From: Haliotis cracherodii | Taxonomy: Eukaryota | Direction of reading: 5' to 3' | Assembly: GCF_022045235.1 (NCBI RefSeq) | Contig: NW_027266269.1 | Location: forward strand, 310,001 to 374,000 | Length of the DNA: 64,000 nt | Part shown: positions 1 through 64,000 of the stretch, piece by piece | Layout of the letters: each line of letters starts with the position of its first letter | Position numbering within the stretch: the first letter of the stretch is position 1 | Position numbers and translations under genes: made by a program | Notes under the pieces: model-generated | The model's database searches: none | Seen by the model: the letters and a program-made list of their open reading frames with translations, nothing else | What the model was told of the DNA's origin: nothing

Positions 1-137
1 AGACTTGATCATTCGAGATATTTGGGGAAGCATCAGTTTCTAGAAGACTGGCTGGCCGCTCCAATTGTACACCCCATATTAACTTGAGGGACTGTTTAAC
101 GTTGCAGCTATTCCAGCGACTCTGGTACTAAACCGTC

Positions 138-363
138 AGGGCACGCAGAAACCTATGATTGTTGGTTCGAATCCCGGTTTCCCCCGATTATGAGTCTATG
201 TTTGCCAGCACCATACCCGTGCTCGTGGGTTTCACCGAACTGGTAAACGTCTGAGACCCTCATCACTTCGGGCTTTCCTCCCACATTAAGCTGAACGCCG
301 TGTTATAACTGGAATACTGTTAAAAGCGGCGTTAAACCCAACTAACTCACTCACTCACTCACT
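138..363 (+). mobile_element. tRNA-derived SINE family A, 5'-truncated
   Basis: B-box GGTTCGAATCC, (ACTC)n tail, TSD aaccgtca; multiple copies in the window. Confidence 0.8.
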
Positions 364-1023
364 GAACCGTCACACCGTTTATTGAAATCACGAGCAACGG
401 CCGTGGCCTTTGATTCAAAATGACAATCAACAATTAATCACAGAGCGTGAACATCTCATCTCCATCTTGTTGGCATGCAAGGCATCACTGTGACCAATTC
501 TGAATACAGAACGACGTAGTGGAAGGTAACTTTATTGAACACAACTTCACTGTTCATGTAAATAACATCATTCCATATCGAAACACACGAACAAACAAAA
601 GGCTGGATATGGTTCCATATTTATAGTTATGTAAATAATAATTACACACATCATACTATATTCTACAATAGGCAATATCTTTTCAAACTAAGCTGAGGTA
701 AAAAATGGTTTTACTTTCAAGATATTTGCACTTATATCGCGATGTGCACGCATATGTCCCGAGCTATTCCAGTTTTATAGCGCGAATTCATTAAGATGCC
801 ATGCCGCAGTTAAGCACTGGCATTGCAGCCTCAGAGACAATATACTGAATCCCAGTACTTTTCCTCGTAATGCTGAATGCTTGTGTCGAACCACCAACAT
901 TCCACAATCGGGGCAGATACTCTATCCACTTTATCACCGAGGGGAAAGATCAATGAAAGAATTGTCATACTGAATAGACAGTGTCATTAGTTACCGAAAG
1001 ACCTTTGCAAAGCAAAATAGATA

Positions 1024-1714
1024 CTAAGCATGTGACAATTTTGAGTAAATATTGCCAACGACACCAGCAAATTCCCGATTGCCTTCATCTGCAACGTCAT
1101 AAACATCATCCGCTCCACCACCAGCTGTACTTCCTCTTCCATTAGATGACCCACAATGCTTGGCCATGTCTTTCAGTGGTATCTCAGAATACCATTCCAG
1201 CTCCACAACAGAGGCATCGCCCTTCTCGTCAACAGTGTCGCACACAACATCCTCTGTCTTGGTAACACTGTAAAAGTAAAAACAATGTACTTTGATGACA
1301 TTAACAGTAGGCCCACCTTTACTCATATCAGCCATGCGTCCATATTTGCAAAGTTATACATGTTTAGATAATAATACTAATAATGGTGAACTATATTTGA
1401 TACATGACTGATTTAATTGTAGGGGTTATTAGCTGTAAAACGACTTGATTTTTTTCGGGAATTTTCTGCCACAAAACATACATTGTTGCTGGGTTTTTGT
1501 TGTTGTAATATTTAGGCTCATATTTTTAATTAGGAAAATACAGCCAAGGACTTTTTAGCGTCCATCAAACATGCTTGTCAGGCACCCCATGTCACAGTAA
1601 CCACGGATATTTAGAAGTTGGAATGCTAAGTAAAGATATATGGATGAACAACTTCTTTATTACAATTAGGAGCGGCGTTTCGGTGTAGGTTCAACTACAG
1701 AGTACAGATGACAA

Positions 1715-1764
<50 letters not shown>

Positions 1765-4749
1765 AGGTTATGTACACAGAAGGGTAGAAAACATATTGTG
1801 TACACAGAAGGGTAGAAAACATATTGACCGTCCGGTCACGCAAGCATGCATGCACCCACCCACCTACTCACTCACTCACTCACACACTCATGCACTCACT
1901 CACTCACCTGTCCTTTCTCAAGCGGTGACGGTACTTGCAGCACACAACCAGGAAGATGACTGTCATGAAACCGAAAGCTGCTGTGGCAAGCCTTACATAT
2001 AGTCCCACTTTACCACCTGACAAAGAACAATGTTGATGTGAAAGTTTGATTCATTTCCTTACATCAAGTGCGTGAAGAACAGCCAGCCACTGATAACTGA
2101 TCATGTGATATTCTGAACTTGTATATTATTACTTTTACTGCAGGGATAAGACGCATGTGCTAAACATGTCAATATAATTATACTATGGATGAGGTATAAA
2201 GTAATATGAATACACGTTCGTGACTGATGACATTGACCATTGTTGTCAATATGTTCTTCACTGGTGATGTCCTTTGAATAGGTTTCTTTAAAGGGACACC
2301 TTCTCTCATGATGTTAAATACATATCATCGCGTCAAGCTATGTTAATGTTAACAAAATGGCCATGTTTGGATATATACCTAAACGCCTAAAGCATCCCTT
2401 AGGAAAGTCATGATATTACAGCCAGACGTACGAAAATATCCGATTTCTCACCACAGTCAGACCCGTAGTAGGAGTCTACACATCCAGACACACAGGAGGA
2501 GCCCAGCTGACAATATCCTCCATCACAACCACCTGGACATGCAGTACAGTTACCTCCTGGACTGTCACATGGTATGTTGCAGCCAATGCCGTGGTATCCT
2601 TGCACACACCCGTCAGTGCAGTTAGCACTACCAATGCTTGAGATCACACATGTGTTTTTCCTACAGTTCTTGCTGCAGGTAGACTTGCATTTACGTCCGT
2701 AATACCCAGTGTAACAGTCAGTGAGGCAATCCCCGGACTCTCTGTTACAGTCTGGACAGTGATAGGTTTCCTTGCACGAACTGGCTGAAAGTTATATCAC
2801 AGTCGTTATTTGATGGTTTCACGCATTGGAAAATAAGTTCCCTGTTTAGCAAAACTAGGAGATACCTAAGTGACATGATTATGTATTCCTGAGCACCTAC
2901 ATGTATATTCTGGGGGTTCTTCCAAGGAAAGATCAACAGAACGTTAAGCACCTACAAGTATATTCTGGGGATTCTTCCTATGAAACATCAAGAGAACGTT
3001 AAGCACCTACATGTATATTCTGGGGGTTCTTCCAAGGAAAGATCAACAGAACGTTATGCACCTACATGTATATTCTGGGGATTCTCTCTATGAAAGATCA
3101 ACAGAACGTTAAGCACCTACATGTATATTCTGGGGGTTCTTCCTATGAAAGATCAACAGAACGTTATGCACCTACATGTATATTCGGGGGGTTCTTCCTA
3201 TGAAAGATCAACAGAACGTTATGCACCTACATGTATATTCTGGGGATTCTTCCAAGGAAACATCAACAGAACGTTAAGCACCTACATGTATATTCTGGGG
3301 GTTCTTCCTATGAAAGATCAACAGAACGTTATGCACCTACATGTATATTCTGGGGGTTCTTCCAAGGAAACATCAACAGAATGTTAAGCACCTACATGTA
3401 TATTCTGGGGGTTCTTCCAAGGAAAGATCAACAGAACGTTAAGCACCTACATGTATATTCTGGGGGTTCTTCCTATGAAAGATCAACCGAACGTTATGCA
3501 CCTACATGTATATTCTGGGGGTTCTTCCAAGGAAACATCAACAGAACGTTAAGTACCTACATGTATATTCTGGGGGTTCTTCCTATGAAAGATCAACCGA
3601 GCGTTATGCACCTACATGTATATTCTGGGGGTTCTTCCAAGGAAACATCAAGAGAACGTTAAGCACCTACATGTATATTCTGGGGGTTCTTCCAAGGAAA
3701 GATCAATAGAACGTTAAGCACCTGCATGTATATTCTGGGGGTTCTTCCAAGGAAAGATCAACAGAACGTTAAGCACCTGCATGTATATGGAATATAACTG
3801 ATTAAACCTGAACAGCTAAATACAAAAGGATGAGACGCTAAAAAATAGCGAACACTTATACTACCTAAACAACGTTGTACTGACTTATTTGGCTTTGATA
3901 CACAAGACAGTTGATATGACCTAAACAAATAAATGATAAATGTGATGGTTGTATGTAAGTGATTGAGCGAGTGAGTTTGGTTTTACGCCGCTTTTTAGCA
4001 ATATTCCAGCAATATCACGGCGGGGGACACCAGAAATGGGCTTCACACATTGTTCACATGTCGGGATTCGAACCCGGGTCTTCGGCGTGACGTGCGAACG
4101 CTTTAACCACTAGGCCACCCGACCGCCCTGTATGTAAGATTAACATAGGACCTTGATGCAGATGGGATAAAGTATGAAATTATGCATGTAATATCTATTA
4201 ATCATACGTCCAGTATACTCACTAGATCAGCAATATTTACAATACAATGACAACCCCCTTTCACCTCACAACACCATATTCATCAATACAATATCTAAAC
4301 GGTATTCTAACGTATTGACGTAGCACTCATAGACTAAAAATTGAAGTAGGAAGACATATAAATATAGCTAGATAATTGAGAATATGAGAGCAATGTAATT
4401 TAAATGTGAGAGGAGATGAGTTTCATTTCCTGTTAGTTGGTCCTAACTGCGAGTACGAACTACATATATAGAACTGACTTTGTATGTACACCCCACTCAA
4501 CATAAACCATAAATCATGTCAAACACTGATGATTGTACTCCTACAAGAAACATTGTCAATATGCATTTGTCATGCGGCGACATTAGAATATGATCTGTTA
4601 GACATATTTGCAACTACTCCCGAAAATCATGTTTTATGAGCCTGCGTCCTGTCAGTGTGGAATAAAACTTATCCCTATCGAGAGCTCTTTGATTTACCTC
4701 CAGTGGCAACTACCAAGTATGCTATCCATATCATCACCAAGGAAACCAT
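1024..4749 (-). CDS. Gene A: EGF-like (MEGF10/SCARF/CED-1-like) type-I membrane receptor with Tyr-motif tail, about 245 aa
   Basis: Four GT-AG exons with matching phases. 4749-4698: signal peptide MVSLVMIWIAYLVVATG. 2784-2452: Cys-rich EGF modules. 2016-1908: TM LATAAFGFMTVIFLVVCC followed by KYRHR. 1267-1024: tail with YSEI, YDVA, YSKL. Total 738 nt. Confidence 0.85.
1716..1760. repeat. (TA)n microsatellite
   Basis: Directly visible. Confidence 0.95.
2892..3788. repeat. 55-bp minisatellite, about 16 copies, in an intron of gene A
   Basis: Unit gcacctacatgtatattctgggggttcttccaaggaaagatcaacagaacgttaa. Confidence 0.95.
3962..4128 (-). mobile_element. SINE family B (tRNA-Asp-like head)
   Basis: TAGTGGTTAAAGCG..GTCACGCCGAAGACCCGGGTTCGA; TSD tgtatgtaag. 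Confidence 0.85.
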
Positions 4750-5754
4750 TGTGCTGACTGAAACAGATATGAAAGTGAAACAATATTAAGTGATAATGTG
4801 AGGCAGTATTTCAGCCATTTCATAACTATCAATGTTATAAATAACAAATGCATTTAAACTATAAAAGCCTATCAACATGGGCCAGTTAAATAACAAGCAT
4901 ATCACAAATTGTTAATTAAAACTAGCATATACAAATGTATCACTATATTTCACAATGATAAGAAAGGGTTGTAGATCGCCAGCAACTGAAGGTACATCAC
5001 CTTCCTAAAACCACGGGGACTTGCATTACTTTTGCTTCCTCTATGGACTTAAGTGACAAACATTACTCATTACTATACACAATGAAACAACAATTGTCTG
5101 ATGCAACGCCTGGAGGGATCCAGTAGGAATTCAGAAATCAAAGAGTTGTGGACTTTGGCCGTCAGAAAGGCGTGCATGCTATACTCCCCACACTGCTGAT
5201 AATGCTAAAAAGAGGGATTGCACACAGTTCATTGTGGAATCCAGACCATTTTAAAACCTAAATAACTTCAACATATTTATATGATCAATATTATTATCAG
5301 CAGCAGATACTTACGCTACGTTAGGACTTGATGTTTTCCGATGATTTGTGTGTAAACCATGAACCATCTGTATCATACATGTGTCACAGGGGGTTGTGAT
5401 CCATGTGTTGTCACACGACCAGCAGTCTTCTTTCATACTCACATTCCGCTTCCTGTTGATAGTATTGCCTACCCCCACACGCACCATCCCCCCCCTAGAC
5501 CCAACCCCCCTACATCCACCCCACTCTCATCCCCTTTTGTTACAAGGAAGACGAAAATGAAGACTGACACATATAATATTAACATCCATTGGTGATTCAC
5601 ATTATAATTAAAAAATAAAGGTGTCCAGTCTGAAGTTAATGAGCTGCTTCAAAATAACTTTGCACAAAACAGCTATTTCAGAAGTGTGATTGTTATATTT
5701 TAATGCAAACATCGAGGACGTTAAGACAACACCAGTTATGATTATAAAGGTTTT

Positions 5755-6018
5755 TGTTCGGTTTGTTGTTTAACGCCGCACTCAGCAATAGTCCAGCTAT
5801 ATGACGGTGGTCTGTAAATAATCGATTCTGGGCCAGACAATCCAGTGATTGACATTATGAGCATCGATCCACGGAATTGGGAAACGATGACATGCTTCAA
5901 CCAAGTCAGCGAGCCTGACCACCTGATCCCGTTAGTCGCCTCTTACGACAAGCATAGTCGTCTTTTATGGCATGGCATGGGTTGCTGAAGACCTATTCTA
6001 CCTCGGATCTTCACAGGT
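5755..6018 (-). mobile_element. Retroposon family C (SINE or LINE 3' end)
   Basis: Consensus AGCAACCCATG..GAGGCGACTAACGGGATC..CTGGAATATTGCTGAGTGCGGCGTTAAAC; other copies at about 17365-17560, 20760-20965, 25345-25552 and 51335-51470 (minus). Confidence 0.75.
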
Positions 6019-6885
6019 ATGAACGTAGAGGAGAAACAGTCATATTTGTTTCAAAATGAACAAAGTAAGAGATATATTCTGAATATTCAGGTGACGTTTT
6101 TCAGCTAATACTTGAATAGTTTTGACAATTTGATTAATAAAACAAATATTTGACTTCTAAAAATATATGTAAACGTGTCCGAGGATATCAATATACATTA
6201 ACATTTGATAGTTTCTCTGTGCTCAGGGTCACAAGAAGGGTCACGGGTTACCAAGGCGTCTAAAGCAGAATTGCGTGCCTCAGGTATGCCAGAAACCTGT
6301 AATCTTAGGTTTGAAAAGCAGATTCTCCCGGATGATGTTTCTAGGATTGTTAGCACCACCCCCGTGCCTCGTGGTAATTATGTAAGACTTCCGTCACTTC
6401 TGACGTTCACAATTGTCGATACTGTAAAATACTGTTTGATCCAGCTTTGGGGGTTGTAATGTCGGCCTGTAAACGTATGGGCCTCTCACGCCAGCAGGTC
6501 GATGCAGTAATGAGTTGTGGGGATCTGCTTCAATCATTAATTTAGAAACAGAGGGTGACCATACTCAGGTTGTTCAGGACCTCGCCAGTCGGGATGCGCT
6601 CACGTTATGTCACACAACACTTGTTCGTTGCTGCTACAAGGAAGATGTTAGCGAAAAGGTGCGCAATTCTGAGCTAGGCTAACTGGCGGAAAAAATGCCT
6701 ATAACTGGCCTCATCCCTCTGTCAAAATGTCAGTCTTTTTTTCAAAGACCTCCATTTTACTCTCGATATTTATGTTGTACCTAGTTATACATTGCTGCAA
6801 TTGCATGTCGATCCATAAGGTTCGTGTACACATGATTGCTGTGTCCAGGCTCATAGGGAAGTTGTAGAAAAGTACATCGGGACGT

Positions 6886-7860
6886 TGTATCTAGGTACAC
6901 ATGAATGTTGTCGTATCTAGGTATACATGAATGTTGTTGTATCTAGTTACACATGCATGTTGTTGTATCTAGGTACACATGAATGTTGTTGTATCTAGGT
7001 ACACATGAATGTTGATGTATCTAGGTACACATGACTGTTGTCGTGTCTAGGTACACATGAATGTTGTCATATCTAGGTACACATGAATGTTGTTGTATCT
7101 AGGTACACATGACTGTTGTTGTATCTAGGTACACATGAATGTTGTTGTATCTAGGTACACATGACTGTTGTTGTATCTAGGTACACATGACTGTTGTTGT
7201 ATCTAGGTACACATGACTGTTGTTGTATCTAGGTACACATGACTGTTGTTGTATCTAGGTACACATGACTGTTGTTGTATCTAGGTACACATGAATGTTG
7301 TTGTATCTAGGTACACATGACTGTTGTTGTATCTAGGTACACATGAATGTTGTTCTATCTAGGTACACATGAATGTTGTTGTATCTAGGTACACATGAAC
7401 GTTGTTGTATCTAGGTACACATGAATGTTGTTGTATCTAGGTACACATGATTGTTGTTGTATCTAGGTACACATGAATGTTGATGTATCTAGGTACACAT
7501 GACTGTTGTCGTGTCTAGGTACACATGAATGTTGTCATATCTAGGTACACATGAATGTTGTTGCATCTAGGTACACATGAATGTTGTTGTATCTAGGTAC
7601 ACATGAATGTTGTTGTATCTAGGTACACATGACTGTTGTTGTATCTAGGTACACATGAATGTTGTTGTATCTAGGTACACATGACTGTTGTTGTATCTAG
7701 GTACACATGAATGTTGTTGTATCTAGGTACACATGAATGTTGTTGTATCTAGGTACACATGAACGTTGTTGATTCTAGGTACACATGAATGTTGTTGTAT
7801 CTAGGTACACATGAACGTTGTTGTATCTAGGTACACGTGGATGTTGTTGTATTTAGGTAC
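6886..7860. repeat. 26-bp minisatellite, about 37 copies, with degenerate flanks to about 6770 and 8300
   Basis: Unit tatctaggtacacatgaatgttgttg. Confidence 0.95.
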
Positions 7861-10387
7861 AAATTAATATTGCTGGACCTTTTTTTATGAAACTCGTGAA
7901 ATGTCCATAACTTACACTGATGCTTCAAATCAATGCTGTTGTACCGAGGTACGCATGCATGTTATATCTAGATTCATATGGATGTATTGTATATCGGGAT
8001 GTCGTATCTAGGTACACATGAATGTCGTTGAATCTTGGTATACATGGATGTCGTTGTGTCTATATTCACATCAATATTCATGTCGCTGTGCCTATGTGCA
8101 CATACATGTTCTTGTATCTAGATGAATATGGAAGTTATTGTATAAAGGTACATCGAGATGTACCGAGGTACACATGCTTGTTGTTGTCTGTAGATTCATA
8201 ATACGGTTTCTTGTGCACATGGAAGCTGCATCTAGATTCATTTCCTTTGGGATGTCGTATCCAGGTAAACATGGATGGTGTTTCCTCCAGACACAAGTAG
8301 GTTTTGTTACACATATAGGAACATAGCGTCGGTGTAAGTACATACTGTGACGCTCTTTGTGTCGAGCGTCGGCGCGGGGTATTGCACACGTGGAAATAAA
8401 CATGCCTCAACCTGAACTGTGTGATCTTTAGTTTTTTTTCTCGGAGCACATGGCGTATGACATAAAACAAACTGGAGTTATCTCCCTCGCCTGACAAACA
8501 TTAAAAGCCCGAAGAAACTCCGGAAGTACTACTCCTGACAGGTGCACACACTCTTTACATTTAAGGTTATTGGACGGATGGGTACACCAGTAACAATACA
8601 TGTCGATGTTATTGTATAAAGTCACATGTGAATGGCGTATCTAGGAACACTAGATTGTCAGATTGCCTTCGGCCCTTAGCGTACGGCAGAACTGTTGCTT
8701 TGAAATGGTACACGAACATAAGCTCATTATAATTAAGTTTTGTCAACCAACCAGTTACCTTACGCAAGTTAACTACAATAACATAGCATTACATAAAACA
8801 CGTGTGTTCAGTAAGGGGAGTAGGAACACATCAGATTCCCGTTGGCATCAGAGATGCATGGAGATACAATGGTTAAAAAAACGTGGTCACTTAATTAGTT
8901 ATTTTTACATATCAGATGTGTTGTTTTGGTCAGAGGAAAGTTGGGTGTAACGAGATTTACCTTAACTTACATCAAAATACTAGCTTCTGATTAATTTCAT
9001 TGAAGCCCCCTCACTGTCTCCTTCAATTGACTTAGATACGACTGAGTATCATGTTTTACAGATGTAATCATCTATTTCGCGGGACGGAAACCAACGAGTC
9101 GAGGCATGCTATTTTCCCTTCATCAGGTGAAAGAAGGAATATCACCAAACTACTTCAACTGCATGAGTGGATACGCTGTTGATATGGATAATATTTCTAG
9201 ATCTGGCATAGAGGTCGTTTTGAGATGATAGGGTAACTTAAACATGAAATCGTTGGTTCGTTTTGCAGAATGTCCAGGTTTGATTACTCATCGTTCATTA
9301 CTAATCCTTCACCACATTTCATAGTAGGTTGGCCAAACTTGATACGATGTTGTTTAAGCTATTACAGACGTCGTTTGAGCGAGATGATAATTTGTTAAAA
9401 TGAAACTATTAGTCGTTCAAACGGGTGGCGTGAATTTAACCAAGACATACAGAATACTAAACGACCTTCCATATTATACCAAGTTTATAGAACAAAACAT
9501 ATTGAATATTTCTGATGTCTGACGAAGGAGAGCGAGTCTGTCACTAGAACTATTCAAGAGTTTGTGCAAATCGATATTACATGACGTAAGTTCAGAGTTT
9601 TATTTATTATTTGCCATTAAAGACTTTTTTTTAAAATGTTTTTACTGTCGCGATCTTATAGCAAAATCAAAATGTTAAACAGAATAATATTTCAAATACA
9701 GTAAGAGTTGATGCGTATTAACCCAATACACAGGCTTACGGCTGTCGTTGCGATACGGTTATTTTTTGGAACGGGGCCCTGTACCACAAAGTTTACATTC
9801 ACCCGACGATGTATGGAATTTTGTTCGAATATACACCGGGAAAACAATGCCATATGACGTCATCCTATCAACAGGGGTGCCAGAGTCATCGAGTGTGCAT
9901 AATCTCCCATCAGTGAACTGTCATCTCCACACGCAATATCATTGAATAAACCCAGGGGTTTGGGGAGTTTTACATATTGTATTTGTGAAACAATATATAC
10001 CTAGGCCCTGTAGGACATAACCACGTGCTTTGTTATTTTACACAGTGTAAGACCTGCTTATTAATGTTAAACAGGGGCATCATTAGTTGTTGTCCCTTTT
10101 CAGAGTGCGTAGTACTGCACACTTACTGGCACTCCTGGGGGATAAGACATGCTAAGTCGTGTCCTTTGGGAGTGATAGATTAGAAACACATGTGTCACAA
10201 TGTCCTTGAAAAACTATGTCAATTGTATCATATTATATTTGAACTCATCTAAAACAAATACAACATATGTTCAACAGATTCAGTGTTATGTGTAAGTAAC
10301 AGTGACAGTAGTTATGCTGTACAAGTGAAACATTGAATCCTATCTGCAAAATATAAGATTCATACACTAAAGATAAATGGATGTCCT

Positions 10388-10389
<2 letters not shown>

Positions 10390-10441
<52 letters not shown>

Positions 10442-10453
10442 ACACACACACAC
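10390..10453. repeat. (CA)n microsatellite
   Basis: Directly visible. Confidence 0.95.
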
Positions 10454-10877
10454 ATCCATCAAATATTTTTCAATATATTCACGAGAGGATGCGATTTAGG
10501 ATAAATTGCATACATCTTTACAAAAGTAGTTTTCAGTTTCATAGTGATACCTCATAAAATCAGTAACACATGATTTCTTCCAATTGAGCTTATATACACA
10601 ATTTGGGTCAATCATTTGTAATACATAGACGGATAGGCAGGTGGTCTGAGAGAGTATATGGTATATCAGTACCAATGGTATAAAAACAATAAAACTATTC
10701 TAAACGCAACATCATTCACCAGCGTCTGATCTCGGCCATTGATGGGAGCAGACAATGCATACATTATGAGCCAAATGTAATGCTGTGTATCCAGACTCAT
10801 CTCTGGGGTACAAGTCAGGACGACAGTTGTTGTATGTTTTCAGATTGCACAGGTTCTCTCAACAGTGACGTTTGAGC

Positions 10878-13800
10878 TCATTCAGTTGTGCGATTCTTCT
10901 TGGATTTAAAAAAACCTGAAAGCCTCTGTCCAGATGATCGTTTCATAGGTTTGGATGGTGGTAAATGTTCTATGATTTTGCTGCATCCTATTTTATGCGC
11001 AAGAGTCGCCACATCCTCCCCTGCATTGTTCGCTACTCTCAAATCTGCTCCTTGTTTTCTGAGAAATTCAAAAACATCAACTCTCTCATGCAACACTGAT
11101 GTCATGACAGGTGTCAAACCAACATTGTTTATGGCGTTGATATCAACCGAGTCTATGATGCATTTCACCATATCAAGCTGACCATGCTTAGTAGCAAGAT
11201 GTAGAAGAGTCTGTCTATTCTTGTCCACCAGAGTTTGGTCGGCACCACAGGACACCAAGAAAATATACACGTCCATATGGCCACCACACACTGCCCTCAT
11301 TAGTGGAGTCTGATCATCCCTGCCTCTGACGTCGATGTCAAAGTAGCCACTCTCTTGTTTCACAATGGCTCCCTTCCCACTTTGACCGACTACAAAGGTA
11401 GCATTATCATTCTCCAATGAAGTCGATGATTGTATGACATCCTTCGGTGCATTACCATCCAGAGGATCGTTTTGTCCACTGAACACTGATCTCGCTGCAT
11501 GCATTGATTTTGGCGAGTTGTTCTTTCCCCGACGATTTACGTCACGGAGTTTCACAAGACATTCGACAATAGCTGTGCTCCCACCCTGACATGCTGAATG
11601 TAGAACATTGTCATTGTAGTCATCAGTCAAAGTGAGGTCAGCATTCTGCTTCACAAGCAAATCGAACACGACCTTCCTTCCCGCCCATGCCGCAAACATG
11701 ACTGGTGTCCAGCCGTGTTTTCCAGAAGTATTGATGTCAATCTTTGATATCAGAATGTTCACAATGGAATAGTTCCCACCCTGACAGGCATGGTGTAAGA
11801 CAGTGTTATTATCATCATCAGTCAGTCTGATATTGGCCTTCTTTGACAAAAGTAGTTTAAACAGGGCTGGTTCTGCAATCAAGGCTGTGATCATTATTGC
11901 TGTTCTCCCGTGGCTTCCCATACAGTTGATATCAGTGCCTCGGCGTGCCAACAAATCTTTCACAATGAAAATATTTCCACCAAAACATGCTAAATGTAAT
12001 ACAGAATTGTTCTTGTCATCCCTTAATCTAATATCAGCCCCCTTTGACACAAGTAACTTGAAGACGCTCTCCATTCCTTTGTCAACTGCAAACATCACTG
12101 ACGTCCACCCGTAGTTTCCCCGAATGTTGATGTCGAACTTTGGCAGTAACAGTTCCACAATGGAGAGATTTCCTCCATGACATGCAAGATGGAGGAGGTT
12201 GTTGTTGTTGTCATCTTTCAGCGTGAAGTCCACTGTGTGTAGGAAAAGCGGAAATACATCCATATGTCCATGTACAGCTGCCTTCATCAATGGTGTCCAG
12301 CCATGTTTTCCCCGACTATTACATTCAAACTTTGGCACTAGTTGTAGTAACAGAGATGCATCACTAACGCGAGAAGCCACATGAAGGAGACTGTTGTTGT
12401 CATCATCGGTCAATGTGATATCAGCCTTTTTTGACATGAGAAGGTCGAAAATGTCCTTCCTCCCAGACAATAGTGCACACATAACCGGTGTCTGTCCATT
12501 GTTGCCTCGTGTATTGATATCTGTGTGGGGGAGCAGACATTCTACCATGGTCTTGTTTCCATACCAACATGCAAGATGAAGCACAGTGTTTTTGTGGGCA
12601 TCTGATAATTTGAAATCAATTTTGTTTTGTTTTATCCTTTCAAATGGCTTCCCTTTTTTGGTAAGATAATCTAAGATATCCTCCTTCCCAAATGCCACTA
12701 CACACAAAACTGGTGACCAGCCATTTACTCCTCGTCCATTAATATACTGATTCAGATACAAATCCGGAGAAAGATGTTTCTTGAGCGCTTTTTTTACATG
12801 TTTTACGGTGGACTTATGTCCATGTTGGCATGCCAAATGCAGTAAATTGTAGTTGTTGATGTCACATAAAGTGATGTCTGCTTTGTTTTTCAAAAGGATG
12901 TCAAAACATTCCTCCTGTCCAGAGACAACTGCATACATCACTGGTGTCCAGCCGTTCAACCCAGGCCTATTGATGTCACAGTGAGGAAGAAGTCGCTCAA
13001 GGATATTCTTGTTCCCAATGAAACAGGCATACTGGAGAATGTTATGCTTGATATCATCAGACAAGGAAGTTGGATCTGTGAACATATGATTTAATGTGTC
13101 AGATATTTCACTTCGTTTCCATATGTGATGCCAGATGTACATACTGAAAGCACCACTGACAATAGCATCTGCCATTCTGTCAGCAATTATTCCACTGTAG
13201 GCCTCTGAGAAAGGAATCATGAGCTGGTGTTCATTAACAGGAATACCATCGTCTTGCTGATCCTGTACGTGCTCAAGGAGGAACTTTATACCGCAATGTT
13301 TAATAACAAACACTGGTTTAATATTGAATAAGACCAAAGCACAGACATCATACATGATTGAATGGGAATATGCTGTTGTGTTTCCTTCTGTCAAAAATGT
13401 TCGAGAGAAGCTCCGGACAGCTGTAGCGACACCCTGTCTGGTTGATGTCTTCACAAGAGTTGTAACTGCCAAGAGGTGAGCCTCTAGGTCTTGGCGGGCA
13501 TCTTCAGATTCAAGTTGATTGTCTGTACTGGCACCTTTTGTCTTGAGTTGACTGATTGGGCAGGCACATTCCGTATCCAGTTGATTCGCTGGGCGGATAT
13601 CTTCAGTTTCCAGTTGATTGATGTTTATCTGACCTTCACACAGTACGATCAGAATGAGGGCAGCTGACTTGTCATCCAATGAGCTAATAATCTTTCGAAG
13701 TTGATTTGTGATGTAAAACATAGGTTTCTCGAAAAAACTCTCATGGTGCATTTGAAAGCCACAACAACTGGAGAAAAGTTTGCATTCTAGAGGAAAACCG

Positions 13801-16800
13801 ACAGTCGTTTCCTCATAAGCAAAAACATTCTTCACATCCATTTTACACTTATAGCGAAGTTTGTATGTCTGCCACAATGCTTTCTTCTCCTCCATGGTAT
13901 AAGTCAGTTTGACATCTGATGAACTTTTGAAAATATGTTGACCTCCTAGAGTTGACATTGCACTCTCAAGAGTGTTAGTTTCTGCAGTGAATATAACACA
14001 GATGTTTGGTTGATTCAGCTTTCTTTGTTCCTCTCTTTGTTCTTGCTGCAGACGCTGGTATCTTCTTTCTGATCTGGACTCGCACTGTTCCAGGTGCACG
14101 TGGAGGTCGTACAAAAAGCGCTCAAGACCGGTCAGATCCATATATGATCTGACTGTCTTACACATGTCATCAAATATGACACACACGTCTTTGCCTTTTT
14201 CTAGATAATCAGACAACTGGACTTTATAAGCATCTTCAACCAGCACCAGCTCATACCCCTGCTTCCTGTATTCAGCTCCCAGCATCAGGGCCATGGATGT
14301 TTTACCTTCTCCTGGAACACCGCTTATCGTAACATGGCCAAACGTCTCCAACTTTTCTTTAGCCTTCTTAAAGCTCTCAGTTTTAACAAACACACTTTGG
14401 ACATCCTTAATCTTCTGTTCCAGTGAACCTGTAAACGTTCATAAATAGTTGTAAACAAATCAAAACGAAGTGTGAAATTCAGCATCACCAGTTCAACTCG
14501 TTTGACTCTAATTTCATAGTTTGATAAAGATAAATTGTTTAGTTATAGTATAAGAGTGTCATCTCTGCATCAAATAGTATATTTATTATTATCTAAACAA
14601 AAGACCTCAGGTTACCTTTGTGGTACGTACGCGTGCATGTAATCATGCATGAAGGACATACCAGACCAATACTTCTCATTACTAATGTTGATAAAGGTAT
14701 TCAGTTCTTACCAGACGGCAAGAGCACAAAACTGCAGGGTGAATCAGCACCTCTCTCCAAAGCTGGTCAGGAAATAAAAGTATATGAATATGCTTCCACA
14801 ACTGAAATGCATATGTTGCAAAGACTTATATGCGAAGATAATATTAATTTGTTAACATATCGTTGTTATTGTTGTTCAGGGTATTCGGCTTACAGTCATA
14901 TATTCTGAAACATGTGTTCTGCACATATTCCACTCAAAAGGTTAGGGTAATTACATCACCAGTGAACATATTAATTATTAATACACAAGACCTTTAACCA
15001 GCATTATATTTACCATGAGATAATGTAAAGTTTACACGGAAAACAAATTAAACAATTGACATTCACTTTGTATTAGCTCACATGACAACATTCATTCATA
15101 GATACATACTTTATTTTATATGTATCCCATACTTACTGGCTTCACCTTCCTCTGCCATGAAAGGTTCTGAAACATATTAGATGTGATGGTTAGATGAAGC
15201 ATGTTTATCCCCCTCTGGATTGTGTAATCTCCATTTCGATATCTAAAGTACAACAAGTAATAGAACCAATACAAACACGCTAAACACCATGTTCAATATA
15301 CCGAGCTTGTATTGCTAATGTTATTGATGTAACTAAGCTGCGTAGATCACATACCAATACACACATAAGACACACGACAATGTCTCTTTCCAAGTCTATA
15401 GTGTCGTAAGCCCATAACTAGGAAACAGTTGATGTTTCTCAGGATTTACAATCTGCTGTTTCTTTCAATCAATGCTTGTGGTAGCAGACAATTTATCTGG
15501 AAATGCTGAATATTTATATTCCCTGTCTGAGATGAAGATAAATCAGCCCAACAAACATAATTATGATTTAGTTTCTTCTATCACAATTATTTTTAATGTA
15601 TGTCAAAAAATATCTCGTTTATACAAACCCAATGATAATACAGTGTCACCTTAAGTAGAATTAATGAGTTACGAGATGTATACTCACCATCTTCACCAGC
15701 TCTGTACCTGAAATAAACAAAATCGAGATTATGACAAATGTATAAATCAGCATGTCCGAATTGATAGTTTTAGAAATCAGGGGATTGCCACTTCATATGT
15801 GTACTTCGTTGTATTTAGATATATAATTTACTGCACATAGACGTAAGTGATGGTGATGAAGAAGACGTCCTGCCTCAGGTTATATTTCTGTATTACCTGG
15901 CAGTTGTTCTCCAGCATGGAAGTATCCCTGTCACTGCATCGAAAATCCCTGTGGTTTCTCCTCTTTTCCGTTTTTGTTTGTAAAGAAATCTGAAAATATG
16001 GTCAGTTATTGAGAAATATATGAACTGTAATATGTAAACGCTGTCATGTTGCAGCCCAATATATCAGTCCTCCTAACCTCCTTAAAACTAACCTAACACT
16101 TTATCTCACAATGCAAACAAAATAGTATTGAGTTTGCTGAGGTGAGGTGAAATGGAGTTTAACATCACGTTCAATATTACTGCACTTATATAGCGACGTG
16201 CATGCACGTGTGCATGCCGATTTAATAGTGCTAGACTACGAAGACAACATGCCGCAGTTTAACATGAATGCCCAACCCAGACACACTCCGAGCCATCAAG
16301 TCCTTGTTTAGCCCCTTAATGTCAAGCGCCTGGCAGGGTATAACAAGAACCTCAACATATTTTGGTATTACGCGACCGGGGATCAAAGCCCGTTCCTTCT
16401 GCTGTCTGGAAGGATGCTCCGCCACCAGCCCATGTTGTACAGATTCAGACTTCACCAATAAGTTCACAATACTGTTTTAATTTGTAATACACACATTTAG
16501 CAATAATCTGGACTCCATCTCCTTGGGTTAGGTACACACTTACAGTATGAACACCACCACAGCGAAGGTTAGGTACACACTTACAGTATGATCACCACCA
16601 CAGCGAGGGTTAGGTACACACTTACAGTATGAACACCACCACAGCGATGACAACCAGGATGACGAACACAGGGACAAGTATCGCAGCCGGGTCCGGTGTT
16701 TTCTCTGCGTTGGATTCACTCGGTGTTGTCGACGATGTGTCTGTGACAAAATACCGTCACGTAATATAAAGCATTAATATTTGCACATTTTCTTAACATA

Positions 16801-19286
16801 TATGAGTCTTAGGTTGTATTTGTACTTACATGTACTGGATTCCCCGGGAGGTGACGCCGTCGTCTCTGTACAGACATAAATACAGACAACGTCGTCATGT
16901 ATTCCAAACACTACTACAGTAAAGTATGACTAGTCCATCTTGATACACTCATGTTCTAGCTTGATTGTTTTAGAAAATCAGTACATGAATATACTTGTAT
17001 CTTATATCACATCATATTTATATCCAACTGCAGACACAGATAAAATACAGTAAAACATTGCATAACAGTGTTTATGAGTGTACAGCCCTGTTATATTTGC
17101 CTGATTGAAATGGAAACGACAAGACCCTTTCCATATTCAGTAGAAATATCTGCTACAAGCAGAGTCGGTTGTACAGTTCTTACTATATCAGGAGCATGTG
17201 TTTATGCATCACTATCAAATACTGATGAAGCCAGGTGGCCGCAAAAAGGTGGGCGTATCCTGCCCCACCAGTGGCAAATGTACCAGAAAACCCGTACACG
17301 AGTAAGGCTAAAATCCACACTCCTTTTGTTTATCTTTTGTTTACTCTTGAGATATAATCCAAACTTTAGCCACAATCAGCAATATTCCAGGTACATGACA
17401 GTGTTCTGTATATAATCGAGTCTGGACCAGACACACCAGTGTTTGACGATGATCCACGCACTTGGGTTACGATAACATGCATCAACCAAGTTTGCAAGCG
17501 GTTTGTTGTCTTGAACAACACAGGTTGCTGAAGATCTTTTTTTTTCAAATCCTTATGGGTTTAAGAGCTAAGCAATCAGTAGGTTTGCATATTCACTAAA
17601 AAGTTAAGAAACATCCTTAAAACCGAAATATAACTACCATACCTTCAGAAAGACCAAACAATGAATAACAAAGTGTTTTATTGATTCAGAGCAAGTTCAA
17701 TCACGCCGAGTTACCACCCTTGGCAGCATAAAACAGTCTAAAAGTCAGTCTCCATTTGGTGAACCACCCACAGTCAGTCAGAATCACATCATAAACAGAC
17801 TATCAATGTAAAACCTCGATTCCGATGTCATGAATGTTCACAGCAATGTCAGTATCGAATGTAGCCTCCACAAGCTCTAATCACGGCCTGACACAAGTGA
17901 AGATTTGAAAGAGGTTACTGAAAGCAGCTTGAGGAATTCGTTGCCATTCATCTGAAGGGCCCAAACTATGGATATCGCCATTTAACTAACACTGTTTTTT
18001 GTGTCAGAAAATATTAGTGGTCCCTAACTGATTTTGTTGAGCATTACAATAGCAAAACAATACAAAACCATTTTAGATATATCTCCCACAGCAGATCAGC
18101 ATCAACTATCACTAATTTGAATTAACTTGCTCTACCTGCTTCTGTAATAGAGAGATGTGCCGACCTGGCATTTTGCTTCTATCAGTTGCGTAAACTTCAG
18201 AGAAGTCTAACGCCAGGGGCGGTCGGGTAGCCTAGTGGTTAAAGCGTCCGCTCGTCACGCCGAAGACCCGGGTTCGCTTCCCGACATGGATACAAGGTGT
18301 GAAGCCCATTTCTGGTGTCCCCCGCCGTGATATTGCTGGAATATTGCTAAAAGCGGCGTAAAACCATACTCACTCACTCATTCTAACACCGTTGTTACAC
18401 CACACCCGTTAAAGGCAGAAACGTCCACACAAAAGTACACCATGAATATCATGCTGGGCATGCCCTCTCACATAATGCACGTGCATCACGTGACGTTTCA
18501 TAAGCTTTTTGAAGGGCCAAACCATCAAACTATGTATATCTTGTTGGGCTATCATTACATAACTAACCCTGTTTTTGTGTGAGAGAAAATATTAGTGGTC
18601 CTTACCTGTTTTTGTTGAGTATAAAATTGCCTGATTTGGAAGCAAGACAATATCATTAAACCGTTTTATATGTGAGAACTATATCCCACAGCAGACTGTT
18701 GTTAGTGCAGATGAGCACCATCTATCACACATTTGAAAAAACTTGTTTTCAAACCTCTAATACTGTTGCAAAAGTCCCCTGTGTAGTCTCCATCACAACC
18801 AAAGGTGCAGATGCCATTTTGGCGATTACAGGTGTTTCTCAAGCAGTTCTTGCTGCAGTGTTGATCACAGAGATCCTCAAACCACCCCGGCACACACCCC
18901 TCAGAGCACTTCCCTGTCTCCTTGTGGCAGTGTTTGAGGTTTCGCACTGGGTCAGGGATACAAGTCGAAGAACAATTTTTGCTGCAGTTTTCACCATACT
19001 TCCCCCATTCACACTGAGTCTGGCCATGTGTTTCCAATACTGAAAGGTTGAAAAATACGCAGTGAGGATAACGAAAGGAAGGAAACCGGACAGTATTATT
19101 TCACCTCAACTGATCAATGTTTTGGTACAGGGTAATGACAAAGAACAGTAGAATTTCAAGTACTGTACTCTACCGTGTGAAAAGAATGTATTGAGTTGGG
19201 AGATATGTTCAAATATGTGACAGCCGAAAAAAAACGTGTTCTCATTACTCACTGACTATCATCAGAATGGGGTAGAGTAGCTGCAT
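10878..19286 (-). CDS. Gene B: signal peptide - EGF ectodomain - S/T stalk - TM - STAND (nSTAND3-like) NTPase - ankyrin repeats, about 1404 aa
   Basis: Nine coding exons, all GT-AG with consistent phases and no stops: 19286-19253, 19039-18755, 16865-16830, 16740-16626, 15989-15897, 15707-15688, 15166-15137, 14762-14712, 14428-10878. Sum 4215 nt = 1405 codons. The last exon is in frame with the 1171-aa ORF. Confidence 0.82.
10965..13055 (-). other. About 19-20 ankyrin repeats in alternating LHxAC / TPxM pairs (gene B)
   Basis: Repeats of about 33 aa such as GWTPVMYAVVSG, NLLHLACHGGN, DINxRG and ADITLTDD; a degenerate stretch near 11350-11520. Confidence 0.95.
13750..14393 (-). other. STAND-class P-loop NTPase domain (nSTAND3-like) of gene B
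   Basis: N-terminal FVKTESF motif, Walker A GVPGEGKT (14321-14298), Walker B VCVIFDD and GFP (GxP) motif; downstream SHSIMYD in the helical region. Confidence 0.85.
18216..18380 (+). mobile_element. SINE family B
   Basis: Same consensus; TSD tctaac(g/a)cc. Confidence 0.85.
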
Positions 19287-19701
19287 GGCTCTGGTGGACG
19301 AGGAGTTGGAGCCTCTGCAAAGGAAATATATGGTTTTGTGATACAAACACCGGTATACATCAAGCTGATTTTAGTTGTGAGCATTTATGCTGTTTCATAC
19401 GTTTTTTGTTTGAAACACATATTGTGCTTAAACGTTTACCAAATGTTTGCTCCATGTCATTTGACACGGATGACAGACATTGGTTAACTAGGTGGTCATC
19501 AAGACAAATGCAGAAATTATGGAAAATAGATACATGTAGTAATGTGTTAAATGTCATGCATCTCACTTGTTCGGCAACATCATTGGAATACTACTCTCAC
19601 AGAGAATACATGTTGTTTTTTTTTTTTTCCACAGCCCCTTGCCATGTGCAGGATCAGTGAAAATAACATTCGTGATATAAAACTCCCATGTTCAATTATA
19701 T

Positions 19702-20030
19702 ACCGTATTCGAGACAATAAGCGTCCAGGGCGCTCTCAAAGTTAGAAATAGGGGGCTCTTATTAGAATATTATATTGGTGAAAAACAACAGAGTTAAAAG
19801 ATCGTAAATTTCGTGGTTTATGCTGACAGCCTGAAATGTTTATATACGACAGATATATTTTTTTCCAGAATTTAATTTCCCATCATTATGAATGCATATA
19901 ACATACGTATTATACACGAATAAATAAGTCCTGTGTACATTGATCAACCGGAAGGTGTGCTAATTGGGATTCTTCGCTAGCCCATATATTAGAAAATATC
20001 GCCGTGGGCGCTTATTAGAGCGGGACGCTT
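19702..20030. mobile_element. Possible non-autonomous DNA transposon (MITE) end, interrupted by a gap
   Basis: TACCGTATTCG..ATAAGCG terminus, with the reverse-complement motif GCGCTTATT just before the gap. Confidence 0.35.
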
Positions 20031-20245
20031 NNNNNNNNNNNNNNNNNNNNNNNNNNNNNNNNNNNNNNNNNNNNNNNNNNNNNNNNNNNNNNNNNNNNNN
20101 NNNNNNNNNNNNNNNNNNNNNNNNNNNNNNNNNNNNNNNNNNNNNNNNNNNNNNNNNNNNNNNNNNNNNNNNNNNNNNNNNNNNNNNNNNNNNNNNNNNN
20201 NNNNNNNNNNNNNNNNNNNNNNNNNNNNNNNNNNNNNNNNNNNNN
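20031..20245. other. Assembly gap
   Basis: Run of N. Confidence 1.
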
Positions 20246-20984
20246 CCTCACATATAATTAATCTTAACCCAAGATAACTCTGGTAGAATTCCCTAACTTC
20301 AGTACATATGGGTGCGTCTAGCTGGGCATGCAGAAGCTGTCTGTTAATCTATGTAGACCGATGTCGTGGTATTTTATACCTGACAGTGTCTAGATTTGAT
20401 AACCTCTGAGTATTTCAATGAGGTCAGTTTAATATTAGAACTGCTAGTTAGTATCAGTGCTGCTAACATGTGTAGATGCGCCTGTTTAGATATACTCACA
20501 AATTATCCTGAACAAAGGACATCCTTACATTGCCAAGTCGCTTGGCTCATTATAGCTCATTTATCACAACACCAGTCAAACGCAGCGGTATTCCCTTATC
20601 AAAAGCTATTACGTGAACCTTGAATTGCCTGGCCACCGATAACGCATGGTGCATCCATGTCGACACGACCTTTCCTCTCTTGGTTGAGCGTTGATAAGCC
20701 GTCCTTCCCCAGCCTGTTTAACGATCACTAGATCAAAGCTGTCTTTATACTTTAGTCCTTTAAAACCTCACTCAGCAACAAATGATTGTGGCATGCAAAT
20801 AATCAAGTCTGGACAGAAAACCCAGTGATTGACATCATGAGCATCGATCTACGCATTCGCATTCCAATTCAGCGAGCCTGATCACCCAGCCCCATTAGTC
20901 GCCTCTTACGACAAGCAGTTCCCTTTTTGGGGCTGCTGAGAATTTATCTTATCCCGGAACTCACGCATCGAATCAAAACGTGTG

Positions 20985-21258
20985 TGTGTGAGTTTGGTTT
21001 AACGCCGCTTTTAACAGTATTCCAGTTATATCACGGCGTGTCAGCTTAATGTGGGAGGAAAGCCCGAAGTGATGCAGGTCTCAGACGTTTACCACTTCAG
21101 TGAAACCCACGAGCACGGGTATGGTACTGACAAACCTAGAAACATAATCGGGGTGAACCGGGATTCGAACCAACAATCATAGGTTTCTGGCGTTCCCAAT
21201 GGACGCAACTCTGCACCGCGAATCTCGGCGCCTTAAACGACTGGGCCACCCGTGCCCC
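20985..21258 (-). mobile_element. SINE family A, full length
   Basis: A/B boxes and TSD cgaatcaaaacgt; partial copy at about 21315-21440. Confidence 0.85.
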
Positions 21259-21937
21259 CGAATCAAAACGTAATAGTATACACATGACATGTACATGGTT
21301 CAGGCTACAGAAGTGAAGGTGTCTCAAGGTTCACTTCGGTGAAACCCACGCGCACGGGTATGGTGCTCACAAAACTAGGAAGGTGATTCGAACTCTCGAT
21401 CATAGGTTTCTGGCGTGCCAAAGCGACGCAACTCTGCACGGCGTTGTCATATTCAGTGAGGTGTCTCGCACTGTGCCAGTATGATTGTGAGCAATAGGGG
21501 CAGTAACACATTCTCCGTCACAGGGCACCGCGACCTTGATATCGTTCCTCTGCAGGTATAACAATGCTGTAGTCCACATCACACCAACAACGAGTTGCCG
21601 TCCCATACAAAGCCTCCACTCTCGCTAGGAATATCAAGTTGAATGCTCTCACATTGACACTGCATCTACATGTTCAAACAGGCAACTGTAAATGTTCGCG
21701 CTATGTATGATACGATGTGTAGTTTCCTTACTGATATAACAACGAATGTAGTGCTTCTTCCACGGCAACATGCCGGATCCAGGTCAGACACTCTGCTGTT
21801 TTAAGTACAACCTATTTCAACCTGCCCATCGCATCAGTGTAACCCGTATGCGTGACAAGACTAGCCCGAACGCTCAAACAAGTTTTTTATGCTTTGTGTG
21901 TTTGTTAACACACACTCGCCTATATTCCGGCAACATG

Positions 21938-21938
<1 letters not shown>

Positions 21939-21988
<50 letters not shown>
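21939..21988. repeat. (TATC)n microsatellite
   Basis: Directly visible. Confidence 0.95.
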
Positions 21989-22544
21989 CCGAATCTCAAT
22001 TGTAAAAATATTACAACGTTACAAACATTGTTAATAAATGAAATACAACAATATATAACAATATATATACAATATAAATATATATCGCACCATACTATTG
22101 TGTGTCGTTGTAGACTTTGGCAAATCATGTGTTTTCCGACAAAACATTAACTTGAGTGTCAAATAAAACTAATACGTCCGTCTTTTCGATATTCGTTCAT
22201 GATAGTGAATTATTGATAACAAACATTTATTTCATTTGTAAAAATATCATGCCACGTTCAAACTATAGGATAACGTCACAGATGCTCAAACAGCACACAA
22301 AAGCAATATACCCGTGAACACATTGGCTCCATTGGCTTGGTTGTAAAATGAGTGAGTGTTAAGCTTGATGCTGCTTTTATCACACTTCCAGCATAATCAA
22401 CACGGAAGTGAAGAAATGGGCTTCACACATTGCCCCCATGTCGAAAAAAGAAGAAAGGCCTTTGTGATAAGTGCTTCAATCCCAAACTTCTCTTTTCTTC
22501 CCTACCCTGCTTTCACCCTGCTTTCTCCCTACTCCACGCTTGCC

Positions 22545-23550
22545 CAACCCCTACCTCAACCCCGCATCCCGCACCTCCCTACCTCATCACCGCAGCCCCT
22601 ACCTCAACCCCGCAACCCCCACCTCAACCCTTCACCCCCTGCCTCAACCCTGCACCTCCCCACCTCAACACCACACCACCTACCTCAACCCCGCACCCCT
22701 GCCTCAACCCCGCACCTGCCCATCTCAACCCTGCACCTCCCCACCTCTACCCTGCCAACCCAACCTCAACCCCGAACCCCCAGCCTCAACCCCGCACCTC
22801 CCTACCTCATCCCCGCACCCCCTACCTCAACCCCGCAACCCCCACCTCAACCCTTCACCCCCTGCCTCAACCCTGCACCTCCCCACCTCAACACCACACC
22901 ACCTACCTCAACCCCGCACCCCTACCTCAACCCCGCACCCCTGCCTCAACCCCGCACCTGCCCATCTCAACCCTGCACCTCCCCACCTCAACCCCTCACC
23001 CCCCTGCCTCAACCCCGCACCTTCCCATCTCAACTCCGCACCCCCTCCCTCAACCCAGCATCTGCCCACCTCAATCCCGCACCCCTACCTCAATCCAGCA
23101 CCTCCCCAACTCAATCCCGCACCCCTACTTCAACCCCGCACCCCCACCTCTACCCTGCACCCCCACCTCAACCCCGCACCCCCTACTTCAACCTCGCACC
23201 CCCACCTCAACCCCGCTACCCCACCTCTACCCCGCACCCCTGCCTCAACCATGCACCTCCCCACCCCTAACCCGCACCACCTACCCCAACTTTGCACCCC
23301 CTGCCTCAAACCCTTTCCCCCTGCCTCAACCCCGCACCCCTTCCCTTAACCTTGAACTTCCACATGCGCATACCTAGTCAAACAGCACCTTCCAACTTCA
23401 ACCCCGCACTTCCAACCTTAACCCCGCACCTGCCTGCCTCACCCTGCACTTCCACATTTTCATACTTCCTCAAACGGCACTGACCTAACTCAACCCCGCA
23501 CCCCTCTCACCACACATCCTTACCTCCACCCCGCAAAGCGCACCTCAGCA
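22545..23550. repeat. C-rich minisatellite, unit about 19-22 bp
   Basis: Unit approximately cctcaaccccgcacccct(a/g); open in all three + frames. Confidence 0.9.
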
Positions 23551-24044
23551 CCCAGATACTGTCCACGCTGTCGTGTGTTTGTCCCACTCTTATCTAACTG
23601 CAGCCTTCTCAAGGGGACTCCCCACACATTCGTGTTTTGAGCTACCGAGTTACCCTTCCACAGAATATTAACACAGATATCTACTGTATGTAGGGGGCCC
23701 GGCTAGCTTCAATCAGGGAACAGGGAACAATATCAGTTACTGTCACACATATCAGTATGGATATTCCACGCTAATAATATATATAATGGATATTGATAAA
23801 CACATCTGTAGGATTAAAGTGTTGCTTTCTTTTAACACAATCGTCAATGTCTGACTACCTTTCACCCCTCTGGGCGATTCTACTCCTTCCTGAGGAGCGA
23901 CTTGGTCTGGCCAGCGATACAACCGTGTACGACAGTCTACTTATAATGTCACGTCAGGTGACATGACTGAGTGCGTTCTTTGAAACCACTTGCCCCAGAT
24001 AGCAATATAGCATAGTGGGTACATGTATACATCTGTGGTTTGTG

Positions 24045-24298
24045 GGGGTTCGGGTGGCCCAGTCGTCTAAGGCACCGCGATTCCCTTTGCAGAGTTGCGT
24101 CCATTGGGCACGCCAGAAACCTATGATTGTAGGTTCGAATCCCGGTTCGCCCGATTGTGTTTCTAGGTTTGTCAGCGCCATACCCGTGTTTGTGGGTTTC
24201 ACCGAAGTGGTAAACGTCTGAGAGCTGCATCACTTGGGGCTTTCCTCCCAAATTAAGCTGACACGCCGTGATATAACTGGAATACTCACACTCACTAC
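24045..24298 (+). mobile_element. SINE family A
   Basis: Head GGTGGCCCAGTCGTCTAAGGC (tRNA-Leu-like) and B-box GGTTCGAATCC. Confidence 0.85.
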
Positions 24299-24699
24299 TG
24301 GTGTTCAGGATTGTGATTATCATTGTAAGATATTAAGGTTTTGTAAGGTTTTGGATAGTAATGGTCGTTCATACCTGATCATGGAACTTCGCCTATCCAT
24401 AGTTTCCGTGGTTATTATTTTTGCTCAATTAGCCATGGTGTCCCGCCCATTCATTCACCTCTCAGCTCTATGCAGTGGGGCCTAGGGCCATGTTGCAGCG
24501 TGCCCAGCATTATGTAAAATCTGGCATGCACGTCACAGTAGCCTCACTGTCGGTCCCAGAATAACTGCCTTAGCTTTAGGTTTCGTTGAAACCTTTTTCG
24601 CAACATATGCTGGTGGTTCGAATTATCTGCTCAGATGTACTTTTAGTCTGAATATATTCAGACGTATTGGGACGGTGATTTCCCTTTCTTCTTAACAGT

Positions 24700-25058
24700 G
24701 AGGTGAGGTAAGGTGGAATGGGGTTTAACGTCGCGTCCAAGATTATTGCACTTATAAAGCAACGTGCATGTGCGTTTGTGTGTTTGTGTGGCGGTTTGTA
24801 GTAGTCCGGACTGATGCTGATTTGTAGTGCTTGCTCACTGAGATACCATGCCGCAGTTTAACATAAATATCCCAATCAGACACAGTATACTGACTCCGAG
24901 CCGACCAGTTCTTTTTTTGTGCCCCTTAATGCCGAACGCCAGACAGGGTAACAACAAGTACCATCTGTTAACGTCTTTTGGTATGACGCGGCTGGGGATC
25001 GTACCCCGGACCTTCCACTCTCTGGGCAGACGCTCTACCACTAGACCATGGAGGCGGT
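24700..25058 (-). mobile_element. tRNA-derived SINE family D
   Basis: Head GGTCTAGTGGTAGAGCGTCTGCCC, (CACCT)n tail, TSD tcttaacagtg; related copies at 16140-16430(-), 40690-40957(+) and 52540-52825(+). Confidence 0.8.
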
Positions 25059-25717
25059 CTCTTAACAGTGTCGTTTTGTTTAGTTAGTAATTGTTTAGTA
25101 CAGCCGGCGTGTTTACACCGGGAGTTTCATTTGGGTCAGATGTCTAAAGGGTTAAAGGCCTGAGTGACACTTTTTGAATAGACGAGAATGTAGCATGCCG
25201 GGTCCATATGTCATCATGCTTAGTAACCGCTTTATTATTTTCAAACGCGAGGGAAGAAAGTTGGTTTATAATGTTAACCATATCGCCTTAAAGTAAAGAA
25301 AGAAGTTGTTATGTATTGTGTCTACTTTCTCGTCCACACTCAGAAGTATTCCAGCTATATGACGGCGGTCAGTGGGTAATCGAGTCCGGACCAGACAGTG
25401 AGCATCGATCCACGCAATTGGGATCGATCACATGTACCCAACCAACGAGCCTGACCACTCGATCCCGTTAGTCTCCTGTTGCAACAAGCATAGTCTCGTT
25501 TTGCGGCAAGCATGGGTTGCTGAAGACATATTTTACCCCGAATCTTCACGAGTCTCTGGTGGCGAAACGATAATAGGTAATGTACGCATGAGAAAATGTA
25601 GCATACGAACCAAAAATTCTAAATATATATGTGTGTGTGAGCACCAGGATCAGATGCGACCACCCGATCCCGTTATTATCTATATATGTCTATATGTGTA
25701 TTTGTTGATAATATACG

Positions 25718-25882
25718 AGCGGCCTGGTAGCCTTGTGGTTTAAGCGTTCGCTCGTCGCGCCGAAGACCCGGGATCGATTCCCGACATGGGTACACTGTGT
25801 GAAGCCCATTTCTGGTGTTCCCCGCCATGATATTGCTAGAATATTGCTAAAAGCGGCGTAAAACCATACTCAGTCAGTCAGT
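25718..25882 (+). mobile_element. SINE family B
   Basis: Same consensus; TSD tgttgataatata. Confidence 0.85.
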
Positions 25883-26146
25883 GTTGATAATATATTTCAG
25901 GGAAATGTGTTGGAAGGACCAATATCTCCGATGTGTGCCTTTGTGTACTTCTGGTTGTTGTTCTTGCTATATGCTAAAGAATACATATCCCGGTTGTCTG
26001 GGACATGTCATGGACACCAGCTAATGCTAGTTGTTGGATTCGGTGCACGTCGCTTACTGTATATCAAAACTGAACTCATGCGTGGGAAATATGGAGGAAG
26101 ATCAACGATCACGAATGACTCTGTGCATATGCGATGTGATGAATAA

Positions 26147-26357
26147 GGTTGGTGGGTTTAACGCAACTTTGAAGGGCATTCAAGTTAGATCACTGCGATA
26201 AAGCCAACGAGCACACGTTTGGTGCTGGGAAACCTAGAATCATCCACGTTGCACATCGGGATTTGGTATCCACAATAGTAGGTTCCTGGTGTTCCCAAGG
26301 GAGGCAACCCCACACAGCGAATTGTGGCGCCTTTGACGACAGGGCCACTCTTGACAC
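26147..26357 (-). mobile_element. Divergent family-A-related SINE
   Basis: Minus strand starts GTCAAGAGTGGCCCTGTCGTCAAAGGCGCC and is similar to the family A body. Confidence 0.55.
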
Positions 26358-26651
26358 AGTATAATAAGGGGTATGGGGACGTTTTGTAAAGGTACCACAT
26401 TTTATTCGGCTTTTAGACAAGCATGGGTTATTTTCAAGCATTCTTATTAAATAATGTATTTTTTTCCAATTTATATGTGATAACTTCATAATATTTGTAT
26501 TGTATTAACTGTCACGTGACATTAATTTTATGATAGGGATCCAGACAAAAAGAATATTGCTGATCAACTTTAATTCATCCCTGCGAAACAATAAAACAAC
26601 AGTTGCTTTAAGATCTCTTTATAAACTTGTTCTTAATCCATGTACTCAAGG

Positions 26652-26816
26652 AGAGGTCGGGTAGCCTTGTGGTTAAAGCGTTCGCTCGTCACGCCGAAGA
26701 CCCGGGTTCGATTTCCGACATGGGTACAATGTGTGAAGCCCATTTCTGGTGTCCCCCGCCGTGATATTGCTGGAATGTTGCTAAAAGCGGCGTAAAACCA
26801 TACTCACACACTCACT
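26652..26816 (+). mobile_element. SINE family B
   Basis: Same consensus; partial copies also at about 22350-22445 and 47058-47150 (minus strand). Confidence 0.85.
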
Positions 26817-27619
26817 CTATGGGACCAGGTATAGTATGCGCGTGTGTTATTAGGGTATGTCTGAAGCAGTAGCTGTTGTATGCATTTACCACAACGACAA
26901 TAACGCAAGTACCACGTGTTGCAGGCGATCTCCGTATGCAGCTTCGTTGTCAACATTCCGCTTGTTAGGACAGCTCCAGGTGACCTGCTGTGTCACTGCC
27001 TGTATCTATTGTACACAAGGCGGAAGGTCAAGCAGAGTTTATCTGTTAAGTCTCGCCACGTTGAGATACGAGCTTTCCATTATTCTATTGTTTTAAACTC
27101 GCCGTGGTCGGTGACGCCAACCTTCGGCAACAATGCAACTCGGACAGGAACAGTTCTAGTGACATCACTTGTTATTAACAGAGGCATTCTTGTGACTAAA
27201 TATATATGTTTCTGAGTGAGCGGGTTAGGATTTACGTGTCCACTGTTTTACCAGGTGAAATATTAAGGGGTTATGAAAACTAGACGCTTGGTTCGATAAA
27301 TTATAACCCGGGCCATTTAAATGTATGGTGTTGTTGGGTTGATGATTAATGACACTATTGTGCGTTTGTACCGGATGAACTGTGTGTTGTGTTCCTTCAA
27401 CAAATGATTAAATTAAACTCACAGTAGAACGAAACAGGCATTGTTCTACCCGGAAATACAACCTATTGTGTTATGGTTTCAAATCTACAAATATGTTCGT
27501 TGAGCCTCCCTTGTGCACGTTAACGCATTTGATATTGTTAAGTTTTTTGCCTTGATGGACGATGGAAATATAGGATATACATTTCTATAATGAAAGACAA
27601 GTGAGGCAAATTTGGTTGC

Positions 27620-27830
27620 ACCCGTGATGATCCGGGTAGGAATAGGTCTTCAGCAACCCATGCTTGTCGTACGAAGTCGAAACGGGATCGGTGGTCAGGC
27701 GCGCATGTCATCGTATCCCAATTGCGTAGAGCGATTCTCATGTTGTCAATTACTGGATTGTCTGCTCCAGGCTCGATTATTTACAGACCGTCGCCATATA
27801 GCAGGTATATTGCTTAGTGCTGGGTTAATC
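27620..27830 (+). mobile_element. Retroposon family C
   Basis: Family consensus match. Confidence 0.7.
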
Positions 27831-28961
27831 AACTAGCAAAGAAATAAACTCAATCTAATTGCTCATCGTTAAAGCCAATCGTGAACATAAGTGTTCGAAT
27901 GTGTCTCAGGAACCCATGCTTATCGGAGGAGGTGACTAACGGGATCTAATTATCATGCTCCGTGACTTGGTGGATGCATGTCATCGTTACCGATATACCG
28001 ATGTTCATGATGTCAACCACTGGATATTCTGTTGCAGACTCGCATCAACCTTCATTATCACATTATACATGAACATACACGAGAGCAGACCGGCATCCAG
28101 ACACTGTTGTGTCAATGTCTGTACACCATGTGCAATGTATTACACTATCAGGAACATCGTTGAAGACTGTGCCAATGGTTCTCACTTTTGTTTCCAGAAT
28201 GAACTTCCTACCCGTATAGGGCTAGAATACATTGGAGTGTATCTATTCTTAAGTTACTTTGTCACATCACCCTTCAAAGCAAGTAAATAGACGTACCACA
28301 CAGCAATTACATAAGTTGTGTTGGTTTAATGGATACACACATGTTTTTCATCAAAGTTTATAGAGAAATGATAACAAACATCAGCATGTGTGCAGTGTCG
28401 AAAGTTTATTACTATAATGTACAAATATATCACACCCGATCTTTTTCAACCTTTTAAGAAAATTAAGAATTAGTGTACACTACTTGCAAATTTAAGGCAC
28501 ATTAGTACAAACACATACCCCACTGAGTCAAAGCGACACAAGTCCCTTTTCATCAAGGTGCTTCAGCCATGATGCTTCTCGTCTTTCGTGTATTCTATAC
28601 ACGTTAAATGATAACAACAACTTTGGTTTCATTGCTGATAGACCCATGTATTGTCAACTGGTAGTAACGATGTATACTGTGTAGGGTAGAGGCATCAACG
28701 TTCATGACATCATCATCATTGTCACCATATATACGTCACATGTTTTTAACGTTGCTGTTGTTGTATAGTGCTATGTACTTTGGGAACAGGGTCAGCTTAA
28801 TGAGGGCGGAATAACAAACAGAGGATCACCACTGATAAAACCGACGGGGGTGTGCTGGCAAAACAACGACATCAACAACTAGCGGGCCTGGCGCTTGAAA
28901 AAAGTAGAATTGATAGCTCAATAGACAGTGAACAGTTGTGTATAGATAAGTCATACAACAT

Positions 28962-30056
28962 TAAATAGGTTACATGTAATCAGCGGTCACAGGAACACAT
29001 ACAACATAAAATAGGTTACATGTAATCAGCGGTCACAGGAACACATACAACATAAAATATGTTACATATAACCAGCGGTCACAGGAACACATACGACATA
29101 AAATAGGTTACATATAATCAGCGGTCACAGGAACACATACGACATAAAATAGGTTACATATAATCAGCGGTCACAGGAACACATACGACATAAAATAGGT
29201 TACATGTAATCAGCGGTCACAGGAACACATACAACATAAAATAGGTTACATGTAATCAGCGGTCACAGGAACACATACAACATAAAATATGTTACATATA
29301 ACCAGCGGTCACAGGAACACATACGACATAAAATAGGTTACATATAATCAGCGGTCACAGGAACACATACGACATAAAATAGGTTACATATAATCAGCGG
29401 TCACAGGAACACATACGACATAAAATAGGTTACATGTAATCAGCGGTCACAGGAACACATACAACATAAAATAGGTTACATGTAATCAGCGGTCACAGGA
29501 ACACATACAACATAAAATAGGTTACATACAATCAGCGGTCACAGGAACACATACAACATAAAATATGTTACATATAACCAGCGGTCACAGGAACACATAC
29601 AACATAAAATAGGTTACATACAATCAGCGGTCACAGGAACACATACAACATAAAATAGGTTACATGTAATCAGCGGTCACAGGAACACATACAACATAAA
29701 ATATGTTACATATAACCAGCGGTCACAGGAACACATACGACATAAAATAGGTTACATATAATCAGCGGTCACAGGAACACATACGACATAAAATAGGTTA
29801 CATATAATCAGCGGTCACAGGAACACATACGACATAAAATAGGTTACATGTAATCAGCGGTCACAGGAACACATACAACATAAAATAGGTTACATGTAAT
29901 CAGCGGTCACAGGAACACATACAACATAAAATATGTTACATATAACCAGCGGTCACAGGAACACATACGACATAAAATAGGTTACATATAATCAGCGGTC
30001 ACAGGAACACATACGACATAAAATAGGTTACATATAATCAGCGGTCACAGGAACAC
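28962..30056. repeat. 46-bp minisatellite, about 24 copies, beginning at the gene C stop codon
   Basis: Unit cataaaataggttacatgtaatcagcggtcacaggaacacatacaa. Confidence 0.95.
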
Positions 30057-33000
30057 AATGGCGGGACCCTTCTCGCCATCGATAACGTCATAATAGGCAT
30101 GATTCGAATGACGGTTAGTATTAAGTGTATCTCCCTGTACTGTAGGTAAGTACTGCAGATACACCAACTCCTCTTGCTGCATCTGATCCTGGTGCTCCTC
30201 CTGTTCCCTGCAACATGGAGATATGCATATATTTAGGATATTTGTGCATAAACTACATTTTCACATGCGTACATGAGCTATTATCGTTTCGTCACCAGAA
30301 ACCCGCGAAGACCCGGGTAAAATAGGTTTTTAGCAACCCATTTTGCAATAAAAGGCGACTATGCTTGTCGTAAGAGGCGACTAATGGGATCGGGTGGTCA
30401 TGCTCTCTGATGCATGTCATCGTATCCCAATTGCTTGGATCGATGCTCATGATATTAATCACTGGATTCTCTGGTCCAGACTAAGTTTTTTACAGACCGC
30501 TGTCATATAACTGGAATATGAAACAACAACCAAACCAACCAATCGTCACCAGAAGCATAATCTTACATTTCTGATCTGTTAGAATGCGTCGAAACGTACA
30601 CTAAATCTGCAATCATATACGTTAGACAGATATTCCAGTGTTGCTTTACACATTCAAGAACATCAGTGATTAAAGTGTTGGGAATCATTGAAGCTACCAA
30701 CCGATCCTGCTTCTCTCAGAAAAGGATCGACCTTTCCCCCACCTTGTGGTATATTATGATGCATGTTGGTTCCTAATCTCTTCTCGTAATCATATCAGAA
30801 ACTACTGACACTAACGAACTTGATGCTTATTAAAATGTACATAATCATTATCAATTCAATAGATCTTCCAGCTACCCATGCTTGACTATGCCTGTCGTAA
30901 GACGCGACTAACGGGATCGGGTGGTCAGGCTCTCTGACTTGGTTGATGCATGTCATCGTATCCCAATTGCGTGGACCCATGCTCATGATGTCAATCACCG
31001 GATTTTCTGGTCCAAACTCGGTTATTTATAGACCGCCGTCATATAGCTGGAATATTTCTGACTTCGGCATTAAACAACAAACAAACAAACACACATTAAC
31101 CATAAGTGAATATTGCGCAATAATAACCCAGTCAGGGAGTTAACTGTCTTCTCTTAGGTGTGATAACAATTTCCTCCATTGAACAGTTTAACTAAATTAC
31201 GTTGATTTGATCAGTGGGGAAATGAAGATTTGACGTGTATGAATTACTAGCATATCCTGACAAAAACCCAAAATAAGTCATAGTGGTGTGAATAGTAAGT
31301 ATGGTTTGAAGCATGAGTCAAGTAAAATAAACATACAACACACTACAGGGGTCGTGTAGTGACTGTTACCATAACACTGCGACGAACTCACCTTTGTTTG
31401 GGGAAACGCTTGCAGTAACAGAGACAGAGTGTCAGCAAGATGCCCGACACAAAAAGTAGCATTGATGCCAACAGCCAAGTCAGCACACTGCCTGTCTTCT
31501 GATCGTCATTCCCATCTGGCAAAAAGACGAGCGACTAAATATTTTAAAATGTTTAATGAACTAGTCATTAGTGTCATGCACACTAGATCAGCTCTTGTTC
31601 CATGTCCTTGAGCAAACAAATAGCGAATATATTACGTTCGCCTTGATGAAGAGCATGGTCATACAGCGCAAGGAACAAGTTTACATTTTAAAATATTAAG
31701 GTACATTACACATGTGCGTGTCACACGTGTAGATAAGGTGCCTGTGTGGTGTATTTTTTAACATCGCACTAAGCGATATGAATGCTCCCGTTGTAAAACG
31801 ACGGCCTGCACGCAATCGAGTCCAGTGATTTGTGATGTGCAACTCTCTGTGTACCATGACATACTTGCTTTCGAGCCTGACATCCTGATCCATTTAGGTG
31901 TCCTTACTTCCAGCATAAGTTGCTGGGAGCACATGCATAGTGATGTACTGTATTGAGGAAGTAACTGAGTTGAGCAGTTTTACAAGTGTGACATTAGAAA
32001 CTGAGGATTTAGCATTTTGAACAAATTCATTTATACATTCATCTATCCAGCAGGTGTCTGCATAAGGGGAATGTACACCTTCGTAGTGTCGTGGTACACG
32101 TCCTTGTCATCTGATCAGAAAAACAAGAACATCCAGACATACTACACATGTATGGGTGTAGTTTTGTCGAGCATCCAGGTATACGACCATGCATACAGTC
32201 TCGGGAAGCCACGTGTCTTACATGTTTAGAGATACATAAGGAGGGACATCCAGGTATACAACCATGCATACAATCCCAGGTAGTCACGTGTCTTACATGT
32301 TTAGAGATACATAAGGAGGATCATCCAGGTATACAACCATGCATACAATCCCGGGTAGCCACGTGTCTTACATGTTTAGAGATACATAAGGAGGAACATC
32401 CAGGTATACGACCATGCATACAATCCCGGGTAGCCACGTGTCTTACATGTTTAGAGATACATAAGGAGGAACATCCAGGTATACAACCATGCATACAATC
32501 CCGGGTAGCCACGTGTCTTACATGTTTAGAGATACATAAGGAGGAACATCCAGGTAAACAACCATGCATACAACCCCGGGTAGCCACGTGTCTTACATGT
32601 TTAGAGATACATAAGGAGGATCATCCAGATATACGACCACGCATACAATCCCGGGTAGCCACGTGCCTTACATGTTTAGAGATACATAAGGAGGAACATC
32701 CCGGTATACAACCATGCATACAATCCCGGGTAGCCACATGTCTTACATGTTTAGAGATACATAAGGAGGGACAACTTGGAGTGTGAGTGAGTGAGTTGGG
32801 TTTAACACCACTTTTTAACAGTAGTTCAGTTATATCACGGCGTGTCAGCTTAATGTGGGAGGAAAGCCCGAAGTGATGCAGATCTCAGACGTTTACCACT
32901 TTGGTGAAACCAACGAGCACGGGGATGGTGCTGACAAACCTTGAAACATAATCGAGGTGAACCGGAATTCGAACCCACAATCATAGGTTTCTGGCATACC

Positions 33001-34276
33001 CAAGGGACGCAACTCTGCACAGTGCATCGCGACGCCTTAGAAAACTTGGCCACCCGTGCCCCCAGGAACGTATTGGATGAAATGAACACTGTTCAAGGGT
33101 AATTCATATGTGAAGGTTTATTATGGACATTTACCTACATTTGTATCAAGGCTATGCTTACATTGTTGACCACAGACATACTCACATGATGCGTGTTTAC
33201 AGCTGCAATCTTCATCAGTTCCATTGCAGGGTGGACATTCACACTTCGGACCAACGTATGGAGCGTGACACTCAGCACATTCCCCTGCCGTCCTGTTGCA
33301 GGACTTGCACCTACTTGAACAAGTCTTACAGTCAGTCCCATAGTAGGAGTCTACACATCCAGACACACAGGAGGAGCCCAGCTGACAATATCCTCCATCA
33401 CAACCACCTGGACATGCTGTACAGGTACCTCCTGGGTTGTAGCATGGCATTTCGCAGGCTGTACCTTGGTATCCAGATACGCAACCGTCAGTGCAGTTGC
33501 CATTGCCATTGCTTGAAAGTTCGCATTTCCTTTTCAAACAATACTTATTGCAAACAGAACCGCATCTCGCATCAAAATACCCAATGGTACACTCGAGGCA
33601 ATATCCCGTCGTGCTGTCACACTGTGAACAACGTTGGTTGTCCTTGCATGGTGGGGCAGGAGAAACAGAACTTGTATTCATCGCTGGGAATTGAATTTAA
33701 ACACTTGAGTTAGTATGCACGATACATTCAAGTATATTACATAATGAATAAGATAAGTCTACCTGTCGACATGAAAATTAATCTGAAAAACATCAACTTG
33801 TTTTGTTTTAATAGAGACACTCAGAAAAAGTAAAGCGGAAACGACTGGCTCTGTCACTGTCCATAGTTGATCCATCCTACTGAGGGGGCACGGGTGGCCC
33901 AGTCGTCTAAGGCGCTGCGATTCACTGTGCAGCGTTGCGTCGCTTGGGCACACCAGAAACCCATGATTGTGTGTTCGAATCCAAGTTCGCCCCGATTATG
34001 TCAGCACCATACCCGTGCTCATGGGTTTCACCAAAGTGGTAAACGTCTGAGACCTGCATAACTTCGGGCTTTCCTCCCACATTAAACTGACACGCCGTGA
34101 TATAACTGGAATAATGTTAAAAGCGGCGTTACACCCTTCACTCACTCACCTGATACATCCTACTAACATTACATTGAGGCCTACTGCAGGTTTATTCAGG
34201 TGAACTGTCCTCCGTCATTCTCACCTTGGCAAGAAACAAGAGTCGACATCAAGAACAGCATAATTAACTCGGTCAT
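30045..34276 (-). CDS. Gene C: EGF-like type-I membrane receptor, about 295 aa
   Basis: 34276-34225: signal MTELIMLFLMSTLVSCQ. 33683-33135: EGF. 31515-31392: TM VLTWLLASMLLFVSGILLTLCLCYC. 30207-30045: tail ending AYYDVIDGEKGPAIVFL*. Phases 1/1/2, total 888 nt. Confidence 0.8.
30301..30542 (+). mobile_element. Retroposon family C with 12-bp TSD
   Basis: TSD tcgtcaccagaa on both sides; another copy at 30865-31090. Confidence 0.85.
32170..32772. repeat. 75-bp minisatellite, about 8 copies, in an intron of gene C
   Basis: Unit gaacatccaggtatacaaccatgcatacaatcccgggtagccacgtgtcttacatgtttagagatacataaggag. Confidence 0.95.
32780..33063 (-). mobile_element. SINE family A (orthologous copy at 56420-56705)
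   Basis: Family consensus match; TSD-like ccaa(t/g)atgttcct in the gene E copy. Confidence 0.85.
33884..34149 (+). mobile_element. SINE family A (orthologous copy at 57543-57806)
   Basis: Family match; TSD gat(c/a)catcctact. Confidence 0.85.
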
Positions 34277-34879
34277 ACTTGTTCTGAAGAAATAGATGTG
34301 ATCATGCATATATACAATAAACATGTTTCATTACATTCATGCTGCTAGCTAAGATAACAAACATTTTTTATGCCACAAAATTTAAATAAGACACAGCTGC
34401 ATGCATTGCTACTCACTTGATTCCGGATAGCACTTGGATGGGAGAAAACAGACAGGGTAGTGTGTTTGTTGCTTATTTGTGAAACTTGAAATTTCATCGA
34501 ATTAGTTGGATTCACTTTTTCATTCCCTATTTACAAGGACATCATACTGTACGCTTTTGTTCAAAAAATCAACTGTATTTATATAAACCCATGCGATTGA
34601 CAGGTCCGTGTTTGTATTTAAAGGTATACTAACCACACAGATTCGTCATTAAGGAACAATGTCAGTGCCTGGTTAAAATATGAAATGAAGCATATTACTT
34701 GTTGTCTGTTAAACGTCACACGAGTCAATATTGCACATACAAGACGTTGATCTGTACAAAGTCTGCACCAGGCAATCCTATGATTACATCATGCACATCA
34801 ATCCATGAAGTTGGGAAACGATGATATGTAAGGAACCAGGTCAGCGAGTTTAATCACACGATCCAGACTGACATGTTGA

Positions 34880-36720
34880 CAGCCTCAATGTGACATCTGT
34901 GTTGTGTGATTGTATATGGGGCATGTGATCTATGTCATGCGGCATGTGGTATGAGATGCGTGAAATGTGATATGTGCCATGTGTCATATGGTATGTGATG
35001 TTTAAATTGTGGCATGCTATATTTGGTATTTGAAATTTGCCATGTGATATATGAAATGTGGCATGTGATATGTGGTATGTGATATGCGGCATGTTATATC
35101 TGGTATTTAAAATTTGGTATGTGATATCTGGTATATGAAATATGGTATTTGAAATGTTATCTGTGTCATGAGTTATGACAAATCTGTTTTTGTGTGCGAT
35201 ATTTAAGTGCCGTGTGACATGTGCTATTTAGTAGGTGTCATGTGTCGTGTCACATCTGACATTATTACGTGATATGTGGAACGTGATATCGTGCATGTCG
35301 TTTGTATCATGTGTCTTGTTTCATGTGGTATGTGTCACGTGGCATATAACATGCGTCCGTTGACGTGCCCCAAGTATTATCTGACATGGTATGTGGCAAT
35401 TGACATGTGGTATATAATATGCGGTATAGGATATGTATGGCAAGTGTCATGTTAGGTGGGATATTCTCACTTGGTATGAGACATATGCCATTTGATATGT
35501 GTGATATGAGAAATTTCTTATTTCTCATGTGATATGAATAATGCGTCATTCATGATGAGATGTGTTCTATTTGATATGTGGTGTGTACATGTGTCATGTG
35601 ATTTGTGATATGAGGTGTGTGATATGCACCATGTGGTTTGTGATGTTTGTCCTGTGTCATGCGGATGAGATGCTTGAATGTGATATCTGGTATTTGAAAC
35701 GTGACATGTGATATGTGATATGTGAAATGTGGCATGTGAACTATTGTATTTGAAATGTGGAATGTGATATGTGATGTGCGAAATATGGCATGTGAATTAT
35801 GGTATTTGAAATGTGGAATGTGATATGTGATGTGTAACACATGGCACGTGATATCTGGTATTTGAAATGTGGTATATGATATGTGATGTGTGAAAAATGG
35901 CATGTGATATCTGGTATTTGAAATGTGGCATGTGATATGTGATGTGTAAAACATGGCACGTGATATCTGGAATTTAAATGTGGAATGTGATATGTGATGT
36001 GTAAAATTTGACATGTGATATCTGGTATTTGAAATATGGAATGTGATACGTGATGTGTAAAACATGACATGTGATATCTGGTATTTGAAATATGGAATGT
36101 GACATGTGATGTGTAAAATATGGCATGCAATATCTGGTATTTGAAATGTGGTATATGATATGTGATGTGTGAAAAATGGCATGTGATATCTGGTATTTGA
36201 ATTATGGAATGTGATATGTGATGTGTAAAACATGGCACATAATATCTGGTATTTGAAATGTGGAATATGATATGTGATGTGTGAAATATGGCATGTGGTA
36301 TCTGGTATTTGAAATGTGGAAAGTGATATGTACATGTGAAATGTTGCATGTGATATGTGGCATGTGAAATGTGAAATGTGGCATGTCAAATGTAAAATGT
36401 GATATTTGCCATGTGGCATGTGCTATGTGGTATGTAAAAATGTGGCATATGATATGTGATATATGAAATTGTGGCAGGTGCTATGTAATATATGAAATTG
36501 TGGCATATGAAAGGTGGCATGTGATGTGTAATATGTCAACTGTGATATCTGTTATTTGAAATATGGTATTTTAAACTGTTATCTGTGCAATGTGTTCTGG
36601 CATAGCTGTTATATGTGTGATATATCATGTGGCATATAAGTGTTGTGTGATATCTGACATTGCTGCTTGATATGTGGAACGCGATATGTCTCATGCTTCT
36701 AGTGGCATGTGGCATGTGAC
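34880..36720. repeat. Degenerate heptamer-based repeat with a 56-bp core array (about 35700-36320)
   Basis: atgtga(t/a/c) heptamers; 56-bp period gtgatatctggtatttgaaatgtgg... Confidence 0.85.
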
Positions 36721-38916
36721 ATGTGTTTTCCTCATATTAAAAAAAGTTATTCCTTATGTTCAGTTTAGTTAAACATTTAATTCTAAGTTGTTAAACGTTT
36801 TATTTGAGTCAAACTTGTTCAGTGCGTTTTCTTCAAATATACATGCAACAAGCAACATGGTGCCATTCCTGATTTTCTGTGATCCACTCAAGTGAGAGTC
36901 ATTACCATTTTGTCTTTTACACCCAATGGAATATGTATCGGCAGATTATCAAAACTGGATAATCTCTGGCGTCATGATTGATATTTACACCTCTGAGATG
37001 AATCAGCAACATATACTGTCATGTCGTGTCTTTTTCCTGGTCATTTAGACCTTCGGAAAAGATCCGGGACAGAATATATCAAACGAAATCAGTTCACGTG
37101 CTCATGATCAGTTCAAATACACGCTAAAACCCCTATTTGCATATGGTAAGGATGTCCTCTTTCACGTAGTATGTGTGATCTGTCGTCGGGTTGGGAAGAA
37201 GAAACTTGGTGACTCACAAATCTAGTGACATCAGATTCCTGCTGTGACGGAACACTTCTGTGTGTGAATGCCTGACCACAAGATCAAGCCACTAAACACA
37301 ACCGTAGCTACATTATATGTTCCTGTGTGTGTAAAACAATGTTACAACAATAGTCAGAGAGTTGGAACTGATTGTAAGGAGTATCTTAACCCATAATCGT
37401 ATGTTTAAACTTGAGTATTGAAATACTACTAAATGCGTTAAACAACAAACACATACACTAACTAAAGGCTTTGCTCCCATATCACGCAGATAAAACGACA
37501 TGAATGACTAAGTTTCTACATCATGCATGTGTTTGTTGCATAAATAACACAACTACCACCTCCAATACATTGGAGAAAGTATCCATGGCAGAGGATTACA
37601 AGATGAGTGATAGATGTTGACGACTGTAGAGCGAGTGTGTTGCTAATGACGCTATAGTTGCTATGGAAACGAATACAACCCGCATCACCTGCAATGTCGT
37701 CTACCTTCTCCCGGGAAAGACGCGGGCTACCGAGTTGTGAAATTTCAAGTTCCTGTTTTGTTTCACACGTCAGCATACATTGGTGTGTGTGATGGCATCT
37801 TATGTTAATTAGACAAAACGTAATGAAGGAAAGTATGTCTTAACATTCATCTAAGCAATCACATATTACAAAATACACTATTTATTCCTGCCTGTTGATA
37901 AATGTCATGAACTAAGTAGCAGTCAATCACAACTCAAACTGATAAAACGCACAATTGCATCAAATGTTACTTCCTTGATACAGACGCACTGACATAGCGA
38001 CTCATCGAGAGTTTTACTCATAATATTTACGGTCAGGCAGGTCTGCTTGCCCTTGTTGATTTTTTCTACGCTAAAGAATATTTTTAACAATATGAGTTCT
38101 CATTTGTTTATCGTTTATATTTTAAATAGATAGAATGTACTGATAGATGTTGATGTTTATAGTTTTTTTGATAAATTGATAGTACAAAATTATTAACTGA
38201 GATTGTTTATAGCCTTTCCCTTGACAGGGGTTGTGCTGTTAAATTGTTGTGCCCCTGAGGGGGTAAGACCCGCAAAGCAGGGTATTCGTACCATAGTTTT
38301 TCATTGCACTATATTTGTAAATTTTAATTGTTCGCTAAAAATGCGCATAATCGCCAGCAGCTGAAGGGATGGTGAAAACCCTGCTGGGGAACCGTGAAGG
38401 CAGAAGAAGTGTCGTAAGTCACCAAGTCCCTGGTAAGGTGGCCTAACTGTTGTTCCTGACGGTCTTATAGCCCGTTTTTACATTGTGCTGTTGAATGATA
38501 GTTTATTATTTTACAGGTCCCCAAATATAACTAAAATATGTGATAGTGCTGTAGTTTACTGTCTTTCAGCGACAGGTTGTTATACAGTTTAAATATATTT
38601 GTTGTCAATGTTCAACTTTATATTGTCACGATATGGCTGGATTTTTGACGATGTGACGTTAAACTTTAACTCACTACTTATTATATTTAATTAATAAAGT
38701 GACAATTCTCTTTTGGAGAGAGACGGTTTTCTGCACGACTACCTCTCACAGTGAATAAAAATGTTTCTGAAAATAGTTTATAACTACTCCTCAGCTGTTA
38801 GTACATACGGTTGTGTCCTGTCTGTGCTTTATAATTAAGCTGCTATGCATTATGCAGAAGCATTTGTAGAACAGTTACACTCACAAACTGGCTGATGTAA
38901 CCAGGACTGTATGTAA

Positions 38917-39612
38917 CATGTCTCGCACTACATATAGATTAGTGTATGTAACACTATTCCCGATGCATAGCTACATAATATACCATGGCTAATGTCTCTC
39001 ACTACATATAGATTAGTGTATGTAACACTATTCCCGATGCATAGCTACATAATATACCATGGCTCATGTCTCTCACTACATATAGATTAGTGTATGTAAC
39101 ATTATTCCCGTTGCATAGCTACATAATATACCATGGCTCATGTCTCTCACTACATATAGATTAGTGTATGTAACATTATTCCCGTTGCATAGCTACATAA
39201 TATACCATGGCTCATGTCTCTCACTACATATAGATTAGTGTATGTAACATTATTCCCGAATGCACAACTACATAATATATCATGCCTCATGTCTCTCACT
39301 ACATATAGATTAGTGTATGTAACATTATTCCCAAATGCACAACTACATAATATATCATGCCTCATGTCTCTCACTACATATAGATTAGTGTATGTAACAT
39401 TATTCCCGTTGCATAGCTACATAATATACCATGGCTCATGTCTCTCACTACATATAGATTAGTGTATGTAACATTAATCCCGAATGCACAACTACATAAT
39501 ATAGCATGCCTCATGTCTCTCACTACATACAGATTGGTGTATGTAACACTATTCCCGATGCACAACTACATAATATATCATGCCTCATGTCTCTCACTAC
39601 ATATAGATTGGT
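38917..39612. repeat. 74-75-bp minisatellite, about 9 copies
   Basis: Unit catgtctctcactacatatagattagtgtatgtaacattattcccg... Confidence 0.95.
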
Positions 39613-40384
39613 GTCTGAGAGCTTAACATACAAGATGGACATTCAACACATTCCAAACAGTGTACCTTTATATGCAAACATGACATGCTATATAAATATT
39701 CCGATTGCACCCATCAAACACAATATTACATTTGAGAATTGGTTGATGACTATTTAGTTTTTGTGTCCAGACTGTTATATGCATGTGTTGTATTTATATC
39801 TGGCGTTTGTTTTATGATAGACAGAAAACTTTACTTTACATATACATATGACACTGCACATCTATTTATAATGCAACCTTGTAAACTGTCAACTCAACGT
39901 GCAGCAAATGTATTGTCTATCATTGGTTGTTATCCCTGATTGTTGCAGTGACAACAGTCATAGATTTGTTCACTCTATTTATAACATTACCAAACGTACT
40001 CTCAAATATGACCCGGACAACCGAAACACTCGGCACCGTAGTTTCTGTCACGGTTTTTCATTCCTAATAATTGCAGTGAAAGGAGAGCAATGCTATTCAA
40101 CTGTAATGAGTTCATAGATTGACAGAGACGGTGAAAACATTTGTCGGCGACAGATTCATGTGATATGTGTTGACATGCATTTCTGTTGTCATGGAAACGA
40201 AAACAAGACTGTTTTGTGAATTGTGTTTTATTTCTAGAAGCAAAAGTAGAGTCATGAAAAGAAAATAATATGATATAATGACGGTTGAGTTGATAGTGAT
40301 ATTAAAGGGGACAAAACCGTTTAAAATATCTGAAGTAAGACTGGCAGTGACAAATATCATTCTCCCAAATTCGAGGCGCATGTG

Positions 40385-41450
40385 CTAGAGAACTGTCACT
40401 GGCTCCATGTCACGTGTCTTCCCCATACTGCTTCTGCTGTGTCCTTATTAACTTCTACTGGAAGACTGTCACTGGCCCCATGTCACGTGTCGTCCCCGTA
40501 TTGCTTCTGCTGTGTCCTTATTAACTTCTACTGGAAGACTGTCACTGGCCCCATGTCAGTGTCGTCCCCATATTGCTTCTGCTGTGTCCTTCTACAGGAA
40601 GACTGTCACGTGGCTCCATGTAACGTGTCTTGTGTACACTGTAGTCTACACTATAGTCCTTGTTCTGTGTCCTCATCCACCTGTACAGGGAGAGCCGTTC
40701 TTATGGTCTGGTGGTTATAGCGTCTGCCCGGAGATTGACCGCCGACGTCATACCAAAATACGTTGGAAAAGATGGCACTTGCAGTTTCCTTTGCCAACGC
40801 TGGGCATGCAGGGGCTACGACAAAGACTACTTCGGTATGGTCTATTACAAACATCGTCAAGCAAGGACACTCACAAATTTGCTTTCCCATCGCGAAATAA
40901 CTGCAATAACCTTGAACGCGTTGTCAAACCCGTTTCCATCTCACCACACCTCACGTTGACATGAAGGCTATCATTGCTCCCATGTCACTTTCGTCTACAT
41001 CACAGTGTCTACTCTGTGTCCCTATCAACATTTACAGAAAGACGATCACTGGCCCCATGTCACTCTCGTCTAAACTACAGTGTCTGCTCTGTGTCCCTGT
41101 CAACGTCTACAGGAAGACGATCACTGGCCCCATGTCACTCTTGTCTACATCACAATGTCTAAGCTGTGTCCCTGTAAAGATCTACAGGAAGACCATCACT
41201 GGATCCATGTCATTCTTTTCGCAACAGTGTCTACTCTGTGTCCCTGTCAACATCTACAGGAAGACGATCACTGCCACATGTCACTCTCTACGCCACAGTG
41301 TATACTCTGTGTCCCTGTCAACATCTACAGGAAGACAATCACTGGCTCCATGTCATTCTCTACACCACAGTCTCTACTCTGTGTCCCTGTCAACATCTAC
41401 AGGAAGACGATCACTGGCCCCATGTCACTCTCGTCTACGTCACAGTATGT
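40385..41450. repeat. 71-75-bp tandem repeat derived from the gene D C-terminus and stop, interrupted by a SINE
   Basis: catgtca recurs at 40981, 41056, 41131, 41206, 41277, 41349 and 41421; older copies at 40385-40680. Confidence 0.9.
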
Positions 41451-43190
41451 ATGCTGTGATCTTATAAACATCGATGCTAGCCTCTCTCTGGTCGGTTCAT
41501 CTCAGTATTCAACTGCCTCCTCGCCTGGACTCTCTCTACAAATTACCCCAAACGCCACATATATTGTTGTCTAATGACAAGTTGATACTATGTACACTTA
41601 TATGGATGAACAGTTTAAATAACTTCCTATATTATTGAATGATTACACTTAGTCAAGTTGAATGAATGAATGAATGAATGAATGAATGAATGAATGAATG
41701 AATGAATGAATGAAACTTTACCGCTGTGAGGTCATAATTCGGCAATAGCAGACGCAAACTTTGATCAGGATGCAGAACATAAAGAGACACAACACTGTCA
41801 ACAGCCCCATGTTGATGGACTGATGGAGATCCCACTCACCACTCTTCTCTTCATCTACATACATACACACAAAACATCAACTACAGCTGCTGAAAGTGTT
41901 ACGTTAGGGGGGAGACGTTATCAGTGGTTCATACGTTCAAGTCTAACCTGTTCAAGTACAACATAGATGGGTGATTCCAGTCCGTGCATATATCAACACA
42001 GAACAGGGAATGGACAGCAGAAGCCTTGCGCCTACAACTAAGTTTGGCATGTGGATAATCCATTGGTTATGCGGGATCTCCCCTCTATATATATTAATAT
42101 AAAGAGAATATATTCACCTTGTAACCATGTGTCAATGTCACATTCAGCTAAAGTACAGTTGGCTCTACAGGAAGGTTCACATCCAAGTTTGGTCCTGTTA
42201 CAACCTCTGAAGCACATCCCTGTCATCTGATCACAGTCTCCATCAATACACACACCACATGTCCTGTTGCAGTGTTCACCATAGAATCCTGGATTACATC
42301 GTTTATCAAAGGGTTCGTTCTTAGGGTGCCAGGTCTTATTGAGACATTTGTCAGAACAATGTTTGCAGTCTCTGTCTATATGTCCAGGTACACAACCACC
42401 TTCACAACCTCTGGTAGTGTTCGTCTCCTGTTCACAGTTCGGACCAGGAAGTGAAGGATGACACTCCGTGCATGTTCCTGTTATTCTGTTGCATGTCTTA
42501 CACCCTCTGTGACATGTCTTGCAGCCAGACCCATAGTAGGAGTCCACACATCCAGACATACAGGAGGACCCCAGCTGACAATATCCTCCATCACAACCAC
42601 CTGGACATTCTGTACAAACACCTCCTGGGTTGTAACATGGGCTGCTACACCCCGGGCCTTGGTATCTCGGGACACAACCCTCAGTGCAATTATCAGTGCC
42701 ATTTATTGAAAGTGTGCATTTCTCGTTTCGACAATTTTCGTTGCAAATAGAACTACACTTCTGATCATAATATCCAGGATCACACTTAGAGATGCAATGC
42801 CCTGTGGTGCTGTCACAGTCTGAACAGTGTTGGTGACCTTTACATTTGGCAGCTGAAAATGATGGTAAAAATGTATATTACTAAAACGTTTTTCTGCAAA
42901 AAGCCCAAACTATAAGCATACAATGTGTGGATTTAATATGTTAAATAATTAAAACTGGCCCTTGCGATTGGCGATATGACTTCCTCAGTTTTATTACGAC
43001 AGCCGATCATGATACAAGGAGGAGTGATGTTATCTATAGAACAGCGCATGTTACAGATATAAATGAATTACATGTCAGAAATCGAGAAACTTGAAATAAT
43101 ATAATCTATCATATTGGAAATATGCATAATGTCTTCACCACGGGTGTACACCATTATGCACGCTACGCTCAGAATTGTCATCGGTGCCAT
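41397..43190 (-). CDS. Gene D: EGF-like type-I membrane receptor with long ectodomain; in-frame TGA in the tail exon (truncated allele or pseudogenising)
   Basis: 43190-43139: signal MAPMTILSVACIMVYTR. 42852-42118: EGF, 735 nt open. 41854-41722: TM GLLTVLCLFMFCILIKVCVCYC. 41535-41397: tail ESPGEEAVEY*DEPT...YCDVDESDMGPVIVFL*, with TGA at 41504-41502. Confidence 0.78.
41659..41713. repeat. (GAAT)n microsatellite next to the gene D TM-exon donor
   Basis: Directly visible. Confidence 0.95.
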
Positions 43191-44769
43191 ATCACCTAAA
43201 ACAAAACGTATACAATAAATATAAGATACATATAGATGTTTGGTGAGACGTGCGTGTGACAGTTCTGCCACAAATCACAGAATGTTGATATATATCTAAG
43301 CTTGTTCCATTACCATTATTTTTATAACAAAAACAACACAAAATGATCACTTGGTTAGAAACACACGTTGGTGCAATGAGTATAGCAGTATACTTGATGT
43401 TAGTGGCCGAGCTCCACCTCCCCAGGATCTCAGTGTACAACGTCTGGTTGTGTCTTGCGTCTGTGAAGCTTGGAAGTGAGGATGTTATAACTTCCTTCAT
43501 TGAAAACACACAAGCTATATGGGTTTGTGGAGGAAATTATTTTTTCCACAACAGGCGACATTGTGTTTCAAACCACTTGCTTGGTCAATGAGAGGAGATT
43601 ACCTTTTATGGACCAGAGGTTTTAAACGTAGATTCAAAGCCAATCGTTGGTCGTGAACATATATGTAGCCACACAAATCCCGTGTAACATTGTGTTTGTA
43701 ATGTAACATAATGTTCAACAGTTCTCTTTTGTAAATGTTCGCCCTTGCAAAATACGAGTTCGTTTACAGTCAAGCATTTTGGTGAGGTTACTATGCACTT
43801 ATAGTTCGGTGTCAGTATATGACATAGCACAGTTTCTCTCCAGGTAACAGTGTTTTAGAAGCACAGCCCTGCTTGACGGATCGACAGTGTACTGTATTGG
43901 TCAGGCAAAAATTGTCCTTGCATTTGGACCCGTTGTGCCATAGTAAATACGAATAGTTTCACGCAGAAAACACGGAAATTAAAATCGATGTGTCATTATG
44001 TAGTATCATTTGAATGTAGACACAAATACAACGTTGGCTGTATGGGACATGCAATAATTAAAGTAAACATAGACTCCCACGTGTTATAGATTTTAGCTTA
44101 CAACTGATGCAAACATACATACATATCATCACATATACTATACCTGACGCTGGACATTAAAGTGATAAAACAAAGTCTAGTCATCTCAGAGTTAGTACGG
44201 TGTGTCCAGGTAGTATATTCATGTTGAACTGCGCCAATGGACAAGCTCTTTCAAACCAGCAGTAGGCTGGACTAGTACAAGCAGCCACACACACACACAC
44301 ACACACAAATTTAAGCCTTGTTATGTTTACTGTTTGTCGGCACTGTACGCGTAGTGGCTGCTTACATCAAAATACTGTGTGGGTTGTTCTTGTTGCAAAA
44401 TAGCCGGTTATAAGTCGTTATTTAAAAAAAAAATAAAACAAAAGAAACTTATTTTAGTAACTATTGTTGTTGATAACTATAAAATGAATTACAGGAATAG
44501 AACACGTATCTATTATATCACGATAAAAAAAGGCTGTTATCAACAACATGATTTGCCATTTCATCTTACCAACCGATATGACAAACATATTATGGCTCAT
44601 TTCGAAAGCGAAACATATTTTTTTCAGCTCGTTAAACTGAACATAATCATTGTATAACGCATTGAGACTGATCACAAGGAAATGTTTTCCTTCTGAAACC
44701 ACAAACATCCCATCGACTGTGACCCTGGCTTGTGTACAACTCATTCATGTATTGTTACCTTCGACTCGG

Positions 44770-45715
44770 GGTATGGATGGCGTGTTTGTCCGTGATATTT
44801 TCAGGAGTCCATGTCCTGCTCCCTGTAAGATGATGTAGTATATCCTACTCTGTTTCATGGTGTATTGGACACTACGTCTTGGTGTATGCATGACGTGTTT
44901 GTCTGTGAAATCTCCTGGGGTCCATGTCCTGCTCCCTGTATCATGGTGTATTGTACACTACATCTCGGTTTATGCGTGACGTGTTTGTCTGTGATATCTC
45001 CTGGAGTCAATGTCCTCCTCCCTGTATCATGGTGTATTGTACACTACGTCTTGGTGTATGCATATAGTGTTTGTCTGTGATATCTCCTGGAGTCCATGTC
45101 CTCCTCCCTGTATCATGGTGTATTGTACACTACGTCTTGGTGTATGCATATAGTGTTTGTCTGTGATATCTCCTGGAGTCCATGTCCTCCTCCCTGTATC
45201 ATAGTGTATTGTACACTACGTCTCGGTGTATGCATATAGTGTTTGTCTGTGATATCTCCTGGAGTCCATGTCCTGCTCCCTGTATCATGGTGTATTGTAC
45301 ACTACGTCTCGGTGTATGCATGGCGTGTTTGTCTGTGATATCTCCTGGAGTCCATGTCCTGCTCCCTGTATCATGGTGTATTGTACACTACGTCTCGTTG
45401 TATGCATGGCGTGTTTGTCTGTGATATCTCCTGGAGTCCATGTCCTGCTTCCTGTATCATGGTGTATTGTACACTACGTCTCGTTGTATGCATGGCGTGT
45501 TTGTCTGTGATATCTCCTGGAGTCCATGTCCTGCTTCCTGTATCATGGTGTATTGTACACTACGTCTCGTTGTATGCATGGCGTGTTTGTCTGTGATATC
45601 TCCTGGAGTCTATGTCCTGGTTCCTGTATCATGGTGTATTGTACACTACATCTCGGTGTATGCATGGCGTGTTTGTCTATGATATCTCCAGGAGTCCATG
45701 TCTTGCTCCCTGTAA
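44770..45715. repeat. 86-bp minisatellite, about 11 copies; degenerate relatives at 46315-46645
   Basis: 86-bp period, matching ORF offsets 45182, 45268, 45354. Confidence 0.95.
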
Positions 45716-48472
45716 GACGACGTAGTCATGAGTCTATTGACATTTCAGGGTCGGCCGAATGAGGAAACACAAAACACTTGCCTTCGTTTCAGCTCGTCCA
45801 GACCTCCAATTAAAAATTATATTCATGTAAGCAATTGCAATTCTTTCACCAGGCGAACCTTAAAGGTATATGTTAATACAAGCGGAAATTCCCAGTGGAA
45901 ATACACGTCCATGAGCTCACCAGGATATAGTTCTACCACGACCCACTAGTCAATGCTGTTCTTCAGGTTGACTGTGCATGGCTGTATGGTAACACTGAAA
46001 ATATAGATGAAATCACATTTGTCGTTTTACCCAGGAAAGTAGGATTTGTTGAATTCCCCACATAGGATCTATGGTGGTTGAAGATTACATCTAACGGTAT
46101 GAATCAAAATAATCAGCAGGGGCACACACGTCCATGTGATTCAGCATATCTACTATTTCCATATTAGTTAAGGGCCTTTAAGTCACTCTTAACGATTATA
46201 TGATGCTTGTTTGAACAAGCTTGCCCATTGAGTTAATGACCACTCTTTGTAGAACCCTTTCACTATTCTTCTCCTCACCTCGCACTGATATCCAAGCCGT
46301 TTACATAAGCCAAAGTCCTACTCTGTTTCATGATGTATTGTAAACTACGTATCAGGGTATGGATGGCGTGTTTTTTTTTGTCTGTGATATCTACAGGAGC
46401 CGGTATCCTACTCTGCTTTATGGTGTATTGTAAACTGCGTCTCAGGGTATGGATGGCGTGTATGTCTATGATACCTGCAGAAGCCAGTATCCTACTCTAG
46501 TGATGGTGTATTGTACGCTACGTCTCGGGATATGGATGGTGTGTTTGTCTGTAATATTTACAGAAGCCAGTATCCAACTCTAGTGATGGCGTATTGTACG
46601 CTACGTCTCGGGGTATGGATGGCGTGTTTGTCTGTGATACCTGAAGAAGACTGTAGTGCTAGACCATTGAGACACAATGCTAAGGACTGACGCGTTAGTC
46701 GTAATTAACATAACCCTCATTATAACTCATCGACATTGCCATCAACATTGCTAATTAGATATTGTTTTTTATATGCTACAGAAAAAAGGTCTTAGCAAAC
46801 TAACTATACAAACATTATCATGTTATTGCTGCCGTGTGCGCCCTGGGTATATCATAATGCAGAGTTGGTCAAACATGACATTAAAACAAATCACTTACCT
46901 TTTATTTAACCAGGGAACTAAACATAATACTCTATGTTTAACATGAACGATTTACTAGGAACAAAACAGTACCCTCTTGGGTATGCGGATACATTTAACA
47001 AGAAGATCAAACTTGTTCAAAGAGCAATGCGACTCTGGTCATCTAACACCTCTCACCGCTTCACACATTGTACCCATGTTTGGGAATCGAACCCGTGTCT
47101 TCTGCGCGACGAGAAAACGCTTTAAGCACTCGGCTACTTGACCGCCCCGAGTGACGAGTGGACGGCATAGACGTAGATCCAACTATGATGACGTGAAGCG
47201 CAAGAGGAAATGTATTCAAGTTTCCAATTATTTATTGCTGATTGTAAAGTATACACAAACTGTTGTAACCAAGACATAAACAAGATGATAACATTCTGGT
47301 CCCTGCTCTGGCATATTGTAATCCATAACATACAGCATGTGGCAAAACTGTAATGAAATATGGACTTTACAACATCTGCTGTGAAAGTATGTGGCATATG
47401 GCAAACTGTTTAGCGTTGGCTCTGTTACCTTGTTATGCACACAATCAGGGTTAGTTACCCTCAACAGTTATCTCACACCCTAGAGGAAGTATTGAATTTA
47501 TTACAAATATAAATGCAAAATTGTAACACAGTAAGGTAAAGTTAATGTTAGAAAACAACCGATCCTTGCTCGATGCTGACTCCTCATAGATCTAGAAGAA
47601 TGGATTTAAGAAATGTGTATGTGCTGGCTCAGATACTGTTATTGAGGTTAATCACTAATACAATTCCATGTTGAGTGTTTATGTTCCATGGTCAACTATA
47701 AACAGTGAAAGTCGGGAAATATGTTGACACTCCTTTCACCGGCTACACCTTAAATACAAATGCAAACAGTTTCACATTTTCAAATGACAGTATCCAATAC
47801 ATTTTGAACAGGGAACTAAAATTATATGCCAGTGAGTCTTCAAAACAGTAGGTCTAAAACATTAAACCATGCAATTCACATCAAATGTATCCAAAAAAGA
47901 GTTTTGTTATGGCATTTTTTGTGCCAATCATTCAAATTAGGACTACTTGATTCAAGCACAGACAGTACTTCTCAGAAGGAAGTGTTCTGATATATTTGCT
48001 TCTGGGATACACCATCAACACAACAAACAGAAACAGTTTCACATGTGCAAATGACAGTATTCAACATATTATGAACAAGGAAAGAAATATACATGCTTGT
48101 GAGTCTTCAAAACAGTAGGTCTAAGAAATTCAACCACTCAATTCAAATCAAAAGACTTGTTATAGCATTTTTTTGGTAAAACTCTTTCAAACTATAAATA
48201 AATCAAATGTAAGGTTCAGATTGAATACACGATTATACATGATGTTAGAAATGTAATACTCCTTCATGTCACAAAGTCATCACATAAAGGTGGTTTACAC
48301 TGCATAGCTAACTATACAATTAAAAGTGTCACTAGTTCTAAGTTGGTAAGCATGAGTAGCACACATAGTGAAAGGATAAATACATATGTACAGTGGTAAC
48401 AAATAAAAAAACGTTGTAGCATATACAGCATTTAACAAAGTAAGTATAAACTATAGTATAAATTAAGTACAG

Positions 48473-48625
48473 TGAGTGAGTGAGTTGGGTTTAACGCCGT
48501 GTTTAACAATATTCCCGTTATATCACGACGTGTCAGCTTAATGTGGGAGGAAAGCCCGAAGTGATGCAGGTCTTCTACGTGAAATCCACGGGCACGTGTA
48601 CGGTGCTGACAAACCTAGAAACATA
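48473..48625 (-). mobile_element. SINE family A, partial
   Basis: Matches the 3' half of the family A consensus. Confidence 0.75.
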
Positions 48626-50542
48626 AGGCATTTATCTGGGATACATCAAATGGGTAGAGTGATGTACAAGTAATTGTAAAAAAACCTCATGTATCACAAA
48701 GGAACTAAATCAAGGTTATTTACTCCTCATAGCTTACTATCCAATTACAAGTATAATTTAATATGCTGTCGGAGGCATTAGAAGAACGTATTATGAAATA
48801 TTTAACACAATTTCCAAAATAGCATCTGGTGACAGTTCAATAACATCACAGTATATACAGTTTGTAACAAAATCACATAAAATAAATAAATACGCTCTAC
48901 TTATTACTATTGTTGTTTATCAGGAAAAATGGGTTTTATTTGCATGTTCTGGTTCAGTTAATAACATTTTCTTTTTTTCTTTTTTTTTTTTTACATACAA
49001 AAGGGACGAGGTTGAGTAGCTATGTTTCATCATCAAATCTCAACAGGAGAAGTCGGTAAACATGCTGATTCTCCATTCTGTTTTAAACACAAGCTACACC
49101 AACAATACAACAAATACAAACAGTTCACGGTTAAAATGAGATAATGTATTCCACATACTTTATATATGTATATAAAATGCATATGATATGAAGTCTTGAA
49201 AGCTGTAGAACTAAGTCATTAAAACATGCTATTCACAACAACAAAATGGATCCGATAAAAATACCTGTAATGAGTTTTCTATGAAAATCAGTAACGGTAT
49301 GAATACTGAATTCAAGGACAGAATATATACTTCAGAGGAAAGTGCTTTGATAATTGGATACATCAAGTGTGTAGAATGACGGGCAATTAATTGTAACGAA
49401 TAATCTGTGTCAAAAAAAGGAACTAAATCTAGGTTATTTACACTGCAAAGCTAATTATTCAATTAATCGTATCATTAAGTGTGTTTGGGGACGCAATACA
49501 ATAAAATATACAATGAAATAATGAATGCAATTTTCAGATAGCATCTGGTAGCAGTTCAATAACATTGCAATATATACAGGCTGTGGCAAAATCACATGAA
49601 ATAAATAAAGACTGGTCTCTGCATTTCCCTACTTATTAAATATGATAAACTGTACAAATCTCAAACATAGCAAAGTATTTAGTAAGTAAATGCATGTCGC
49701 CTTGGTTTGCGCTAGAGTTAGTTACCCTGCACACTTATCTAACATAGTAAGATAAGAACATGATTTAATTACAAAGAATACCTAAAATACCGTAACACAA
49801 TATGGTAAAGATAATGTGTTTGTAACACCCGACTCCTTGCTCGATGTTGAATGCTTATATACGAAACAGAGCAGCTTTCTAGTATTTGTGTTTGATTTTG
49901 TTAAAGACATTGGAGTTGATAAATAATACCATTTCCTGTAATATGTTCAACAAACTTAAAACAATGAACAAATGGGACGAGATTGAGTCGTCATTTATCT
50001 ATGACCAAATCTAAATGTGGAAAGTCGATAATATTTTGAATCATTTAGATTAAAAAAAGAGCACCACCACCAAGGAGGGAAACTGATGATAAAGCAATCT
50101 AGAAATAAAATAGAACGTAATAAAACCTGCAAATCTTAAACTGTCAATTAATTGCAAGAAAGCTGTCCTTTTTATGCACAGAAACAGGGTCAGTTACCAT
50201 GTGAGGCAATCTAAACCCCAGGAGAAGCAGAGTGATTTATGACAACATTGACATGATATTGTCATTGCCAAAACATGTATAGAAATCAAATCTTATATAC
50301 AAAGTCAGTACACGATTACACATTACACTTTTCACGGCTTGGTATTAATATTTGATTCTAGCACAGAAGCTATTTTTTTCAGAATAACGGAATCTGATAA
50401 CCCTGCTTCTGATATACACCACATGGCTGTGTGGAGTGCTTGACAATTAACGGATCACCTTTAGAATACAGTACTACAACTTCTCGTGAGGACGATCGCT
50501 GCCGTAGGTCACATGTCTCAAGACAAGCAACCAGTTTTAGTG

Positions 50543-50612
50543 AGAATCCGTCGGACGCGAACCTGCGACCTTCGGATTATTAGCCTGACAGCTAACCGAC
50601 TGAGCTACGTCC
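50543..50612 (-). pseudogene. tRNA-Ile(AAT)-like pseudogene or SINE head
   Basis: GGACGTAGCTCAGTCGGTTAG..CTAATAA..AAGGTCGCAGGTTCG; mismatched stems argue against a functional tRNA. Confidence 0.55.
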
Positions 50613-51004
50613 ACAATGTTTAATTTAGTGCAAATTTACCTAGTCATTCCTATGACGTTACGGAACTGAACGAAAAGGGTCGAATAGGTGACGGACACTT
50701 ACGAAGGTTCCGGGTAGGCATGGTATCTCGTGACTTTAGTCTACAGACACTTACGAATGATCCCGATGCTATTTGATTAATTTGTCCCAGCTCGGCTGAT
50801 ACATCTGATACATTAATATTACGTTATGCACCTAAACACTCGTCGTCACACTTTCACGCTCACAATTCATTGATGTGGTTCCCAGTTCAACTGCCTCTGC
50901 AAGTACCAGGTCACATGATATGTTTGAATGATGTACTGACCAGGACAGTTGTCCCTCCCCAGTGAGTTCAAAGTGCATCTTTGTTTCATCAACCACATCA
51001 TATC

Positions 51005-54000
51005 CTAGACACGTGCATCTGACCTCAGCTCCACATAGCCGGCTCCAGAGGCCTGCCGTCCCTCATCAGTGAGTGCATCATACATCTTTGCTTCATCAAC
51101 CACATCATATTCCAGAGCACCAATGGCATCTTGTGACACATGTATGTCCTGGGTAGGCGTGATGTACTCCTGGGACCTGCAAGTTCAATGCTTGGTCTGA
51201 CTACCCATGTATTCTTGAAAATAATGACATGATTTCCTAACAATTGTAACTATTGTTGTTCTAGTAAGTACACTGATGGATGAACTATTTAGATAAATTA
51301 TCTTAAGGTGAATACTAAAAATATGAATGTTTATTTGTTTGTTTGTTTGTTTAACGCTGCACTCAGCAATATTCCAGCTACATGATGATGGTGTGTAAAA
51401 TTCGAGTCTCTACCAGACAAACCAGTGTTTGATATCATAAGCATCTATCTACGCAATTGGGATACGATGAAAGATAGTTAATATCAGTAAGGATATGCTT
51501 TTACACAAAACTCAGACAGTATGGCTATATCTGACCTGAGCTCCACATAGCCGGCTCCTGAGGCCTGCCGTCCCTCATCAGTGAGTGCATCATACATCTT
51601 TGCTTCATCAACGACATCATATACTGGAGCACCAATGGCCTCTGGTGACACATGCATGTCCTGGGTAGGTGTGATGTATTCCTGGGACCTACAAGTTGAA
51701 TGCTTGGTCTGAATACTCACGCCTTCTTGATTGTACTGACACAGTATGTCATTAATGTGAGTGTATGTGTGCGTGTGGTTGAGTTTGCGAGTGTGTTTGC
51801 GAGTGTGCTTGTTGTTAGCGTGTGTGTATGGTGTTGTTGTTTGTGTATGAGTGCGTGTGGTTGAGTTTGCGAGTGTGTTTGAGTGTGCTTGTTGTTAGCG
51901 TGTGTGTGTGGTGTTGTTGTTTGTGTATGTGTGCGTGTGGTTGTGTTTGCGAGTGTGTCGGGTAGTGTCTTTGTGGGGGGTGCGTTGCGTGCGTGTGTGT
52001 TTGTGTTAATCAGTGCGTGGGTGTGTGTGTTGTCGATGTGTGTGTATGTGCGCGTGTGGTTATGTTTGCGAGTGTTAATGAGGGTGTATGTTGTTGTCGT
52101 GTGTGTGTGTGTGTATATTTGTTTGCGTTGGGGTGTGTTGGGATGTATCTTGTTGTGTGCGTGTATGTGTGTTTTTGTGTTTGGTATATGTTGTATGTGT
52201 TTGCATTTGCATANNNNNNNNNNNNNNNNNNNNNNNNNNNNNNNNNNNNNNNNNNNNNNNNNNNNNNNNNNNNNNNNNNNNNNNNNNNNNNNNNNNNNNN
52301 NNNNNNNNNNNNNNNNNNNNNNNNNNNNNNNNNNNNNNNNNNNNNNNNNNNNNNNNNNNNNNNNNNNNNGTGTGTGTTTGTGTTAATAAGTGCGTTTGTT
52401 TGTGTTGTCTATATGTCGATATGTGTGTTTGTGTTAATGAGTATATTTGTGTATAATGTCATACTTTAAAGTTTACATTGTTTCATTCATGATGATTGGC
52501 TGAAGAGGTAGTCACATGATCTCAAAAGTCCACACGATCTGCGTCATACCAAAAGACGTTAACATATGGTACTTGTTGTTACCATGTCTGGCGCTCGGCG
52601 ATAAGGGGCAGAAACAAGGACTGGTGGGCTAGGAGTCAGTATACTGTGTCTGAGCGGGTTATCCATGTTAAACTGCAGCATGGTATATCAGTGAGCTAGC
52701 ACTATAAATCGGCATCAGTCTGGACTAGTACAAGCAGCCACACACATACATACACGTGCATGCACGTCGCTATATAAGTGCAATCATCTTGGACGCGACA
52801 TTAAACCCCATTTCACCTCACCTCATTGAAGTGTGAAAGATTAAAAAAGTGCTGGTTACACTCGCAGGCTCGGGGTTCACACAGTTTTACCAGCGCTTTT
52901 AATCGTTCACACTTCAATGAACCTATCCAAACTGACGTTCAATTCTTAGGTATACTGTTGTGTCTGCAAATTTGTCTGTGTGCGTATATTTTTTATGTGT
53001 GTATGTTGCTATGTGTGGAAATCATTTCATCACATAGAAACATTCATTGTGGTATCAATGGTATGTATGATTGTACATACAACATACTACAAACAATAGA
53101 ACAGTGAAGGTTACCATAACACGGCAACACACCTACCTTTGTTTGGGGAAACGCTTGCAGTAGCAGAGGCAGAGTGTCAGCAAGATGCCCGACACAGGGA
53201 GTAGCAGTGATGGCAACACACCCATCTCTGTTTAGGGAAACGCTTGCAGTAACAGAGACAGAGTGTCAGCAAGATGCCCGACACAGGAAGTAGCAGTGAT
53301 GCCAACACACCCACCTTTGTTTGGGGAAACGCATGCAGTAACAGAGACAGAAAGTCAGCAAGATGCCCGACACAGGGAGTAGCAGTGATGCCAACAGCCA
53401 AGTCAGCACACTGCCTGTCTTCTGATCGTCATTTCCATCTGACAAAGAGACGAGCGACTAAATATTTAAACATGTTTAATGAACTAGTCATTTGTGTAAC
53501 TCTTGTTCCATGTCCATGAGCAAATAAATAGCGAATACATCAGGTTCATGTTTGGAACGAGCATGGTCATAAAGCTTCAGGAACAAGTGTACATTTTATA
53601 ATAGTAAGGTACATTACACATGTGCGTGGCATGCATGTTGATAATGTGTCTGTGTGGTGTGTTTGTTTAACGTCGCACTAAGCAATGCTCCCGTTGTTAA
53701 ACGACGGCCTGTACGCAATCGAGTCTGGGCTAAGCAACCCAGTGATGTATTATGTGCACTTTTCTATGTACCATGAAAGACTGGCTTCTGACCCTGCCCA
53801 CCCTATCCATCCAGGCGTCTTTACTTCCAGCATACGTTGCTGGGGACACATGAATGTTGATGTACTGTATTGAGGAAGTAATTGGGTTAAGCAGTTTTAC
53901 AAGTGTGACATTAGAAACTGAGGATTTAGCCTTTTGAACAAATTCATTTATACAGTCATCTATCCAGCAGGTGTCTGTATAAGGGGAATGTACACCTACG

Positions 54001-57000
54001 TAGTGTCGTGGTACACGTCCTTGTCATCTGATCAGACAAACAAGAACATCCATACATACTACACTTGTATGTTTGTAGTTTTGTCCTAACATCAGGTTTA
54101 CAACCATGCATACAACCCTGGGTAGCCACGTGTCTTACATGTTTAGAGATAAATAAGGAGGAACATCCAGGTATACAACCATGCATAAAATACCGGGTAG
54201 CCACGTGACTTACATGTTTAGAGATACATAAGGAGGAACATCCAGGTATGCGACCATGCACACAGTCCCGGGGAGCCACGTGTCTTACATGTTTACAGAT
54301 ACATAAGGAGGAACATCCAGGTATACGACCATGCATACAATCCCGGGTACCCACGTGTCTTACATGTTTAGAGATATATAAGGAGGAACATCCAGGTATG
54401 CGACCATGCATACAGTCCCAGGTAGCCACGTGTCTTACATGTTTAGAGATACATAAGGAGGAACATCCAGGTATACAACCGTGCATACAATCCCAGGTAG
54501 CCACGTGTCTTACATGTTTAGAGATACATAAGGAGGAACATCCACATATACAACCATGCATACAATCCCGGGAAATCACGTGTCTTACATGTTTAGAGAT
54601 ACATAAGGAGGAACATCCAGGTATACAACCATGCATACAGTCCCGGGTAGCCACGTGTCTTACATGTTTAGAGATACATAAGGAGGAACATCCAGGTATA
54701 CAACCATGCATAAAATCCCGGGTAGCCACGTGTCTTACATGTTTAGAGATACATAAGGAGGAACATCCAGGTATACAACCATGCATACAATCCCGGGTAG
54801 CCACGTGTCTTACATGTTTAGAGATACATAAGGAGGAACATCCAGGTATACAACCATGCATACAATCCCGGGTAGCCACATGTCTTACATGTTTAGAGAT
54901 ACATAAGGAGGAACATCCAGGTATACAACCATGCATACAGTCCCGGGGAGCCACGTGTCTTACATGTTTAGAGATACATAAGGAGGAACATCCAGGTATA
55001 CAACAATGCATACAATCCCGGGTAGCCACGTGTCTTACATGTTTAGAGATACATAAGGAGGAACATCCAGGTATACAACCATGCATACAGTCCCGGGTAG
55101 CCACGTGTCTTACATGTTTACAGATACATAAGGAGGAACATCCAGGTATACAACAATGCATACAATCCCGGGTAGCCACGTGTTTTACATGTTTAGAGAT
55201 ACATAAGGAGGAACATCCAGGTATACGACCATGCATACAGTCCCGGGGAGCCACGTGTCTTACATGTTTAGAGATACATAAGGAGGAACATCCAGGTATA
55301 CAACAATGCATACAATCCCGGGTAGCCACGTGTCTTACATGTTTACAGATACATAAGGAGGAACATCCAGGTATACAACCATGCATACAATCCCGGGTAG
55401 CCTCGTGTCTTACATGTTTAGAGATACATAAGGAGGAACATCCAGGTATGCAACCATGCATACAGTCCCGGGGAGCCACGTGTCTTACATGTTTAGAGAT
55501 ACATAAGGAGGAACATCCAGGTATACAACAATGCATACAATCCCGGGTAGCCACGTGTCTTACATGTTTAGAGATACATAAGGAGGAACATCCAGGTATA
55601 CAACCATGCATACAGTCCCGGGTAGCCACGTGTCTTACATGTTTACAGATACATAAGGAGGAACATCCAGGTATACAACAATGCATACAATCCCGGGTAG
55701 CCACGTGTTTTACATGTTTAGAGATACATAAGGAGGAACATCCAGGTATACGACCATGCATACAGTCCCGGGGAGCCACGTGTCTTACATGTTTAGAGAT
55801 ACATAAGGAGGAACATCCAGGTATACAACAATGCATACAATCCCGGGTAGCCACGTGTCTTACATGTTTACAGATACATAAGGAGGAACATCCAGGTATA
55901 CAACCATGCATACAATCCCGGGTAGCCTCGTGTCTTACATGTTTAGAGATACATAAGGAGGAACATCCAGGTATACAACCATGCATACAGTCCCGGGTAG
56001 CCTCGTGTCTTACATGTTTACAGATACATAATGAGGAACATCCAGGTATACAACAATGCATACCATCCCGGGTAGCCACGTGTCTTACATGTTTAGAGAT
56101 ACATAAGGAGGAACATCCAGGTATACAACCATGCATACAATCCCGGGTAGCCACGTGTTTTACATGTTTAGAGATACATAAGGAGGAACATCCAGGTATA
56201 CAACAATGCATACAATCCCGGGTAGCCACGTGTTTTACATGTTTAGAGATACATAAGGAGGAACATCCAGGTATACAACCATGAATACAATCCCGGGAAG
56301 CCACGTGTCTTACATGTTTAGAGATACATAAGGAGGAACATCCAGGTATACGACCATTCATACAATCCTGGGAAATCACGTGTCTCACATGTTTAGAGAT
56401 GCATAAGGAGGAACATCTTGGAGTGTGAGTGAGAGAGTTGGGTTTTACGCCACTTTTAACTGTATTTCAGTTATAACACAGTGTGTCAACTTAATGCGGG
56501 AGGAAAGCCCGAAGTGATGAAGGTTTCAGATGTTTGCCAGTTCGGTGAAACCAACGAACACGGGGATGGTGCTGACAAACCTTGAAACATAATCGGGGCG
56601 AACCGGGATTCGAACCCACAATCATAGTTTTCTGGAATACCCAAGCGACGCAACCCTGCACAGTGCACCGCGTCGCCTTAGACGACTTTCGCCACCCGTG
56701 CCCCCAGGAACATATTGGATGAAATGAACACTGTTCAAGGGTAGGTTATATGTGAAGGGTTATTATGGACATTTACATACATTTATATCAAAGCTAAGCT
56801 CACAGTATTGGTTACAGACATACTCACACGATGCGTGTTTACAGCCGACCATTTCACAATCTTCATCAGTTCCATTGCAGGGTGGACATTCACACTTCGG
56901 ACCAACATATGGAGCGTGACACTCAGTACATTCTCCTGCCGTCCTGTTGCAGGACTTGCACCTACTTGAACACGTCTTACAGCCAGTCCCATAGTAGGAG

Positions 57001-57937
57001 TCTACACATCCAGACACACAGGAGGAGCCCAGCTGACAATATCCTCCACCACACCCACCTGGACATGCTGTACAGCCACCTCCTGGGTTGTCACATGGTA
57101 TGTTGCAGGCTGTACCCTGATATCCCGATACGCAACCGTCAGTGCAGTTGCCATTGCCATTGCTTGAAAGTACGCATTTCCTTTTCAAACAATTATTACT
57201 GCAAACAGAACTGCATCTCGTACCATAATACCCAATGGTACACTGGAGGCAGTATCCCGTCGTGCTGTCACACTGTGAACAACGTTTGATGTCCTTGCAT
57301 GGTGGGGCTGGAGATACGGATCTTGTATTCATCGCTGGGAATTGAATTTAAACACTTGAGTTAGTATGCACGGTGCATTCAAGTATATTACATAATGAAT
57401 AAGATAAGTCTGCCTGTCGACATGAAAATTAATCTGAAAAACAACAAACGTCAAACTTGTCTTGTTTTAATAAAGACACTCAGAAAAACTAAAACGGAAA
57501 CGACTGGCTCTGTCACTATCCATGGTTGGTCCATCCTACTGAGGGGACACAGGTGGCCCAGTCGACTAAGGCGCTGCGATTCCCTGTGCAGCGTTGCGTC
57601 GCTTGGGCACGTCAGAGACCTATAATTGTGGGTTCGAATCCCGGTTCTAGGTTTGTCAGCACCATCCCCGTGCTCGTTGGTTTCACCGAAGTGGTAAACG
57701 TCTGAGACCTGCATCACTTCGGGTTTTCCTCCCACATTAAACTAACACGCCGTGATATAACTGGAATACTGTTAAAAACGGCGTTACACCCAACTCACTC
57801 ACTCACTTACCTGATACATCCTACTAGCATTACATTGAGGCCTACTGCAGGTTTATTTAGGTGAACTGTCCTCCGTCATTCTCACCTTGTGCGGAAACAA
57901 GAGTCGACATCAAGAACAGCATAATTGACTCGGTCAT
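51005..57937 (-). CDS. Gene E: EGF-like type-I membrane receptor, close paralog of gene C, with duplicated Tyr-motif tail exons (about 312-352 aa)
   Basis: 57937-57886: signal MTESIMLFLMSTLVSAQ. 57334-56777: EGF. 53438-53315: TM. 51688-51536: tail copy 1 (or read-through to the stop at 51484). 51176-51005: tail copy 2. Both tail exons have phase-2 acceptors. Confidence 0.72.
51760..52460. repeat. (TG)-rich low-complexity region containing an assembly gap (52214-52369)
   Basis: Directly visible. Confidence 0.9.
54100..56418. repeat. 75-bp minisatellite, about 31 copies, in an intron of gene E
   Basis: Same unit as 32170-32772. Confidence 0.95.
56420..56705 (-). mobile_element. SINE family A
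   Basis: Duplicate of 32780-33063. Confidence 0.85.
57543..57806 (+). mobile_element. SINE family A
   Basis: Duplicate of 33884-34149. Confidence 0.85.
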
Positions 57938-59339
57938 ACTTGTTCTGAGGAAATAGATGTGATCATGAATATATACAATAAACATGTTTTATTAAATTCA
58001 TGTTGTTGGCAAAGATAACACACATTTTCATGCCACACAATGTAAATATGACACAGCTGCATGTAATGCTACTTACTTGAAATCCCGGATTGCCCTTGGG
58101 TGGAAGAAAACAGACAGCATAGTTTGTTCGTTGCCCGAGCTTATTTATGAAACTTGTGAACGAATTAGTGGGATTCACTTTTTTATTCCTTATTTACAAG
58201 GAAATCTTACTACACGCTTTTGTCGAAAAATCAACTGCATTTGAATAAACCCATGCGATCGACATGTCCGTGTTTGTATTTAAAGATAAAGTTACCACTC
58301 AGATTCGTCATTACGGGGCAATGGTAGTGCAGGGTTAAAATATAAAATGAAGTATATCATGTGTTGACTGTTTAACGTCACACTCGTCAATATTGCACCT
58401 ACATGACAGTGATCTGCACATAGTCGAGTCTGAACCAGGCAATCCTGTGATTACACCATGCACATCAATCCATGACATTGGGAAACGATGATACGTAAGG
58501 ACCAAGGTCAGCGAGTTTTATCACACGATCCAGACTGACACGTTGACAGCCTCAATGTGACCTCTGTGTTGTGTGATTGTATGTGGCATGTGATCTATGT
58601 CATGCAGCATGTGGTATGACATGCGTCATATGTGATATGTGCCATGTGTCATATGATATGTGATGTGTAAATTGGCACATATGGCATGTGATATTTGATA
58701 TGTGAAATACGGCATGTGATATGTGATATGTGGTATGTGAAATGTGGCAGGTGATATGTGATGTGTGATATGTGACATACGGCATGTGATATCTGGTATT
58801 TGAGATGTGGCTTGTTATATGTGATATGTGAAATACGGTATGTGGTATCTGGTATTTGAGATGTGGCATGTGATATGTGATATGTGAAATGTGGCATGTA
58901 TTATGTGATATAAGAAATATGACATGTGGTATCTGGTATTTGAGATGTGGCATGTGATATGTGATATGTGAAATGTAGCATGTGATATGTGATATGTGAA
59001 ATATGGCATGTGGTATCTGGTATTTGAGATGTGACATGTGATATGTGATATGTGAAATACAGCATGTGGTATCTGGTATTTGAGGTGTGGCATGTGATAT
59101 GTGATATGTGAAATGTGGCATGTATTATGTGATATGTGAAATACGGCATGTGGTATCTGGTATTTGAGATGTGGCATGTGGTATCTGGTATTTAAGATGT
59201 GGCATGTGATATGTGATGTGTGAAATATGGCATGTGCTATATAGTATTTAAAATGTGGAATGTGGTATGTACATGTAGAATGTGAACTGTTGCATGCCAC
59301 ATGTGAAAGGTAAAATGTCAAATGTGACATTTGTCATGT

Positions 59340-62300
59340 GGTATGTGAAATGTAGTCTGTGGTGCTTGACATTTGAAATGTTGCATGTGACATATGACAT
59401 GTGAAATGCGGCCTGTGATGCTTGACATTTGAAATGTTGCATGTAACATATGACATGTGAAATCCAGCCTGTGGTGCTTGACATTTGAAATGTTGCTTGT
59501 AACATATGACATGTGAAATGCGGCCTGTGGTGCTTGACATTTGAAATGTTGCATGTAACATATGACATGTGAAATGCGGCCTGTAATGCTTGACATTTGA
59601 AATGTTGCATGTAACATATGACATGTGAAAGCGGCCTGTGGTGCTTGACATTTGAAATGTTGCATGTAACATATGACATGTGAAATGCTGCCTGTGGTGC
59701 TTGACATTTGAAATGTTGCATGTAACATATGACATGTGAAATGCGGACTGTGGTGCTTGACATTTGAAATGTTGCATGTGACATATGACATGTGAAATGT
59801 GGCCTGTGATCCTTGACATTTGAAATGTTGCATGTGACATATGACATGTGAAATATAGCCTGTGTTGCTTGACATTTGAAGTGTTGCATGTGACATATGA
59901 CATGTGAAATGCAGCCTGTGGTTCTTGACATTTGAAATGTTGCATGTGACATATGACATGTGAAATGCAGCCAGTAGTGCTTGACATTTGAAATGTTGCA
60001 TGTGACATACGACATGTGAAATGCAGCCTGTGGTGCTTGACATTTGAAATGGTTTATGTGACATATGGCATGTGAAATGCGGCCAGTGGTGCTTGACATT
60101 TGAAGTGTTGCATGTAACATTTGACATGTTAAATGCGGCCTGTGGTGCTTGACATTTGAAGTGTTGCTTGTGACATATGACATGTAAAATGTGGCCTGTG
60201 GTGCTTGACATTTGAAATGTTGCTTGTGACATATGACATGTGAAATGCGGCCTGTGGTGCTTGACATTTGAAAAGGTTTATTTGACATATGACATGTGAA
60301 ATGCAGCCTGTGGTGCTTGACATTTGAAATGTTGCTTGTAACATATGACATGTGAAATGCGGCCTGTGTTGCTTGACATTTGAAATGTTGCTTGTGACAT
60401 ATGACATGTGAAATGCAGCCTGTGGTGCTTGACATTTGAAATGTTGCTTGTGACATATGACATGTGAAATGCGGCATGTGGTGCTTGACATTTGAAATGT
60501 TACTTTTGACATATGACATGTGAAATGCGGCCTGTGGTGCTTGACATTTGAAAAGGTTTATGTGACATATGACATGTGAAATGTGGCCTGTGATGCTTGA
60601 CATTTGAAATGTTGCATGTGACATATGACATGTGAAATGCGGCCTGTGATGCTTGACATTTGAAATGTTGCATGTAACATATGACATGTGAAATGTGGCC
60701 TGTGATGCTTCACATTTGAAATGTTGCATGTGACATATGACATGTGAACTGGGGCCTGTGATGCTTGACATTTGAAATGTTGCATGTAACATATGACATG
60801 TGAATTGCGGCCTGTGATGCTTGACATTTGAAATGTTGCATGTAACATATGACATGTGAAATGCGGCCTGTGATGCTTGACATTTGAAATGTTGCATGTG
60901 ACATATGACATGTGAAATGCGGCCTGTGATGCTTGACATTTGAAATGTTGCATGTGACATATGACATGTGAAATATAGCCTGTGTTGCTTGACATTTGAA
61001 GTGTTGCATGTGACATATGACATGTGAAATGCGGCCTGTGGTTCTTGACATTTGAAATGTTGCATGTGACATATGACATGTGAAATACAGCCAGTAGTGC
61101 TTGACATTTGAAATGTTGCATGTGACATATGACATGTGAAATGCAGCCTGTGGTGCTTGACATTTGAAATGGTTTATGTGACATATGGCATGTGAAATGC
61201 GGCCAGTGGTGCTTGACATTTGAAGTGTTGCATGTAACATTTGACATGTTAAATGCGGCCTGTGGTGCTTGACATTTGAAGTGTTGCTTGTGACATATGA
61301 CATGTAAAATGTGGCCTGTGGTGCTTGACATTTGAAATGTTGCATGTGACATATGACATGTGAAATGCGGCCTGTGGTGCTTGACATTTGAAAAGGTTTA
61401 TTTGACATATGACATGTGAAATGCGGCTGTGGTGCTTGACATTTGAAATGTTGCGTGTAACATATGACATGTGAAATGCAGCCTGTGTTGCTTGACATTT
61501 GAAATGTTGCTTGTGACATATGACATGTGAAATGCAGCCTGTGGTGCTTGACATTTGAAATGTTGCTTGTGACATATGACATGTGAAATTCGGCATGTGG
61601 TGCTTGACATTTGAAATGTTACTTTTGACATATGACATGTGAAATGCGGCCTGTGGTGCTTGACATTTGAAAAGGTTTATGTGACATATGACATGTGAAA
61701 TGTGGCCTGTGATACTTGACATTTGAAATGTTGCATGTGACATATGACATATGAAATGCGGCCTGTGGTGCTTGACATTTGAAATGTTGCATGTAACATA
61801 TGACATGTGAAATATAGCCTGTGTTGCTTGACATTTGAAGTGTTGCATGTGACATATGACATGTGAAATGCGGACTGTGGTTCTTGACATTTGAAATGTT
61901 GCATGTGACATATGACATGTAAAATGCAGCCAGTAGTGCTTGACATTTGAAATGTTGCATGTGACATATGACATGTGAAATGCGGCCTGTGGTGCTTGAC
62001 ATTTGAAATGGTTTATGTGACATATGGCATGTGAAATGCGGCCTGTGGTGCTTGACATTTGAAGTGTTGCATGTAACATTTGACATGTTAAATGCAGCCT
62101 GTGGTGCTTGACATTTGAAGTGTTGCTTTTGACATATGACATGTGAAATGCTGCCTGTGGTGCTTGACATTTGAAATGTTGCATGTGACATATGACATGT
62201 GAAATGTAGCCTGTGATGCTTGACATTTGAAATGTTGTATGTAACATATGACATGTGAAATGCGGGCTGTGGTACTTGACATTTGAAATGGTTTATGTAA

Positions 62301-64000
62301 CATATGACATGTGAAATGCGGACTGTGGTTCTTGACATTTGAAATGTTGCTTGTGACATATGACATGTGAAATGCGGGCTGTGGTGCTTGACATTTGAAA
62401 TGTTGCATGTGACATATGATATGCGAAATGCGGCCTGTGATGCTTAACATTTGAAATGTTGCATGTAACATATGACATGTGAAATGCAGCCTGTGTTGCT
62501 TGACATTTGAAGTGTTGCTTGTAACATATGACATGTGAAATGCGGCCTGTGGTTCTTGACATTTGAAATGTTGCATGTGACATATGACATGTGAAATGCG
62601 GCATGTGGTGCTTGACATTTGAAATGTTGCTTCTGACGTATGACTGTGAAATGCGGCCTGTGGTGCTTGACATTTGAAATGTTGCTTGTGACATATGACA
62701 TGTGAAATGCGGCATGTGGTGCTTGACATTTGAAATGTTGCTTGTGACATATGACATGTGAAATGCGGCCTGTGGTGCTTGACATTTGAAAAGGTTTATG
62801 TGACATATGACACGTGAAATGTGGCCTGTGATGCTTGACATTTGAAATGTTGCTTGTGACATATGACATGTGAAATGTGGCCTGTCATGCTTGACATTTG
62901 AAATGTTGCATGTAACATATGACATGTGAAATGCGGCCTGTGGTTCTTGACATTTGAAATGTTGCATGTGACATATGACATGTGAAATGCGGCCTGTGTT
63001 GCTTGACATTTGAAATGTTGCATGTGACATATGACATGTGAAATGCGGCCTGTGGTGCTTGACATTTGAAATGTTGCATGTAACATATGACATGTGAAAT
63101 GCGGCCTGTGTTGCTTGACATTTGAAGTGTTGCATGTGACATATGACATGTGAAATGCAGCCAGTAGTGCTTGACATTTGAAATGTTGCATGTGACATAT
63201 GACATGTGAAATGCGGCCTCTGGTGCTTGACATTTGAAATGGTTTATGTGACATATGGCATGTGAAATGCGGCCTGTGGTGCTTGACATTTGAAGTGTTG
63301 CATGTAACATTTGACATATTAAATGCGGCCTATGGTGCTTGACATTTGAAGTGTTGCTTGTGACATATGACATGTGAAATCCGGCCTGTGGTGCTTGACA
63401 TTTGAAATGTTGCTTCTGACATATGACATGTGAAATGCAGCCTGTGGTGCTTGACATTTGAAAAGGTTTGTGTGACATATGACATGTGAAATGCGGCATG
63501 TGATGCTTGACATTTGAAATGCTGCGTGTAACATATGACATGTGAAATGCGGCCTGTGATGCTTGACATATGAAATGTTGCATGTAACATATGACATGTG
63601 AAATGCGGCCTGTGGTGCTTGATATTTGAAATGTTGCATGTGACATATGACATGTGAAATGTAGCCTGTGATGATTGACATTTGAAATGTTGCATGTAAC
63701 ATATGACATGTGAAATGCGGCCTGTGGTACTTGACATTTGAAATGGTTTATGTAACATATGACATGTGAAATGCGGCCTGTGGTGCTTGACATTTGAAAA
63801 GGTTTATGTGACATTTGACATGTGAAATGTGGCCTGTGATGCTTGACATTTGAAATGTTGCATGTGACATATGACATATGAAATGCGGCCTGTGGTGCTT
63901 GACATTTGAAATGTTGCATGTGACATATGACATGTGAAATGAGGCCTGTGGTGCTTGACATTTGAAATGTTGCATGTAACATATGACATGTGAAATATAG
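59340..64000. repeat. 56-bp satellite, more than 80 copies, running off the window end
   Basis: Unit gacatgtgaaatgcggcctgtggtgcttgacatttgaaatgttgcatgtgacatat; preceded by a related degenerate array at 58570-59340. Confidence 0.97.

Follow-up and report, generated by a model that had tools for sequence, protein, structure and literature searches.

Membrane-spanning STAND-ankyrin receptors and short-tailed tyrosine receptors in a reshuffling gene array of black abalone

In the window, the whole 64,000-nucleotide stretch of Haliotis cracherodii DNA analysed here, five genes (A to E) lie on the minus strand, all splicing in frame, and they belong to two kinds of receptor. Gene B (lineage 2) encodes a type I membrane protein, assembled by splicing, in which an intact nSTAND3 NTPase is followed by ankyrin repeats, and genes A, C, D and E (lineage 1) share a common Cys-rich head and carry short Tyr tails of several unrelated classes. 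The overall explanation that we favour and regard as probable is that the window belongs to a large birth-and-death array of abalone in which two separate receptor lineages reshuffle their modules, B perhaps signalling from outside to inside and lineage 1 perhaps serving uptake or adhesion. To our knowledge, STAND immune sensors are regarded as cytosolic, and membrane exceptions are few; here, the end of one chromosome holds at least 35 copies in which a signal peptide, an ectodomain and a single transmembrane (TM) segment lie directly above an intact switch. This raises a testable question, namely whether a STAND protein can be triggered by clustering in the membrane instead of by a ligand that binds its repeats.

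Results

The window within the array

The five co-oriented genes of the original prediction are real, but the "five-gene cluster" is a slice of a far larger, approximately 3.8-Mb black-abalone array that holds at least 35 STAND receptors with Tyr-tail receptors interspersed among them. The genome contains 119 nSTAND matches, 38 of them on C6, and the 1.26 Mb of the array that was read contains 78 head-bearing loci, the two lineages being interspersed along it and the STAND genes having varied neighbours. No tRNA was found in the window, and none of seven stray ORFs reached a Pfam cut-off.

Table 1. Positions of genes, exons and the breakpoint interval in the window
Feature	Positions	Strand	Remarks
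Gene A	1024..4749	-	245 aa, intact
Gene A signal exon	4749-4698	-	52 nt
Gene A Cys-rich/EGF-like exon	2784-2452	-	
Gene A TM exon	2016-1908	-	
Gene A tail exon	1267-1024	-	A-class Tyr tail: YSEI, YDVA, YSKL
Gene B signal exon	19253..19286	-	34 coding nt; joint 19039|19253 in run X1
Gene B ectodomain exon	18755..19039	-	B-type head with 14 Cys, phase 1-1; STAND receptors reassort this module
Gene B Ser/Thr stalk exon	16865-16830	-	within 16626..16865
Gene B stalk+TM exon	16740-16626	-	ends in phase 2
Gene B four juxtamembrane exons	15989-15897, 15707-15688, 15166-15137, 14762-14712 (14712..15989)	-	
Gene B last exon	10878..14428	-	phase 1 at its start; nSTAND3 NTPase followed by 15 or more ankyrin repeats
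Gene C	30045..34276	-	295 aa, intact; relatives P0055/P0056
Gene C exons	34276-34225, 33683-33135, 31515-31392, 30207-30045	-	last is V-class tail ending IVFL
Gene D	41398..43190	-	exons 43190-43139, 42852-42118, 41854-41722 (TM), tail from 41535
Gene E 5' half, C-type	53315..57937	-	57937-57886, 57334-56777, 53438-53315 (TM)
Gene E tail exons	51688-51536, 51176-51003 (span 51003..51688)	-	E-class YITP, YDVV, YDAL, YVEL, doubled
Gene E chimeric breakpoint interval, phase-2 intron	51704..53075	-	also in broken sister gene, C6:2.10 Mb

Lineage 1 genes and the identity of their heads

The signal exon has 52 coding nucleotides in A, C, D and E, as predicted, and 34 in B; the EGF exons are phase 1-1, and the TM exon ends in phase 2 in all five genes. 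The plan of signal exon, phase-1 EGF exon, TM exon ending in phase 2 and tail, proposed for the whole cluster, describes A, C, D and E, but not B, in which a stalk exon and, next to the membrane, four further small exons are present and the STAND-ankyrin exon begins in phase 1. The tail motifs first described for the genes were confirmed on re-reading. By eye, the gene A model equals the annotated protein P0087, and a near-identical copy lies at C6:2.466 Mb. Gene D is truncated or decaying, because its V-class tail contains an in-frame TGA at codon 318; its relatives P0051 and P0052 are intact. In gene E, exon 57334-56777 has a weak donor, the TM exon is followed by two partial TM repeats, and the two tail exons are predicted to be spliced to each other.

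The designation "EGF receptor" rests on cysteine spacing, annotation names and weak fold matches (for lineage 1, perlecan laminin-EGF at Z 4.9 and SCARF1 at Z 4.4, from a model with a pLDDT of 69); the heads matched no EGF family in Pfam and nothing in a PDB sequence search.

Gene B, a STAND-ankyrin protein with an ectodomain

Gene B encodes 1404 aa and shows 0 differences from the annotated protein P0242 across the last 1180 aa. Its splice joints, from the signal peptide through the nSTAND3-ankyrin exon, are present in contigs of four runs of one study, which were guessed to be RNA, none of the listed runs being recorded as such. The B head is 35-40% identical to the heads of A, C, D and E, which are 56-84% identical to one another.

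STAND NTPases are characterised by Walker A, Walker B (hhhhDD), a sensor-1 Thr, GxP and a winged-helix His. The B NTPase, which matches Pfam nSTAND3 (PF20720; E 3.5e-15, 56.5 bits against a curated cut-off of 27.2), carries all of these; the order of strands and helices in the structure model (pLDDT 82) agrees with these features, and the C-terminal superstructure-forming repeats are present as ankyrins (Pfam Ank). GxP is found in 39 of 40 cases and the winged-helix His is invariant (63/63), suggesting from sequence that the switch is intact. In the available part of its description, the nSTAND3 protein Avs5 depends on its Walker motifs and its repeats to confer immunity (10.1101/2025.07.08.663546). 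Pfam assigned nSTAND3 and Ank to B, and neither NACHT nor LRR. Fold searches with the whole interior returned ankyrin matches only, which filled the lists; no match from a PDB sequence search with the STAND part had an E value under 0.29, and an Atlas search gave nSTAND3 clusters, under 0.9.

The N-terminus of B consists of signal, head, TM and a linker of only about 65-90 residues before the NTPase; because neither DED nor TRADD-N was found in this short linker, B appears to lack an N-terminal death-fold effector. The corresponding slot is filled by CARD or HEPN in the bivalve-type relatives P0137 and P0150, and the N-termini of cytosolic relatives gave no Pfam RHIM match.

The B-type family occurs in four Haliotis species, where 37 of 44 homologues combine a head of 14 or more cysteines, TM and STAND, the other seven being N-terminally short models. 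Annotation hides these receptors as "PP6 ankyrin subunit-like" ("PP6 regulatory ankyrin subunit-like") or uncharacterized proteins. The last exon ranges from about 1180 to 2850 aa among STAND receptors, and members on contig C26 keep head, TM and STAND without ankyrins.

Heads are exchanged more often than tails

Separate exon trees, built from about 110 columns of protein or 110-330 of DNA, are incongruent, in keeping with the module exchange that was predicted. Among 52 genes, 12 changes of tail class are needed on the ectodomain tree versus 7 on the TM tree. TMs are unlike in 21 of 44 near-identical ectodomain pairs (at least 92% head identity), and tails are unlike in 8 of 54 near-identical TM pairs, all 8 involving E or its sister copy. 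Exchange mostly joins an ectodomain exon to the TM and tail of another gene; true tail swaps at the phase-2 intron are few, and E is one of them. The proposed exchange of tails at this intron is real in E, but the counts do not support it as the main route, head swaps being commoner.

Gene E is a chimera with a C-type head (84% identical to the C ectodomain) and TM and a tail from another class, the break lying in the phase-2 intron; its sister gene at C6:2.10 Mb has a stop in the TM. No contig in the four runs joined a C-type TM to the E tail or the E tail exons to each other, cover there being so thin that a blank is not evidence. Of the two phase-2 swaps onto E-class tails, one has a C-type TM and the other a TM class found mostly with V tails, the latter junction being seen in one contig at depth 4.3. 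In two gene pairs, identity is 97-99% over unique blocks as far as the EGF exon or slightly beyond it and the sequences are unlike thereafter, the last 38 head codons are homogenised (dS 0.115 vs 0.284), and a D head on the C TM and tail is annotated in two species (P0053, P0244, P0245). Unequal crossing-over or gene conversion is the likely means of reshuffling, with most events falling at the ectodomain exon or shortly after it.

The STAND module is not one of the interchangeable tails, as had been supposed: its 13 ectodomains form one clade (100/100) that needs 1 change on the ectodomain tree, 35 of the 38 STAND exons on C6 lie downstream of a B-type exon, no more than 25 kb away, and STAND was found on lineage-1 heads at 0 of 62 loci. 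Heads are reassorted within each lineage, and no exchange between lineages was seen. Among STAND receptors, head and NTPase trees conflict (AU p 1e-7 and 2e-13, for groups chosen after seeing the data), deeply diverged heads having been swapped among close STAND backbones.

Tail motifs and the paired-receptor reading

The tails of C and D, first taken as two different outputs, are one family (..Y.D[VI]..GP.IVFL). The YDV[AIV]D motif said to recur in A, C and E is present, but the tail classes show no detectable profile homology (hhalign probability at most 1.2%). Tails of CED-1, Draper and MEGF10 combine NPxY with YxxL; here, none of 58 tails contains NPxY and 43 contain YxxL/I, and YDxV occurs in 10 of 20 E-class tails.

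These results bear on the original prediction of a paired-receptor locus, in which the phase-2 intron would allow tails to be interchanged and Tyr-tail members would bind or regulate the STAND member. Near-identical ectodomains do sit on different signalling halves, a feature of paired receptors; an automatic search, which mis-called several genes, places phase 2 after the TM in 42 of 58, two swaps onto E-class tails used this intron, the lineages are interspersed, and the Botryllus FF/FcoR pairs, as far as the available part of the report describes them, offer a precedent (PMC12065747). The logic of activating and inhibitory pairs, however, is missing from the 58 tails (ITAM in 0, ITIM pattern in 6), most swaps are head swaps, STAND is never on a lineage-1 head at the 62 loci, and STAND genes have no fixed 1:1 partner. 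We consider this model improbable.

Selection

The predicted diversifying selection was not observed: dN/dS was 0.29-0.56 in pooled domain-level windows, counted pairwise over non-independent pairs rather than by site models. The B-type head (0.29) is the most constrained part, and lineage-1 heads gave 0.47-0.56. On a common dS, the ankyrin face and other positions were equal (0.49 vs 0.49 in 5 genes; 0.42 vs 0.41 in 10 genes); with each by its own dS, the face was somewhat faster (0.70 vs 0.46). Pooled dN/dS thus gives no support for positive selection on heads or ankyrin face.

The absence of a signal of positive selection and the several broken copies would also suit a non-immune or largely neutral expansion of adhesion, growth or gamete-related receptors, with chimeras as by-products of segmental duplication; abalone chromosomes have large segmentally duplicated regions, one of them rich in ankyrin genes, according to the available part of one report (PMC12627906). 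We give this explanation a small chance: STAND motifs are intact and under purifying selection in four species, and snail MEGF-receptor clusters map to parasite resistance in the portion of the source available (PMC12297450). Part of the mosaicism may nevertheless be neutral debris, because some chimeras are broken, including the E sister with its stop and the tails that end early (4 of 15 V-class, 3 of 20 E-class).

Discussion

We tentatively read gene B as signalling outside-in, with confidence a little short of even. The head would bind a ligand on the surface of a microbe, of a damaged cell or of some other cell, membrane clustering would lower the threshold for STAND nucleotide exchange and oligomerisation, and the ankyrin solenoid, its binding face not diversifying, would then recruit a conserved host partner, turning outside contact into an inflammasome-like immune signal; head swapping would couple old binding specificities to new switch backbones. 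Lineage 1 may comprise Draper/SCARF-like uptake or adhesion receptors that signal by phosphotyrosine docking, E-class YDxV possibly engaging Nck-type SH2 adaptors (YDxV binds Nck in nephrin, according to the part of PMC12203975 available), with a hydrophobic, PDZ-type C-terminal end as the putative V-class output.

The nSTAND3 protein Avs5 favours the opposite direction, because in the available part of its description sensing is done by the repeats at the C-terminus, and the effector, Sir2, occupies the N-terminal slot (10.1101/2025.07.08.663546). Gene B would then be a tethered NLR working inside-out: its ankyrins would detect a ligand in the cytosol or phagosome, or else guard a host protein, and oligomerisation of the STAND module would cluster the TM, so that the head, displayed multivalently or carried along as the receptor is re-routed, becomes the output, possibly as a ligand for Tyr-tail receptors on other cells. 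Head and TM do sit where the bivalve-type relatives have CARD or HEPN and Avs5 has Sir2, the head is the most constrained part, the last exon varies in length, and 28 of 39 relatives carry next to the membrane an acidic dileucine-type motif, a putative sorting signal. Against this stand the ankyrin face that evolves no faster than other positions on a common dS, the ankyrin-less C26 members and the deeply diverged heads on close backbones, and we regard the inside-out direction as unlikely.

A bolder form of the outside-in reading is possible without being likely: a large class of single-pass surface receptors in which an NLR-type ATP switch is fired from outside, with swappable heads for specificity and no death domain or enzyme, ankyrin-less and double-NTPase members acting as helpers or dampers and Tyr-tail receptors as the engulfment arm. 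If true, such a class would merge membrane pattern recognition with resistosome-like assembly.

In a study of selection after withering syndrome, three PP6-ankyrin-like genes are among the balancing-selection outliers, together with ced-1-, draper-, MEGF10- and SCARF-like genes (PMC13229213). These are the labels that the array family carries, and the link is at the level of labels, the table having no coordinates; read mis-mapping in such arrays could mimic a signal of balancing selection.

The type I engulfment receptors CED-1, Draper, MEGF10 and SCARF1 combine a Cys-rich, EGF-like head with a Tyr tail. Genes A, C, D and E may be of a similar kind, human SCARF1 being among the best, weak, fold matches; lineage 1 differs in its short one-exon heads, its lack of NPxY and ITAM in 58 tails and its large recombining array. 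Other systems are compared here as far as the available portions of the cited reports describe them. The Biomphalaria PTC2 polymorphic TM clusters (PMC7494358) and the SudRes1 MEGF-RPTP cluster (PMC12297450) are, like the array, gastropod single-pass receptor clusters, the latter MEGF-rich and linked to parasite resistance, but ending in phosphatase domains; "ankyrin" and "NACHT" are absent from its main text. The Botryllus fester family/FcoR (PMC12065747) likewise comprises clustered invertebrate receptors with exchangeable tyrosine outputs, but with Ig/sushi heads, ITIM/hemITAM and fixed pairs, whereas the array has neither fixed pairs nor ITAMs. The accessible text of a herpesvirus-selection paper (PMC9327721) does not mention ankyrin, EGF or scavenger, and in that of PMC13449251 nSTAND3 is a domain label only.

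Avs5 (Sir2-nSTAND3-TPR, phage defence) shares with B the Pfam NTPase family and C-terminal helical repeats, but is bacterial and has an enzymatic N-terminal effector, which B lacks (10.1101/2025.07.08.663546). The nearest published kinds are anthozoan transmembrane NLRs and oyster TM-TRADD-N-STAND receptors. The former, in the text available, also place a STAND immune NTPase at the membrane, but are NACHT-LRR proteins with 3-5 N-terminal helices (PMC5094078), unlike B with its signal peptide, folded ectodomain, one TM, nSTAND3 and ankyrins. The latter, as partly available for Crassostrea virginica (Kaur et al. 2021, PMC8195603), have the order Cys-rich ectodomain-TM-DED-TRADD-N, and among their variable C-termini are STAND and ankyrins. 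They too form a lineage-specific expansion in a mollusc (~50) and are single-pass, carrying STAND or ankyrin parts within the cell, but B has a different head, a fixed STAND-ANK interior and no DED/TRADD-N found. An oyster Cys-rich-TM-nSTAND3-ANK protein, P0166 of C. angulata, lies on a separate long branch, which suggests that it and abalone B may be of parallel origin.

Results

Genes of the window and of the array

Exon coordinates place all five receptor genes (A–E) on the minus strand, in agreement with the co-oriented cluster that had been proposed, and exon borders bear out the plan proposed for A, C, D and E, in which a 52-nt signal exon is followed by a phase 1-1 Cys-rich, putatively EGF-like head exon and a transmembrane (TM) exon ending in phase 2. 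The annotated 245-aa protein P0087 is the gene A model. The stop in the gene D tail is real (an in-frame TGA), but this tail is homologous to that of C and is not a distinct one as had been described. Gene B had been assigned the same tail-exchange plan and does not follow it: its STAND-ANK exon starts in phase 1 and is separated from the TM exon by four small exons.

The window corresponds to G000:C6:310001-374000. An NTPase query of the genome gave 119 matches, 38 of them on the contig of the window (C6) and 36 of these inside its first 3.6 Mb, and each of the two head queries gave at least 150. Within the part of the array that was sampled (120 ten-kb stretches picked around matches plus the window, 1.26 Mb), there are 78 head-bearing loci, of which 16 have the 14-Cys B-type head; the first tails of the 62 others belong to classes E (20), V, which is C- and D-like (15), A (13), L (8) and short-E (2), with none found in four. 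Tail profiles built for classes A, E, V and L, when compared pairwise, gave no match between them (probability ≤1.2%). In a scan of 58 lineage-1 (non-B) tails, with L tails taken to 200 aa, neither ITAM nor NPxY occurred; true YDxV is confined to E-class tails (10/20), and YDV[AIV]D is present in 12/13 A, 10/20 E and 4/15 V tails.

A membrane-spanning nSTAND3-ankyrin family

Gene B consists of nine exons encoding 1404 aa, and the annotated model P0242 agrees with ours without a difference over the last 1180 aa. Every intron is bridged by contig joints; the contigs come from four sequencing runs, tentatively taken as RNA and belonging to a single study. Some joints are confined to one or two runs, and each contig covers part of the gene. 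The product has Pfam matches to nSTAND3 and ankyrin and a predicted structure with pLDDT 82. Its NTPase has Walker A and B; GxP is found in 39/40 sequences and the winged-helix His is invariant. A head, a TM and STAND occur together in 37/44 homologues, which were drawn from four species of Haliotis. In a tree of 44 proteins, the abalone TM members group together (support 97) in a clade that also encloses one short model and two TM-less proteins, and the oyster protein P0166 lies outside it on a long branch. P0166 (Crassostrea angulata) combines a single TM with nSTAND3, ankyrins and a Cys-rich head of another kind, and probably represents a membrane STAND receptor that arose in parallel.

Ankyrin-less head-TM-STAND genes lie on contig C26. 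Some of them have two NTPase exons and an altered Walker A, which ends in GKR or GKK in some members (P0094, P0238); these genes are possibly helpers or dampers. P0241, an annotated 1207-aa isoform of the near-identical copy of B, begins past the TM (window 15166 downstream) and would therefore yield a cytosolic STAND-ANK form. Eight TM-less nSTAND3 relatives (P0092, P0097, P0098, P0100, P0103, P0106, P0108 and P0110) have low-complexity N-termini that terminate in short Asn/Val/Ile/Gly motifs, reminiscent of RHIM amyloid signals; none of those scanned at relaxed thresholds matched Pfam RHIM.

The head exon as the principal mobile unit

The original prediction treated STAND as one of several interchangeable tails. 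This view is not supported by the tree of 70 heads, from which tailless loci and those with a short match were excluded: all 13 STAND heads fall in one clade (support 100/100). Likewise, for 35 of the 38 STAND exons on C6, a B-type exon lies upstream at a distance of 25 kb or less, closer than any lineage-1 exon in an incomplete list, and no STAND/Tyr-tail swap occurs among the loci examined. The B head is 35–40% identical to those of A, C, D and E over short stretches, whereas the latter share 56–84% among themselves.

Exon trees are incongruent, as had been anticipated: tail class changes 12 times on the head tree versus 7 on the TM tree (52 genes; 6/58 removed for lacking a confident TM or full head or for bearing Ig). 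Tail-label changes on the head tree of Tyr-tail genes number 12 (E), 8 (V) and 8 (A), with 7, 7 and 3 forced by starred branches. Counting gene pairs, not events, TMs are below 80% identity in 21/44 head pairs at least 92% identical, and tails differ in 8/54 TM pairs at least 90% identical, each involving E or its broken sister gene at 2.10 Mb of C6. In two gene pairs, 97–99% identity in unique blocks stops at or just past the head exon. The last 38 head codons have a low dS (0.115 versus 0.284; 195 pairs, 51 heads) and probably mark a tract of conversion or crossover. Annotations of two species include a D head joined to the TM and tail of C, which may reflect either a chimeric gene in the genome or splicing by read-through. 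In 12 STAND genes (a truncated one was excluded), head dS is often far above NTPase dS (for example, 1.24 vs 0.22), and head and NTPase trees of 11 of them conflict (AU p 1e-7 and 2e-13, for groups chosen with the data already seen). These swap counts and this conflict identify the phase 1-1 head exon as the part that moves most, in lineage 1 and among the STAND receptors alike.

Exchange of tails through the shared phase-2 intron, which is expected by common descent, is real in E, but the intron permits swaps without being their main route, as the 12 versus 7 changes and the 8/54 TM pairs indicate. A C-type tail follows five of the six C-type heads, the exception being E, whose likeness to C-type genes stops near 53075 and whose likeness to native E-tail genes starts near 51704. 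The 2.10-Mb gene shares this entire interval with E (85–87%), and a single event therefore accounts for the two genes. There are also signs of another, older phase-2 swap, in which a different TM class acquired an E tail; one contig (depth 4.3) joins that TM to an E tail, the match at its loose end having been judged by eye. Tyr-tail mosaicism is ordinary array recombination, and the earlier interpretation is supported in part.

Selection

The locus had been regarded as diversifying, and no diversifying selection emerged. Pooled dN/dS (48/66 pairs used) is 0.29 for the B-type head, 0.50 for the NTPase, 0.54 for the helical part and 0.43–0.53 for the ankyrins; lineage-1 heads give 0.47–0.56. 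Ankyrin binding-face positions, numbered as in DARPin work, equal the rest on common dS and are somewhat faster on their own dS.

Discussion

We consider the membrane-spanning nSTAND3-ankyrin family the finding worth following. The data establish its architecture, the splicing of B and its intact motifs, along with two receptor lineages and the reassortment of their heads. Outside-in clustering would fire the STAND switch of B, and its ankyrins would then recruit a conserved partner. We modestly favor this reading because old heads have been exchanged between backbones, the ankyrin face shows no diversification and some members lack ankyrins, all of which speak against B working inside-out. 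The usual STAND layout, as in Avs5 (10.1101/2025.07.08.663546), points toward the inside-out mode, and our preference for outside-in signaling is therefore only modest.

The literature searched, a scope with most subscription journals outside it, yielded no description of an abalone membrane nSTAND3-ankyrin family; few papers use "nSTAND3", none molluscan by title among the matches listed. The nearest descriptions are Kaur 2021 (PMC8195603) and anthozoan TM-NLRs (PMC5094078); the source data of the former, on oyster receptors, may include a TM-STAND-ANK example.

Additional features

The inverted copy of B and A reflects either a segment duplicated recently or a second haplotype kept in the assembly. 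TM exons of the Ig-bearing members seem to end in phase 1. H. rufescens P0050 combines the TM found in P0048 with the L tail, and alternative last exons may thus switch outputs. The repeated exon ends in C, D, E and B provide spare acceptors, donors and crossover tracts, and the minisatellite produces long spurious ORFs. The tRNA-like stretch, not called by ARAGORN, is probably SINE-derived.

Locations of array and window features (G000, the assembly)
Feature	Location	Detail
Ankyrin-less head-TM-nSTAND3 genes (L121-L132)	G000:C26:1248047-1253163, 2311095-2313572, 2542257-2546356	two tandem ~400-aa NTPase exons
Inverted copy of B + A	G000:C6:2450418-2468181	~99%; 2.1 Mb away
Ig domains between head and TM	G000:C6:1399051-1408900	P0065, P0070
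Two head exons, E-class then L-class tail exon	G000:C6:1690000-1703000, 1341000-1352000	
More large arrays of related Cys-rich exons	G000:C67 0.5-11 Mb and 33 Mb, C35, C31, C40, C11	
TM/tail exon ends repeated in tandem downstream (C, D, E, B)	window 29000-30050, 40400-41400, 53075-53310, 16530-16626	
Same 75-bp Cys-codon-rich minisatellite, C and E introns	window 32169-32773, 54088-56417	~8 and ~31 units
tRNA-like stretch	window 50530-50600	minus strand

What the first reader, a model, noticed from the sequence alone, without database searches (positions are those of the whole stretch)
10878..19286. Candidate transmembrane NLR-like receptor: EGF ectodomain - TM - STAND NTPase - ankyrin repeats in one gene
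Seen: the 1171-aa STAND-ankyrin ORF opens at a GTG just after a splice acceptor (tttacag|14428). Eight upstream exons with canonical GT-AG sites chain into it with exact phase matches (1,1,1,2,2,1,1,1) and no stops. The product reads signal MQLLYPILMIVILETHG, a Cys-rich EGF block, an S/T/P stalk, TM AAILVPVFVILVVIAVVVFILFLY, stop-transfer KQKRKR, a linker, then NTPase (GVPGEGKT / VIFDD / GFP), a helical domain and about 19-20 ankyrin repeats. Known: STAND/NLR proteins are normally cytosolic, with C-terminal repeats as sensor and an N-terminal effector, while MEGF10/Draper/CED-1/SCARF-type EGF receptors normally signal through short Tyr tails. Inference: here the effector position is occupied by a membrane anchor plus extracellular recognition module. 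Extracellular ligand could drive STAND oligomerisation, or cytosolic sensing could cluster the ectodomain. I know of no characterised receptor with this architecture but cannot search to confirm novelty.
Basis: partly seen in the sequence, partly recalled or inferred. Interest (0 to 1): 0.93.

Follow-up and report, generated by a model that had tools for sequence, protein, structure and literature searches.

The report
Membrane-anchored STAND-ankyrin receptor gene, abalone
This black-abalone gene really does join a small EGF-like outer domain and a membrane anchor to an NLR-like NTPase switch with ankyrin repeats; it belongs to a family of about 40 such genes, but RefSeq already models it and similar membrane-bound NLR-like receptors are known from oysters and sea cucumbers.

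Summary
The RefSeq model XP_071098489.1 of Haliotis cracherodii is 100% identical to this chain with the 36-nt cassette exon 3 skipped. RNA-like contig runs cover the exons only, end exactly on exon borders, and join exons 5, 6 and 7.

The product reads: signal peptide, 14-Cys double EGF-like module, S/T/P stalk, TM helix, KQKRKR, a 75-aa linker, nSTAND3 P-loop NTPase with helical domains, then about 19 ankyrin repeats.

- **Family:** at least 41 STAND exons in the genome have the Cys-rich exon 3-23 kb upstream on the same strand. Of these, 35 lie in the first 3.6 Mb of one contig. Four Haliotis species carry the architecture, and it is consistent with a single origin inside a larger cytosolic nSTAND3-ankyrin family.
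RefSeq already models the gene. Oysters have Cys-rich-ectodomain/TM/STAND proteins (Kaur 2021). Sea cucumber AjNLRC4 (Ig/TM/NACHT) is a characterised membrane NLR.
- **Mechanism is untested.** Outside-in activation and a membrane-tethered cytosolic sensor both remain open. A cytosolic 1207-aa isoform is modelled for the 99% twin gene.

It is a new variant of a known kind, of moderate interest.

The parts
19253..19286 (-). Exon 1: ATG at 19286 and most of the signal peptide (MQLLYPILMIV). In isoforms of the twin gene the exon begins at an acceptor at 19314, and an upstream exon that I did not locate supplies MVSTSL.
   Evidence: Sequence; chain; isoform N-termini.
18755..19039 (-). Exon 2: end of the signal peptide (predicted cleavage THG|QT), then an 86-aa module with 14 invariant Cys forming two laminin-type EGF-like units, with two N-x-S sequons.
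   Evidence: Alignments A1 and A2. 5 of 25 paralogous copies hit PF00053, best E 3.6e-7. Weak profile hits to SCARF1, laminin and Tie2. Contig ends at 19039 and 18754.
16830..16865 (-). Exon 3: 36-nt cassette exon in the S/T/P stalk. It is skipped in the RefSeq model of this gene and included in isoforms of the twin.
16626..16740 (-). Exon 4: rest of the S/T/P stalk and most of the TM helix (AAILVPVFVILVVIAVVVFI).
   Evidence: An X2 contig of 185 nt lies exactly on 16626-16740, with 47 and 23 further letters beyond it. Hydropathy.
16526..16647 (.). 41-bp tandem repeat, 3 copies, 96% matches. It triplicates the exon 4 end and donor site (CTGTAAGTGT), giving two spare donors in the intron.
   Evidence: sequence. 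Joint 16604>16650 in X1-X3.
15897..15989 (-). Exon 5: end of the TM helix (LFLY), stop-transfer KQKRKR, and the juxtamembrane linker with the conserved GILPCWRTT.
   Evidence: Contigs end at 15989. Conserved in paralogues.
15688..15707 (-). Exon 6: 20-nt linker micro-exon. An alternative acceptor 6 nt downstream is used in one RNA-like contig.
   Evidence: Joint 15897>15167 with 13 letters between (tables 5 and 5c).
15137..15166 (-). Exon 7: linker. It holds the ATG of MAEEGEA, the start of the 1207-aa cytosolic isoform modelled for the twin gene.
14712..14762 (-). Exon 8: linker (TLERGADSPCSFVLLPS).
   Evidence: Depth in X1-X3 only in this bin, with zero in the flanking intron bins.
13899..14428 (-). 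Exon 9, first part: end of the linker, then the nSTAND3 nucleotide-binding domain. Motifs are Walker A GVPGEGKT, Walker B VIFDD, and the strand ICVIFT.
   Evidence: Pfam; alignment A3; PADLOC PDC-S73 E 4e-13. Contigs end at 14426-14429 with 93-155 letters beyond.
12984..13898 (-). Exon 9, helical domains after the NBD. They hold GFPLxCKL (GLPL-like) and FSHSxxYDxC (MHD-like), separated by a disordered insert of 11-aa repeats (xRPDSQLxTKx) whose length varies between paralogues.
   Evidence: A3. AF2 model pLDDT 72.9. Foldseek hits: SAMD9, Apaf-1, Avs5, plant resistosomes, NLRP9.
10878..12983 (-). Exon 9, about 19 ankyrin repeats in an alternating two-type pattern, with a roughly 60-aa non-repeat insert, a basic tail and the stop codon.
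   Evidence: Pfam; repeat register.
18216..18384 (.). tRNA-derived SINE inside intron 2. It is not part of the gene product.
   Evidence: Depth up to 6.8e5 and many loose ends at 18215/18380; sequence.

Best explanation
What is shown. This is a real, intact, transcribed gene of the black abalone Haliotis cracherodii. It encodes a type I single-pass membrane protein with these parts in order:
- a cleavable signal peptide;
- one 86-aa, 14-cysteine module made of two laminin-type EGF-like units of the MEGF10/Draper/SCARF1 kind;
- a mucin-like Ser/Thr/Pro stalk;
- a fully hydrophobic TM helix and a polybasic stop-transfer;
- a roughly 75-aa linker with no known domain;
- an nSTAND3 P-loop NTPase with helical (HD/WHD-like) domains;
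- about 19 ankyrin repeats.
It is one of at least about 40 paralogues, 35 of them in the first 3.6 Mb of contig C6. The layout is consistent with a single acquisition of the EGF-TM head inside a larger, cytosolic, Haliotis-expanded nSTAND3-ankyrin family. Heads and bodies have since had mosaic histories (gene conversion or exon exchange).

What is inferred. It works as a membrane-anchored STAND switch of innate immune or non-self surveillance. My preferred version, about 0.4, is outside-in. Multivalent engagement of the small ectodomain at the cell surface or in a phagosome brings the cytosolic NTPase modules together. This favours nucleotide exchange and oligomerisation. The ankyrin solenoid acts as an autoinhibitory and partner-recruiting platform. 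This resembles the way the membrane NLR AjNLRC4 and EGF-type engulfment receptors couple particle binding to cytoskeletal or signalling responses.

Confidence. The 0.72 below is for the gene, its architecture, its family and the broad STAND-receptor class. The direction of signalling is far less certain.
For: Gene and architecture:
- The exon chain has correct phases and no stop.
- RefSeq P0203 is identical to the chain without E3.
- Exon-limited depth, contig ends on exon borders and an E5-E6-E7 joint appear in three RNA-like runs, while run X23 covers introns too.
- E9 has no in-frame ATG before the P-loop, so it needs upstream exons.
- 36 of 43 Haliotis homologues from four species have the CxWGxYG motif, a TM helix and Walker A in the same order.

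Topology:
- Hydrophobic N-terminus with T-x-G before the predicted cleavage site.
- Two N-x-S sequons.
- A stalk that is 60% S/T/P.
- KD 3.6 for the TM helix, followed by KQKRKR.

STAND module:
- Pfam nSTAND3.
- Conserved Walker A and B, GFPL and H..D motifs.
- Foldseek hits to SAMD9 (8.9e-6), Apaf-1, EfAvs5, plant resistosomes and NLRP9.

EGF-like module:
- PF00053 hits in 5 of 25 alignable paralogous exons.
- Weak profile matches to SCARF1, laminin and Tie2.
- Atlas neighbours carry EGF_laminin / EGF_PEAR1L.
- NCBI names relatives MEGF10-, draper-, CED-1- and SCARF1-like.

Family:
- 41 of 86 STAND loci have a Cys-rich exon less than 30 kb upstream on the same strand, at a median of 6.7 kb.
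- The paired loci fall on one side of a tree branch with support 93/90.
- Every homologue whose organism I looked up, down to about E 1e-16, is Haliotis.

Immune-type evolution:
- Relaxed dN/dS of 0.45-0.52 in the cytosolic parts.
- Discordant dS between head and body exons.
- Variable tandem-repeat inserts.

Precedents for function: AjNLRC4 (PMC8699970) and the oyster receptor-like architectures (PMC8195603).
Against: - No experiment or expression profile ties the gene to immunity. The runs used are contigs labelled RNA only by guess. The E7-E8-E9 junctions are supported by contig ends and exon-limited depth, not by a listed bridging joint.
- The ectodomain is the most constrained part (dN/dS 0.29 against 0.45-0.52). 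It is tiny, with two EGF-like units. That fits a constant anchor or partner-binding head at least as well as a pathogen sensor.
- Variability in the ankyrin repeats is not concentrated on canonical binding-surface positions, so no module is marked as the diversifying sensor.
- A cytosolic isoform starting in exon 7 is modelled for the twin gene.
- The window's own ectodomain fails Pfam EGF thresholds, and its AF2 model is poor (pLDDT 56).
Confidence: 0.72

Rival explanations
1. Membrane-tethered cytosolic sensor (inside-out or localisation model). The ankyrin solenoid senses a cytosolic ligand, as in classical STAND proteins. The EGF-TM head only places the switch at the plasma or endosomal membrane. 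Alternatively, the head is clustered on the surface after activation, as an adhesion or eat-me signal.
For: - In STAND proteins the C-terminal repeats are normally the sensor and the N-terminal part is the output (established knowledge; Avs5 text).
- The cytosolic paralogues share the same NTPase-ankyrin body without any head.
- The head is the most constrained region (dN/dS 0.29) and the body is faster (0.45-0.52).
- The same head module occurs in secreted six-module proteins that could be partners.
Against: - Ankyrin variability is not focused on binding-surface positions.
- The TM helix has no polar residues that would suggest a pore-type output.
- The precedents with an extracellular domain are read as outside-in: AjNLRC4 from experiments and the oyster family by its authors' hypothesis.
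Confidence: 0.3
2. The fused model is mainly an annotation or read-through artefact. The biologically relevant product would be the 1207-aa cytosolic STAND-ankyrin protein from the ATG in exon 7, and the EGF-TM exons would belong to a separate short MEGF10-like gene.
For: - RefSeq models a 1207-aa isoform starting at MAEEGEA for the 99% twin gene.
- Short EGF-TM proteins with brief tails exist in Haliotis (P0212, 235 aa).
- The RNA label of the runs is a guess.
Against: - An RNA-like contig joins E5 (stop-transfer) through E6 to E7.
- The linker exons are in frame and conserved in paralogues 60-80% identical and in four species.
- 41 loci keep the head exon upstream on the same strand.
- E5 to E8 contain no stop, and the frame runs on exactly into E9.
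Confidence: 0.06
3. Not an immune receptor. It would be a lineage-specific adhesion or membrane-cytoskeleton adaptor, or a developmental receptor, in which the ankyrin repeats tether partners and the NTPase regulates turnover.
For: - Ankyrin repeats commonly link membrane proteins to the cytoskeleton (established knowledge).
- AjNLRC4's NACHT binds actin.
- EGF-TM-ankyrin variants without a STAND domain exist (P0210, P0214, P0217).
- No region has dN/dS above 1.
Against: - Roughly 40 clustered, fast-evolving, recombining paralogues confined to one genus is the signature of conflict or recognition families rather than housekeeping adaptors.
- The nSTAND3 family includes the Avs5 anti-phage defence NTPase.
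Confidence: 0.12

Closest known systems
RefSeq Gnomon models of Haliotis cracherodii: XP_071098489.1 (this gene) and XP_071098481-88 (99% twin gene). Further members occur in H. rufescens, H. rubra and H. asinina.
   Same: The same gene. P0203 is identical to the window's exon chain without exon 3. The paralogues share the whole architecture.
   Different: These are computational models only, named 'uncharacterized protein' or 'PP6 regulatory ankyrin repeat subunit-like'. I found no paper on them.
AjNLRC4 and AjNLR-new, membrane NLRs of the sea cucumber Apostichopus japonicus (PMC8699970, PMC13133943)
   Same: A STAND-class NTPase built into a membrane receptor with an extracellular recognition domain. 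AjNLRC4 has been shown experimentally to be a membrane pattern-recognition receptor that drives phagocytosis.
   Different: It has an Ig ectodomain rather than an EGF-like one, NACHT rather than nSTAND3, two TM segments and no ankyrin repeats. It is from a different phylum and shows no sequence relationship here.
Crassostrea virginica receptor-like TRADD-N expansion (Kaur, Iyer, Burroughs and Aravind 2021, PMC8195603)
   Same: A marine-mollusc lineage-specific expansion of about 50 proteins. They have a constant Cys-rich ectodomain, a TM helix and cytosolic immune modules that can include STAND NTPases and ankyrin repeats. The authors read them as receptors for external stimuli.
   Different: In oysters a DED and a TRADD-N domain follow the TM helix. 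The abalone linker is about 75 aa with no DED, TRADD-N or Death hit. The C-terminal part is fixed (nSTAND3-ANK) rather than variable.
Bacterial Avs5 (SIR2-nSTAND3-TPR) anti-phage defence proteins
   Same: The same Pfam NTPase family, PF20720. EfAvs5 is a Foldseek neighbour of the model. Both have the tripartite STAND logic with C-terminal helical repeats.
   Different: Avs5 is cytosolic, with a SIR2 NADase effector at the N-terminus and TPR/Sel1 repeats. It has no membrane or extracellular part.
MEGF10 / Draper / CED-1 / SCARF1 EGF-type engulfment and scavenger receptors
   Same: A single-pass type I layout with laminin-type EGF-like cysteine spacing. NCBI names relatives of the head after them. 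There is a weak profile match to SCARF1.
   Different: Those receptors have an EMI domain and many EGF repeats, and short tails with NPxY/YxxL motifs. Here there are only two EGF-like units and a 1200-aa STAND-ankyrin cytosolic part.
SAMD9 and Apaf-1 (structural neighbours of the NTPase region)
   Same: Best Foldseek matches, at 8.9e-6 and 1.4e-4: a P-loop NBD followed by helical domains.
   Different: TM-scores are only 0.3-0.37 and identity is 11-14%. The flanking domains differ. This is a class-level resemblance only.

Membership tests
STAND NTPase, nSTAND3 (PF20720) | Profile match above the curated threshold | tested here: met
   56.5 bits against a cut-off of 27.2, E 3.4e-15, profile positions 1-74 of 155. 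Paralogues P0046 and P0064 match positions 1-154.
STAND NTPase, nSTAND3 (PF20720) | Walker A and Walker B motifs conserved | tested here: met
   G30, K31, T32 and D75, D76 are invariant in 21 paralogues (GxxGEGKT; hhhhDD).
STAND NTPase, nSTAND3 (PF20720) | NBD followed by helical and winged-helix domains, with the fold resembling solved STAND proteins | tested here: met
   AF2 model pLDDT 72.9. Foldseek hits to SAMD9, Apaf-1, EfAvs5, wheat and tomato resistosome NLRs and NLRP9 at E 9e-6 to 9e-4, but with low TM-scores of 0.27-0.37. GFPL and H..D motifs are conserved.
STAND NTPase, nSTAND3 (PF20720) | Nucleotide-dependent oligomerisation | not testable with these tools
   Needs biochemistry. 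No complex prediction was run.
NLR in the strict sense (NACHT or NB-ARC plus LRR) | NACHT or NB-ARC nucleotide-binding domain | tested here: not met
   No NACHT or NB-ARC hit at E <= 0.1; only nSTAND3 and a weak RuvB_N hit.
NLR in the strict sense (NACHT or NB-ARC plus LRR) | C-terminal leucine-rich repeats | tested here: not met
   The repeats are ankyrin (Ank_2 E 3e-97) and there is no LRR hit.
EGF-like domain (laminin-type, PF00053) | Profile match | tested here: inconclusive
   The window's copy has no EGF hit better than EGF_STAB1-2 at E 3.5. 5 of 25 alignable paralogous exons hit PF00053, best 3.6e-7. The family profile matches SCARF1 at E 0.36, laminin at 0.92 and Tie2 at 3.9.
EGF-like domain (laminin-type, PF00053) | Six-cysteine units ending in C-x8-C with G-x2-G | tested here: met
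   14 invariant Cys with spacing C-x3-C-x10-C-x6-C-x3-C-x8-C and C-x3-C-x4-C-x6-C-x3-C-x8-C. C4-x3-C5 replaces the usual C-x-C.
EGF-like domain (laminin-type, PF00053) | EGF fold with three disulfides per unit | tested here: inconclusive
   The AF2 model of the module has pLDDT 55.8, too poor to search with.
MEGF10 / Draper / CED-1 receptors | N-terminal EMI domain, many EGF repeats, and a short tail with NPxY/YxxL motifs | tested here: not met
   There is no EMI hit. Only one two-unit module is present. The cytosolic part is 1200 aa of STAND-ankyrin.
Type I single-pass membrane protein | N-terminal signal peptide, one TM helix, positive-inside | tested here: met
   Rule-based only. The features are a hydrophobic MQLLYPILMIVIL, a THG|Q site, a single KD peak of 3.6 at aa 136-160 of the 1404-aa chain, KQKRKR after it, and sequons and an S/T/P stalk before it. 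SignalP, DeepTMHMM and localisation were not available.
Oyster receptor-like TRADD-N family (Kaur 2021) | DED and NCOA6-clade TRADD-N domain after the TM helix | tested here: not met
   The linker between TM and NTPase is about 75 aa. No DED, Death or TRADD-N hit at E <= 0.1 in P0203.
Ankyrin repeat protein | Tandem 33-residue ankyrin repeats | tested here: met
   Ank_2, Ank, Ank_3, Ank_4 and Ank_5 are all far above threshold. 11 repeats were found by a strict motif, and about 19 follow from the 33-residue period.

The most novel reading that the evidence does not exclude
Abalone may carry about 40 surface receptors in which an extracellular EGF-like head is wired through one TM helix directly to a cytosolic STAND oligomerisation switch. 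Binding outside the cell would then trigger NTP-dependent assembly of a resistosome- or inflammasome-like platform at the inner membrane face. Heads and bodies reshuffled among paralogues would generate combinatorial specificities. Secreted six-module proteins built from the same head unit could act as soluble partners or decoys. That would be a signalling logic different from both TLRs and cytosolic NLRs.
Probability: 0.3. Interest if true: 0.8.

Novelty: new variant of a known kind. Interest (0 to 1): 0.55.

Why it matters
If the full-length protein is made and sits in the membrane, it puts the STAND switch directly under an extracellular domain. That switch is the engine of NLRs, Apaf-1 and bacterial Avs systems. 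Only a few such cases are on record: sea cucumber AjNLRC4 and the oyster TRADD-N receptors. This one is the simplest, because nothing but a 75-aa linker lies between the membrane and the NTPase.

A family of about 40 genes in one 3.6-Mb cluster, with mosaic heads and bodies, offers a natural series for asking which end senses and which end signals.

The host is an endangered abalone. The family may therefore be worth testing as a disease-resistance locus, but no evidence here links it to disease.

It also shows that annotation names such as 'PP6 regulatory ankyrin repeat subunit B-like' hide this architecture.

Tried and rejected
- **PDB sequence searches (ectodomain):** exon 2 and profile A1 matched nothing. 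Profile A2 gave only weak matches.
- **PDB sequence search (NTPase):** profile A3 gave only generic P-loop matches and a designed repeat protein.
- **AF2 of the ectodomain:** pLDDT 55.8. I did not use the model for a fold search because it would be meaningless.
- **Ankyrin surface test:** entropy at DARPin binding positions 2, 3, 5, 13, 14 and 33 was 1.19 against 0.95 elsewhere. The most variable positions (26, 17, 25) are ordinary surface sites, so the result is inconclusive.
- **Region-wide NG86 dN/dS:** no region exceeds 1. Site models such as PAML were not available.
- **Other cytosolic partners of the head:** I looked for Death, TIR or kinase domains. Only nSTAND3-ANK or ANK alone appeared among long and short relatives.
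- **The architecture outside Haliotis:** the nearest non-Haliotis STAND relatives have E about 1e-11 (scallop Ylistrum) and 1e-9 (gastropod Gigantopelta) and lack a TM helix. The database may under-sample vetigastropods.
- **Other long ORFs in the window (53956-56388, 59248-63982 and others):** these are translations of minisatellite arrays. Their Pfam hits have no valid stretch.
- **Earlier scan notes:** none near the window.
- **Own-genome DNA search:** it did not list the self match or the twin among its 36 scored candidates, so the length of the duplication was not measured.
- **The joined spliced model:** it was assembled only inside local scripts, to check frame and hydropathy. Whole-protein scans used the database protein P0203, and exon-wise searches used references.
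- **The N stretch near 20030-20250:** left untouched.

Full report
**Organism and locus.** The window is contig C6:310001-374000 of a Haliotis cracherodii (black abalone) assembly. The identification rests on the RefSeq proteins that match it. The finding lies on the minus strand between 10878 and 19286.

**Observation.**
- The 1171-aa ORF 10878..14393 begins at a GTG 35 nt after the acceptor tttacag|14428.
- Pfam finds nSTAND3 (PF20720, 56.5 bits, cut-off 27.2) at ORF residues 2-77, and ankyrin repeats through the C-terminal 700 residues.
With exons 19286-19253, 19039-18755, 16865-16830, 16740-16626, 15989-15897, 15707-15688, 15166-15137, 14762-14712 and 14428-10878, every intron is GT-AG. 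My first trial used a donor 9 nt too early in exon 2 and gave 1401 aa.
- The single strong hydrophobic segment has a Kyte-Doolittle 19-residue mean of up to 3.6. It spans the exon 4/5 junction and is followed by KQKRKR.
- Exon 9 has no in-frame ATG before the P-loop; its first Met is residue 34, inside the NTPase. It therefore cannot stand alone. It must take its start from exon 1 or from the MAEEGEA ATG in exon 7.

**Is the fused gene real?** Four lines of evidence say yes.
- *RefSeq.* Protein XP_071098489.1 (P0203, 1392 aa) is residue-for-residue identical to the window's chain with the 36-nt exon 3 skipped.
- *Twin gene.* A 99% identical copy at C6:2.45 Mb, in the opposite orientation, has isoforms of 1420, 1408 and 1404 aa with the same layout. 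It also has a 1207-aa isoform that starts at MAEEGEA (P0202).
- *Sequencing runs.* Three runs (X1-X3) look like transcriptome assemblies, though the label is a guess. They have depth in the bins holding exons 1, 2, 3, 4, 5, 7, 8 and 9, and X2 in the exon 6 bin. They have no depth in non-repeat intron bins. X23, probably DNA, covers everything.
  - Their contigs stop exactly at 16626 and 16740 (exon 4), 19039 (exon 2 acceptor), 15989 (exon 5 acceptor), 18754 (one base past the exon 2 end at 18755) and 14426-14429 (exon 9 acceptor). They carry 23-155 further letters that do not lie next door.
  - One contig joins 15897 to 15167 through 13 letters. These are exon 6 entered at an acceptor 6 nt downstream.
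  - So a transcript holding the stop-transfer exon runs on into exon 7. The exon 7-8-9 junctions are supported by exon-limited depth and contig ends, not by a listed joint.
- *Homologues.* 36 of 43 homologues from H. cracherodii, H. rufescens, H. rubra and H. asinina carry the CxWGxYG motif, one TM helix and Walker A in the same order. Their linker peptides are conserved (GILPCWRTT, AGEDE..MAEEG, SPCSF, SGSLEQKIKD).

I put the chance that the fusion is an annotation artefact at about 6%.

**The ectodomain.**
- The window's own exon 2 peptide hits no Pfam EGF model; the best is EGF_STAB1-2 at E 3.5. It matches nothing in the PDB by sequence.
- The exon is hugely repeated in the genome, with at least 150 scored copies among 1557 first-look candidates.
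- An alignment of 25 copies down to 41% identity shows 14 invariant cysteines. The spacing is C-x8-C, then C-x3-C-x10-C-x6-C-x3-C-x8-C, then C-x3-C-x4-C-x6-C-x3-C-x8-C. That is two six-cysteine EGF-like units after a half unit.
- Five of these 25 copies hit PF00053 (laminin EGF) on their own, best E 3.6e-7.
- The family profile matches SCARF1 (E 0.36), laminin and Tie2 weakly.
- The protein-language-model atlas places it beside mollusc clusters carrying EGF_laminin and EGF_PEAR1L (score 0.93; a lead only).
- NCBI names relatives MEGF10-, draper-, CED-1- and SCARF1-like.
- AlphaFold on the module was poor (pLDDT 56) and I did not use it.

I accept 'EGF-like, laminin/MEGF type' by transitive homology. 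The protein is not a MEGF10/Draper/CED-1 family member: it has no EMI domain, only two units, and a quite different tail.

The same module also occurs six times in tandem in secreted proteins without a TM helix (P0204), and in front of ankyrin repeats without a STAND domain (P0210, P0214, P0217). An earlier first-reader note in this scan about an EGF-TM-ankyrin family elsewhere in the genome agrees with that. I checked it only through these proteins.

**The cytosolic part.**
- No DED, Death or TRADD-N domain lies between the membrane and the NTPase. The linker is about 75 aa with no Pfam hit.
- In 21 paralogous NTPase regions the invariant residues include Walker A (G30, K31, T32), Walker B (D75, D76), a VIFT strand, GFPLxCKL and FSHxxxYDxC. 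The last two sit where NB-ARC proteins have GLPL and MHD. That correspondence is my inference.
- Between them lies a disordered insert of 11-residue repeats (xRPDSQLxTKx). It ranges from absent to more than ten copies among paralogues.
- An AlphaFold model built on this alignment has pLDDT 72.9. Foldseek against the PDB gives human SAMD9 (8.9e-6), Apaf-1 (1.4e-4), EfAvs5 SIR2-STAND (1.9e-4), wheat and tomato resistosome NLRs, and NLRP9, mixed with generic AAA+ proteins. TM-scores are low, 0.27-0.37.
- nSTAND3 is the NTPase family of bacterial Avs5 anti-phage proteins (bioRxiv 10.1101/2025.07.08.663546). PADLOC gives PDC-S73 at E 4e-13.
- It is therefore a STAND NTPase, but not NACHT or NB-ARC. 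With ankyrin instead of LRR it is NLR-like only in the broad sense.

**Family and history.**
- The NTPase region matched at least 86 loci in the genome.
- 41 of them have a Cys-rich exon less than 30 kb upstream on the same strand: 35 on C6 between 0 and 3.6 Mb, and 6 on C26. The median distance is 6.7 kb. None of the loci on C9, C12, C13, C56, C67 or C78 does. This is a lower bound, since only 150 head exons were scored.
- In a maximum-likelihood tree of 21 NTPase regions, the 14 head-associated genes fall on one side of a branch (support 93/90; 96% of bootstrap trees). This is compatible with a single acquisition of the head. The root is unknown.
- The cytosolic paralogues have N-terminal regions of 150-575 aa with no Pfam domain.
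- In a search of 1.84 billion representatives, every hit whose organism I looked up, down to about E 1e-16, is Haliotis. The first others are a scallop (about 1e-11) and the gastropod Gigantopelta (about 1e-9), and they lack a TM helix.
- Pairwise Nei-Gojobori estimates over 57 paralogue pairs give median dN/dS of 0.29 for the head exon, 0.47 for the NBD, 0.52 for the helical domains and 0.45 for the ankyrin region.
- For the same gene pair, dS of the head exon is often several times that of the body. Window against L072 gives 0.49 against 0.07-0.17. One pair has an almost identical ankyrin region (dS 0.003) but dS 0.21 in the NBD. So heads and bodies have mosaic histories, through gene conversion or exon exchange.

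**How it most likely works.**

*Shown:* a type I membrane layout by rule-based criteria, a STAND NTPase with intact catalytic motifs, and an ankyrin solenoid.

*Inferred:* a membrane-anchored STAND switch used in non-self or damage surveillance.
- I favour outside-in activation, at about 0.4. Multivalent engagement of the small head clusters the cytosolic NTPase modules and promotes nucleotide-dependent oligomerisation, and the ankyrin solenoid acts as an autoinhibitory and recruiting platform. My reasons are:
  - the two precedents with an extracellular domain are read that way, AjNLRC4 from experiments and the oyster family by its authors' hypothesis;
  - EGF-type heads of this kind belong to engulfment and scavenger receptors;
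  - the head is combined with nothing but this body.
- The main rival, at about 0.3, keeps the classical STAND polarity. The ankyrin part senses in the cytosol, and the head only anchors or is clustered as an output. The stronger constraint on the head (0.29) and the existence of headless paralogues and a headless isoform fit this at least as well.
- A test for diversification at the canonical ankyrin binding positions was inconclusive. A pore-type output is unlikely, because the TM helix has no polar residue.

**Comparison with what is known.**
I found no paper on these abalone proteins, but the kind is known.
- Kaur et al. 2021 (PMC8195603) describe about 50 Crassostrea virginica proteins. 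They have a constant Cys-rich ectodomain, a TM helix, DED plus TRADD-N, and a variable C-terminus that can hold STAND NTPases and ankyrin repeats. The authors propose that external stimuli trigger them.
- Chen et al. [quoted passage not shown] A 2026 JBC paper (PMC13133943) adds a second membrane NLR.
- The abalone family differs in the head (a double EGF-like module), the NTPase clade (nSTAND3), the absence of any adaptor domain between membrane and NTPase, the fixed ankyrin tail, and its restriction to Haliotis.
- I therefore rate it a new variant of a known kind, already present in RefSeq as uncharacterised models.

**Verdict.** Interest is moderate, 0.55. The result is of value mainly to people working on the evolution of NLR-like receptors and on mollusc immunity.

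Noticed in passing
window 10878-19286 against G000:C6:2450418-2456501 (+): A 99% identical twin of the whole gene lies about 2.1 Mb away in inverted orientation on the same contig. Its head exon is 96% identical and its NTPase region 99%. RefSeq gives the twin five isoforms and this copy one. It could be a very recent inverted segmental duplication or an assembly duplicate. The RNA-like contigs cannot tell the two copies apart.
   Followed up: partly
window 16526-16647: A 41-bp unit that holds the last bases of exon 4 and its GTAAGT donor is repeated three times (96% matches). Two in-register spare donors therefore sit in the intron. RNA-like contigs show a 45-nt skip (16604>16650) across the array.
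   Followed up: partly
window 12984-13898, and alignment A3 columns 296-440: An 11-residue tandem repeat (xRPDSQLxTKx) lies between the GFPL-type and H..D-type motifs of the NTPase. It expands from none to more than ten copies among paralogues (L052, L054). AF2 predicts it as disordered. This variable-length hinge sits at a key place in a STAND switch.
   Followed up: partly
G000:C40:43627-46668, and protein P0204: The same 14-Cys module occurs as arrays of five or six exons about 650 bp apart. They encode secreted proteins with six modules and no TM helix, named CED-1-like by NCBI. These are possible soluble partners or decoys of the receptor heads.
   Followed up: partly
(paralogue pairs on C6): Synonymous divergence of the head exon and of the big exon disagree strongly within the same gene pairs. 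One pair (L087/L090) has a nearly identical ankyrin region (dS 0.003) but dS 0.21 in the NBD. This is evidence of gene conversion or exon exchange within the cluster.
   Followed up: partly
window 18216-18384: A tRNA-derived SINE sits in intron 2. Its summed contig depth reaches 6.8e5 in the RNA-like runs and 1e7 in X23, so it is one of the most abundant repeats of this genome.
   Followed up: no
window 22568-23341, 28952-30057, 32172-32773, 35678-36401, 38917-39614, 44850-45714, 54088-56417, 58629-63996: The 44 kb beyond the gene (window 20000-64000) holds many minisatellite arrays, with units of 28/56, 46, 74-75, 81 and 86 bp. One array spans 5.4 kb, and the same 75-bp unit appears at two sites. 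The long ORFs there (up to 810 aa) are translations of these arrays, not genes.
   Followed up: partly
window 15137-15166 (exon 7) and P0202: The twin gene has a modelled 1207-aa isoform starting at MAEEGEA. It would give a soluble STAND-ankyrin protein from the same locus as the membrane form. Whether this copy makes it, and from which promoter, is unknown.
   Followed up: partly
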